Positions 1-64,000 of a stretch of DNA of 64,000 nucleotides are shown here, one piece after another. Within the stretch, counting starts at the first letter, position 1. Each line of letters starts with the position of its first letter. The notes under the pieces were generated by a model. The model saw only the letters and a list, made by a program, of their open reading frames with translations. It ran no database searches and was not told where the DNA came from. Position numbers and translations under genes: made by a program. The stretch is from Lytechinus pictus (lineage: Eukaryota): contig NC_087245.1 of NCBI RefSeq assembly GCF_037042905.1, forward strand, positions 18,726,001-18,790,000, in the 5' to 3' direction.

Positions 1-199
1 TAATCAGATACATATTAGATACAATCAGATACGCTTTGGTAGTCGCTATTGTCAAAACACCTGTAACGGTATGTTCTTATTAAGATGCACATAGTCACTA
101 AGCGGCAGATCTCATCTCATAGGTCCATGGTCCAATAGCCATTTTAGTCCTGTTTGGGGGTCTAAAAAGACAAATTGTTAATTGGGCGAAATGAATGAA

Positions 200-352
200 A
201 GCAAAATGGATTATTAGACCAACTGGTTATGAGACGAAGTGGTCATAGACGAGGTGAACCAAGTGATTGTTAGACAAAATATTGATGGACGGAATGGCAT
301 TAGATTAATTGGTAGATCTAGATGTAATGAGTGGACGAGTTGACAATTTACC
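200..352. repeat. Degenerate tandem repeat of about 15-16 bp (tagacnaantgg-like), probably the end of a small transposon
   Basis: Recurring agac/ggac..tgg spacing. Confidence 0.4.
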
Positions 353-656
353 GCAAAAGGCCATTAAGACCATGTTAGGTCTACTAAGTGCAGAGTACAA
401 TGCACATTTAGCTTATGACGACAGGATCTTATCTTGTCTAGACAATTGATGTGAGCTGACAATTTTTGATGATTTGATCTGAAAAGTGGACAGTTTATAA
501 AAACACGTTAAAAAAAAAAAGAATAAAGAAAATTAGCATGGAACATGAGCTGAACATTTTTAGCAATTTAGACCTTCAAACAGGACATTCTAGCACTTTT
601 AATCTTCAAAAGGAAATTAACAAAGATGCAAGCATGAAGCGCGAACTGAAAATTTT

Positions 657-1928
657 TGTCTTGCCTGAACAAAGTTTGGCAGAGACCAAGTGATCACTAG
701 TCTGTTATAGTCTGATAGTCCATTTGTTTGTTGGTCTGTTACAAATTTTTTTTAAATTTTGATGATGGGTCAAAGGTCATCTAGGGGTCAAAAGGTTAAG
801 ATTTTGTGTTACTTCCTCTCATTTCTTTATTTGTGCATCAATTATATTCATACTTGTTACATATGATTCCTAGGATAATACCACATGTGACTCATGAGAA
901 TGATGGGGTCAAAGGTCAAGGGGTCAACAAGTTTTTGTTCAACTTGCTCTCATTTCTTTATTTCGGCATCAATTTTGATCACATTTGGTTCAAATGATCA
1001 TTGGGTAATGCCATGTGTCTGTTATTGAGGATGATGGGTCAAAGGTCATGTGAGGGTCAAAAGGTCAAATTTTGTGTTCAAATTACTCTCATTTCTTTAT
1101 TTCTGTATCAATTGTGTTCACACTTGGTACATGTGATCCTTGGGTAATACCACATCATATGGTACCCAAGGATCACATGGTCCATATGTGTGTTCATGAG
1201 GATGATGTTGGGTTAAAGGTTATCTAGGGGGCTAAAGGTCAAAGGATATGGGGTCATGTCCATCCTTTTTTTGACTCGCATGAACTAAATTCGGCAGAGA
1301 CCGAGTAATCACTTTTCCTGTTGGTCCGTTGTCTGTTCGAAAAATTAATGTTACAAGTTTTTGTTCAATTTGCTCTCATTTCTTTATTTTTGCTTTAATT
1401 ATGTTCATACTTGATACATATGATCCTTGGATAATACCACATGTGTACCCATTGGAATGATGAGGTCAAAGGTAATTTATGGGTCAAAAGGTCAAATGAT
1501 ATGAGGTTATGTTCATCCTTTTTTGAAGTTTTTGTTCAAATTGCTCTCATTTCTTTATTTTTGCCTCAATTTTGATCACACTTGGTTAAAATGATCCGTG
1601 GGTAATACCACATGTGTGTTGTTGAGGATGATGGGGTCAAAGGTCATCTAGGCGTCAAAAGATCATATTGAAAATTTTATTGATCGCGAAATTAGGCATT
1701 AGGCAACACATTCGTGAACCTCCTTGTTTCAAGTTTGTGTTCAACTTGCTCTCATTTCTTTATTTTTCCATCAATTATGTTTATACTCTTATAGATATTA
1801 ATTGGGTAACACCACATGTGTTCATGAGGATAAAGAGGTCAAACGTCATTTAGGGGTCCAAAGATCATATTGCATATTTTGTTGATTGGGAAATCCGACG
1901 AGACTTGTGGTTCGTGAACCACCTTATT
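657..1928 (+). mobile_element. HINE/pearl-like element family B with internal tandem units of about 130-170 bp; second copy nested at about 1271-1728
   Basis: Two similar heads (..tgaac..ggcagagacc.agt.atcact at about 665 and 1280), two similar tails (ttcgtgaacc.cctt.tt at about 1711 and 1911), repeated ctctcatttctttattt...gggtcaaaggtca units. Confidence 0.65.
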
Positions 1929-3007
1929 TCTTTGCCCCCTTTTATTTATTGTTTTGCGCCACCAATGGGGGGGGGGGGGGCACAGCTGCTCCCCCCACCT
2001 GATCTGCCCATGAATTTCATATTGCAATTATTTTTTATATTGCTTTGAAAAGTGAAATGGGCTCATTGATTGGGTTTGACTTGAGACATTTAGAAGGTCC
2101 ATGAAGTACTGTATGGCAGGGATGTATGGTATTAAAAGAGAATTTTTTTAAAAGAGAGTTTTTATGTTGTGGAGGGAATTCTGTTTATTAAGAAAAAAAG
2201 TTTTCTTGCAAATTAATATTTCAGAAAGTATTGAGTTTTAAGCACCCAAAATCTATATTTTCTTTAGAAACTTCCTCCAACCTACTGTTACATTTTGATT
2301 AACTAGCTCCACTGCTCTAGTTAAGTGGTTCTGGTTTGAATTGCAACAAGACTTCCAGCTGCACAGTTACTAACAACACTCAAATGAATCTAAGGCCATG
2401 GCCCTTGATGCCCTAAAAATGGATTTGATCCCCTTCAAATAATTTTAAGGTTATCCCAAGTCCCATGAGTGTTTTTGTGTGGAGGGGGGGGGGGGCTGTG
2501 GGCTCTTTTTTTCCATGTCTGATTAGATTTTTGTGTGGAAACATTGTGACAGGTCCTTTTCTCTACATTCTCCCCTTTTGTGGTGATTCACCTTGGTCAG
2601 ACACTGATCATTACCAAAAAAAAATCATCTGGAAGAATAGGTACAGTATTTAGGTGAAAGATTAAAACTTGTATTCTATTGAGTGACCTCCAGAACTCTG
2701 CATTGCATTTTAATTTTTTTGTGAAATATTATTTAAGATAAACTTTTCAACACTCAGTCACATATTTGTATTCTTCTTGATATTATTTTATTTTGAATTA
2801 TCTATTGGACTGAAAATGCTTTCCTTTTTCTTTTGACCCCTTTTCCTCTTTCATCTCTGCATCCCCAATTTCTCTCAATTTTCCTTTTTCAATGTCCTGT
2901 ATCAGGAATGAAAGGCGCCAGTTGATATTATTGTCGAGAGCAGATATTTGTTCCTTCTACTATAGTGTTCAGAGGCTCTGCCTCTGTTCACTGATCGTGC
3001 CGCCAAG

Positions 3008-3063
3008 ATGGCAGATCGATTCAACAGACAGGTTAGGGTGGACGAGAAGATGCATTTTCTCTT
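3008..3063 (+). CDS. Coding exon 1 (MADRFNRQVRVDEKMHFL); acceptor at 2965 implies an upstream 5' UTR exon
   Basis: Kozak-like gccgccaagATGg; donor gtaagt at 3064; phase 2 fits the next exon. Confidence 0.6.
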
Positions 3064-6000
3064 GTAAGTATCACCACGATTATTTATCTATTTTTTAGAA
3101 TGTTGAATTGTAATTCCAGATTACCTGGGTTAGAAATTCTTGTACAAAATTCCAGAAATACATACACACCAACACCATCCATAACAATATAACAAGTATT
3201 CAAAAATGAAAAACTTTTTAGTGTGACATACTGTACTGATATAAGGAAGTCATATATTTTTATTTGAAAAAAAAAAACATTTTTCAACCATCCCTGGTAA
3301 TATCTTATTAAATGTTCGAATGTTCCATTTAGATATTTTTACCTACATGTATTCTGTGTAAACATGATACTTTTCATTTCCGAGTTAACATGTTTATTTA
3401 CTAAGGCTATGTCAAGGCTTGTACAAGTACAACGTGTATGTTTGTCAGTCATTCATAAAGAGGATCTCTAATTATTTTAAATGGAAATCAATTCTCCCCT
3501 AACTGGTCAGTTTTTCTATTAAAGATTTTTTTGTACTAAAAACACACCTTTGCCATTCAAAATTGCAATGAAACACTGATGACATATTTCCATTCACTGC
3601 AGAATAATGATAATAATCATACATATCGGATTTATTTAGCATCTTTTCCATTTTGATTAAATGCTCAAGGCGCTTTGAAAAGATCAAAAACAAAAAAGTT
3701 AAGAGAAATTAGAGGAGGACAAAAAAAGGCACATTACAAATTATGAGGAAAACGTCTGTCTTCAAACCTAGTACCTGATGGTGAACAAATGCAGTTTTAA
3801 GTTGCCCTTAAAGGATGTTCAGCTCCTGTGGTAGTGAATTCCACAGGACTGGTCCTGCATGAGCAAAGGCTCGATTGCCCCCAGGATTGTTTAGATAGTG
3901 GAAAATGTATAAGACTTGATTTAAAGGACAAGTCCACCCCAACAAAAAGTTGATTTGAAAAAAAGGAGAAAAATCCAACAAGCAAAACACTGAAAATTTC
4001 ATCAAAATCGGATGTAAAATAAGAAAGTTATGACATTTTAAAGTTTTGCTTAATTTCACAAAACAATTATGCACATCCTGGTCGGTATGCAAATTGGCAG
4101 ACTGATGACATCACCCACTCACTATTTCTTTTGTATTTTATTATATGAAATATGAAATATTCTAATTTTTCCTTGTCAAGTGAAGCAAAGTTTTATGTCT
4201 CCCTGAACATGTGGAATTACCATTATTTCAACAGTTTATGGTTAAGGTAAGTTGGTCCCTATTGTCAAATTTGTAAAAATTGAAATATTGTATTATTCAA
4301 ACAATAAAAAACAAAATAGTGAGTGATGGACATCATCGACTTTCTCATTTGCATATTGCTGAGTTGTGCATTTAACCGTTTTGTTAATAAGAAGCGAAAC
4401 TTTAAAATGTCATAACTTTCTTATTTTACATCCGATTTCGATGAAATTTGCAGCGTTATGTTTCTTTGATTTTTCTCTATCGATTCAAATCAACTATTTT
4501 CTGGGGTGGACTTGACCTTTAATGGGATGATCGCAGTGTGCGTACAGGTTGATACTGGCGTATGATAGACTTGTTGTAATTGGGTGCGGATCCAGAAGTA
4601 ATCATATTTGCAGTTTTAACACTTAAATTTTTGTCTTGACTTGGACATTTAAGAGTAATCAAGTATTACTGAACATCTTGTGCGAGTTTCAGGTCACATG
4701 ATCAAGGTCAATGAACTTTGGCATGTTGGGGGTATTTGTTGAATTACCATCATAACTTTGAAAGTTTATTGGTCTAGTTCATAAAACTTGGACATAAGAG
4801 TAATCAGGTATCACTGAACATCCTGTGCGAATATCAGGTCACATGACCAAGGTAAAAGGTCAATGAACTTTGGCCATGTTGGGGGTATCTGTTGAATTAT
4901 CATAACTTTCAAAGTTTATGGATCTGATTCATGAAACTTGGACATAAGAGTAATCAGGTATCACTGAACATCCTGTGTGAGTTTCAGGTCACATGATCAA
5001 GGGCAAAGGTCATTTAAGGTAATTGAACTTTGGCCATTTTGGAGGTTATTATTAGGGCTGCTTTAAAAAGTGTTCCCAAGTCACTGATTATGGAACACAT
5101 GATTCCTCCAATTCTTCTCCCATTCTTCTCCCATTCCATTGTTCCAATGAAACAATTGACAGTAGCATTATGCATGATGATAATTTCTATAGATCTTCAG
5201 TAAAACGTTTGGTATCTTTATTTTAGCCATCCCATTATATTGACATTCAAATTCAAACCTCCGTGAAAAACAAACTACGGAAGCATGATTGGAATTTATT
5301 ATTATTTTATCCGGATTCATCGATGTCCTCTTTGATAAATGGTGGTTGACATTATTTGATGCACACTTTAAAAAAAAGGGGAAGATGGATTTGGTAGAAT
5401 TTTGCAAGCCAAAGTTGGCATCAATTGGTATAAAAATGAAAAAGTTAGAGGATTTCTGATTGCTGGCTTTTCTATTAAACTGATAATAGCTTGGGTTTAA
5501 TTCACAGAATACTTTGAACAATGATTCTGTTGAATTAATGATAATAATAATAATGCTGGCTACTTATAAGGCGAACAGGTCCACCTTCTGCAGCCTGTTG
5601 CATAAAACTTTTTACCTGAGAAAACTCTGGTAAAAACTGAAAACCAAGGTTAGTCTGATTTCTGCCATTGACTTTAACACGGGGCAAAAACTCAGGTAAA
5701 AAATACCTGAGTTTTTTCAGGTAAAAAGTTTTATGCAGCAGGCCCCTGGTACCCATGGCGCTTCAAGAAAAATAAACACACAAACAATACATAACATGCA
5801 TGCATACATGTACATGTATGCATGTATTCTCGGGGAGAGGATAATAGAAAATTCATACCATATGGTGCTACAGTATCTGCATGTGTACATTTACCATTTT
5901 TATTTATTTTTCATTTTTTAATTTGTGGAGTGCTTAGTAGAAAATGATTTATAACAGTCTTCAATTACAATGTATGTGGATTGCTTTGAAAGATAACTAA

Positions 6001-9000
6001 TTACTTCTATTTCATATTTTTAAGGGATTGTTGATTATGTACACTTGGGAACTATACAGTATTGCATTTGCCTCTCCTTCCATCAGAATCAAATTTCTAA
6101 CTAATGACAGCTGAAGTTAATTTATCCCTTTAAAATTGAACAAATCTTAGAAATGTGTTGCGCTGTTTAATTAGATACAATAGGCATACATGTACATACA
6201 ATGTTATTATACATTTATAAGCGCCTACTCGTGTTTCATATCTTTTTATTAATTTATTATTATTAAGCACAAAGCTTCTTTGTAGAAAAATGGAACAAGT
6301 TTTATGTGTTTTGCTTGTATGTGTAATAAGAGCTCAAGTGTTGAATTACAGAGGGGAAAAAAGAGGGGAGAAAGATCTACTTATTACATAGGCAGACATA
6401 CACATACTGTTCTGCATATAGTAGTCCAGGATAGGCGCCATAGAAAACCGACCAAACCTTGCTTTTTCATATATACAATATTTTTTGATGGTTTCTTGTC
6501 AATTCGAGGGTGCTGATTACGAATCTGAATGATGCCACCCGTATAACCTTGAGCATTTTCCGCAAATTGGCAAAATCCAATATGGCCGCCAAAATATGCA
6601 AATTACCCGTGAAAATCATAAAATTGCCCGCACATTGGTTATAAAATGTATGTATTTCTGTTGCAGGAGTGATATACTCTCTGAAAAAACAATTTTTACA
6701 AAAAATTATTTTCTAGATATTCAAAATGGCCGCCATAGACCCCTGTATTCTATTTTATGTACAATATGAATGGGGACAACTTAATTTTACAAAAGTGAGC
6801 ACTAAATGCAAGTAATTGTGATTTGTTGTGAAATAATGGATGAAAACATGATAGCTAACGAAATGTATCATTTGTTATGTCATGTATGTAATAAATGAAG
6901 CATTTTATTATTCAAAAAGCCACCAAATACCCTGACAGTATTATGTACAATATTAATGGGGACAAAAGACAATCACAAGAGTGAGTACTAAAATGCATAT
7001 TACTAGTATTAAGATAAGCGAGTAGAATACTGGCTAAAAACATAATTTTATCACAATATAAATGCAATATATGTGATAAATGCTGTATTTTTACATTCAA
7101 AATGGCCACCATATGCCCAATATACATTATGTACAATGCGAATGGAGAAATTAATTTTCACAAGAGTAAGAACTATAAAATGCTTGTAATTTTGATCACT
7201 GAGTAAAATAATGTCTGAAAACATGTTTTCTAGCGAAACATATCATTTCTTTTGTCATGCATGAGATAAATGCTGTATTGTGAAATTCAAAATGGCCCCT
7301 ATTATAGGCCCTAACAGTATTATCTACAATGTAAATGGGGACATGTAATTTTGTAAGAATTTAGATTTACTTGACTATGAAATCCATAAAGTCATGTTGT
7401 ATGATAAAACATTATTTGAAAACATGATTTTTGTCTCGCCTGCATAGCAGAGCGAGACTATAGGCGCCGCTTTTACGACGGTGGCGGCGGCGGCGTCGTC
7501 AACATCAAATCTTAACCTAAGGTTAAGTTTTTGAAATGACATCATAACTTAGAAAGTATATGGACCTAGTTCATGAAACTTGGACATAAGATTAATCAAG
7601 TATTACTGAACATCCTGCTTGAGTTTCAGGTCACATGACCAAGGTCAAAGGTCATTTAGGGTCAATGAACTTAGACCATGTTGGGAAAATTATTTTCAAA
7701 ATCTTAACTGAAGGTTAAGTTTTTGAAATGACATCATAACTTAGAAAGTGTATAGACCTAGTTCATGAAACTTGGGCATAAGGGCAATCAAGTATTAGTG
7801 AACATCCTGCTTGAGTTTCAGGTCACGTGACCAAGGTCAAAGGTCATTTAGGGTCAATGAACTTTGGTCAAGTTGGGGGTATTTGTTGAATTACTATCAT
7901 AACTTTGAAAATTTATGGATCTAGTCCATGAAACTTGGACATAAGGTTAATCAAGTATTAGTGAACATCCTGCCTGAGTTTCAGGTCACATGACCAAGGT
8001 CAAAGGTCATTTAGGGTCAATGAACTTTGGAAAAGTTGGGGGTATTTGTTGAATTACGAAAATTTATGGATTTAGTTCATGAAACTTGGACATAAGAGTA
8101 ATCAAGTATCACTGAACATCCTGTACGAGTTTCAGGTCACATGACCATGGTCAAAGGTCATTAAAGGTCAATGAACTTTGGCCGTGTTGGGGGTATTTGT
8201 TGAATTACCATCCTAACTCTGAAAGTTTATGGATCTAGTTCATAAAACTTGGGATATAAGAGTAATCAAGCATCACTGAACATCCCCTGTGAGTTTCAGG
8301 TCACAAAACCAAGTCAAAGGTCAGTTAAGGTCAATAAACTTAGGCCATGTTGGGGTAATTGTTGAAGTGCCATCATAACTTTGAAAGTTTATGGATAGAG
8401 TGAATGAAATGTGGACATGGGTGTAGTTGACAGTCTTAAGTCTCCGTTCAAATGTCATTTATGGTCAATGAACGTGGTATTATGTCATTATATGAATGTT
8501 GTTTTTGTGAATGATTATTTTATAGTAGTTTTCAAAGTTAGCACTGCTGCTATATTAAATTGCGTAATGCAGGCGAGACTGCCAGAGGCGTTCCACTTGT
8601 TATGAAATATAGTATTTCTTCTGCCGTGTAAGTGATAAATAATGTATTTTGACATTCAAAATAACTGAAAGAAGCCCTAACTAAATTATGTTACATGCGT
8701 ATAGGCAAGGCTCCACATTAACTTTTTTTGGTGGTGGCCCGTTCGGGCCACCAAAACCATCAAAAAAAATTTTTTGGTGGCCCAATATTAAAGTTTGGTG
8801 GCCCGAAAAATATAAAGAAAAACATTAAAAATGAATAAAACAAACTTCTGAAATATTAATTCTGCAGCCACTACCACTATGTTACTTTTACTTTATACAT
8901 GTAAACCTTGTTTGCTGTTATTTTACTTTGCTAATTGATAAATGTTTCTATCGTTGTAAAAATGAAATGATTGAAAGAGAATAAATTAATTGTATTGTTC

Positions 9001-12000
9001 GCAGGTTGAGTGGACTTTTTTTTAAATCTCTGTATAGAGATAATGGTAAAGTAAATAAATAGTGCATAGCAAATTCAGATAGATGTACAAAACAATGGTT
9101 TTTCCTTCCTTCCTCTTTGAATCCTAAAACCTAGAATATGCATGCCCCAAATCCAGTTTATTTCTGTTTTCTCTTTTGCAGCATATTATAGAAGGAGGAA
9201 ATCACAGAAAAATATGCTGCAAAATTAGAACAATGCATAAAAGGGGGAAACAAACGAAAATAATTTTCAAAAAGTATATTACAAAAAGAAAACAAAAATA
9301 AAAGAAATTAGTGAAATAAAACCAAAAAAAGAAAATGAAGAAAGAAAAAACAAAGAACAGGGAAAAAAAGAAAAGAAAAAAATTAGAGAGAAAAAAGAAA
9401 AGAAAATGAAAGAAAAATTAATAAAACAAAGTTAATAAAAAAATGGGGAAAAGGGGAAAATTAAGAAGCCATTATATATATTTTTTAACAGCTGTGGCAA
9501 CAGTCTATTCTGACTGGAATATAATTAAAAGCCAAGCAAATAATTTTCACTTACTTTTTGGGAATGGCACATTTTTATTTTTATATCCTTTAGTTTGTAT
9601 TATTTTATTTTCAGTAGAAACATATTTTTTAATCAGGCATATTCAATGGGAAGGGGTATAAATGGTTTAACCACTGTCAAAAAAAAATGAAAGGAAAAAA
9701 AAAAAAAAAAACGGCAAAAATTATATCTGGAAAAAAAGTGTGAGAAAAGTCCTTCCCTATATTTGCCAAAATGTTGGGGGAAAAATCACATTTCATATCA
9801 ATGAAATGCCTTCCCAAAGTATTTACTTTCTCAAGAGTGGTTTAAGAAGTCATTTATAAACAAGAAAGAAAGAAACTGTCTGTTTGTTTTTGGCTAGAAA
9901 ATACACAGCTTCGAAAGAAACCAAGTATCAACATACATACAAATGCACACGTAGGACTGTGATGTACTTGCCTATGTGTTTTATGTGTATTAATTCATGT
10001 GGAAATCGGTCTTTTTGAGTCAAAAGAGAGGTCATAATTCCTCTTCTTACTACTTGCAAATAATCAGGATACACCAGATTTTCGTAATATAGACTGTAGA
10101 ATTGCATTTCATTGGTGTAAAATGTGACTTTGACTGAGATTTTCAAAGTTCTGTGGAAGATTTCTCAGCAGCAACATTTTTTATCGCAGCTCCTTGAGTC
10201 TGAATAGGCTGAGCTAGATCTAGAGCACAGCTGTATGCAGTGGCTTCATGCAAAGCTCACGCCAGCCGGCCGGCGCGTCTGGCTGGATAATAGCTACTGT
10301 ATGCTATAGCTGTAGGCCTAATATGCAAACTTTGTGTGTGTGTATTTGTGTGTAGATCAACAAAAAGGGCGCATGACGAACTGGCTTGCAATTTGAGCTG
10401 TAGAAAGTTGATAAATGCGTGCAAAATTGGGAGAAAAATTGCGCTACTTTGAAAATTATTGGTGGCCCGATTCGGGCCACCAAAACTTAACATTTTATCA
10501 ATAATGGTTGCCCGAGGTGAATTTTTGGTGGCCCCGGGCCACCGGGCCACCGCTAATGTCGAGCCTTGCTTAAAGTATTATGTACATTGTAATTTGGGAC
10601 ATATAATTTTGACAGAATTTGGCTTTGCTTGACTATAAGTATTGCATATAATTGTGATGTAAGAGTGAAATATTGCCTAAAACCATGGTTCCTAACGAGG
10701 TATATCATATCTGGTGCATTTAAGGTGATAAATGCTGCATTCTGAAATGGAAAATGGCCGCCATGGGCCCTTATTGTATCATGTACAATTTGAATGAGGA
10801 CAGATAATTTTCACAAAAGGGCATATGGTGGCCATTTTGAATTTTGAAATATAACATTTATCACCTAAATTTTAGATGATGTGATATATTTTGTGAGTAA
10901 TCATGTTTTCAGACAATATTTTCCTCATACAACACCATTTATATAGTCAAGCAAAGCCAAAATCTGTTAGAATCATTTGTCCCCATTCACATTGTGCATA
11001 ATACTGTTGGGGCCTGTAGCGGCCATTTTGACTTTCAAAATACAGTATTAATCACCTACCTGGCAGAAGAACTGATAAATCTTGTTAGAAATTATGCTTT
11101 CAGACAATATTTTACTCATAGATCACAATTACGTGCATTTATGGTGCTCACTCGTGTGAAAATATATTTCCTACTTCGCATTGTACATAATACAATAATG
11201 TCTATGGCGGCCATTTTGAAAGTCAAAATACAGTATTAAACACAAACTTTTAACCCGAATGATAAATTTCGTTAAATTTTTTTTTTTAGACAGTATCCCA
11301 TTTATTCATCACAAAAAAATGCATTTCAGTGCTCACTCTTGTGATTTCTTTGGTCCTCTTTCTCATTGTACATAATAATGTAAGGGCCTTTGGCGGCCAT
11401 TTTGAATATCAAAATACAGCATTTATCACATATATGGCATATTAAATAATATATTTCGTTAGCAATTGTGTTTTTAGTCAGTATTCCACTTGTTTCTCTT
11501 AATAATATGCATTTTAGTGCTCACTCGTGCGATTTTTGTTGGCCCCTTTGCCATAGAAAATAATACTATTTGGGCCGGTGGCAGCTACTTGGAATTTTAA
11601 ATACAACGATTTTCCCATACATGACATAATAAATGATATATCATGTTAGCATTGATGATTTTCATATATTACTTCGTCCATAGATCACAATTACTTGCAG
11701 TTTAGCGATCATTTTTGTGAAAAATTAATTTTCCCTATTCATATTGTACATGATAGGGTATACAGAGGTCTGTGGCGGCCATTTTGAATATAGAAAAATA
11801 AATATTTTGTCAAAAATTGTTTTTTTCAGAGAGTATTTCACTCCTGCGATACAATTACATACATTTTATAGCCAGTTTGCTGGCAATTTTATGATTTTCA
11901 TGGGTAATATGCATATTTTGGCGGCCATATTGGATTTTGCCAATTTGTAGAAAATGCTCAAGGTTACACGAGTGGCATCATTCAGATTCGTAATCAGCAC

Positions 12001-15000
12001 CCTCGAATTGACAAGAAACCATCAAAAAATATTGTATATATGAAAAAACAAGGTTATGCCTCTTCTATCCTGGACTATAGCAAGCACTGAAACGATCTAG
12101 AATGTGGTGTAGGACAGTATAAGTAGACTGTATTGTAGAGCAAAAGACTTGTTCATTTAGGCTACAGGTATGAAAACCTTCAATGAATAATGACAAAAAA
12201 GGGAAAAAATATGTTTGATTGAAAATAATGTGGATTCTGATGGCAAAATAGGAATTTTAGGAGCACATAATACTAATTTGTTCTTCCAAAGGTTGGCAAT
12301 GCTCTAAACCAAACTTCATTTGATGCACACAGCACTTCATCTAATTAGCCTGCCAGGAATTGCATTGTTCACTGTTCAACTATTACATTGTATCATGATA
12401 CAGTATTATGAAGGTGTTTTGTTGTAGCTGTCAAGATTTCAATACTCGACACAAAATTTGTTAGTACACATTTTGCAATTCACTTTTACATTCATGTACA
12501 TGTATGACTCACCTGCACTGCAGTAATCAAATAATGAAGATCCTTCCTGAAAATAGAATATGAAAACAAGTCATACATTGTAGCTTGCATTTCTAATGTC
12601 AGACATCAGAAATGCAATGTCATAGGTAAAATTGTTGGAAGAGCAAATGGGGCACAGGACCCATACTGATGTTTACAATTTTTAGAGACTTGCTATACTT
12701 TGATTTCAAAGTTTGGTTAAACAATTCTGATTTTGTTTCAAGTGTGTACCTTTATTTCCCATCAACAGTCAACATCATGGTGGATTTACTTTTCTCTTCA
12801 TGCAACTGTAGCAAATAATTTTTTTTCTTTTACATGTAAAAAGAAGTAAGCCCCCCCCCCCCCAAAAAAAGGTTGTCTTCTGTCATTGCCCTGGTAACAA
12901 TTACACACAGAAATTCTGCACATTAAGCCCCAAATAAACACCAATTTCAAACTTAGTTGTCATTCACATTTTTTTTTTCAACAGTATCCTGAACAAAAAA
13001 GGATCACACTTGTAATCATAACCATTTATTCAGATAAATTAAAAGCAGGAGTTATTGTCACACCCGGGGGGGGGGGGGGCCACTTCCATTGACGAGTGGA
13101 TACCATGCGCGACCATGGGGTCTCGAAAAGCACCCTAAACACATATATTCCATATTCTGAAAATGCACCCCTAAACAAGTATTGGCGTCTCAAACCCTAC
13201 CCTTAACAAGTATTGGAAACAAAACAATACTCTTGGCAAGTATAAGTACAGCAATATTTTATTGTTATGTCACGGGTCCGTCGGTCGTCTGTTTACCTTT
13301 AGGCTTTACACACCATTTGGTTTAGTACGGCACACCTCGCGCAAATCAGACTCTAAACACGGTGTGTTGGGGCAAAAAGGACATCCTTTATAAACATTTT
13401 AATTTTGTTTTATCTTCCCTGCAAATTTGACCCTAAACACGTAGCTTTCCTCGCGAAATAGATACCCTTTTTTCATTATTTTTGTGTTTTTGACACCCTT
13501 ATCACGTTACGTACGTAACGTGCCCTATCTTGAAAAAGACATCCATTTTACGTGGTTTTTTTGGTCGCGCATGGTATCCACTCGTCAAATCTCAGGTCTT
13601 GGATATTGAGCAACCCATTTTATACTTGTCAAATTTATGCTGTAATGTTATTGTCAAGGCACAAACGAGTGACTTTGCGTTCAAAATATCAAAATTTAAG
13701 TCCTGGTGAATAACGCACCCCCACAGTTTATGTTCCAAATTAAATGGAGCATGACATTTTCCGCACACCCTACCAGAGGTTATAGTTACAACTCATTCCT
13801 AATGAAAATTTTTGATAGTTGCCTTCAAAATAATCAATATTTAAGCCCTTGCGAAAATGAACCAACATTTTATTTTATTAAATGGAGCATGACAGTGAAA
13901 AGTGAGGAAAAATATGTTAAAGCTTAACGGTTGATAAAATATTGATTGTTTTTTATGTCTTTGTTTCACTCTAGGAATTCACCCGACTATGTTCTACACA
14001 CCCTACCAGAGGTAATTGTTTATGACTCATTCCCTTCCTCTATGTGGGTGTCTATCCCTGAATGTCAGAAACATTTGATTGTGTCTGTCTACATATAGGG
14101 CGGGTTATACTCAATGTTATTGCACATTGCCATTGCGCGAAACGTTTCCTAATGTGGTTAGATGTCATACAGAATAACATTTCCTTTTTAGAGTCCCAAG
14201 CCAATTTAAAGAAACTAGTCAACAATGAACCAAATATGGAGATTAAAATAAAATAATAAATAAAGGAAATGATGGGGACTTTGTACCTCGAGCTTTTAAT
14301 TGAAATAAATATTTAGTTAGTTCAAGATGTATGAATAGTCAAGACTGGAATGCAGGTGGTAAATTTATCATGATTTTATTAATTTAAAGGCTGAATTGCA
14401 TATATATGTTATTTAAGGTAGATGGGGTTAGGGGAGAGGAATGGCTTTATATTTTTGTATAAAATAAATTTCTTTGATATCAGATTTCTGGGTAAATGTT
14501 CTATCTGTAGCACAATGTTTGTCCCATTACATGTACATGTAGCTTGTGTGTTTTTATTCTTCATAATAGTCAACATACATACTTCTGAGCTTGTATTTTG
14601 TATGTTTTAGAAGGGGGTCTGGATGAGTAGGAGGGGAATGGCTGGATGACTGAGATAAATAGGACTGGCATTATTGGGGTATTTGTGACCCCCCCCCCCC
14701 CCCACCACCACCACCACTTAAAATAACATGCAATCATCAGATATTTGTCAAATCAAATTTGGGTTCAGATATACCGGTAAAAGAGAAATTGTTAACAAAG
14801 GACATTAATGGAAAACAGAGTGTCAAAGATACCTTTCCTTGTGGGCTAGCTGATCTAAAGACCGGGAATCCAATAGATAAAGATACATGATGTAACAAGC
14901 ATATTTACTGCCAATATTGATCATCAGCCGGTAACCTTTGTGTTGGCTCAGTTGGTAGAGCATCTATCTCACAACCGGGAGGTCGGGAGTTCAAACCCCT

Positions 15001-18000
15001 GCCGCATCAGACCAAAAGATGGGAGTTGCTGCTGCCCTGTTTGGCATTGAACATTTAAGGGATAGAGCCTCATTGATCAGGCACTGAACAGTGGCTCCTG
15101 GGCCCACAATCAATTGGGCAAAATGAATTTTGTGAATATTTTTATTCTCAGATTTCTATTTCGAACAAAAAAATATAGATTTTCATGGATTTTTTTTTTT
15201 TCATAACTGTTCTTCCCAACTAGCATTTCTTCCGAGGCGTCATCGATGATCTCCAGAAGCTTAGCTATTCTTTCCTGGATGAGAAGAGATGGGTTGATGC
15301 CGGTGACTACCTCACCCAGTCTCTCATTCTCTTTGATTGCATCAAGAGGGCAGGATACCACAAGCGTGATGACAACCAGAGGGAAGAGAACACCCTTCTC
15401 CTTCGGGCAGCTTGCGGTCTTAAGCTGGTAGGTTGGTAGGCCCCCTGGCATGTCTTTAGGTGCCTCCTCACCGAATACGTTCTGCTACACCATGCCTTAG
15501 ACCATATCAAGTATATGGAATACTCCCCAGGGAGTGGAGGATGTGCACACCTTGTGTACGGGAATGACTGATTGAATCCGATGACCGGGGTAATAATATA
15601 TCTGTAACGCGTTTGACACGTTCCGATGTATTAAGCGCTATATAAAAGCGGATTATTATTATTATCATCAAATCATTCACAGAAAAAGTACGCAAAATGA
15701 TATAAAAATATATCATTATTTGTGATGGCTTTATAAGGGATGGGTGATAGTACCCTTGAAAATTTGTATTTCCAAGGTGGGCTTTACTTTGATGAAAAAA
15801 AATGGAGCACAGCTGTTAGAACTACAGGCAACAGATGCATTAGGCACTCGAGGTGAAATTTAAAGGCAAAAGGTCATCAAACTTTATTGGTATTCAATTA
15901 GTGGGAATCCCCAGAATCCATGCAGTGGGAATTCCCAGCATTCAAAGTTCATATTCTGTGTGCCTCCTAAGACATAGATAGATGAATAATTGGTAGGTTT
16001 TCAGGAAATATAGAAGGGACAATGAACCATACAAGATATAGACCACTCATCTGTATGAAAATTATGTATGTTTATTCTAGTCATTATTGCAATATTGGCA
16101 ATATAATTGATTGCTTGATTGAAGCAACAAAATAAGAAAAACAGATTGTTGAAAGTATGAAATAAATCATACAAGAAATAAATAGTTGTGTGGTTTTTTT
16201 TTTATCACTAAGAGTGTGTAAGTCTCAAATTGAGAAGGTTGTAATAGGCATAAGAGACTAGTCTTCCCCCTCCTCCTACCCCCTGCCCCCTCCCCCATTC
16301 CAAGGTAATAATCAAATTTAACATAGGCATTTTATGTTTTCAGGAAAGAAAAGTGCTCTGAGTAAAAAGTATTTTTTAAAGTTTACATTTTAGTAAATGT
16401 GTGTATTGGAGCAAATAGAATAGAACAGTAGACCATAACTTACACCATGTTGACATCACCTTTGCAGTCAGTTTGGAGTTATAGGTGCTGTGATTACAGA
16501 TTCTCACCACTTTTGAAAAAAAAAATCATTACTTTCATATTAAGTGTCCAGTAACTTCCACCTATCTGCTTCTCTGATTTTTTTCTTTAAGAAAAACTAT
16601 TAGGGTTTGGATTTTCCCATTATTTCAATATCTCTGAAACATTAGAGAATCTTTCCCATTGCACAAAAGTAATAACTATGGTAGCTTTGCCATCCTTTTG
16701 CAAATTGTGTGGATTTGAATTTTAATGACTTTGCAAAATTCCGTCTCCTGTAATTGTACGAAAACTACTGTGTTTTGGAACAAATTTAGGGGGAAAACCC
16801 AGAACAGACAAGATCAAACTTGCTATAGATATGAAAAGAATATTGTAGGAGAAAACAAAATTTTATGACTACTTTGTTTATATTTTTCTTCTCCTTATTT
16901 AGGGTGCATTTGATGTAGCTTTCAAGGATGCCACTAGAGGTATGTATGATGTTATATCCTTACTGTATTTGAAAAGGAAATCAGTATATAATAATCATTC
17001 ATGAAAAAATATAGAGTATTAAAAGTACAGCTTATCAGCATTCCAACGATCCGATGGTTGTGCTTCAATACACAAGTTCTAAAATACTAGTAGTAGTGCA
17101 AAATGTCATGTGGTTCTCTGTCAATCCCAATTGACTGATAATGAAACAGGAATGAATGCTTAGATTTTTAATGTTCATGTTTCTTTCATTTTTTATTCAT
17201 CATTGTGTCTTATTTGATTAGCAAGTTGAAAGTAAACCAGTTGCAGAACTTTTGTGCAAAATTTTTAGAGTTATCGTGTTCAGTGATGAATTGTCTTTAA
17301 TAGAAACCTGATCAAGCTAGTATACCGGTAATTGGATTTCTGTACTTTCAAGAGATGTAATTTTTATTGTTACTAGTTACACCTTGATCTGAACACACAA
17401 AATTATGTATTGATCGTGTCTGTATTATACTAAAATATAATAATTAAGATATCACAGAAGGAGCTGGATGACCAACATTGTCGCTGTTGTATATAATACC
17501 TCCCATTATATCCTCTATACATTTCAAATTGAATGCAAATTCATTCATTGTGTATATCCCATTATGCTTACTTGTCTAATTTACAAAATTTTTATTCAGT
17601 TTGTTTCAATATGATGGAACAAGCAGCTTTAGTTGATTAATCTCCTGTATTTATATTATTCCACATAATTATAATGTATACTGGTATGTGTTACTACAAT
17701 TTCTAAATATTTTGTTTTGTTACCCATGTAAATACTTTGACCTGCCATTCGTTTGGCATGAAACGATGGACCAGGGGCCGGTAACACAAAGCTTAGCAAT
17801 CGTCGTACAACTTTTTTACGATCAATTGCATTATTAAACTACAATGTACAGTGTACATGTACGTTGTTGACTACAATTTAATTATGAAAATCAAACATAC
17901 GATTAATTGCTAAGTGCTAACCTTTGTGTTATGGGAATAGGATCCTGGTCTTTTTATGCATACATGAAAAGAACTTGGTTCCATTGTTTGCTACATTATA

Positions 18001-21000
18001 AATGTCTTGAACTTGAATAAAGTCAAGATGAAACAACAATTTTTTTAAAAAGATATAAGAAATTTTGTCTTTCGTTGTTCTTAATGTATCTTGTTTTTCA
18101 GGGTTTTTTTTTTGCAAGTGATTGCAAGGGGTATCTCAAAGCTGTTTGAAAATTTATGCATGACTTCACAAACAGCTTGTGTAATGGCAACTGAAATGGA
18201 CATCTCAAAAACTTTTTTGCCTGAGCTAGAACTGCAATTTGAATTACATGTAACTCTTTTTTAGATATGTATACCTTTTTCAAGAAAGAGAACAGTTTTA
18301 CAGTTATATCAAAGATGGTTCAATCGGATTATTTGCTCTGTAGAAACAAATCGGTTTAAGGGTGATACGGTTTTTCGAGTCCAGAAAAGATAAACCATTT
18401 TTAACAATTCTCTGTAGAAACACACCGTTTGATGAACACGGTCATACCAGAAGTGAGAATAAGAAATTGATCATTGTCATAAATATTTGAATGGTGTAAG
18501 TAACAATCTTGTCTTTGTTTCAAAATTTTTTTTGTATAGTTTTGGAGAGTACTCTAGACAATCGCCATGCCCTAGAAATCAGAACTTTGGCAGAGGGCGA
18601 GATGTCGATCAACGAATTCCAGCGTTCTGGCATGTCGTTTCCCCTACGAGGAAAGATGGAAAAAGTGCGGAGGGATATTGAAAAATTATCAGAAAAACCT
18701 GTAAGTTGATAGAATAATGGGGAAGAAATAAGATATTTATTTTAGAATAATTTGAATTGATTTTGTAGCAGTTTTTCATAGCTCTGCAGTGCTTTTTGTA
18801 ATTCTCATTTGTGCATCTTTTGAATTCTGATTTGTCGTAGAAATCCAATATGGTTTGGGGCGGTGCAAGAGGTTCTGCGTATTTTTCTTGTATATTAACC
18901 CATTTGAGACTGAGCCCCATAAGTGTACTGGTATATGCAGGCGAGAGCCAATGGTAAACTTGTGTTATAGCAAAAAGTCATTCAGTCTCTGACTTGAATA
19001 GATGCCAACTGCTGAATTGTATTCCAAACGAAGATTCCTCATCGTTTCTCTGCAGTTCCAATGGGATAAAAGTCACATCGATCGCCTGAGTAAAAGACTG
19101 GAGGACATCTTGGGACCTAAGCCAGAAGTCAAACCCCAGACTGGATCTTGGGCTAGTCGGGTTAGCAACCAGCCCAGGGCCGCTACACCAGATGTATCCC
19201 AAGAGACGCATACTGTAGACAAGGGCTGGTTGCCCAAGAATGCTATCCCAAAACAACAGCAGCCTCAGAAACCACCTGTGAGTTAATTTTGATTTTATGG
19301 CAAGTTCCCCCCAAGTCTGCACAGTCCCCCTTGTCTGCGCACACGCGTATCTGCGCGATTCTAGTAAAAAGATACGCAACGAACAAAGACACATGCAATA
19401 CATAGACAGATATTCATTAGAAAATCCTACTCAAAATAATGAATTTTGGACGTTTCGTGTGACAGCCTCAAAATGCAGCCTTTCTCATCAAAATACCCGA
19501 ATCGTGTTCAAAGTGAATGGGTGCGCAGACATGGGGTACCATTTTTTTTTCAATCTGAAACTGACTGCCCAAAGTTTTTTTCAAGAAAATCCTATTTCTT
19601 TCAAATTCGTATGAGATACATGTAATGGTACACTTACTGATAAGGAACATTATTAACTGAAAGATTTTGTGAAATAAAAAGAAATTCATGTTAAATCTTA
19701 ACTCAAATTGCTAGGTGCGCAGACTTGGGGACCACCATCATACTTCCCTAATCTAATTATATACTGTGAATTGACATGGGCAGATCCAATTCATAAACAA
19801 AGGGGTTTGTTTATTTTCTGACAAGCAAAAGAAAAAAAAATAGTTCTTTCATACTCAAAATAGGAAGTGATTGTAAAAAATTACAAGTAAAAAGGAACTA
19901 CAAGTAGCGGGGGTAAGGGTACATCCACCTGTTTCTTTGAATCTGTGCCTGAATTGATTGCTTATAAGAAAGAAGTCTGAAACTTGAAGGACGGTTATAT
20001 TTAATGATAATAAACACATATAAACGGCGCTTTATACGTATGTTTAAAAGTGCACAGGTTGGCTGACTTACTAATATAAACAATGCATCAATTAATGAAA
20101 AATAAATATACTTGTAAAGAAAAAAGATGAGTTTTGAGTATAAAGGATTTGAATATTTTAACAGAGGTGGCATTTTGAATATGAGTGGGGAGTTTGAGAA
20201 ATAGCCCATAGATTATAATGTGAAGTTTAAGTAAAGTGTTATTTCTCTGGGGAGGAGTGGAGGGGGGAGGGCCTACATGTATGTATGTTATCGTAACCAT
20301 AGATTACTGGAATTAATATAATTTTGTTCATGTACATTATTTAATTAAACAAAGGTACATGCCTGTTTCTTATTGTTCCTCTTTCAGAAAGGAAAGAAGA
20401 AAGGTCGCTCTAGGAGACAGAACAGACCTAGGAAAGATGTGGAGGTCACCTACTCAGAGCAAGATGATGATGATGAGGAGGAAGAGGATGAAACTGATTC
20501 AGAGATGAATACCAGTGGCTCTACCACTTCATCACCAGGTGGTACTCCTGAAAGAGGTAAACTTGTTGGCCTGTACTCTGAATTCTGGTGTAACTTATAG
20601 GTCAAGTCCACCCCAGAAAAATGTTTATTTGAATAAACAGAAAAAAATCAAACTAGCATAACACTGAAAATTTCATCAAAATCGGATGTAAATTAAGAAA
20701 GTTATAACATTTTTAAGTTTCGCTTATTTTTCACAAAACAGTGATATGCCCAACTCAGTAACATGCAAATGAAACGATTGATCATGTCCCTCACTATTTT
20801 GTTTTCTATTGTTTGAATTATACAATATTTCATTTGACATTTACAGATTTGACAATAAAAACCAACTTGACTCTATCATGTTGTATCAAACAATGCTAAT
20901 TCCACTTGTTCATGAAGGAATTAATTGTTGTTTCACTTGACCATGAGGAGAAAATTAGAATTTCCCTTTTTTCATATAATAAAATACAAAAGAAATAGTG

Positions 21001-24000
21001 AGTGGATGACACTTATCAGTCTCCTCATTTGCATACTGACCAGGATGTGCATATAACTGTTTTGTGAAATTAAGCAAAACTTTAAAATGTCATATCTTTC
21101 TTATTTTACATCCGATTTGGATGAAATTTCAGTGTTATTTTTGTGGGATTTTTCTCTTTTTATTCAAATCAACTTTTTGTCGGGGTGGACTTGTCCTTTA
21201 AGCATTCAAAAGGATCTCAGTAAACATTAGAAACAAATTTTATTGCCATCTCTGGCTTCCCAAGGGTTTATAGCACAGACATTCAGTACACCATGACTAA
21301 CATAAGTTAAGAATAAGGGCCATTGTGAAAAAAAAGATAAGTCTTATTATTGTTATTTTCACTTGTAAACAACAACTGAATCCTGAAAGAATCCAACAAA
21401 ATGACTATCAAGTGTCTGTGTATGTATAGATTGATAAAATGTACCAAATTATTCTTTACTCATACATGTAGGTATGATTAAAGTGCCCATCAAGTGCTTA
21501 CTTGTGTTGATGATTTTCAGTGTTACTCTGTGATTTGTTTGAACTTTCTGGGTTGATATTACAACAATTTTACAATATTACAACATGGAACTCTCTGAGA
21601 ACGTGAATTTAATAGAAACCTATGGGTATTGTTTCACTGAAAAAAAAATTGCATAACAGAATTCAGGTATTTTGGGGGGTAAAAAGTCCTGATTATTCTA
21701 TCTATCAGATGCATTTTTTTGTTACGAGATTAGATATTGAGATGGGTCCTGCTTTGTTATTCTTGTTCACGAGCAGGCATTGCTGGACTTGATGACTTTG
21801 GCGTTTCTCCTCCTGCATCAAAGTCCCATGTAAGTCTTTACCCCACCCCTCTCCTCTCTTGTACCTTGCTTTTATTTCATGAAAGACTTGGTTTCAAAAG
21901 GAAATTGATCCACTTTTGATGAAAATTGAATAGCAGATTATAATTTACATAGGGACCTCTCTTCTAACAGAAAATTTTAACCTTGGTTGTAAGAGCATTT
22001 ATAAGAAAATTAATCACTCAATGTCATTTGTTATAGATTATTGTACAAAATATGTTTAGAAACACATTTTTCTCTAAATTGATAAAAAGATTGATTTCTT
22101 GTTACCTTGGTCCTGTTACATGAAAGAAAAACTCTTGCAATTTTTTGGCCAGAGTTTTTCACTGTGTTATTGTCAATGGCATAATTTTGTTTTTGTTTAT
22201 TTGACAGGTGTTTTTTTTATCACAAAAGTTTTATGCAACAGGCCCCTTGTAGAACAGAGGAATTCATTTATATATGTGCTGAAAAACAAATTGAGATCAT
22301 ATTTTTTTCTCAATCCTTGCATTTAATTTTAAAATTTTGGTCAATAATTTGCTTTTTTCCCCTGGATTCCATGTGTGATATTGGAAAAAAAACGAAACAT
22401 AAAAACAATTTTATCAAGGGGATAATCACTTTGGTAAACTGTTTGTCTCCTGTAAGCAAAAAACTGTTTTAAACAATTTGGCAAAAAATAAATGAATAAA
22501 ACATTTGTTCATTATAACTTTGAAGAATACATTATTTCATATTTTGAAGATTTTTTTTTCTGACTTTCAGATCAATCAATTTGCGAGCCGATTTACTGGG
22601 TGAAAGCCAGAAATGTGGTTACATTAATCCAACATATTGTTTCATCAGTCATATTTTCTGAGCATGTTATTACCAAGTTCGTATTTCCACTTTCGTAAAG
22701 TTTTTACTTCTGGTCCTCGTTTTTCCCTTTTTTTCTTAATCCTTTTTCTTTTTATTTTGTTTTCTAATTAAAAATCCAAGAAGAATCATGAAGGTCTGTC
22801 TGATCTGGATGTTGACCTGGGCTATCGGACACCTAAGTGTAAGTTTTCTTCAAGGAAATTAAAAATGGTGTGGCAGATCTATAGTATATACAACAAATGA
22901 TCCTATAGAGAAAAAAGGCAATGATGAGTTGAAGAAATAAGTGAAACAAAACCATTTGGAATGAATCCAGATGGTTCAGGCATTTTATTTATTAAATCTG
23001 AAATAATTCATGTCTTACGTTTGACATTGTCAAAATTTAAATGGGATAATAATGGATATTTAGAGGCGCTAAAAACAAAAAGTACCATAGCACGTACAAT
23101 GTATGAATAATTTTATGCTTTTAAGAATTTAATTTTCAAAGAGACTTAAACTTTTGTTATTACATGTACTTACAAAAAAAAAAACTATTTCATGATTTTT
23201 ATACTATGTAAAAGGATCTAACAATCAATGACCTATGAACAAAATAATCAACTTTAATGAATACAAATTGTTTTATATCTTTACACAGATAAACACAAAC
23301 CTCCTCAGAAAATAGGCGAACACCCTCAGACCCCACAGCCAAATATGCAGCGGGCAGCTATGAATGGTCAGCGGCCGGCTGTGAATGGGCAGCGGCCGGT
23401 AATGAATGGGCAGCGGCCGGTAATGAATGGGCAGCGGCCGGTAATGAATGGTCAGCAGCGGTCATCCCCCATCAATGGAGCTGTCCCAAAGGCATCCCCT
23501 CAGGTTCCCAAATCTCAAAGCCTAACCACCTTTGCCACCTGCCCCCCTCCACCAACTATATCTGCAGAATCACGCCAGTGGTTGGCCGGTCATGAGTTTA
23601 GACTCGCTTGTGAAATCTGCTTTACGCCAGTGCCTAATCAGTTTGGGATCTACTCTTTCAGGTACTGGGTCAGATGCATAAAAAGTAGCAATTGCTGCCA
23701 AGCAATTGCTTCAAGCACAGGCAATAGCTAGCCAAGCAAAAGATCATGCTTTACAATTGCTAGCAGTTTGAACGATAGTGACGTCACGCTGGTGCGAACA
23801 CGACTCACAGAAAAGGCGGGACTTGAACGCAAAGGTGTGGCAGTGCAAATCACCGCTTCTTTCCTAAAACATCTTTTCCTCAGACGGGTTATCAAACTGA
23901 CTTGTTTCTTTTTGATAAATTTATATATTTGACATTTAATTTGCATTTATTAAGAAGAAAATATGTACATGTAGGCTACGGTACACCTTGGGTATTTTCT

Positions 24001-27000
24001 CTGGTGCATAAACATGATTAAAAACGCGAACACCCTGATCAAGCAAAAGCTCATGCTGCTCTGACGGAGCTTGAAAAAACCCAAGCAAGTGCTTAAACGT
24101 ACAAGCGAAATGTTCGCTTTATGCATATGCCTTTTAGCAATAGCTTTATCGTCAAGGAAATGCTAGCAGTCAGTTAGTGATTGCTTGAACTTACTAGCAA
24201 AAGTATTTTCTCGCTCATTTTTATGCATACGGAATCAAGCAAAAGGCTCGAAAAAGCAATTGCTACTTTTTATCCATCTGACAGATCGATTAATTTGTTG
24301 AATGTACTTTCACATAGGTGGTTGTAGGTTTTTTTTTATGGGCTATCCAGTTTGCATCATAACACATATTATTTAGACCCTTTTGTGATAAATTTACAAA
24401 CTTCGATACGGGAAATAGAAGTCCCACTTTGTGAATTAACACCACTTTGATTGAGACCCAAATATTGTTGTTGATTTTTTTCTTTTGATTTCTAGATTGA
24501 ACAGGAATCCCGGTCACAAGCCTGCCTGTAAAGGTGGCATGCTGGTCTGCCTCCTTCGTGTACCTCCCAAGAATGGACTGAGAGAAGTCTACGGTCGTAT
24601 CCGCCCTCGTGTTAAGCAAGACTTCAAGGGCAGATATGCCCTCTGTCAACAGTTTGCAGCAGGAATACCATGCAAGGTACGAATTTCCAATGAACGTTCC
24701 TTCAAGGAATTTCTTTGTGATTGTCACAATCAAGTGTTAACTTCTGAAATCTTTGTATTAAACGAGCTTAGATGAATAAAAAAATCTATGAAAATATCTG
24801 GGAGGTTCTTTCATGAATTGATACTTTAAAGCTAGATTTTCAGAGGATCGTTCAATCATCCACTTTTTGTCACATTTTTGTGACAAATTACTGTTATCGT
24901 ATGTTTTTAATTGTGATGTCTGATAATAGTCATTTTAAACAGGATTGTATATTGGAGTATTAGATTGTGCAGAGCCAGCTGGAGCTAATTTCAGGTGTTT
25001 AAATTATCCCTTTCAAAATTTGCTTCTGAAATATATAGGGGGATTTCATCATGATCTACTGTTCATCTAAATATGTTAACCAAGACCTTGGTGGATTACT
25101 TTGCTATCGTCCAAAGTCAGGATTTTTTGCATTCCTTTAATATGAGGATAGAAATGCTAGGTATTATGTACAACAGTAGGGTAGAGAGTCTTGTATCTTG
25201 TACTGTGGAGGTTATTTGATGTGACGTGTAATTACTGTCAGAAAAAAAAATTGATTTTGAAATACTTTATTCAATTTCAGATAAGTTCAGTAAGCTGTTG
25301 GTTTCCTCATAGCAATGAAGAGATGGAAGTATGGGAAGCAGACAGGAATGGTCGCTTCAATGGAAGGGAGATCGTAACCTGGTTGCGTTATGAGCTCAAT
25401 AAAGATATCTTTGAAATGAAACAACAGGCCATTGCCAAAAGCAAGGCTACCAGTCAAGCCCCACAGGCCCCAGGAGCATATCCAAACAAGGCCCCTACTC
25501 CTGCAGGAGCAGTCCCACCTGGGACTAAGGGCAGTGCTCCACCTCCTGGGGCGTATCCATCTGCCCAGAAAGGTGCACAAGCCCCGGGAGCATACCCTCA
25601 TGCTACATTGCTGAGCCAGAATGGGTTCCAACAGCCACCTGCTGTAATCCGGACAGCGCCCCCATTGCTGCCAACTCCTTCCCCGCAGCCATCCCAAGGA
25701 CCTCCGCCACCTTTGGCCAGTAGGGTCCTTGATCCGCAGGTGAGGGAAAAGCTCACAATCCTCATCAAAAACCTTGGAGGTCAGTTTCTCTACCTGTGTA
25801 GGCTTTGCTTCGATGATGCTCCTCAGGTCCTCAGCGTCCAGAACAGTTCAAACCCAGACATATGTACAGGGGAAAAGAGGCACAAATGGAATGGTCCTAA
25901 TCGATGCCTTGTACACCGTCTGTGCCAGGGTGGCAGGGATCGCTATTGGAAGATTCGAAAGCGCCCCAACGGAATTCCACCCAAGGCTTTCCTCTGCTGG
26001 CATCGTGATAAGACTTATGGGTGCCCTATAGGTCCCAAGTGCAGCTTTGCCCACAACGAGGTACTTATAAACCACAATTCGTACATCTCTTTTTTACACG
26101 ATTGTTCTCAGTCCCTGAAGATTCTTAGAGAAGGTGGAAAAGAATTCAAGTGAAATTAAGTGTTTTATCAAGATATATCAAAGAATTAGCAAATGAATAA
26201 ATATTCCTGGGAGAACTGTAGTGAATTTTCCTGGTATACACGTAAAAGTGTCATGTAATGATTTTTTATAATTCTATGCATGAACTGTCGGCAATTTTGA
26301 CATTTAATGTAGTCATATTTTGTAAGGTACATAATAGCAGAAAAATCTCCTTGGAGCCAATGTCAATAATAGGGGAACTTAAGGGCAAGCAAGGCAGTTG
26401 AGATGGGCACCTAATACCTTGACGACCTCGGGTTACAGTGGAAATGATGCCCAGATATTGTAATTATTTTTTACAGATTGAAACTTGCCTCTGGTTATAT
26501 GAAGCTTATCAGCCATTGGACCGTGAGATGCTTGTACGTGTCAGCCATGAGTTGATCTATGGTCCTCCTGTTCAAGCTCGCCCAGCCCCGAGCAAACCTG
26601 CTCCCACTCACGCTTCAGCTCCAACTCCAGCTACTGCTCCATTTATGCAGCAACAAGCAGCTCCAACTCTACAACAGCCTCAAAGATTAATCTTCCATTA
26701 TAAGATCAAGGTTCGTACTCAAGAATCATTAGGATTTGGAGACTTTCAAGTATATTCACAATAATAGCATTGAAGTGTAAAGGTGCCATGTTTAACGACT
26801 ATGGAAACCTACATTTCGACTGGTATCTGAGTGCTGTTTCCATGATAGTTAATATGATGGTAAAGTTATTATCCTCATAAGTTCTGTATGAAATGGGTCC
26901 CTGGTACGTAGATGCAATACCTTGTCACAGTTCTAAGCCTTTGTTGAGTCAACATAGTGTAGGGTTCAGGGGCCTGTCTAACAAAGAGTTGTGATTGATC

Positions 27001-30000
27001 CGATCAATCGCAAGTATGGAAAGCCAGCAAAGTCAACATAAAAAATGCATGTTAGCTCAAAATTTTCTCTACATATGAATGTATATCCATAAATTCATTG
27101 ATTACTTGACAATTTGGTGTGTTCTCCTTTGTTTTTAAAGAACATTTTGCAAATTTCCTGTAGAAAAATTATGACACTGATGGATTTCCATAGAGTTACG
27201 ATTGATTGGATCAATCATAATTCTTTGTAAGATGGGGCCCTGATATCTTCTATAATCATCTGCGATCCAAACCTTTCATAAAGGCTTACAAATATAATTA
27301 TCTTAGATGCTTTGCAGACCTTGTTACCAATCCTGGCAAGTAGAACTATTGTACTTGACAATCCTCACTAACAGTTACAAAGATAAAAGTTCGGTATAAT
27401 TGGACTACACAAAAGTGGTTTGTCTGACCATAGAAACAGTTATTTTTTTTAATGTCAAGAATGTAAAGGCGTTTGAAGCACAATCCTCTGCAGTAGACCA
27501 TTTTTGTCTCGCCGCATAGTAGAGCGAGACTATTATAGGCGCCGCTTTTCCAACGGCGGCGGCGTCAACATCAAACCTTAACCAAAGTTTAAGATTTTGA
27601 AATGTCATGACTTGAAAAGTAAATGGCCTTGTTCGTGAAACTTGGACATAATGGTTATCAAGTATTACTGAACATCCTGCCAGAGTTTGAGGTCACATGA
27701 CCAAGGTCATGTAGGGTCAATGAACTTAGACCTTGGGGGAATCAACAACTTAGCCAAAGGTTAAGTTTTTGAAATGCCATTATTACTTAGAGAAAGTATA
27801 TGGACCTTGTTCATAAAACTTGGACATAAGGGTAATCAAGTATTACTGAAAATTGTGCCTGAGTTTCAGGTCACATGACCAAGGTCAAAGGTCATTTAGG
27901 GTCAACAAACTTTGGCCATTTTGGGGGTATTTGTTTATTTCCATCATAACTTTGAAAGTTTATGGTTCTGGTTCATGAAACTTAAACCTAATAGTAATCA
28001 AGTATCACTGAACATCTTTTGTGAGTTTCAGGTGACATGACCAAGGTCAAAGGTCATTTAGGATAAAAAAAACGTAGATTATGTTGGGGGAATCAAAAGG
28101 AAATCTTAACCAAGGTTTAAATTTTTAAATATCCTAACTCTAAAAGTGTATAGATCTACTTTTTGAAACTTGGACATAAAAATAATCAAGCATCAGTGAA
28201 CATCCTGCGTGAGTTTTAGGTCACATGACCAAGGTCAATGAACTTTGTCTGTGTTGGGGGTATTTGTGGAATTGCTATCAGAACTTTGAAAGTTTATGGA
28301 TATAGATCATGAAATGGGAACATACGGGTAATCAAGTGTCACTGATCATAGTATTTTTTCATCATATGAATGGTGGGTTTTTTTGTGAATGATTATTCTA
28401 TAGTCGTTTTCAAAATCAGCACTGCTGCTATATTGATTCATGTAATGCAGGCGAGACTGCCAGAGGCATTCCTCTTGTTCATAACATTCTTCCTAGATAT
28501 CATTTGAAAGCTTGCAAATGATATTCCTCTATCCTACAATTGTATTTCCACTTTCAGCTTCCGTTTTACCTCTATTAAGTTTCATTAACATTTCCCCTTA
28601 TGACCTTCAACCTCTCAATCTCCGTCTCCTTTCTATGAGCTTTGCATTGTTTATAACATAACCCTCCTTCACATTTAAAGTTTCTGTGGGATATTTGATG
28701 GCTGTATAACTCATTATCTTCTCCTACACAGTTGGCATGTGGGCTCTGTTTCACCAAGACCAAGCAGGTAGTCGAGCAGAACCCTCGAAAGCGCAACCAA
28801 TGTCCCAAGGGTCATCCATGGGGCAAGAACCCTATCTACTTCTTGGAGTCCAGTGGCAGATGGCTACGGATCCAAGGCAGGCACCCCCGTCTCCGTCCTG
28901 AAGTGGAGCCAGTTGTCTGCAGGAAGGGAGACAAGTGCCAGTACAGTGTGATTCACAACAACCAATGCATGTACCCTCATTCGCCTGAAGAGCGTTTGCT
29001 ATGGATATACCAGGTTAAGGCCAAAGGTAATGATCCTCATGGAATGGGAGGGAGATCAAAGCACCAGACGTGCAAACTATCAATTGATAAAGCGGTAGCT
29101 GAAAGAAACGGGAATCAGGGATGCCAGAGTTCTGGCTATAGCCAGAATTCTGGCTTTTTTCATTTTTTTGACTGGCTGGTCAAGTTTTCTCAGGCCTGAT
29201 AGAACAGTCACCAGCCAGGCATGGCTGTTCAGAGAGCACCGCATACCATACAATATGCAACCCGGAAGTTGCAGCGGCCTTTTGCTCCCGCATTACGCTT
29301 AGACCCCATGTCTGCCGTTAGCTTGCCTTCAACTTGATTTCTGTGCAAATTCAATGCGGTAGACCTTTTTCTTTTTTGATTGGTCATTTTGAAAATACTA
29401 TAGTAAGTTTACGAGAGCGCTTGTGAACTCGGAACAAACCACAGATTTCTTCATTTTTAGCGCATTTTTTGACGACCTTGCTTTTTAGATTTGAGCCAAG
29501 CTGCCGCATGCTCTGGAAATATGGCAAAGATTCCGCATTTATGAAAGGAAAATTAGACTTTTAAAAGGAGATTTTGGACCTGAAATCGGGACTTTCATGG
29601 GGAGAATGATACATGTAGTACCTGTGTATATGATAAAGTGTTTAATGTGTGTTGTGCACTGTGGTGATTGCCTGTGCTGTAGAAACAGATAAATGAGTAT
29701 GCCATGTGGAATGGAGGCACATGTCAAATTACGGGCATGTAGTAAACTTCATCAAGACATCATTATTGCTTATATATTATGTTATTCAAACGTGAGCTAA
29801 ATTTTGGGACAAATGATACCTGAAATAGGCTCAGATTGAATCAGAGACCATTTAGAACCCTAGAGCTTGGGGAATCCTGGACCCCGACCGGAAGAGACCT
29901 TGCGCACATAACTTACCTTCTGAGAAATTTTCTGGGCTCTGGACAATTTGCCACTGGCATCCCTGAAGAATGAATCCCTAATTTGTGAAGAAATAAATTT

Positions 30001-33000
30001 TTTCTTATTGTCTGTCCCTATTTCATGGATTCTGAACTTATCAAACTTTTTTTTTTGATAGATTTAAAAAAAAAACATGCTACTGGTTCTCGATATAAGA
30101 AATAATTCCTTGTATAACATTTTTGTTTATTACCAATATTACTGCTCCTTAGCGAAATCCATAGATGAAGTGATTGCAATCCAGAAGCAGGCTGCTGCAG
30201 GCAATAAGAGCGTACCCAATGCTGGAGGAGATGGTGGAGCCGCTGCAGCAGCAGCATCAGCAGGCCCAGCCAAGCCATCTAGTTTCCCCCAACAGATGAT
30301 GTCAAGCCACTACCTATGTTCATATTGTGATAAACCATTCCGTACCAAGCAGAATTACGACGAACACACAAACACCATGGAACACAAGCGGAATATCAAG
30401 TCAGATACAGAACGCTCCTGGAAGTACAGAAGCGTTCCACTCAATGTCACTAATGGACAGTTCAAGATTTGTCAGAGGTAGGTGTTGATAGGTGTTAGTA
30501 AAGGTTTTGATAGGTGTTGATTTAGAGTAGAAGAATGATGAATATACCAACACCATGGAACATAATTTGAGGATCAAGTCAGATACAGAGCACTCCTGGG
30601 GGCTGCTTCATAAAGCTGTTCGTAAGTTAAGAGCGACTTTAAGAACGACTGGTGAACCTTTCTTACGAGCAAAACCATCGCTATTGAATATACCATTCGT
30701 CATAAGAAAGGATCACCAGTCGTTCTTAAAGTCGCTCTTAACCTTCGAACAGCTTTATGAAACACCCACCAGGGGCCCGTTGCATAAAACTTTTTACCTG
30801 AGAAAACTCAGGTTGTTTTTACCAAAGTTTTTGCCCTGTGTTAAAGTCAATGGCAGAAATCACACTAACCTTAGTTTTCATTTTTTACCAGAGTTTTCTA
30901 AGGTAAAAAGTTTTATGCAACAGGCTCCTGGAATTACATATAGAAACCCTCCACCTTATGTCACCAGTGGACAGTTCAGGTGTTCAAAATGGGTTAATGT
31001 TGAAAGGAAGCTACAACATGAGGATGGCAGGTGCAAGGATAGCAGGAAAAATGCTTTGATTATAGACTAAATCCACACTGCACAGTCAGTTTTAATCACT
31101 TTTGTAGGCTCTTTACTGGTCAGAACTTTCAAGCACTTCAAACTCAGACTGAATGCAAAACCCCCTGCATGATGCCAATTGACAAAGAAACATTATGGAT
31201 TTATAAAGGAAAAAGTGCATTTTATCTTTGGTATGCATTGTGAAAGCAATAAAATAAATCAGATTGTCAACAAAAATAGACATTTAGAGATCCTGGTTCG
31301 TCTGTCCGCCATACTGTACAAAGTTAATAAATCAATTTTGATAGAAAATGACCCCCCAAAAAAAAAAAAAAAAAAAACCTGACATACTTTTCCATATTGT
31401 CTCTCAATCAGAAATCTTAGGAACGTCTGTGACTACTCTGGAGTGGTGCAGGAGCGCAATGACTGTGCAGAGGCCCATAGTCAGGAAGAACTGGAGGAGT
31501 GGAAGGAAAGACATGAGTATCGCATGATGAAGATCGCCAAGGCCAAGGAACAGAAGCTATACTCCTTTGTGGATGAGCTTCTAGCAGAGTACAACCAGTC
31601 TTCCAATGCTGAGTATGATGTGGTAGGTTCTTGTAGCAGGTTCTCGAATCATGAAAAACAGACACGGATTGCTGCAATGAGTTGGGAAAGAGATTTGAGC
31701 AATGTTGAGTAATCAAGTCTTTCATGTGCTGTGCTGATTTGGCACTAAGGTGGTACATTAGCTTGCAATGAAGCAAGCATACAGAGGTTCATGGCATGCA
31801 GAGTTTGGTGCAGGCACATGTGCTATCCGTTGAGGGCATGATAAACAGATATGGTCCATCTTTTTCGCTCAAATTATGTATCACTAGAATTGCCCTCATT
31901 GCTGTGATTTCAACTATGTTTCATGAGTAGACAAGTATAATAGAAACACTTGATTATGATCATGGTTCAAAGAATGTGTATTATTATTTTTTAATTTAAA
32001 CTTTACTTCAAAAGTGTAGACAATTTTTGCTTTATATTGAGAGAATCTCCTTTGTGATGCGATTGCAACGATTCATGGTGCAAAAGAGCTTCTTGAGGAT
32101 ATATAGCTCATTGTGGGGGGGGGTGGTTGAATGTGTTTGTGTGTGTGTGTTAGGGCTGTTTTCAATGACTTCTTTATCGCTAGTCTTGTTGCGGTTTTTT
32201 TGCCACTTAGCGATATTGTTGTCCATAATACCGCTATTATGTAGGGACATGACGGTGATTTTCCGCGATTTCATGGAAACAGCCTTTCGAAATTGGCTTT
32301 TCAAATGGAAAATCACGGAAAACCTATTTTTTCCTCAAAATGCACAGAACAGCAACATAAATCGTTTCAAAATCTCCAGAAAATATGAATATTTACTAGC
32401 CACAAAACACGATCTCACTTCGCTATGATCATGACAATCCAAAAATCGTGACTGCACTCGACTCCATTCAATCATATATCGAATATCGAAAACATTCAGA
32501 AGCGCAAGCTCAATTTTAGCGAAGTAGCAACGTAGAAGGCAGCACACGGCAGTGTGTTGCTGCCCTCTATGTTCGAAGATGTACAGCACGATATCAAAAT
32601 GGCGGATAGGCGAAAGACATTGACTGCCTCAGAACGATGTCCAAAAAGCCCAAAAATTATCGATAAAACTTCATCCAACCCTAAAATTATGCTAATAATG
32701 TGAAAGGTGATTATGTATTTATGCTAAATATGTTCGTTGTTTTGTAATCATTTACATCCAATGAATGCGGATTTTAAAGCGTTTTTGGTACAGTGGCAGA
32801 TACAAATTTTGACCAACGCGAGTATTGTGTCATCGCTATAATGCATAAAAAATGCATATTGATTATGTTCTTTATTCGATAGTTATCAACATTGGTAAGG
32901 TATTTTTATTGATATATCGACAGAGAATTTTCTTAACGATAACAGCCCTAGTGTGTGGAGGGATGGACTTGGATAGTTTGGGGGATATTCTTGATAGGCT

Positions 33001-35334
33001 AATAACCAGATCAAAAACATTTAGAAAACTCTTTGTTTTTTGTGTTTTTTTTAGCAATTTCGATATTATTGTTTCTGTTACAGATGACGGAGGAGATTCC
33101 TGGGATCAGTACTATTTGTTCTAAGGACCTGAAGGCAATACTTCCAGTCAAAGAAAGGAAGTATGGTGAAGAGATTGCATTCCAATGGGAGTTTGAAGTA
33201 CAGTCAGTTAGGGTAAGACCGTCTTACACATAAACTATCTTGGTTTATTTCTTAGAATATGTGAAGTCAGCAATTCGCAAGTAATGATAATACTCATGAA
33301 GTCTGTAGAACTCTAGTTTCCATTTTATGAGAAGTGATAATGATGACACAAGCTCCAGTGACATTGATCATCGTAACAGGTAATCTGTATTTGGCTTTTG
33401 TACAGTAGGTAGTACTTTGTAATATTTCTGACACTGAGCTTAGAGCAAGTACTTAAAATACTAGTAATACAGTGCGTCCCACAAAAAACGAAACCGAGAT
33501 TTATCGATGATTTATCATAACTTAATCACAAATACAATAGACAAATGACCTACCATTGTAAAGCTTAGAATCTCCTCTTTCATCTGAAATTACTTAGATT
33601 ATTTCTCATTCACACATGACTGAGCAAAAACAATTTGAAGAGGGGATTCCAAAAAGTCATTTGGCGGGCTGTATCTGGGTTTCAAAAAGAAAACCACATT
33701 TTTATAAAGTTCAATATCTGCTCTTTAATTTGATACCTCAATTACAGAAAATGGTCAAAAAATAAAAAAGTTCTGGTTATTTGAAATAAGGCTTGAATTT
33801 CAATAATTTCATAAAATTAAGAGGTTCTACAGGCTAGCGTTCAAACTCACTTGACACTCCGTTTTGTTGATGATCAGCCATGCATTAAGTCTTTTGTTAA
33901 CCATGCGATTGCTTCTGTGGGAAACTGGTGAAAACACGTTTATTTAATGAAGTTATGGAAATACAAGCATTGTTTGGAGGGAAAATAACTTTTTTACTGC
34001 TTGACCATTTTTTGTGATCAAGGTATCAAATAAAGAGCAGATATTGAACTTTCTAGGCATGTGATTTTCTTTTTGAAATTCGGATACCCCCGCCAAATGA
34101 GTTTTTGGTATCCTTCAAATTGTTTTTGCTCACTCATGCGTGAATGGGGAAAAATCTAAGTAATATCAGATGAAAGAGGAGATTCTAAGCTTTACATTGG
34201 TAGGTCATTTGTCTATTGTATTTGTGATTAAGTTATGATAAATCATCGCTTAATCTCAGTTTCGTTTTTTCTGGGATGCACTGTATATTACATTGGGGGT
34301 CTTAGCTAATTAAGCTATTCAATCACAGGTTTGGTCTTCTCCTTTAGGTATTTTCAGGCCAGGGAAAGATAGATAATCTTTGTTTTGTTTTGTTTTACCT
34401 TGAAGTTTGTATCATGTTTGTTTGATTTAGTTTTTTTGTTTTAATGAAATGATGATTCTTATCTCTTTGTTCTTTGTACTTGCCGCATCCATACCGTATT
34501 CGTTTTAGCAAGCCTTTTTATGGGTTTTTTGTACATGCCCATTTCCATTCATTATTTTATTCATCTATATTTTTATAACTATGTACCTACCATTATCTTG
34601 TCATTACCACTGTTTGCTCCGGTTATGTTTTGTTGATACCTTTGTTTTGTTTCATTCTTATTTACATATAATTTTGTTCTCATTGTGTTCTTTTTAATTT
34701 GGAAATAAATACTTGAATTGAATTGAATTAAATTGAATATTTACCATGCGAGATAGAAGGAGGAATATTTAGACCATTGCATGAACCTTGGTGTTCATAA
34801 ACTACTAAGACATAAAACTACTACTTAATAAAAATCCTTAATGTGTCAAGTTCCTTCCATGGAAACTGACACTTGTGAGTTTTTAAATTTCCAGTGCTTA
34901 CTGTCATTGTAATGTCATCTATGGTGTGGATGGTCTAATTGATTATGCAATTTAAAAATCACTTCACAGAAATCTCTTAGGAGGGTTGGTCTCCTATATG
35001 ACGAGCATCGCCTTCACTTCCATTTGTCACAACCCGATGATGAAGACCGCCCTCAAGTGTGTCCCGGTGGTCTGATATCTGAAGTCGGCGGAACGTCCTA
35101 CAAGATCAAGATTGAATTCCATACTCATATCCTGGGTCTCTTCCATCAGTGGGTTGTCTTTGACTTTGGTAAGTTAGAATGGTGATAATGGGATCGTGAT
35201 GGTGATTGGTAAAATTGCAAGTGATGCTTCTGGTGGTGATGTTGATACCGGTGATGAAGAGGAGGATGATGTTGGTGGAGATGGTGATGATGGTTGTGAG
35301 GAGATGGTGGTGGTGGTGGTGATGGTGGTAATGG

Positions 35335-35372
<38 letters not shown>

Positions 35373-38300
35373 GTGGTGATATGATGATGATGATGGTGAT
35401 GATGATGATGATGATGGTGGTGGTGATATGATGATGATGGTGATGATATGATGATGATGGTGGTGATATGATGATGATAATGAAAATGATAGTGCTGTTT
35501 GGGGAAAATATGAAGAAAAGGGTGATTGTTGGGAATATTGATTATCTAGGTGATTATAACAATCAACAGTGATTGCCATAATTGTAATGAGTAGGATAAG
35601 TGATGAAAATGTTTGAACAGCGTTGCAATGGATATGAACATCACTTGATGATATTCTTTTCCTACAACATATCTTTTCTATCTTTTTTTAATGTTGGTAT
35701 GTGTAGGTGAGAAGCCTGTATTGTTGCGGAAGCTTTCCATCCATGTTGGATCATCCAATGAGCTTGAAAAGTTTGCTAAGCAGCAGCAGACAAGGGAGAA
35801 GATCAAACTCTGGGATAGCGGTAACAGTCAGATCATCCCGTTCACCAAACCAGACATCCATGAGTGGGAAAGACAGTAAGTCAAACAAGTGCTGAATGCT
35901 TGCAGGGTGATCCTGCTTCCAAATATCTTGCTCATATGGGCATCCAATTTCAAACTTTAAATGAGGGTTGAGTTATTAACAGAGAGGATGACCAAAGTCT
36001 ATGTTAGAGGCTGGATTTATTGAAAATGATTTTAACATAAAAGGTGTGTTTGTGGCAAAACTTGTCCATGGAGCCTTTATCATTCCTTCCTAACCCCCCC
36101 CCCACAAACAAAAAGAAAATATGATATTAAAGGCTTCACATATTCTCGATGTTGGTGGTGGTGGTGATGATGATGACGATGATGATGATGGCGATGATAA
36201 TTATAGTATTTATTATATTTTTTTATGGTAAGAAGAAAAAAAAAGAAGTTGCTGAGTTTCTCCACCATTACTCCCTCCTCAGATTGATAGCTCATTACAA
36301 ACAACCTACAACCCTGTCAGGTCTGGAGGATGAAGAGACTGATAGACGATTGAATGAAGAGAACTACAAACTTCACATGCATCGTATGCTGAATCTAGAA
36401 GAACTAGCATGCATGGATAGACTCATAAGGTATGGTATCTTCAAATAGTTTCATGTCGTAGTAGATTATAAATAATCATGTCTCAATAGCATGAAAATAA
36501 TCCTTGAAGAAATGCTGAGTAATCATAGGTCTGTTATCACAAAGAAAATCATCCTGCTTAATAAAAGAATAAAGAAAAATTCCTTATTATGACCTACACA
36601 TTTTCTTATATAACATTTCATGGATTTCAATGAGCTATTATAATGCAAACAGGTTTTCTTTCACACCTCGACAGATAATAAAGAATTGATAATGATTTAC
36701 TGAGTCATAGCCCATGGATTCAGAAGCAAATGATGTTCTGTAATTCTATTCTATGACTATACATTGTAGATATAGTACTTCTTCTGAGATGTCCGTGTCG
36801 AACCAAGCTGACATGGGTTACCCCTACGGGACTCTTTTCGCTTCTAATGGGGAACTCTTTGGTACCATCAAGATTGAGGTACCGTTGTATGACGACTCCG
36901 AGACATCACAGATCGTTAGGGAGAGTGTTTCCCAGGTCCTTCTCAAATTCAATCAAGAATCTGATGTGGTCTATGAAGCAGTCATCATCAAGGTGAGATT
37001 GATTTATTTGACAATCATGGTTACATCTTTGCTTTTCACAACTTTACTCATGCAAAGTTTCGGTTTACCCCATTGAAATTAGAGAGGGTTGGGAGGGGGG
37101 TAAGTCAGCATATGTAGATCACTGTTATTCGTCTAAACTGGTTTATCACAGTTTTGCTCTTCAAAGCTGCCTGAGGCATCTCATTCCAGTCGCAGTAATG
37201 ATCAATTTTTAACTATCTCCCCCCCCCCCTGGATTACGTGGGTGGCCTCATTGTCCTTGTTACTCAAAATGCTCTCGCCTTTCCTTCCATTTTGCCCATT
37301 TAAAATATCTTCCATTTCTAATCCAACCTTCCTCATATTCTTTCTTCAACACTTGCATCTGTCGTGTTTTGATGCCCTTTAATTTATTATCAACCTACAT
37401 CTCGAAGGCCCTTCTCAAAATATAAGTCAATACCAATTTTCTGTATTTGTCTCACCATCTGATCCACTGCTTCCAATTTCTACATCTACATCAAAGATAA
37501 ATAAATACTGATAACCCTTGCTTTCGATTCCGCACAGAACGCCATGCCCAAGGACCAATCAGACGACTATGTCTGTGTCAAGTTGAGTGCCCAGTGTGTC
37601 CAGGAGCAGAACCTGACATCCTTTGTGACCTTCAGCGGAGACAAAGCAGCATCTCAGAAGGTAGTCCCAGTGATCATCCAGTTCCAGCTTGATCGTATCA
37701 ACTTTGTCTACCAGCACCATGCCGTGGATAACCTCAACTGCATGACCGTCCTCTTCCCGCCTTATCCTCAACAGGACAAGTACGTGTTCCAGGGATTGAG
37801 CGATGTTTATTTCGTATTCCAATTATAGATTAATGTATTGTTCGGGTCATCTGATTTTGGCAATGTAGACATACGGTGACCACAAAATCATGTTTTGTGA
37901 TCATTTTAAATACCAAATCATGTGATGTACATGTATGTAGCAATTATTTTATTTCACGATCAATATTGAATGACCAATTATCATGATGATTCTGTTCTTG
38001 TGCAGGGGCAGCACCATAAGAGAGGTGCCAACCTCCCCACCCCCCCCCCACTATTCAATCAGTGAAAAAATTAGGAGAAAAATAAAGAGGAATCGGAAGA
38101 ATAGTTTAAAAAGAAGTGGTATAATTAGGAGAGGTATAAAAAGGAGATGTCTGGATCATTTAAATCTATGATATCTCTGTAATTTCAGTTGAGAAAAAAT
38201 ATGTCACCTTTCTTCGGGTCATTTTGTTGAACGTGTTTTGAAATGATCTCGGCAGGTTTGAGTATGTCAGCTGGAGGGAAGTCGAGAGTCGAGATGAGAA

Positions 38301-41300
38301 GATGAATCCAAGGCAGGAGAAAGCGGCTCGCTTCATCTGCTCTGCTGGTGGTCTCCGTGGCAACAGCCACTTCCGAGGCAAAGGTCCTGTTATAATATTT
38401 GGTCCGTTCGGCACCGGCAAGACCTACACGATGGCCAACTCTGTAAAGCGGACTATGCTCGTCAGGAATGACTCGCGCATCTTGATCTGCACTAGATCCA
38501 ATAGGTAAGTAATAAGTGACTGACTATGCTCACACAGTTCCTGGGAGAGTGTTTCATGAGGGAACATTGTCAGTGATTTTGACTGTAAGCCACTGGAATA
38601 CCTGTATTTGATTGGCTGAGAGTCTATCTGTTTGTTAAAGTCTCTGTTAAGTTGCTTCATGAATGGAAAATTATTTACTGTATAGATCTAATACTTACAG
38701 GATTTTTTTCCAGAGTGTAGGAATTTTCATCAAAGTAAATGTCATTCAGAATTAAAAATGGAAAATAATTAAAAAGCTCTTGGAAAATAAATGCAGTTTA
38801 GGATTTAAATATGCCCTCCGTTGATATCTGTAAGACTTTCCCAATTCACAAATACTCTCGTCCATCTATTTGATTCAGGCTTTGATTATTCAGAGAGCTT
38901 GAAGTAAGATCAGAAAACACTGGTAATCTCCAATTTATTTTTTTTTGGGGGGGTATGCATGCATTCATTCATGGATGATTGAAAGTTGTGATGAGGTATG
39001 AGTCTAGCGTTAGTGGAACATGCATATTTGAATCTAGGAATTTAGAATGCATTACAACTTGGTTACTGATGGGGAACACTGAAACTCTTTTTTTTTTGTA
39101 GTATATCCCATTAAACTGAAACTTTGACCTTTGTTCACCTTTCCAAATCATATAATCTTCTCTTGCAATGTGTTTCTTTCATTTTACAGTGCTGCTGACC
39201 TGTACATCACTGAGCACTTAGACGAGTTCTGTAGCGAACATCCTGGGACAGTCTACATGGTGCGGATGTATTCAGTGACTCGCCAGACTGGAACCATCCA
39301 TGAGAAAGTCATGAAGTATGTGCTGAAAGACGACCAGGGAAACCTGAGACATCCATATGACCAGGAGCTGAGTGGTAAGTGACTTTATTCTGCTTGAAAA
39401 TGCTCAAAAAGTCAGAAGCAATGTCTCCTACCTATTGAATGGTTGCTTTTCTCGTAATAGAGCAGGAGCATATTTGTGTGTCAGCACACGGTTTAGTCTT
39501 TCTCTTGTCCCTAATATCTTATTCATGTGTACAATAGATCCATAACAATATAGAGGGCAGGTTGGGGGGGATTTAAATGATAAAGGCTCTAAAGCAATCA
39601 CAACTAAACTGTTTACTTTGTCTATGTTTTTAAAAATTCCCAATGGCTATATCTGTTTGGTTTGTGTACTTAAATTCCATTTTATTTATGTTTTCTGTTT
39701 GTTAATTTTTAATCTGATGCAAAAAAAAAAATCTGCATTTTGGATGCTAATAAATTCAATTCTTCATACTGGTTTCATGATTATCCGAGAATAAGATACT
39801 AGTGATATGCTTCTCAAAGCACTGCACTTAAAACTTTGCTGGAGTGGTTTTGTCTTATGTCTTCTCCCTTCGGCTCCCCTCCCCCTTCATATCTTGTTTC
39901 TAATCATATTTAACAAGAAAATGTCATGGCACATTTGCTATCTTTTCACTTTGTGTCACATCTGAAAAAAATTTGGTGGTCACAGTTTGGAGCCCTTATT
40001 TGAGTCTGTCATAAACTCGGAATAACTTTATGAATAATTTAATGAAACCATTCCTGGTTTAGAAGTCCAAGATTATTCACATGTTTTCAATACTTTGATG
40101 TTCAAGTTCTTATGAACTCAAGACATGTATTGACTGTGGTACCATTATGTCACCCACAGACTGGGCCACTTATGCCAAGACACAGACGGAAAGCAACCGT
40201 CGGACACCCAACATTGTCATCGCAACCTTGAACACAGCCATTCACCTGACCCGTAATCTTGACCTGAAGGAGTACTTCACCCACATCATCATCGATGAAG
40301 CTGGTCAGGTCAGAGAGACGCAAGCCATCATTCCCCTTCAGCTGGCAACAAATGATACGTGTGTCGTACTGGCCGGTGATCACAAACAAATAAGCCCAAA
40401 GGTATAAACAGATATCAGTTGTAAATGCAAATACTTTTAACAGGGAATTGCGAGAAATTTGCGATTGGAAATGATACAATTGAGTGAAATGATGGATTGT
40501 TTAACTCATGTAAGATTTATCTATCAGTTTCCTGCAATACCCCTACAGTATGTTAGGGTTAAAGAGTCTGTTTGGTTGTAAATGTTTATATGTACTTATT
40601 ATTATCTATGTTTAAAAAAAATACAACCGTGTATCATAACTTATTTCTTAATCCTTAATCCTTTCAAACCTTGTGTATCTCATTTTTCAAATTATGGATG
40701 CCTAAGAATACATCTCCAAAGCTATCCATTTTGTGAATATATTAGAAGTTGATTAAAATCATGATTTCAGGTACCATGATACAAATGATTGGTAAGATTA
40801 TGAATATTCTTGCGCTCTCATTCACAGGTATACTCTCCCCGTGCCCGCAGTGCCAAATTCAACGAATCTTTGATCCAGCGACTCTTCACGTACAGTCGCG
40901 ACCACAAGTGCTTCTTTCACCTCCTCCTGACCTACAACTACAGGTCCTGTAAGGAAATCCTTGACTTCCTGGCCTCCTACTACCGTGCTCGCCTAGAAGC
41001 CCGGGGTACCCACCCAAGACATCCTCTCTTCTATCCTCTGAACTTCTATGTGGTGAAGGGAGAAGACAAGCTGATGGGAACATCCTATGTGAATTTACAG
41101 GAGATGCTAGAAGTGGCCTTCAGAGTGGACGATCTGGTTCAGAACTGGCCCCCTGCCTGGGGTCCAGTCGATGATGAGAGCATAGCTGTTCTGACCCCAT
41201 ACACCCTCCAGGTAAGAAGATCCATCAGGTTTATGGTGGGGATAAGTTCTTGACCTGGTGACGCATGGAAATTGTGGTTATAATGCACCTCAGAATATGT

Positions 41301-44300
41301 GTATGTGCTTGCTTTAAGATTTTGGAATCACCAATATCGGAAGAATCATCTCAATTTTTCTCAGCTGTTGGTTTGTTTTTCCCACCTCTATTTGGCAAGT
41401 TTATTGTTGCCTCTGGCCAGTATTCTGAACCCGTTAAATTCACTCTTCATTCTAACGTTTTGGTAATTGTGACACAAGTCTCTCATAATACAGGTTTAAT
41501 TTACATTTGCTTAGAATTGTCAAGCAATAATTACCAAATTAGCATTCTTCACCATTAAAGCATTTGGAAAAACATAAGAAACATACAGTTTAACAAAACT
41601 TTTGACATTTTTGGCTTCCCGTAATTTTAGCAGATTTTAATAGACTGAAGCCTATAATGTTAAAATGTACTTCATATAAATGTGTTTCCCCAAGGCATTT
41701 GAGTGACATGTGTGGTTGAAGTTCAGGGGGCCGTTTCATAAAAGTTGTCAGCACTGACAAGTTATCTTTCTCCGACAGTTACCTTAGTAACTATCAGAGG
41801 CCAGTGCCTCTCAGCCAATCAAAACCAAGGATTTCACTGAAATTGTCAGTATTGACAATTTTAATCAGTGCTGACAACTTCATGAAACACCCACCAGGAC
41901 TTATGTTATGTTGACATAAAAATGAAGGAAAAAATGTCAATAATCATTACATGTAGAAGTAAAGAGAAGGATTGATTCTTGTACATTGTAGAAAGTTGTA
42001 GAAATGTTGAGGGGATCTTTTCTCTTTTTGCTCTTTTTCTAGGTGCACATCATACGCAAGGAGCTTAGGCGCAGAGGCTTGGGACAAATCACTGTTGACA
42101 CTGTACAGAATGTGCAAGGTAGAGATATCTTTTACAATTTATTTTTTTATTAGAATACTTTCATTATATTGCTATGACAACTAGTGTTTTTATTTATCCA
42201 CCATGATGCAGAGATACCAACCCAGACGATTCCATTGTAAGGCTCCTGGAAATGAAATTACTTCTTTACCTGTTTAAAACAAAAAATTAAAAAAGTGTTT
42301 TTCACATGAGCTTTTCAATTCTTATGCTCTTTGTTTGACAGATGCTCAGCAGTGTTGATTCAAATAGCCAAGATCTTCTTTTGAACTTCACTATACAATG
42401 AAACCAAATATCACAAAAGAATAAATCTATGCTGAATGTACATGGAACACCAAGGCACTATCATGAAGGGTTATAGGCAATTTTCTTTTAGAACTTGTAT
42501 GTTATTTTCCCTTACAACTATTTGCATGACAGTAAATGTATATTGGAAACATTGATGTATAAGCATCTTTTTCAATCAGATATTTCTTGTATTAAGATGA
42601 ACATTTGGTTGTTGGTTGTTTATTCACTGGTCTTTTAAAATTTCTTAAGTGAAATTCATAATTCATTTCTTTTTACACTTGCAGGAAAGCAGTTCAGGGC
42701 TGTGGTGATTAGTACAGTTCGTACCAGAGAGACGGTCAACAAGGCTCATATCACTGCTATTCCACAAGCGTCAGGAAACCATCAAGAAAACGAGTTCTAC
42801 TATGCCTTCCTGTCTGACGAGCGCCTCCTCAACACGGCATTCACCCGTGCCAAGTCGTTGATCCTAGTGGTAGGGGACCCAGTGGCTCTCTGCTCAGTCG
42901 GGGCCTGCAACATGACATGGGTACGCTACATGCAGGAATGCCAGAAGAACAACAGCATAATGCCACCAGATATGACCATGGATATGATTCAGGAGGAGAT
43001 AGCAGCTGCAAAGCAGAGGCTGAATCCCACTGCTGCACCATTTCAACCACGGAAGGGAATATCTTCCTCGACAACATCCACGGCTTCTCCAAAGACACAT
43101 CAGTCGGCTTCCGCTTCTAACCATGTAGGTGGTTCTCCATCCCGATGGACTGATGGGAATAGCATATGGAGTAGGTCCACTAGGAATACCCGCAGTAGTT
43201 TCCCAGCAGGAGCAACTGCAGGATATCAGCGACTAAACAGTGACGAATATCCAGAACTACCCGAACTGAATCATGTCCAAAATCATGCTCAGAATACCTT
43301 GCATGAATCAGATGAGGAAGATGAGTTTGAAGATACAAATGAGTTTGAGGACATAAATATCCAGGATGATGACCTCCTGGAAGAGCTCCGTCTACAAGTG
43401 AAAGTGGACTATCAAGAGGAGATGAAGAAAAGTGGTGAAACCATTGAAAGTCCAGAATCTGGTGAGGGTACAGAGTCTGAACCCGAAACATCACCAGAAC
43501 CTGAAGAAACACCTCCACCTCAGATACTGCAGCGAGGTAAACCTGTTCCAGCACCCTTAGAAAGAGGTGCCACCCAAAGGGAAGCAGACAGTAAATCTAA
43601 ACCACAGAGAGAAACTGTAAAACAAGCCACTCAGACACTACCCACCCAGCAGCCTCAAACTTTGTCAACAGGTCAGCCATCCAAGCCAGATGTCGATATT
43701 TCAATCCCAACTGACGGAAATATTCCCAGCTTCCGTATGGTGGAAAGGGCTGGACGAATTGCTTTGCTGCCAAGACACATGCCGCAGAGGGCCCTAAGTC
43801 AAGTAGAAGATTATGATTCAGATGAAGATGAAGCACACGGAGTGGCAGATGAAAAAACTGAAGATGACTTCCTGGAGAAGACCGTTACGGAACCTGAAAA
43901 GTTCAAGGTCTGCACCTTCAGATATGATTTAAAGGGCAGGACAGAAGCCATACCTCATGAACGTGAAGCTTCAGAGGTCATATCAATCACCAGCAAGAAA
44001 CGAAGAGGGCAAGCATTAGATAATGATGAGGTTGTGGTTGAAATAGTAGAGAACACAGAGGGCACAGAAGAATTGGAAGGAGTCGATTTGCTTGTGAAGG
44101 AGGAAGAAGAAAATCGAATCTATGGGAAAGTTGTTCACATCCTGAAAAGAGATTCTGATCCCTATCTACGCAAACTTGTTTGTACCCTAGACCCCTTCAG
44201 CAACAACCTGATGGTGCCAGTAGACCGTACATTCCCAAAGCTCTTCATAACGAAGACAGAAGACAAAGCTGAAGAGTCAAGAGACAAGAATCTGACAAAG

Positions 44301-47300
44301 GTCACAATACACACCATCTCTCGTGCTGCTGCTCAGACACAAGGCCGCTTTACACCAGACAGAGATGTGTACGTCAATAACAAAGAACGCCCTCATAAGC
44401 TCTTTGTTGTTCGTTTCTGGAAGTGGTATGCAAAGACACCATACCCACTAGGAGTGGTCATTGAAGAACTTGAACCAGGGATGAATCCGAGGGAGGGACT
44501 TCACATCCTGAAGCTGATTCACAATGTGAAAGACAAGTTCAAGGACTCGGTTAACGCTTACCTGAGAGAAAACTTTCCTGTAGGATGGACCATCCCAAAG
44601 GCAGACCTGGAGAAAAGAGTAGATCTCACAAAAATGAAGATCTTTACCATTGACCCTCCTGATTCGGAAGATCTGGATGATGCAGTTAGCTTGGAACCCA
44701 TCAGTGGAAATTGTTACAGTGTTGGGATCCACATAGCTGATGTATCATACTTTGTTCCCAAAGGAAGCGACCTTGATGAAGAAGCAAGGATTCGATCAAC
44801 ATCCTTCTATCCATCCTTCCATGAAAAACCCATCCACATGCTTCCTAAGAAGATAAGCACTGACTTGTGCAGTCTCCATCCTAATAAGGACAGGCTGGCC
44901 TTGTCCTTGATAGTAGTACTCAACTCTGATGGAGTACTTGTTGAGCCACCAAATGTGTTCCGTACAATCATTCGTTCTTGCCATAAGCTCACCTATCATC
45001 AGGCAGAAGAGATCATCCATGGAGACTGCCCTGATGAATTACAGGATGTTGCTGAACCCATTCGCTGCTTACACAATCTGGCAAGCAGGAAACGGGCTCA
45101 CCGCCTGGGAGATAAGAAGTATGTGTTCAATGCAGAGGATGATGATGGAGAGGTGCAGGATCCACTAGCTCACAGCTTGATTGAAGAGATGATGGTTCTT
45201 GCGAATGAAATTGTTGCAGATCATCTTCTGCTCAAGTATGCAGACTGTACGCCCCTACGAAGGCAGTTAGCACCAGCACAAGATAAAGTGGAGGAATGGA
45301 GGAAGACACACAAGGATGGTGTCCGCAATAGTATTCTGCTGACTGCCACTGTGAATCAGGATCAGGAAGAAGATGTTGACTATGATGATGATGATGATGA
45401 TGAAGCCGTACTTCCGTTGACCAAACCAGTATGGGAGGAAATTATTCAGGCCTCCAATGAGAACACTCAGAAATCAATGGATAAGGTCATCAACATGATT
45501 TGCATGGATCCAAACCATCCTCTTCAAGCTGTAGCTTTGTCTCAGTTTCATCGGATTATGGAGCGCTCAGAGTATGTGAATTCGGGAGACCAGCAAGGTC
45601 CTGAACAGAAGGCCCACTTCTCATTGAAACTAAAAGCTTATGTTCACTTCACATCACCGATTCGCAGGTTCATTGATCTTGTGGTACACCGGATGCTGAT
45701 TGCTAGCTTGGAAAATCTGCCATGTCCCTATGAAGCACGAGAGCTTGCCAACATTACTCATAATTGCTCAAGCAGAGCTATGCATGCCCAGCGCTTCTCA
45801 AAGGAAAGCAAGTCTCTTCAGCTGGCTCTGAAGTTAAAGGAAGCACCACTGCAGCTACTGACGTTTGTTGAGACACTATCAGATTCTGGGTTGAAGCTTC
45901 TCTTTCCACATAGGCCCTACATTCTACCAACACAATGCAAACTGGGCTTCAACATCCTCAAACCATCAAAGAGACCAGAGACCACTGCAGCATCTGAATC
46001 TGTTGACCTAGCATGGAAGACTCGAATCTATGACGTAAAACTTGAAGGACATCAGAGGCATGGACACAGAAAGGATCCCATAGAACTGGATAATAGACGC
46101 CACATTGTGCATATTCCAGAGGACAACTGGGAAGACATCCGTAACAGTGCAAAGACAGGAGATCATGACTCCATCAGAAGAGCCATTGGGTCAGCCATCA
46201 ATTCTGGGGGGCAAGAGCTTCGTCAGTGCATGGATCAAATGAGGAGATTTAATGAGCAGTCCTCGATTGAAGTGACTTGTGAGTATGTGGACATGACGGG
46301 AAAGCAGCAATATTTTATTGACTTCTGCCGTTCCTTCAGGAAAGGCGACGTGAACCAAGTCCAGCTTCATGCTCGTCTCTTCAAAGGTGTCTTGACTCCA
46401 CATGTCCAGCTCTTCAACATGACGCCTCACCTGGACGTGTGTGCAGAGCACCGTGATCAGCCTGTCCATTGCTTTTCAGACGTTGCCACCAGGATTCCAG
46501 GAAGGGAGAAATCCATTGCTGAATACAAGAAGTCCTGGCTTCCCATCTTGTCAATGATTAGTGCTTACAGTGCTGTTAACTCTGATGACACTGTCACCAT
46601 CCACAATGTGGTGATTACCTGGAATAAATTAGAAGGCAACAGGTATCAGGGCTACTTCAATCTTCCCCTACCATTTCTAGAGCAACGCTTTGTTCGTATC
46701 GCCGGGAAACCACCAAAGAAGGAAAAGGGTAATGAAGATGAGGAGGACTACCCACTAGATTTCATCTGTGTCCGTTACAAGGATCTGCGCATCTCAACTC
46801 GAAAGCACCTTAAGATGCGTGAACTGGACAGAAGTTCCAAGAACCAAGAGACAATAGGACCTTACAATCGTCGAGCATGGACTGAGCAGACCTTCGTAGC
46901 GCATGGGTACTCCACAGATGTCCAGACTGACAAGACTGCCCAGCTTCGGACCATCACCTTCCAGCTCCACACCACGTCCATACCCTTTCCAGAGGATAAA
47001 CTACTCTATCAACATGAAGGAAAGCAGATAACATGCACCATTGAAATCATCCCCAAGTCTCCTCCTGATCAGTAAGCATAAGTTTGTTAAAATTCTTGAT
47101 TCTCTTGTCAAGTGAAGACTTTTCAGATCAAAATGTCAATTGATAGGCTGTCTAACCTTTTAGCAATAGTGATATGAAAGGAGATAAAAGAAAACCTATT
47201 AATTATTCCAAAATACATGTGAAAGTAAACTTATACACACTTTTTTGTGATTGTCATTATTTGATTAACTGAAAACCTAAATTGGAGTGTAATGTAACCC

Positions 47301-50300
47301 CCCCCCCCCATTATGTTATTGCCCTCCATAAAACTGGAATTACTGTACTTGACTAAAATTGTAAGTTTTTGTTTGTGCTATCCCTTCAATATTGATGTGG
47401 ATAAAATTTTGAATATTTATTTCTCAGTTCTTTCCCCTCATTCTCCTTTGTATAGTATCAGTGATTTACAATGAAATGTACATCCTTCATACATCTTTTT
47501 TCCATCTGTAACACTGGTCATTAGTATTTGAGTAATGTCCAGAATGACATTATTTTGTTCTTGTAATGTGTGTCCAGAGTTGAGTTGTGTATTCTGTTTT
47601 GACGTTTGTAGGCGGGTTGAAAATTCAATGAGGAAGCTTGAAGACACGACGCCTCTGATCCGCAACATTTGTCTACGCAAACCTTGCAAGGCTGATGATG
47701 GAGTCTTTAATTCAGGTAAAGTGATTTTTTGTAAAAACATTGGCAGAATTGGCTTTGAAAAAAAAAATAAAAAAGAGATAACCACAATTATAAGCTGATT
47801 TTATCTTTTTTTGTTTCACCTGCATTGCAGAGTGAGACTATAGGCGCCACTTTTCCGACGGCGGTGGCGTAAACACCAATTCTTAACCAAAGGTTACGTT
47901 TTGGAAATGACAGCATAACTTAGAAAGGATATGTACCTAGTTCGTGAAACTTGGCCTTAAGGTTAATCAAGTATTACTGAACATCCAGCCTGAGTTTCAG
48001 GTCACATGACCAAGGTGAAAGGTCATTTAGGGTCAATGAACTTAGACCATGTTGGGGGAATCAACATCAAAATCTTAACCTAAGGTTAAGTTTTTGAAAT
48101 GTCATCATAACTTAGAAAGTATATGGACCTAGTTCATGAAACTTGGACATAAGGTTAATCAAGTATTACTGAACATCCTGCTTGAGTTTTACGTCACATG
48201 ACCAAGGTCAAGGGTTATTTAGGGTCAATGAACTTTGGCCAAATTGGGGGTATCTGTTGAATTACCATCATAACTTTGAAAGTTTATGGATCTGATTCAT
48301 GAAACTTTGACATGAGAGTAATCAAGTATCACTGAACATCCTGTGTGAGTTTCAGGTCACATGATCAAGGTCAAAGGTCATGTAAGGTCAATGAACTTCG
48401 GCCAAGTTGGGGGTATTTGTTGAATTACCATCATAACTTTGAAAGTTTATTGGTCTAGTTCATAAAACTTGGACATAAGAGTAATCAAGTGTCACTGAAC
48501 ATCCTATGCGCATTTCAGGTCACATGACCAAGGTCAATGAAATTTGGCCATAATAGGGTATCTGTTGAATTACCATCATAACTTTGAAAGTTTATGGATC
48601 TGATTTATGAAACTTGGACATAAGAGTAATCAAGTATCTTTGAACATTTCGTCCGAGTTTCAGGTCACATGACCAAAGTTAAAGGTCATTTAAGGTCATT
48701 GAACTTGGCCATTCTAGACGTTATTGTCTCGCTGCATAGCAGAGCGAGACTATAGGCGCCGCTTTTCCGACGGCGGCGGCGTCAACATTGAAATCTTAAC
48801 CTTGGTTAAGTTTTTTAAATGTCATCATAACTTAGAAAGTATATGGACCTAGTTCATGAAACTTGGACATAAGAATAATGAAGTATTACTGAACATCCTG
48901 CCTGAGTTTCAGGTCACATGACCAAGGTCAAAGGTCATTTAGGGTCAATGAACTTAGACCATGTTGGGGGAATCAATATCGAAATCTTAACCAAGGTTAA
49001 GTTTTTGAAATGTCATAACTTCAAAAGAATATGGACATAGTTCATAAAACTTAGAAATAAGGGTAATAGTGTATCACTGAATATCCTGCCTGAGTTTCAC
49101 ATCACATGATTAAGGTCAAAGGTCACTTAGGGTCAACAAACTTTGGCCATGTTGGGGTTATTTGAGGAATTGTCATCATAACTTTAGAATTCTAGTTTAT
49201 GGATCTAGTTCATGAAACTTGGACATAGGAGCAACCATGTATTCCTGAATATCATGCGTGAGTTTCAGGTCACATGAAAAAGGTCAAAGGTCACTTAGGG
49301 TCAATGAACTTTGGCCATATTGGGGGTATTTGAGGAATTGTCATCATAACTTTGAATTTTTATAGATCTAGTTCATGAAACTTGGACATACGAGCAATCA
49401 AGTATCCTTGAACATCCTGTGCTAGATTCAGGTCACATGATCAAGGTCATTTAGGGTCAGCAAACTTTGGTAATGTTAGGGGTATTTGTGGAATTGTCAT
49501 CATAACTTTAAAAGTCTATGGATTTAGTTCATGAAACTTGGATATAAGAGCAGCAATGTATCCCTGAATACCCTGTGTGTGTTTCAGGAACATGGTTAAG
49601 ATCAAAGGTCATTTAAAGGTCAATGAACTCTGGCTGTGTTGGGAGCATGTGTTGAATGGCATTATAACTTAAGAAGTTTATGTTACTTGCTCATGAAACA
49701 TCGACATAAGGGTAATCAAGTATGAATTATTGTTTTGCACATGTCTTAAGTCACATGATCATGGTCAAAGGTCATTTTGGGTCAATGGACATAATATTTT
49801 ATTATCATATTAGTGTTTTCTTTTGTGAATAATTATTCATTAGCTGTTTTTCAAAGAAAGCACTGCTGCTATATCGAATTGCGTAATGCAGGTGAGACTT
49901 CCAGAGGCGTTCCACTTGTTATAAGATTGCTGTCATAACTTTCAAAGTTTATAGATAGGCCTATAGTGTATAAAATGTGGATATAGGGGTAATCAAGTTT
50001 CACTGACAAGTTTTAGGTCACATGATCAAGGTCAAAGGTCTATGAACGTAGTATTGTATCATTATATGAATGGTGTTTTTTTTTTAATAATTATTTTATA
50101 GTAGTTTTCAAAGTCAGCACTGCTGCTATATTGAATCGCGTGATGCAGGTGAGACCGCCAGAGGCATTCCACTTGTCAAGTCATGGATTTTCTTGAAATT
50201 TGGCTTTTCACAATCGAATGACTTAAGCCATTAGTCTTTGCTTGAATCCCTTTCTCCACTTAAATACCCAGACCGGACCCAAAAGTGAAATTGACAAATC

Positions 50301-53300
50301 ATTCCAATCAGAAGCTTAATAAACTACTTAATACAGCTATGCATTTTCACCGCTTACCAGCTGAGTATTTTGCTTAAGAATAGCTCCAATTAACAGGCTT
50401 AGAAAGTAGGCTTTCTTGTGCTTTTAACCGTTTTGTTCCATAGGTTTGTACACATAAACACTGGGTGACTTTTCTGCTTTTCAGATTACGCATTTTATTT
50501 TCTTCACTTCGATCATGTAGAGATAAACATGTAGATATCTTTTCCTGCAAGCTTGCATTGATATGATATGCAGCTTTGGAATACTAGTAGTCTTTGCCAT
50601 ATTTTACTACCAGCTTATTTGGCGCAGCTTTCCAATTTTATCTGCATTAAGAATATGTGTAATAACTTTTCCTGACAGCAATTTAGGCCCAATAAGAGCC
50701 ACACAAGGAAATCACAAAAACATAGTTAAGAGTTGTTAGGTTTCCATCCATATGAGCATCTATTCATTATTTTATTTCTGGCTTTTATCAAAGGAATAAT
50801 TCCAAAAATAACCCATGTGCTCTTTGTTCCATTTCCCAAGATGAAATCACGAAGACTGCGCTGAAGGAAGGTGGAAAGGTGAAGGATCTGCATGTCCAGG
50901 AGACTCGCCTAAACCCTCTAAACAAGCCTCAGACAGAAGCTGTCAAGATGGCTCTCAAGAGCACTTTCTCTATCATCCAAGGTCCACCAGGTGAGTTGAT
51001 CATTTGGTCTTTCAAGCCTGGTCTTGTTGGTTTTGTTTGTGTTAAAGTAGAGAGGAGAGTATGAATCAGATGGCCTGCCCTATGAAATGCCCCCTCTAAG
51101 TAAACCACAGTCAGAAGCTGCCAAGATGCATTTAAAGAACACTTCCTCTATCATCCAAGAACTAATTTCTATAATCCCACCCATAATCTCCACCCAAACA
51201 ACAAGAAACACAAGATTAAACATAACCCAAGACTGTTAGGGTAAAGAAAGACTGTTTACAAGACCACCTGTCTCTTGTGACCTTGTGTAATGAATTTCTT
51301 CAAAAAGAAGTGAATGCTGTAGAACTTGTTGAGGAACAACACCTTCGTATATTAATGAATCCATACTTCCCATTCTAGGAACTGGAAAGACTGTGACAGG
51401 TGCCTATCTGGCTTACTTCTTTACCCAAGTCAATGAAAAGGTTCCAGCGATGGGGAAAGGTAGACCACAGATACTGTACTGCGGACCTTCCAACAAGGCT
51501 GTGGATGTCATTTCCAGTAAGTCCTCTATATCTTTATGAATTATGAATGATTCGTAGGTGCATTAAGTGATGTGATATACTATGTAATTATAGTAAATAG
51601 AATGAAAGAATATTGCACAATTGCAGTGGAAATCATTGTGCATGTCACCCAAAATGTAATCTCCACAATTGTGTAGTGGTATTTGCTTGAAATTAGATTT
51701 CAGCTGTGATTTTTAAGAAAGCTCAAAAACTTCTAAATTTTGATTGAGACACCCTTTTTAGGTTTTTGTCTCGCCTGCAGAGCAGAGCGAAACTATAGGC
51801 GCCGCTTTTCCAACGGCGGCGTCAACATCAAATCTTAACCTAAGGTTAAGTTTTTGAAATGTCATCATAACTTAGAAAGTATATGGACCTAGTTCATGAA
51901 ACTTGGGAATAAGGTTAATCAATTATTAGTGAACAACCTGCTCGAGTTTCAGGTCACATGACCAAGATCAAAGGTCATTTAGGGTCAATGAACTTTGGTC
52001 AAGTTGGGGGTATTTGTTGAATTACTATCATAACTTTGAAAATTTATGGATCTAGTTCATGAAACTTGGACATAAGGTTAATCAAGTATTAGTGAACATC
52101 CTGCTTGAGTTTAAGGTCACATGACCAAGGTCAAAGGTCATTTAGGGTCAATGAACTTTGGCCAAGTTGGGTTTTTTTGTTGAATTGCCATCATAACTTT
52201 GAAAGTTTATGGATAGAGTGAATGAAATGTGGAAATGTTGTGTAGTTGACAAGCCTTAAGTCACTGTTCAAATGTCATTTATGGTCAATGAATGTGGTAT
52301 TATGTCATTATATGAATGGTGTTTTTGTGAATGATTATTTTGTAGTAGTTTTCAAAGTTAGCACTGCTGCTATATTAAATCGCGTAATGCAGGCGAGACT
52401 GCCAGAGGCGTTCCACATTGAGCCAAACATGCACTTACAAAATATTTAGTATTTTCAGGCATTTTAAATTTTATCAAAAAAATGTGTGGAGACTTATATG
52501 CTCTGGATTTATTGCCAAACAATGTCACTTTTTTTTACCCCCCGCCAATCCAGGTTATTCATGTACAAGGTTAATAAAACAGGGCCGAGATTGTAAGCCG
52601 AGTTCAATTCTATTCAATGTTTGTGTGTTTTATTTTTAGGAGATACGTACAATGACCTGTTAATTTCTTATATATACTGTACCTTTCTAATATCACCAAC
52701 AGTGTACTTGAAGAAATTCAACATCTCCATTGTCCGGGTCTACAGCGAGTCAATGATAGACAAAGTCTACCCCATCCCTGGCATGCCTAGTTCTCAATTC
52801 AAGTGGCAACGCAACCAAGCTCGCATCGATGATCGACTGGATGATGTCTCCCTCCACAAGTTGATCCGCAAGCCGGGAGCCCCGTACGCAGAGGAGATCC
52901 GAGCAACAGAGGCCAACTTCAGGCGCATCTCATCGACGACTGTAAAAGAGGCTCGAGCTTACAGACAACTCATTGATATGGCTGAGGTATGTCCAGATGG
53001 AATGTAAATGATTAAATAATAAATGAAAGGTAATAAGCTATATGAGGTGTTCTCTTTTTCACCTACTTTATAAGATTAAGTGTTCTTATTTGGTTGAGGA
53101 TGAATGATTTCAAATCAAACATTTGATCTTCATATTTGCAAGCCAAAAATTCATTTTATTTGCCATATCCTTTTTATTTTATTAATTTATTCACAACACT
53201 TACAAACTAAGATAATTTTTGGGCAGCATTGTAGATCAAGTGTGAGAGGATTAGGTTTAGATAATAAACGTATTTTACTCCTATTTTCAGTACAAATTGT

Positions 53301-56300
53301 CTGTTGGATGAAATTGTTTCCTCTTTTTGATTTGTAGATTTTCGCCCAAAATATTCAAGTTCAAGTTCAATTTATTCAAAAAAACCAGACATATTATGAG
53401 TACAAATCAATGATCAGATGGTACAAAAGAATACATGATACAATATGAACGGTTTTCTAGGACCCCGAAGAAGCACAGCTTGTGAGTGGGGCCCTATACC
53501 TCTAAATAAGATGTAGATCTAAATGTATAAAATGACAAAGGAGAATACATAATAAACAGATATATAGACTACAGATATGTACAAAATGTACATTGAACAA
53601 GTGTCAGCATAAACACAAACACACTCACACACACACACCCTCACACGCAAACACACATGACTAGGGCGGCCAACTACGAGATACATGTAAAACATAATAG
53701 ACTCTATGGATGAAAAACTTTCTAAATTAACTAAGATAATAGATTGTCAAAGAGGTATTTTTTACATTGCACTTTAAACCGATAAAGAGTTGTACAGTTC
53801 CTAATATCAGAAGGTAACTTGTTCCACTCCTTGATACAGGTTGTTATGAAAGAATTTAAGGATACATTAGTTCTTACATAAGGTCGGTGGATAAAGTTAT
53901 GTTGACGTGTATTGTAATTGTGTATCTGAGAGTTAAGGGGAAATAAGTCTTTTAGTTGGCAAATTTGGGGGCAAAAATGAAGATTAAACATGAAAATCAG
54001 ACAATTAAATGCAACTAACTCGTCAAAAGGGAGCAATTTTAGCTGAAGGAATAAAGGTTTACTAGGGTGTCTGGAAGTCGAATTGGTGATGAGCCTTATG
54101 ATTTTCTTTTGTAAAACTTTAAGTTTGTCAATTTAAGTCTTAAAAGTATTACCCCATGCAACATTGCAGTAAGTCAGATAGGGAAGCACAATGCTGGTGT
54201 ATAAGATTCTTAGAATAGACCCAGGTAAAAACAACCTTTACCTACATATAACACCTACACCTCGAGAAACCTTTGTACACACTGATTCTAAATGGGGTTT
54301 CCAAGTCAAATGCTCATCAATAATTACTCCTAGAAATTGAATATGCTCACTACGAGCAACATTGTGGCCCCCAACATCAAGAATATTGACATCGTCTGGA
54401 ATAATTTTGCCTCGTGATCGAAAAATAATACATTTAGTTTTCTTAACATTTAGCAAAAGTTTATTACAACAGAACCATGCAATAACTTTTTAATTTCTAC
54501 ATTTGCAACTAAAATAAGAGTAGCAACGTTTCTATTTATAGTAAACTTGTGTCATCAGCAATCAGAGAATACAAAAACACATTTGATGAGTTGTTGATAT
54601 CATTGACATAGATTAAATATAACAAAGGACCAAGTACCGAACCCTGGGGCACACCATAGTGAATATTACCAGATTGCGATTTAACACCATCAACCATGAC
54701 ATATTGTGTACGATCTTGTAAATAGCTTTGGAACCAAGCCAATGCTACTCCGCGTACTCCATAGTGCTCAAGTTTACTAAGAAGGATGACATGGTCAATC
54801 GTGTCAAACGCCTTGGACAAATCAAGGAAAATTCCAAGGCAAAAATTACCATCATCAAATGATTTTATAATAGTATTTAATAAGTTGAAAACACCCATGC
54901 TAGTAGAGAAGTGTTTTCGGAAACCATGTTGCTGAGGGATCAAAATGTTTCTTTCCAACAAAAACCCGTTCAATCGCTTGTAAACAATCTTCTCCAAGAG
55001 CTTAGAAAATATTGGCAAAAGAGCTATAGGTCTGTAATTAACAATATTCTTCTTGTCATCTTTTTTTAAAACAGGAACAACCTTAGCCACCTTTAACTTC
55101 GATGGGACTATCCCATGTGACAAAGAATTATTAAAAATAACACACAATGGTTCAACAAAATAATGAATACATTCCTTAACAACCTTAGGGGCAGTATCAT
55201 CAGAACTGCTTGACTTTGATGACTTAAGTGATGAAACAAAATTAATGATTTCAGTGACAGAAGTTGGTCTAAGAAACAGAGAAGTATTATCAATGTTTGG
55301 CTTTAAATACTCATGAAAAGACTGTGGTACTGTCGGAATTTCTCTACTTATTTTCGCAGGCAATCCAATGAATTATTTGTTAAAACATTCAGCCTTATGC
55401 TTACTAGACAATAAAGATGATCCTTCATGGAACATCTCTGATGGGATCAAATGCTTCTTACCCCTGCCCAATAATTCATTGATGTGTGACCAAGTTTTCC
55501 TTATATCTCCCTTAACACTTTGAAATAGGTGGTCATAAAATACCGGTTTTGCTAAGCGAAGCGTCCTAACAAGAACATTTTTATATCTAACATATTTTGT
55601 TTTATTTGAATAATTTGGCGTTTTGACATATTTGGAATATAGATTATGTTTGTGATTGATTTTAATAAACCACCGGTAACCCAAGGTTTCTTGCTTTTCT
55701 TCTTACTTATCACTTTGACGAGAGGGAAACATTGATCATACAAATCAGTGAATATACGAATAAAATATTCATAGGACTCATCAGGATTATCTAGCAGGTA
55801 CAGATCCTGCCATTCAGTTTGCAGTAGATTTTGTTGAAAGTTCAAAATCCTTTGGTCTGTGATTAATCGTTTAAATGAGGCTTGGTTGTTTGATCTATCA
55901 TCAACAAAATCACCCTTATTAACACAAAAAATTGGCAAATGATCTGATATATCTGAGCACAAGATACCAGCATCGAAATCATTATGGATACAGTTTGTGA
56001 AAATATTGTCTATCAGAGTTGCTGCATTTTGTGAGATTCGAGTGGGCTTTGATATAAGAGAAAATAAACCAAAGAATTCATCAAGTCAGCAAATTCTTTG
56101 ACCTTAGCATCAGAATTATAATTTAGCAGATTAAGGTTAAAATCACTAATAATATAGACATCTTTATTTTCTCTGCTAAGAGTCTGAAGCTGCAATTCAA
56201 GGTTTTCACAAAAGGATGTACTATCGTTATTTGGTGCTCTGTATACACAACCAATCACTGACTTTTTATTACTCAAAGACAATTCGACAAAAATAGATTC

Positions 56301-59300
56301 ATAATGTGGATGTGCACCAGATAAATCAGACCGAATTTTACTACCTATTCCTTCCTTAACATACAAGGCCACTCCGCCTCCAGACTTGTCAGATCAACAG
56401 ACATGAAAAAAGGAGTATCCTGGTAACTGGAACAGATTGGTATCAGAAGTAGATTTTAACCATGTTTCAGAAATTCCAATTACCGAGAAGTTATGATTGA
56501 GGCAGTTCAATAAGTTAACCAACTCATCATAATTTTTATTCAGGCTTCTGGCATTGAGATGTAATAGATCAAAATTATTGACTGCACTTTTCCGAAAATC
56601 ATTACAATCAACATAGGTACAATTGTTTACTAAAACATTTACATCATCTTGCAAAGTATTATCCATTAAAACAACAGAGAGTACTGTAAATATCACATAG
56701 ACTTACATTTCTAACATCATAGTTGAAAGCAAAGCCAGGCCTAGACAAACACAAACACACACGCAAGCATACCGTAACCATACACACAAATAAACTACAC
56801 ACACTAGCACACAAAAGTAGCAACATGAAAACATGAAATATGCAAACCATAGTATAAAAGACTACCAGAAAAAAGAATAGCAAACATTGCAGAAATATAA
56901 ATAGCCTACATGAAAACGCTAAGTACTTCAGAATGAAAGACATACTAGATTAAATCAAGTGTAAAAGATATTGTAGAGAACAACAAAAACTACAACAACA
57001 ACAACAACAAAAAACAAAAACAACTAGACTGAAAAAAGTGATAAAAAGTTAAAAGTTCACAAGGAAATAGCAAAAAACAGCCAAGAGCATATCTATGACC
57101 AATAAAAGTTGGAAGTGGAAGAAAATACATGAAAAATATCAACAACTGCATTAAGGAAAGTGCTGGATAAGAACATCATTTAAGTCTCTTGAGATCATCA
57201 GCGGTATGGATTGGGCGTTTTGTTGATTGGCCCCCTGCCTCGTTGATGAGCGCAATGATGCGCCCATCACTTGACCAAGCCTCCTTGACCTTGCTACAAG
57301 ACTTTGTCTCCTTCAAAAGCTTGGCGTTGGCGCTGGTCAGATCTTCTTGTATTGATTTATTTAGGCCAGCCAGCTTTCTCCGTTGACGAAGCACAAGTTG
57401 ACGCACCCTGTATGAAACAAATTTTACGATGATGGCACGAGAAAGGGGTCGGCGACCTTCATCTGGTTGGTTCTTCGGCATCGGCTTGATCCTATGCGAA
57501 CTGTCTATGTCCGCCTTTGTGATTGTAACACCAAGCTTCTCGTTGACCAGCTGAATAACTGTCTCGTGTGTGTCCTCGTTGGGCTGCTCCTGAATCCCAA
57601 AGAACCGGAGGCAATTGCGCCGTGAATACTGCTCTTGATCATTGCTTCTTGATTTCAGTGTCTCAATGGCTCTTGCTTGAGACTCAAGGGCAGCCTCTAG
57701 AACATCAATCTTCTTGTCTTTCTCGGAATTGGCATGGGCTAGGTCAAGAACTTTGCCTTCCAGCTCCTCCACAGCAGTAGACAACTCGGATAACCTCTGA
57801 TCGACAACTTTCTGGACAAGGCTCAAGAAATTATCGTTCGTGAGGATATCAGAAATAACTGCAGTAATGATGTTTTTGTCTGCAGCCGTCTTGGTGCTGG
57901 ATGACCTTGTCTTAACGTTATCAGCCATGGATGATTGAGGTGATGCCAGACAAAAAAATAAAGAAGACCAGGAACTAAATGCGATACAGATGGTCAACGA
58001 TGGCTCCAACTTAAACAGACCAAAACATTTGAATTATAGTTTGTGTAATGAATAACAAATGTACCAGTACCACATACAAAAATGACAATGGGTGGGACTG
58101 AAGTGAAATATTTGACCATGTGGTGGTAATAAACAAGCTCAAAGTCACATTTTATACTCAAGATTCAGTTACATGCTGCTCCTAGCTGCTCCTCGAAGAG
58201 GTCCTTTCAAATGTGACATAGTGAGTTAAATAATAGATGGAATGATAAGGTGGGAAATAACGAATAACGAAGGTCTATACACACCAACTTCAACTAGCCA
58301 AAACCAATTACATCATAATGATTATTATTTAATTATTATCATCAGTAGCAAGAGTATTATTATTGTTGTTGCTCTCATTATCATCATCATCATCGTTATT
58401 TTCAGGCTGAGGAACTGAGGAAGCATTCGGTAGTCCTGTGCACATGCAACGTAGCTGGAACAAAACGCATCATAAAGCACACCAACATTATTCAGTGTAT
58501 AGTGGACGAGGCTGGTATGTGCAATGAGCCTGAGACACTGGTACCGCTAACCAGCACCCTCCCTCATCAAGTGGTGCTTATCGGAGATCACAAACAACTC
58601 AGGTCATTATAATTGCGACAATGTCAATGTAGTAACATTATTGATGAGGGTGATGATGAAATTGATGATGGCGATGAAGATGGTGGTGAATGTGTTTCAT
58701 TAAATGGTGCTAATGAAGATGATGATGTTAATAATGATTTTTCTTTGCTTCATAAAAAGATTTTATTCAGAATAAGAAACAAAACAATTCATTCATTTTA
58801 CAGAAATATGATAAAGCAAACATGTTTACAACAGCTGTACATGTGTACTATTACATGTATCTAATGATAAAACATAACATTTTTTTACTACAAAGAACCC
58901 GCTCAATTTCACAATAACGTTTGTGATGAAGATGATGATCATGATTATGTTGATGATGAAATTGATGATTGTGACGGTGATGATAATATTGATTGTCATG
59001 ATGAGGAGGACGGTGATGCTAATGTTTCTATTGAATGATGGTCATTATGATGATGATAATTCCTGTGCTGCCATTGCTGTTGGTGCTGATGATAATTATG
59101 ATAATAATGGTGGAGATAACAATGAAGATGGTGATGTTGACTGACAATAAAGCAATGATGATGATTATGATTATTTTGAAGATGATGTTGATATTATGCT
59201 ACCACTACTGATTAGGAAAATGACGATAATGAAAATTTAATGACATCAACAGTTCGAAACTTTTCCTTCTGTATTCCAGATTATTCTGCAGAATATTATT

Positions 59301-62300
59301 TCACTGTCGCAAACTATTGATTCTCATCTTTGATTCAGGCCAATCATCACAGAACCCAATGCACGAGATCTTGGCATGGAGGAGTCCCTCCTAGCAAAGT
59401 ACAAACGCAAAGCTCGTATGCTCACTATCCAGTATCGTATGGTAAGTCATAATGATTCTGATCACCAGTAACGCAAAGCTCGTATGCTCACTATCCAGTA
59501 TCGTATGGTAAGTCATAATGATTCTCATCACCAGTAACGCAAAGCTCGTATGCTCACTATCCAGTATCGTATGGTAAGTCATAATGATTCTGATCACCAG
59601 TAACGCAAAGCTCGTATGCTCACTATCCAGTATCGTATGGTAAGTCATAATGATTCTCATCACCAGTAACGCAAAGCTCGTATGCTCACTATCCAGTATC
59701 GTATGGTAAGTCATAATGATTCTCATCACCAGTAATGCAAAGCTCGTATGCTCACTATCCAGTATCGTATGGTAAGTCATAATGATTCTGATCACCAGTA
59801 ACGCAAAGCTCGTATGCTCACTATCCAGTATCGTATGGTAAGTCATAATGATTCTCATCACCAGTAACGCAAAGCTCGTATGCTCACTATCCAGTATCGT
59901 ATGGTAAGTCATAATGGTTCTCATCACCAGTAACGCAAAGCTCGTATGCTCACTATCCAGTATCGTATGGTAAGTCATAATGATTCTCATCACCAGTAAC
60001 GCAAAGCTCGTATGCTCACTATCCAGTATCGTATGGTAAGTCATAATGATTCTGATCACCAGTAACGCAAAGCTCGTATGCTCACTATCCAGTATCGTAT
60101 GGTAAGTCATAATGATTCTCATCACCAGTAACGCAAAGCTCGTATGCTCACTATCCAGTATCGTATGGTAAGTCATAATGATTCTCATCACCAGTAACGC
60201 AAAGCTCGTATGCTCACTATCCAGTATCGTATGGTAAGTCATAATGATTCTCATCACCAGTAACGCAAATCTCGTCTGCTCACTATCCAGTATCGTATGG
60301 TAAGTCATAATGATTCTCATCACCAGTAACGCAAAGCTCGTATGCTCACTATCCAGTATCGTATGGTAAGTCATAATGATTCTGATCACCAGTAACGCAA
60401 AGCTCGTATGCTCACTATCCAGTATCGTATGGTAAGTCATAATGATTCTGATCACCAGTAACGCAAAGCTCGTATGCTCACTATCCAGTATCGTATGGTA
60501 AGTCATAATGATTCTGATCACCAGTAACGCAAAGCTCGTATGCTCACTATCCAGTATCGTATGGTAAGTCATAATGATTCTCATCACCAGTAATGCAAAG
60601 CTCGTATGCTCACTATCCAGTATCGTATGGTAAGTCATAATGATTCTCATCACCAGTAACGCAAAGCTCGTATGCTCACTATCCAGTATCGTATGGTAAG
60701 TCATAATGATTCTCATCACCAGTAACGCAAAGCTCGTATGCTCACTATCCAGTATCGTATGGTAAGTCATAATGATTCTGATCACCAGTAACGCAAAGCT
60801 CGTATGCTCACTATCCAGTATCGTATGGTAAGTCATAATGATTCTCATCACCAGTAACGCAAAGCTCGTATGCTCACTATCCAGTATCGTATGGTAAGTC
60901 ATAATGATTCTCATCACCAGTAATGCAAAGCTCGTATGCTCACTATCCAGTATCGTATGGTAAGTCATAATGATTCTCATCACCAGTAACGCAAAGCTCG
61001 TATGCTCACTATCCAGTATCGTATGGTAAGTCATAATGATTCTCATCACCAGTAACGCAAAGCTCGTATGCTCACTATCCAGTATCGTATGGTAAGTCAT
61101 AATGATTCTGATCACCAGTAACGCAAAGCTCGTATGCTCACTATCCAGTATCGTATGGTAAGTCATAATGATTCTGATCACCAGTAACGCAAAGCTCGTA
61201 TGCTCACTATCCAGTATCGTATGGTAAGTCATAATGATTCTCATCACCAGTAACGCAAAGCTCGTATGCTCACTATCCAGTATCGTATGGTAAGTCATAA
61301 TGATTCTCATCACCAGTAACGCAAAGCTCGTATGCTCACTATCCAGTATCGTATGGTAAGTCATAATGATTCTCATCACCAGTAACGCAAAGCTCGTATG
61401 CTCACTATCCAGTATCGTATGGTAAGTCATAATGATTCTCATCACCAGTAACGCAAAGCTCGTATGCTCACTATCCAGTATCGTATGGTAAGTCATAATG
61501 ATTCTCATCACCAGTAACGCAAAGCTCGTATGCTCACTATCCAGTATCGTATGGTAAGTCATAATGATTCTCATCACCAGTAACGCAAAGCTCGTATGCT
61601 CACTATCCAGTATCGTATGGTAAGTCATAATGATTCTCATCACCAGTAACGCAAAGCTCGTATGCTCACTATCCAGTATCGTATGGTAAGTCATAATGAT
61701 TCTCATCACCAGTAACGCAAAGCTCGTATGCTCACTATCCAGTATCGTATGGTAAGTCATGATGATTCTCATCACCAGTAAATATGTTGCTCTGTATATT
61801 TGAATTTGTTTTTGTCACCAAGGAGGAATGTGACAAACGCAGATGAATAGATAGTTCAAGGACATACTGTCAGTGAGCTGAAAAGACTTTGTAACTCAAG
61901 TTATGGGAAGTCCCTTTCTTGTTTAATGAATGCAGTATGCTATCTATCAAGTTAAGTCCTGTCCAAATCCATGATCACTTTCTTGAAAGTTGAAACAACT
62001 TCACCTTGTCAAAGTAATGACTATCCCATTCAAGATTTTTTTTTTTTTTTTGGGGGGGACTATTTTTGTACTGCATGAATCTACAACATAAGATGAGCTT
62101 TACATTGCATTGAATGAGGGTTTTCTGGGGCTCTTCTGGTGCAAACTCATCCCCAGCCTCTATGTAATTTTTCCCTGATCCCGTTGGATACACTGTTATA
62201 CCATTCATATTTGTTTTCTCCTGTACATTTCACTTGTTTGAGGTTTGGGGGTTGTTATCAAAGAACACTACATGTAGGTCATTGTAACAATGGGATGATT

Positions 62301-63476
62301 AGACTTCCCAAATCCATGGCATCTCTCTGTCTATATTCATGTGCATTGGGCTGCAAGGGTTCCATGATATGATGATGATATCAAAATATCTTGACATTTC
62401 ATTGAATATATATAACATCCATCACATAGCACAATGTGTTGATGTCTTTCAGACAAGAAATATGCCTTGAAATGGAAAGATTTGTCAATTTGTAGCCCCT
62501 ACCAATATTTTATCCCCCCATCACTACATAGTAAATCTTAACTTATAAAAAAAAATTGGATGTGAATATTACTTGTCATGTTGACATTGATTATTTACTC
62601 TTAGTGGGCCATATTTCTCATGAATTCTGTAATCTGATTGGTCGATTTGTTTGTGAGATGAACCCTTATTTACCTACTTTACTGGGTCACAAACGTCAAA
62701 CAGGTAATATGAGCCCATTTCACCTGTTTGGTGTTTAGCTGTTGTTGTTTTAATGTTGTTTTCATTGTCATGCGCATGCCCAGTGCTGATGTCAATCACG
62801 TAATATAATATGAGGCTGTATTACGTGCGTATTCAAGCATCGCGCTGCGCACTATTTACACATCGATTTCAATGGCAAATCGCACTCTTTTTTTTTACTG
62901 TGATCATTGTGATGTCACGAATGACTTCCTTTCAGAAATCACTCTCAAAATGCAAGGTTTTGCTTTTGTTTTGGTTATTTCATTGATTTCCCCTATTCTG
63001 CAATAATATAAGGATACATCTACGCCTCTGGCCTCGTGGAATATGGAACCAGAACGTAGATATTTCCTGTATTACGTGAACAAACAGTGTGTAACTAATA
63101 ATATTGTAGTATATACAGCTAGCAATAATGCAATACCCCAATAAGCAATATAATATAGCCATATTAAAGAAAAACACTATTATACCAATTTGTTCACTTT
63201 CCAGCTTAAAAAAAAAAGAAAGTTATCCCAATTTGTTGTTACTTACAGCATGACTGGATCTGTTCCTTTCCATCGGACACTTTCTATGAGAGCAAACTGG
63301 AAACAGACTTGTCGGTCAAAAGCCGCAGCCCTGACCCTGTGAGAGCGATCTGGCCAAACAGAGGTCAAACCCCGACAGTCTTCTGTCATGTGTACGGCAA
63401 GGAGGAAACCCTAACGGTCAAGTCTGATGAAGGAAATGAGATGTCCAAAGGCAACATGGCAGAGGTCATGCACGCT
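3008..63476 (+). CDS. HELZ2: Multi-exon HELZ2-like gene, 3' end outside the window: TPR + ZC3H7-like zinc fingers + SF1 helicase + PAM2 + RNB exoribonuclease + SF1 helicase; 35 coding exons, about 3,744 aa in the window
   Basis: Exons joined by hand at GT-AG sites give one uninterrupted frame. Motifs: GPFGTGKT, IIDEAGQ, LAGDHKQ, NYRS, NVQG, NTAFTRA (helicase 1); TIDPPDSEDLDDA, EEMMVLAN, HFTSPIRR (RNB); GPPGTGKT, VDEAGM, IGDHKQL, QYRMH (helicase 2). The helicase-RNB-helicase order is diagnostic of HELZ2. Confidence 0.9.
3790..4640 (-). mobile_element. L2-like LINE 3' remnant, split by a TTAA MITE
   Basis: Minus strand reads SAPNY..YQPVRTLRSS [insertion] ..GNRAFAHAGPVLWNSLPQEL, typical of a CR1/L2 ORF2 C-terminus. 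Confidence 0.65.
3925..4518. mobile_element. Non-autonomous DNA transposon with TTAA target duplication (Kolobok-like)
   Basis: ttaa|AGGACAAGTCCACCCC ... GGGGTGGACTTGACCT|ttaa, long imperfect TIRs. Confidence 0.85.
4640..5045 (+). repeat. Truncated internal tandem units of HINE-like family A
   Basis: aaacttggacataagagtaatca..tcaggtcacatga..aaggtca units without termini. Confidence 0.8.
5591..5745. mobile_element. Palindromic MITE with CTG target duplication (Harbinger-like)
   Basis: gcctgttgcataaaactttttacctga ... tcaggtaaaaagttttatgcagcaggc; inverted copy of 30773-30927. Confidence 0.8.
7433..8600 (+). mobile_element. HINE/pearl-like element family A, full copy
   Basis: Subterminal inverted repeat gtctcgcctgca / tgcaggcgagac, internal tandem units of about 150-190 bp, T-rich insertion site, no TSD. 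Confidence 0.8.
8706..10568. mobile_element. Non-autonomous hAT-like element
   Basis: TIR caaggctccacatta / taatgtcgagccttg; subterminal ggtggccc..gggccacc palindromes at both ends. Confidence 0.7.
13063..13590. mobile_element. MITE with CCC(G)n terminus, right end truncated
   Basis: Inverted repeat ttgacgagtggataccatgcgcgacca / tggtcgcgcatggtatccactcgtcaa. Confidence 0.75.
13975..14011 (+). CDS. Coding exon 2, 37 nt (NSPDYVLHTLPE)
   Basis: Pyrimidine tract plus ctag acceptor; gtaatt donor; phases 2 to 0 bridge exons 1 and 3. Confidence 0.6.
14938..15185 (+). mobile_element. tRNA-derived SINE
   Basis: Box A tggctcagttgg and box B gttcaaacc, followed by a non-tRNA body and AT-rich tail. Confidence 0.75.
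15224..15427 (+). CDS. Coding exon 3, TPR-like (HFFRGVIDDLQKL...NTLLLRAACGLKL)
   Basis: tag acceptor, gtaggt donor, open frame with a TPR helix pattern. Confidence 0.8.
15510..15665 (+). mobile_element. 5'-truncated SINE fragment with L2-type tail
   Basis: ctccccagggagtggag core and taagcgctatataaa...(att)n 3' end. Confidence 0.55.
16903..16939 (+). CDS. Coding exon 4, TPR-like (GAFDVAFKDATR)
   Basis: tttag acceptor, gtatgt donor; completes the TPR pattern RAACxLKLG-F--A-KD. Confidence 0.8.
17775..17935. mobile_element. Degenerate Harbinger-like MITE
   Basis: cag|gggccggtaacacaaagcttagca ... tgctaacctttgtgttatggg. Confidence 0.55.
18540..18700 (+). CDS. Coding exon 5 (VLESTLDNRHALEIRTLAE...EKP)
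   Basis: tag acceptor, gtaagt donor, phases 1 to 0. Confidence 0.8.
19056..19277 (+). CDS. Coding exon 6 (FQWDKSHIDRLSKRLEDILG...QKPP)
   Basis: tgcag acceptor, gtgagt donor. Confidence 0.8.
19300..19737. mobile_element. Probable MITE
   Basis: Inverted motifs ccccaagtctgcac / gtgcgcagacttgggg with internal re-occurrences. Confidence 0.45.
20388..20556 (+). CDS. Coding exon 7, basic (NLS-like) then acidic stretch
   Basis: ttcag acceptor, gtaaac donor; KGKKKGRSRR...DDDDEEEEDE. Confidence 0.8.
20599..21197. mobile_element. Second copy of the TTAA (Kolobok-like) MITE, opposite orientation to 3925-4518
   Basis: aggtcaagtccacccc ... ggggtggacttgtcct|ttaa. Confidence 0.85.
21777..21829 (+). CDS. 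Coding exon 8 (GIAGLDDFGVSPPASKSH)
   Basis: gagcag tandem acceptor, gtaagt donor, phases 1 to 0. Confidence 0.6.
22108..22246. mobile_element. Decayed copy of the 5591/30773 MITE family
   Basis: ggtcctgttacat ... aaaagttttatgcaacaggccc. Confidence 0.5.
22781..22838 (+). CDS. Coding exon 9 (KNHEGLSDLDVDLGYRTPK)
   Basis: aag acceptor after a T-rich tract, gtaagt donor, phases 0 to 1. Confidence 0.6.
23289..23661 (+). CDS. Coding exon 10: MNGQRPV repeats and start of the first zinc-finger block (HEFRLACEICF)
   Basis: acag acceptor, gtactg donor. Confidence 0.85.
23360..23458 (+). repeat. Coding minisatellite, 21-bp unit x about 5 (MNGQRPV)
   Basis: atgaatgggcagcggccggta repeated within exon 10. 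Confidence 0.9.
23668..24282. mobile_element. MITE inserted 6 nt after the exon 10 donor
   Basis: gtcagatgcataaaaagtagcaattgct ... agcaattgctactttttatccatctgac. Confidence 0.75.
24496..24676 (+). CDS. Coding exon 11 (..RIRPRVKQDFKGRYALCQQFAAGIPCK)
   Basis: ctag acceptor, gtacga donor; first half of a CCCH finger. Confidence 0.85.
25281..26060 (+). CDS. Coding exon 12: end of a CCCH finger, Pro-rich linker, second zinc-finger block
   Basis: ttcag acceptor, gtactt donor; CWFPHSNEEMEVW, LCRLCFD, CWH..GC..GPKCSFAH. Confidence 0.9.
26477..26710 (+). CDS. Coding exon 13 (IETCLWLYE...HYKIK)
   Basis: acag acceptor, gttcgt donor. Confidence 0.85.
26970..27239. mobile_element. Harbinger-like MITE with CWG flanks
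   Basis: cag|gggcctgtctaacaaagagttgtgattgatcc ... ggatcaatcataattctttgtaagatggggcc|ctg. Confidence 0.75.
27506..28478 (+). mobile_element. HINE/pearl-like element family A
   Basis: Same head, tandem units and tail as 7433-8600. Confidence 0.8.
28732..29026 (+). CDS. Coding exon 14, third zinc-finger block (LACGLCF...CMYPHSPEERLLW)
   Basis: acag acceptor, gtaatg donor. Confidence 0.85.
29116..29965. mobile_element. Non-autonomous hAT-like element
   Basis: TIR cagggatgccag / ctggcatccctg; no clear TSD. Confidence 0.6.
30153..30477 (+). CDS. Coding exon 15, C2H2/matrin-type finger (YLCSYCDKPF..EHTNTMEH)
   Basis: ttag acceptor, gtaggt donor. Confidence 0.9.
30599..30769. mobile_element. Harbinger-like palindromic MITE
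   Basis: ctg|ggggctgcttcataaagctgttcg ... cgaacagctttatgaaacacccac|cag. Confidence 0.8.
30773..30927. mobile_element. Harbinger-like palindromic MITE abutting the previous one
   Basis: cag|gggcccgttgcataaaactttttacct ... aggtaaaaagttttatgcaacaggctc|ctg. Confidence 0.8.
31412..31622 (+). CDS. Coding exon 16 (CAEAHSQEELEEWKER...LLAEY)
   Basis: tcag acceptor, gtaggt donor; end of a CCCH finger. Confidence 0.9.
33084..33212 (+). CDS. Coding exon 17 (MTEEIPGIST...WEFEVQSVR)
   Basis: acag acceptor, gtaaga donor. Confidence 0.85.
33470..34283. mobile_element. Tc1/mariner-type MITE with long TIRs and TA target duplication
   Basis: ta|cagtgcgtcccacaaaaaacgaaac ... gtttcgttttttctgggatgcactg|ta. Confidence 0.85.
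34320..34738 (+). mobile_element. 3' UTR fragment of a CR1/L2-group LINE
   Basis: T-rich body ending aataaa..(ttgaa)n, the same tail style as the large LINE. Confidence 0.45.
34970..35168 (+). CDS. Coding exon 18 (KSLRRVGLLYDEHR...GLFHQWVVFDF)
   Basis: acag acceptor, gtaagt donor; QWVVFDFG motif of the HELZ/HELZ2 family. Confidence 0.9.
35180..35490. repeat. (GAT/GGT)n compound microsatellite
   Basis: Direct reading. Confidence 0.9.
35707..35875 (+). CDS. Coding exon 19 (GEKPVLLRKLSIHVG...)
   Basis: gtag acceptor, gtaagt donor. Confidence 0.9.
36283..36429 (+). CDS. Coding exon 20 (LIAHYKQP..NYKLHMHRMLNLEE)
   Basis: tcag acceptor, gtatgg donor. Confidence 0.9.
36770..36992 (+). CDS. Coding exon 21
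   Basis: gtag acceptor, gtgaga donor; GELFG..VYEAVI. Confidence 0.85.
37538..37779 (+). CDS. Coding exon 22 (IQFQLDRINFVYQHHAVDNL)
   Basis: acag acceptor, gtacgt donor. Confidence 0.9.
38256..38504 (+). CDS. Coding exon 23, helicase 1 Walker A (GPFGTGKT)
   Basis: gcag acceptor, gtaagt donor. Confidence 0.95.
39190..39374 (+). CDS. Coding exon 24 (SAADLYITEHL...)
   Basis: acag acceptor, gtaagt donor; completes motif Ia SNSAAD. Confidence 0.92.
40160..40401 (+). CDS. Coding exon 25, helicase 1 Walker B (FTHIIIDEAGQ) and LAGDHKQ
   Basis: acag acceptor, gtataa donor. Confidence 0.95.
40828..41211 (+). CDS. Coding exon 26, helicase 1 RecA2 lobe (SLIQRL..NYRS..IAVLTPY)
   Basis: acag acceptor, gtaaga donor. 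Confidence 0.95.
41727..41894. mobile_element. Harbinger-like MITE with CAG target duplication
   Basis: cag|ggggccgtttcataaaagttgtcagcactga ... tcagtgctgacaacttcatgaaacacccac|cag. Confidence 0.8.
42043..42118 (+). CDS. Coding exon 27 (VHIIRKELRRRGLGQITVDTVQNVQ)
   Basis: ctag acceptor, gtagag donor. Confidence 0.92.
42685..47071 (+). CDS. HELZ2: Coding exon 28, 4,387 nt: end of helicase 1, PAM2, acidic linker, cold-shock/OB region, RNB domain
   Basis: 1457-aa open frame; gcag acceptor; gtaagc donor just before the apparent stop; RNB motifs. Confidence 0.95.
47612..47715 (+). CDS. Coding exon 29 (RVENSMRKLEDTTPLIRNICL..)
   Basis: gtag acceptor, gtaaag donor, phases 2 to 1. Confidence 0.85.
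47813..50176 (+). mobile_element. HINE/pearl-like family A element with a second family A copy nested at 48726-49919
   Basis: Two heads (47813, 48726) and two tails (49919, 50176); the host unit resumes after the inner tail. Confidence 0.8.
50841..50990 (+). CDS. Coding exon 30 (LNKPQTEAVKMALKSTFSIIQGPP)
   Basis: caag acceptor, gtgagt donor; helicase 2 Q motif and start of Walker A. Confidence 0.92.
51379..51516 (+). CDS. Coding exon 31 (GTGKTVTG..ILYCGPSNKAVDV)
   Basis: ctag acceptor, gtaagt donor. Confidence 0.95.
51768..52418 (+). mobile_element. Short HINE/pearl-like family A copy
   Basis: Same termini, fewer internal units. Confidence 0.8.
52703..52986 (+). CDS. Coding exon 32 (IVRVYSE..SLHKLIR)
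   Basis: acag acceptor, gtatgt donor. Confidence 0.92.
53731..56660 (-). pseudogene. LINE ORF2 (AP endonuclease + reverse transcriptase), multiple frameshifts
   Basis: HLNARSL, GISETWL, VYRAP, DFNLNLL, SDHLPI; YRPIALL, QHGFR, DLSKAFD, GVPQGSVLGP, ADDT; split over several ORF fragments. Confidence 0.92.
57176..57928 (-). CDS. LINE ORF1 (coiled coil + L1-ORF1-like RRM/CTD), open frame
   Basis: MADNVKTRSS.., heptad-rich region, EQYSRRNCLRFFGIQE, DIDSSHRI, RAIIVKF, IQEDLT, AWSSDGRI. Confidence 0.85.
   Translation of the reverse strand: MADNVKTRSSSTKTAADKNIITAVISDILTNDNFLSLVQKVVDQRLSELSTAVEELEGKVLDLAHANSEKDKKIDVLEAALESQARAIETLKSRSNDQEQYSRRNCLRFFGIQEQPNEDTHETVIQLVNEKLGVTITKADIDSSHRIKPMPKNQPDEGRRPLSRAIIVKFVSYRVRQLVLRQRRKLAGLNKSIQEDLTSANAKLLKETKSCSKVKEAWSSDGRIIALINEAGGQSTKRPIHTADDLKRLK
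58406..58602 (+). CDS. Coding exon 33, helicase 2 Walker B (CIVDEAGMCNEPETLVPL..IGDHKQL)
   Basis: tcag acceptor, gtcatt donor; absent from the ORF track but read directly. Confidence 0.95.
58625..59250. repeat. Degenerate (GAT)n-rich intron
   Basis: Direct reading. Confidence 0.8.
59339..59441 (+). CDS. Coding exon 34 (PIITEPNARDLGMEESLLAKYKRKARMLTIQYRM)
   Basis: tcag acceptor, gtaagt donor; QYRM motif. Confidence 0.92.
59404..61779 (+). repeat. Minisatellite, 36 x 66 bp, spanning the exon 34/intron boundary
   Basis: Unit aacgcaaagctcgtatgctcactatccagtatcgtatg|gtaagtcataatgattct(c/g)atcaccagt; 2,376 bp = 36 units, nearly identical. Confidence 0.97.
63249..63476 (+). CDS. Coding exon 35 (HDWICSFPSDTFYESKL..SKGNMAE)
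   Basis: acag acceptor, gtaagt donor; continues QYRM-H..I..FPS..FY. Confidence 0.92.
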
Positions 63477-64000
63477 GTAAGTGTCCTTGTTTCATATTTT
63501 ATTTTAGATATTTTAAAACGCAAAAAAAATATTTTCGTGCACTTTACGATTAAGACACACAAAGTAACAAAGGTTCCTCATGATTAGCTTTTAATTCCAT
63601 TTCAACGAAATAATATCTTCACTGAATATCATCGCGAGTGAACAATAGACTACTCCTGCAGGGCATTTCAATTCATGCATGTACCTAACAGCTACACCAC
63701 CTAGAAACAAGCTATGATATTCACCCGCTTTTTATAATCAATATTGCTCAATTTTTAGAATACACGAAGCATCACACGATATGCAACCATATTTGAAGAG
63801 TTTAGTTGCAAAAGGGGTTAGGTCCACTTTGGACCATTCCAAGAAAAAACATGTTTTTTATTCTCACTTATTGCAATGTTCATATGAGAAACTAAATTGT
63901 CATGATGTACTACCCTATCATGTGAACATAAAATTGGGTATAAAAGAAATCTACCTGTCTTCAATTTTTTTCTATATATATTTTTTTTAATTATCATTGT

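Follow-up and report, generated by a model that had tools for sequence, protein, structure and literature searches.

The window, the whole stretch of 64,000 nt of Lytechinus pictus DNA analysed here, carries one real, expressed gene giving one transcript. Its product is a member of the HELZ2 family of an invertebrate type, and the comparisons described below show its N-terminal ~1,100 residues to align collinearly, part for part, with ZC3H7A/B of vertebrates and tunicates. At the sequence level, this correspondence suggests that ZC3H7A/B began as the detached front end of a HELZ2-like gene. We therefore consider it very probable that the expressed single gene preserves an older form of HELZ2, whose head (TPR domain plus zinc fingers) was the source of ZC3H7 by fission.

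The gene model rests on the 3,863-aa nr protein P0004, annotated as "helicase with zinc finger domain 2-like" of Lytechinus pictus, which was placed on the window by tblastn before the splice joints were refined: 32 of 33 joints were solved automatically, and the remaining one, between exons 14 and 15, was placed by visual inspection, with the donor following 29026 and the acceptor preceding 30153. The window holds 35 exons on the plus strand (3008-63476; Table 1), all splice sites are GT-AG, and the exons sum to 11,232 nt, i.e., 3,744 codons with 0 stops. This confirms the two end coordinates, the number of exons and the continuous frame given in the preliminary description, whose quoted peptides (LLLRAACG...ALEIR, HEFRLACEICF, FLYLCRLCFD, LACGLCF, AHSQEELEEW) all occur in P0004. 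Across 3,729 aligned residues, exons 2-35 differ from P0004 by 27 mismatches and 1 gap (99.1% identity). Exon 2 is in frame with exon 1, an in-frame stop codon lies at 2963 upstream of the exon 1 ATG, and the exon 1 translation resembles the N-terminus of the Diadema ortholog P0006 nearly residue for residue. P0004 opens 17 residues further on, and its first two residues are different; because no ATGGC followed by GT was found upstream of exon 2, its "MA" start is not encoded in this assembly. At the other end, 63476 is the final base ahead of a GTAAGT donor, and the gene extends past the window into 3 further coding exons 1.0-3.1 kb downstream, so that the whole gene comprises 38 coding exons encoding about 3,880 aa. 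The gene model had already been predicted by NCBI, and the protein itself is not new. Exon 34 is followed by 36 tandem donors. A minus-strand 807-aa ORF at 59391-61814 was rejected as merely the stop-free frame of a 66-bp minisatellite, and an Rfam search at gathering thresholds returned 0 matches within the window.

Table 1. Exons and encoded parts of the gene (window positions, except the last row; residue numbers refer to P0004).
Feature	Exon positions	Feature span	Strand	Content	Basis
Exon 1	3008-3063	3008..3063	+	ATG at 3008 (strong Kozak-like context); length 18 codons + 2 nt; followed after 3063 by donor GTAAGT	
Exons 2-6	13975-14011, 15224-15427, 16903-16939, 18540-18700, 19056-19277	13975..19277	+	pre-TPR motif, three-TPR domain (about 1-170), linker start	splice model
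Exons 7-9	20388-20556, 21777-21829, 22781-22838		+	linker: basic, then acidic, low-complexity	splice model
Exons 10, 11, start of 12	23289-23661, 24496-24676, 25281-...	23289..25600	+	NGQRPx repeat linker, then finger pair 1 (410-521)	block profile, tree
Exons 12-13	25281-26060, 26477-26710		+	Pro/Ala-rich linker, finger pair 2 (660-769)	
Exon 14	28732-29026	28732..29026	+	finger pair 3 (828-932)	
Exons 15-16	30153-30477, 31412-31622		+	finger pair 4 (979-1078); ZC3H7-homologous part ends here	
Exons 17-22	33084-33212, 34970-35168, 35707-35875, 36283-36429, 36770-36992, 37538-37779	33084..42878 (with next row)	+	pre-helicase region, UPF1-like SF1 helicase 1 (about 1110-1900; with next row)	
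Exons 23-27, start of 28	38256-38504, 39190-39374, 40160-40401, 40828-41211, 42043-42118, 42685-...		+	continuation of the row above	
Exon 28	42685-47071 (4,387 nt)	42685..47071	+	C-terminal end of helicase 1, disordered linker, OB_HELZ2, RNB, downstream region	
OB_HELZ2 fold	in exon 28	about 43860-44153	+	OB fold	Pfam
RNB nuclease domain	in exon 28	about 44616-45713	+	RNB	Pfam
Exons 29-35	47612-47715, 50841-50990, 51379-51516, 52703-52986, 58406-58602, 59339-59441, 63249-63476		+	UPF1-like helicase 2 (3380-3830), cut by window end	Pfam, splice model
Last three exons (outside window)	L003 1036-1197, about 1927-2121, 3012-3122				

Split database models exist for such proteins (Strongylocentrotus purpuratus P0041, 635 aa; Acanthaster P0195 and P0012), and they would fit a reading in which two neighbouring genes, one ZC3H7-like and one HELZ2, are merged by the model or by occasional read-through while their main products stay separate. 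The RNA evidence makes this highly improbable. It derives from X21 and X22, which are declared as RNA-seq raw reads (X1-X4 are only presumed to be RNA), and the mapping covered exons 2-17. The decisive exon 16/17 joint (31622>33084) is crossed by 26 and 25 stranded reads in the two runs, comparable to the neighbouring joints with 16-40 reads (e15>e16: 21 and 25), and RNA depth is alike on either side of the boundary. Stranded reads support eight listed joints, among them e5>e6, e6>e7, e8>e9, e9>e10, e10>e11, e12>e13 and e16>e17. As the first mate maps to the minus strand, the RNA comes from the plus strand. Single assembled contigs likewise bridge the boundary and link the finger exons to helicase 1. 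Two contigs, 3,832 and 4,130 nt long, span TPR/finger exons and downstream exons, the longer one running from exon 10 to exon 15 and then 2,077 nt further downstream. X1 and X4 join e13, e14 and e15 gap-free, and X1 reaches 382 nt upstream of exon 2. With the frame open throughout and no cluster of molecule ends listed for exons 14-17 in the RNA mapping, the transcript passes from exon 16 into exon 17 as originally proposed and does not end before it. The RNA reads also contain a 21-nt length polymorphism at position 23382. A very high RNA depth at 15516-15611 was considered as a small RNA gene and rejected, the segment being a dispersed repeat with 1,470 first-look candidates in the genome, of which all 40 scored were ≥91% identical.

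The encoded protein consists, in this order, of a pre-TPR motif, a three-TPR domain, an acidic/low-complexity linker, four finger pairs, a helicase, an OB fold, an RNB domain and another helicase. Its body is that of HELZ2: The RNB domain is central, preceded by a HELZ2-type OB fold and flanked by two UPF1-like SF1 helicases, and alternating C2H2-like and CCCH fingers lie on the N-terminal side, each of the four pairs consisting of a C2H2-like finger followed by a CCCH finger. In P0004, Pfam identifies RNB (PF00773; E 1.1e-77, 262 bits, cut-off 29.3) and OB_HELZ2 (PF25049; E 3.1e-14, 53 bits, cut-off 29.3), and the corresponding values for P0001 are 2.2e-78 and 4e-14. Helicase 1 is matched by ResIII, AAA_11, AAA_12, AAA_30 and other families (ResIII/PhoH at 1493-1703) and helicase 2 by AAA_11 (3380-3613) and AAA_12 (3625-3830), so that AAA_11 and AAA_12 each match more than one stretch of P0004. 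The strings GxxGTGKT and DEAG are present in both helicases, in helicase 1 as GPFGTGKT (the Walker A motif) and DEAGQ. The fingers are matched by Pfam at E ≤ 1 below threshold only, among them pair 4 (zf-C2H2 at 983-1007, E 0.014), which contains a true C2H2 (jaz-like) finger and a CCCH finger. Among solved structures, DIS3L2 is the closest relative of the RNB domain (E 1.4e-51), and the alignment includes the DxxxxxDxDD stretch; as far as it indicates, the catalytic aspartate cluster is intact, its canonical look being judged against RNase II-family motifs.

The TPR-like region that the preliminary description had placed in exons 1-5 holds up in structure prediction. Although Pfam finds no TPR in P0004 even at E ≤ 1, a profile search matches the urchin N-terminal region to TPR domains in the PDB, and the AlphaFold model (pLDDT 90, pTM 0.82) has 8 helices, in keeping with three TPR helix pairs plus a capping helix. 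Among the Foldseek matches listed, the top ones are nearly all 3-TPR co-chaperone domains; the best (Sec72, FKBP38, Cyp40, Sti1, CHIP, HOP TPR1) have TM scores of 0.4-0.7 on the target, none reaching E ≤ 0.001 (best 1.3e-3). For the relation to ZC3H7, hhalign gives 99.6% probability over 150 columns. With E values of 1e-15 to 1e-21, a mixed profile (A1) also matches co-chaperone TPRs that are unrelated. When the profile is restricted to HELZ2-like N-termini, it matches most ZC3H7 N-termini with 53-84 bits, starting at profile position 1-5, while Styela ZC3H7 scores 47.5 bits, Protopterus 23.9, and the best solved single TPR domain 50 bits, starting at about position 34. Because TPRs are generically alike and two ZC3H7 rows fall below the best solved TPR, part of the support for the link comes from the pre-TPR motif and from collinearity. 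Judged by model and alignment, the urchin protein possesses the N-terminal TPR domain of ZC3H7. Read by eye in alignment A1, the canonical clamp residues that hold a C-terminal acidic peptide seem less well preserved in the urchin copy than in ZC3H7 and amphioxus: the urchin row lacks the Asn at the "NRAAC" and "EGN" positions, which is present in ZC3H7B, amphioxus and P0033.

The similarity to ZC3H7 extends over the entire head. An exhaustive phmmer search with residues 1-1115 against 1.84 billion proteins returned 356 matches, in which ZC3H7A/B of caecilian, lungfish and hagfish and a lamprey protein of the same layout reach E values of about 1e-28 to 1e-33, whereas HELZ2-length matches with the vertebrate finger layout are weaker (4e-22, 1e-20). 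The proposed kinship with ZC3H7 is thus borne out at E about 1e-30 over the same TPR and four finger pairs, as is the statement that ZC3H7A/B stop after the last finger block: In ZC3H7B P0059 (991 aa), the last aligned residue, 984, lies opposite query residue 1099, and the C-terminus of ZC3H7A/B lies no more than a few residues away from where exons 16 and 17 meet. A word-indexed search for shorter relatives of residues 1-1115 found no ZC3H7 among the 8,000 candidates scored and gave 5 matches, all urchin-like fragments; since phmmer does find ZC3H7, this miss reflects a sensitivity limit. A block profile detects four finger pairs in echinoderm and hemichordate HELZ2-like proteins and likewise four in ZC3H7, whose sequence stops after them. 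When 72 blocks are placed in a tree, pairs 1-3 of ZC3H7 each cluster with the same-position pair of invertebrate HELZ2-like proteins (SH-aLRT 93, 85, 93) and pair 4 falls into an unresolved last-pair grade near HELZ; type profiles likewise give the finger order 1-2-3-4.

How widely this head is distributed bears on whether it was joined to HELZ2 solely in sea urchins or echinoderms. Plain BLAST of the urchin TPR region seems to favour such a restricted fusion: At E < 1e-3 its matches are confined to Diadema, a weak one in Asterias, and a pair of short fragments of urchin-like sequence, with two further marginal matches (0.004, 0.008). This is contradicted by an iterated profile, which detects the N-terminal domain, together with 2-5 finger pairs each, in crinoid, starfish, sea-cucumber, hemichordate (P0057), amphioxus and snail proteins, all of which also have the helicase-RNB-helicase body except for a partial snail model. 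Moreover, precomputed Pfam TPR_1 matches are listed for three amphioxus proteins. The TPR profile matches 19 of 37 long HELZ2-like proteins (echinoderm, amphioxus and one other) as well as hemichordate P0057 and snail P0051; the 18 without a match, including hemichordate P0022 and P0023, may in part be truncated models and in part truly devoid of a TPR. The surveyed layout is accordingly common to echinoderm, amphioxus and mollusc HELZ2-like proteins, with at least the finger pairs in hemichordates, and a fusion confined to urchins or echinoderms can practically be dismissed. None of five named vertebrate HELZ2 proteins matches the TPR profile, in line with the earlier claim that vertebrate HELZ2 has no TPR; they also lack pair 3, their pairs corresponding to urchin pairs 1, 2 and 4. 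The preliminary description had left open whether the architecture is ancestral or a lineage-specific fusion: The spread favours the former and speaks against the latter.

An older fusion deserves more weight, yet we regard it as improbable: A free-standing ZC3H7-like gene would be ancient, HELZ2 would be its fusion with a helicase-RNB-helicase, and the ZC3H7 proteins of vertebrates and tunicates would descend from the unfused ancestor. Consistent with this, helicase-less "ZC3H7B-like" proteins exist in limpet (P0089, 868 aa), deep-sea snail (P0093) and acorn worm (P0063), and the base of the HELZ2-like/ZC3H7 radiation is a polytomy in our trees, which come from "quick" searches on short blocks and leave many forks open. 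However, the invertebrate "ZC3H7B-like" proteins group with the HELZ2-like proteins of their own phylum (100, 94) and not with ZC3H7. The stand-alone ZC3H7-like proteins of Acanthaster, Ptychodera and Patella were accordingly rejected as old free ZC3H7: Acanthaster P0195 corresponds exactly to the front half of a split model whose back half is P0012, and the tree places the other two with their own-phylum HELZ2-like proteins. Within the urchin genome, a ZC3H7B query finds this gene and only one other place (C5), probably a paralog. Finally, HELZ too has an N-terminal TPR, one "last"-type finger pair and a helicase; with the TPR-finger-helicase linkage common to the HELZ and HELZ2 families, fission needs fewer events. 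In the concatenated tree, ZC3H7 (8 vertebrate rows and Styela) forms one clade (100) inside the HELZ2-like radiation, apart from HELZ, and the urchin sequence lies separately within the echinoderm HELZ2-like clade (99). The AU test does not reject a sister relation of ZC3H7 and vertebrate HELZ2 (p-AU 0.585); this clade was specified once the tree was in view, and a long-branch effect may explain where vertebrate HELZ2 falls. Of the ancestry that had been proposed for ZC3H7 and HELZ/HELZ2 alike, the ZC3H7/HELZ2 part is hence favoured; the HELZ part is not shown, as HELZ shares only a TPR of generic level and the last pair.

According to the fission reading, the urchin-type gene would be the older form of HELZ2. 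ZC3H7 would have arisen in the chordate line leading to tunicates and vertebrates from a gene copy that lost everything beyond the last finger pair, and the TPR and pair 3 would have disappeared from vertebrate HELZ2. If the urchin protein works as its human homologue HELZ2 does, its finger pairs are expected to bind single- and double-stranded RNA, the helicases to open structured RNA with ATP, and the RNB domain to degrade RNA 3'-5', with all activities in one chain; the coupling of unwinding to a 3'-5' exoribonuclease is a prediction from this homology, for which motif conservation is seen. The TPR may serve as a protein-docking surface. So far, HELZ2 and ZC3H7 have been regarded as distinct proteins with nothing more than related fingers in common, whereas the urchin gene and its relatives in four phyla show the entire ZC3H7 layout to be the front end of invertebrate HELZ2. 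This would give the ZC3H7 family a concrete origin, account for the abrupt finger start of vertebrate HELZ2, and predict a functional or physical link of ZC3H7A/B to HELZ2/HELZ as well as a part for the finger array in RNA targeting. The insight is evolutionary and concerns families already known, not a new kind of system. Since the ZC3H7 module and the HELZ2 body form one chain in most invertebrate lineages examined, ZC3H7A/B may be a detached head also in a functional, "Rosetta-stone" sense. Speculatively, and with rather low probability, ZC3H7A/B could be a detached RNA-recognition head that still acts in trans with HELZ2 (or HELZ) and picks out RNAs of viruses, transposons or microRNA precursors to be unwound and decayed 3'-5'. 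In that case, a duplication at the base of tunicates and vertebrates would have been followed by a division of labour, with the loss of TPR and pair 3 from vertebrate HELZ2 as its second half.

Among known systems, ZC3H7A/B share with the urchin protein the pre-TPR motif, the three-TPR domain, a long linker and four identically ordered finger pairs, of which the last has a true jaz-type C2H2 finger. They end a few residues beyond pair 4 (about 920-1,000 aa) without an enzymatic domain, while the urchin frame runs on for about 2,750 residues, as does the RNA. According to PMC10516660, ZC3H7B/RoXaN is a partner of rotavirus NSP3 and binds pri-miRNA, and HELZ2 is an RNA helicase-nuclease that interferon induces and that has been implicated in defence against RNA viruses and LINE-1. 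The same paper already describes the finger-level similarity between HELZ2 and ZC3H7, and its Supplementary Figure S3 may go further than the text. The novelty claimed earlier thus narrows from the gene model and the finger similarity to the TPR and the whole-module link, for which we found no paper within a search covering sources other than subscription journals. Vertebrate HELZ2 resembles the urchin protein in the OB_HELZ2 family and in its three corresponding finger pairs; the urchin protein is longer at its N-terminus by about 400 residues, which include the TPR, and possesses a fourth pair (type 3), and its RNB aspartate stretch looks canonical, whereas a key residue is reported to be substituted in human HELZ2 (Huntzinger et al., NAR 2023, PMC10516660). 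There, the HELZ helicase is also given as the closest relative of the HELZ2 helicases. HELZ shares the N-terminal TPR-like region, one "last"-type finger pair and a UPF1-like helicase, but has a single pair, lacks the RNB domain and the second helicase, and contains a PAM2 motif. Homology of its TPR was considered because of high profile-profile scores and rejected, as it scores 20-30 bits with the HELZ2-like-only profile, no better than, and indeed below, unrelated TPRs; we therefore claim only a shared layout for HELZ, whose derivation from this architecture is not shown by these comparisons. DIS3L2 and the RNase II/RNase R enzymes, finally, share the RNB fold and catalytic stretch, and DIS3L2 is the closest solved structure, but it has neither helicases nor fingers nor a TPR domain.

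The window consists of AT-rich animal DNA (GC 0.31-0.45), and a stop-to-stop scan gave many short open frames and, on the forward strand, one of 1,478 codons. This frame encodes the final part of a helicase domain together with an OB_HELZ2 fold and an RNB domain (Pfam, E 2.2e-78 for RNB). Among the 37 longer relatives found for this frame, the top one, with 100% identity across the query part, was the 3,863-aa P0004, annotated as 'helicase with zinc finger domain 2-like [Lytechinus pictus]'; a full-length prediction of the gene is already present in NCBI nr. By tblastn, P0004 fell on the window in 34 ordered pieces on the forward strand. Splice joints were assigned by a script that tried all GT/GC donors and AG acceptors near each pair of pieces against P0004, and a canonical joint reproducing the protein was obtained at 32 of 33; the exon 14/15 joint was placed by sequence reading. 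Exons 2-35 all carry the AG and GT dinucleotides and agree with P0004 at 99.1% identity; the differences are 27 mismatched residues and a single 7-residue gap inside a repeat. Together, exons 1-35 comprise 11,232 nt or 3,744 codons without a stop, which confirms the in-phase gene of the preliminary description, and three further exons 1.0-3.1 kb past the window end (window: C1:18726001-18790000 of the 812-Mb assembly) code for the approximately 140 terminal residues. In exon 10, a 21-nt (7-codon) stretch of an NGQRPx repeat is polymorphic in length: it is present in the window, in a contig of RNA set X4 and in raw reads, and absent from a contig of RNA set X1 and from P0004.

The first exon differs from the database protein, which opens with 'MA' followed by exon 2; no matching 5' exon was found upstream of exon 2 in the assembly, and these two residues are not encoded there. 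The ATG exon is in frame, is preceded by an in-frame stop and specifies almost the same N-terminus as the Diadema ortholog P0006 has, and we regard it as the genuine first coding exon. These 18 conserved codons are missing from P0004, whose N-terminus probably falls 17 residues short.

Coordinates of the gene, its predicted domains and other features (window positions unless a protein or another contig is named)
Feature	Position	Strand	Location or remark
In-frame stop	2963	+	upstream of exon 1
Exon 1	3008-3063	+	ATG to last base before donor
Exon 14/15 joint	29026/GT ... AG/30153	+	
Exon 16/17 joint	31622 > 33084	+	
Longest open frame	42639-47075	+	
Final base of exon 35	63476	+	
Helicase families (Pfam)	P0004 about 1493-1900 and 3380-3830		
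OB_HELZ2 (Pfam)	P0004 2249-2346		
RNB (Pfam)	P0004 2501-2866		
zf-C2H2 (Pfam)	P0004 983-1007		sub-threshold, E 0.014
7-codon polymorphism	23382		exon 10
Dispersed repeat	15516-15611		intron 3, 96 nt
(TGA)n microsatellite	35252-35483		intron 18, about 79 copies
Repeat-family arrays	4639-5012, 7507-8418, 47881-49710, 51863-52236		introns 1, 29, 31
Non-LTR retrotransposon	54536-58033	-	intron 32
66-bp minisatellite	59404-61781	+	exon 34/intron 34, 36 copies
ZC3H7B finger match L001	C5:55147987-55151379		471-codon open frame

Several repeats lie within the gene. The minisatellite (98% matches) has a unit that spans the exon-intron border, with 38 nt from the end of exon 34 and 28 nt from the start of intron 34, so that the intron begins with 36 tandem ATG/GTAAGT donors; since reading past the first donor meets TAA after 9 codons, only this donor keeps the frame. 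An 807-codon open frame on the opposite strand of the array was rejected as spurious. The retrotransposon is decayed; its broken frames match reverse transcriptase (RVT_1, E 3e-23) and, weakly, an endonuclease (E 5e-4). The arrays in introns 1, 29 and 31 belong to a single repeat family whose units measure about 145-190 bp; their rows show periods of 145-314 bp and a shared core in the TRF consensus units. The (TGA)n microsatellite accounts for the high GC skew of its bin.

The continuity of the transcript was examined on 13950-33300 with two declared stranded raw RNA-seq runs (~6% of each) and two contig sets. Among the joints listed, eight exon joints have 16-40 supporting reads in each run, always in the orientation that forward-strand RNA would give; the joint between exons 16 and 17, at which the TPR and finger head meets the helicase body, is crossed by 26 and 25 reads. 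One contig of 3,832 nt holds 660 nt upstream of exon 5, continues to exon 15 and has 342 nt more, corresponding to the length of exons 16 and 17, and another of 4,130 nt runs from exon 10 to exon 15 with 2,077 nt more. RNA depth is even across exons 14-17 (about 5-12), where no pile-up was seen among the molecule ends listed. The spanning reads and bridging contigs support the earlier reading of head and body as one gene. Within the mapped region, intron 3 contains 96 nt with an RNA depth >200 and about 1,500-1,600 loose-ended reads per run; this segment is a dispersed repeat (1,470 first-look genome candidates, 40 of 40 scored at least 91% identical) and has no Rfam match.

In P0004, Pfam finds no TPR, even at E<=1, and its finger hits are all sub-threshold. 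An iterated profile seeded with residues 1-180 recruits the HELZ2-like N-termini of crinoids, starfish, sea cucumbers, other urchins and amphioxus, and on an enlarged protein set also hemichordate P0057 and snail P0051; it matches 19 of the 37 long relatives and none of the five named vertebrate HELZ2. AlphaFold predicts eight helices from the 14-row N-terminal alignment A1 (pLDDT 90, pTM 0.82). Among the Foldseek matches listed, the best are, with few exceptions, three-TPR domains like those of Hsp70/Hsp90 co-chaperones, albeit with a best E of 1.3e-3, just above the tool's line, and profiles A1 and A2 match the same solved TPR domains by sequence. The N-terminal region is therefore a divergent but real three-TPR domain.

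Because TPRs resemble one another, the control profile A2 was built from ten HELZ2-like N-termini only and searched against the PDB and the fetched proteins at the same database-size setting. The best solved single TPR domains score 50.3 (SPAG1), 38.5 (SGTA) and 38.4 bits (STIP1) and start at approximately position 34, whereas the ZC3H7 rows score 82.9, 70.6, 70.3, 64.5, 63.4 and 53.0 bits and start at position 1-5, thereby including the pre-TPR motif visible in A1. Styela (47.5 bits) and Protopterus (23.9 bits) do not exceed the solved-TPR control, and the HELZ rows (20-30 bits) are no better than unrelated TPRs, which suggests that HELZ shares the layout only. A comparison by hhalign of HELZ2-like and ZC3H7 N-termini, run without an unrelated-TPR control, gives 99.6% probability (E 1.3e-24, 150 columns). 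Combined with the collinearity of the heads, the TPR link to ZC3H7 is well supported.

This collinearity extends through the fingers. An exhaustive phmmer search with residues 1-1115 returned 356 matches at E<=1e-3; of these, 127 reach E<=1e-10 and 27 reach E<=1e-30. Proteins of 919-991 aa, named ZC3H7A or ZC3H7B in caecilian, lungfish, frog and hagfish and unnamed in lamprey, are collinear with the query up to their own C-termini (E 1e-28 to 1e-33); a tunicate 'ZC3H7B-like' protein is also among the matches. In Microcaecilia ZC3H7B (991 aa), residue 984 aligns with query residue 1099, and exon 16 ends at P0004 residue 1109; ZC3H7 therefore terminates no more than a few residues from the exon 16/17 boundary. 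Each of the four previously described blocks is one C2H2-like plus one CCCH finger of ~100 residues. A profile of this unit, iterated across all fetched proteins, finds four in echinoderm and hemichordate HELZ2-like proteins, five in amphioxus, a snail and one unnamed protein, four in ZC3H7A/B, which then end, three in full-length vertebrate HELZ2 (from about residue 17) and one in HELZ. A tree of 72 units, built without assigning types beforehand, groups them by position. Three clusters hold the inner units, and each unites the ZC3H7 unit of a given number with its invertebrate HELZ2-like counterpart (SH-aLRT 93, 85, 93); vertebrate HELZ2 units fall into types 1 and 2, and the last units adjoin the single HELZ unit. 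Four ZC3H7 rows contributed to the type profiles and were left out of the order count; these profiles give 1-2-3-4 in six other ZC3H7-type or unnamed chordate proteins, 1-2-4 in five of five vertebrate HELZ2, 4 in five of five HELZ and 1-1-2-3-4 in amphioxus and a snail. Type 1 is doubled (1-1-2-3-4 or 1-1-2-3) in P0024, P0028, P0029, P0033, P0051, P0070 and P0093 (amphioxus, gastropod, two unnamed), P0093 having 1-1-2-3 and ending before unit 4. Five units may be the older state or may reflect two parallel duplications; the block tree is compatible with both. E values and shared unit order thus bear out the proposed ZC3H7 match.

For the direction of evolution, a concatenated tree of the TPR and the four unit types (36 rows, 557 columns, quick search, HELZ root) was computed. 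Vertebrate ZC3H7 and Styela form one clade (100) inside a polytomy (90) with the echinoderm (99), amphioxus (100), hemichordate and mollusc HELZ2-like modules, and vertebrate HELZ2 (98), which has a long branch, falls outside. Constraining ZC3H7 and vertebrate HELZ2 together, a group named after the tree was seen, passes the AU test (p-AU 0.585) and fits marginally better (lnL +1.66). 'ZC3H7B-like' acorn-worm and limpet proteins each fall with HELZ2-like proteins from the same phylum (100, 94). Acanthaster P0195 (964 aa) equals residues 1-937 of the Patiria ortholog and 'low quality' P0012 residues 967-3810; P0195 was rejected as a free-standing protein, the two being halves of one split model. 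The names 'ZC3H7B-like' or 'uncharacterized' of P0195 and P0012, P0063 (Ptychodera) and P0089 and P0093 (molluscs) look misleading. In the urchin genome, a ZC3H7B query finds this gene and one other place only, on C5 (finger region E 6.8e-13), which is probably the paralog P0007 (3,654 aa, also TPR plus four pairs). Since HELZ likewise carries a closely related helicase together with a TPR and one finger pair, the history with the fewest events would start from a TPR-finger-helicase ancestor; the HELZ2 line would have expanded to four pairs and gained the RNB and second helicase, a later truncated copy would have become ZC3H7 in the tunicate and vertebrate ancestor, and vertebrate HELZ2 would then have lost the TPR and pair 3. 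Of the two origins originally considered, an ancestral architecture is thus favoured over a lineage-specific fusion.

The nuclease part has DIS3L2 as its closest solved relative (E 1.4e-51), with the aspartate-rich catalytic stretch aligned; no HELZ2 structure appeared in this sequence search. Function may be inferred by homology with human HELZ2, whose helicases and RNB cooperate in structured-RNA degradation (PMC10516660). Existing predictions already place the gene in the HELZ2 family, and the finger link with ZC3H7 has been published; what seems new is the whole ZC3H7 layout as the front end of an invertebrate HELZ2, unit for unit and ending at an exon boundary. In our literature search, no paper dealt with urchin HELZ2 or described a HELZ2 TPR, and the searched text of PMC10516660 does not mention TPRs. 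Helz and Zc3h7a/b are both listed as CCCH genes, unlinked, in the searched text of PMC2478707. According to the text of PMC10516660, HELZ2 is present in some corals and molluscs, and the full-length human protein has six fingers that alternate between C2H2-like and CCCH; the urchin head, by contrast, combines four pairs with a TPR.
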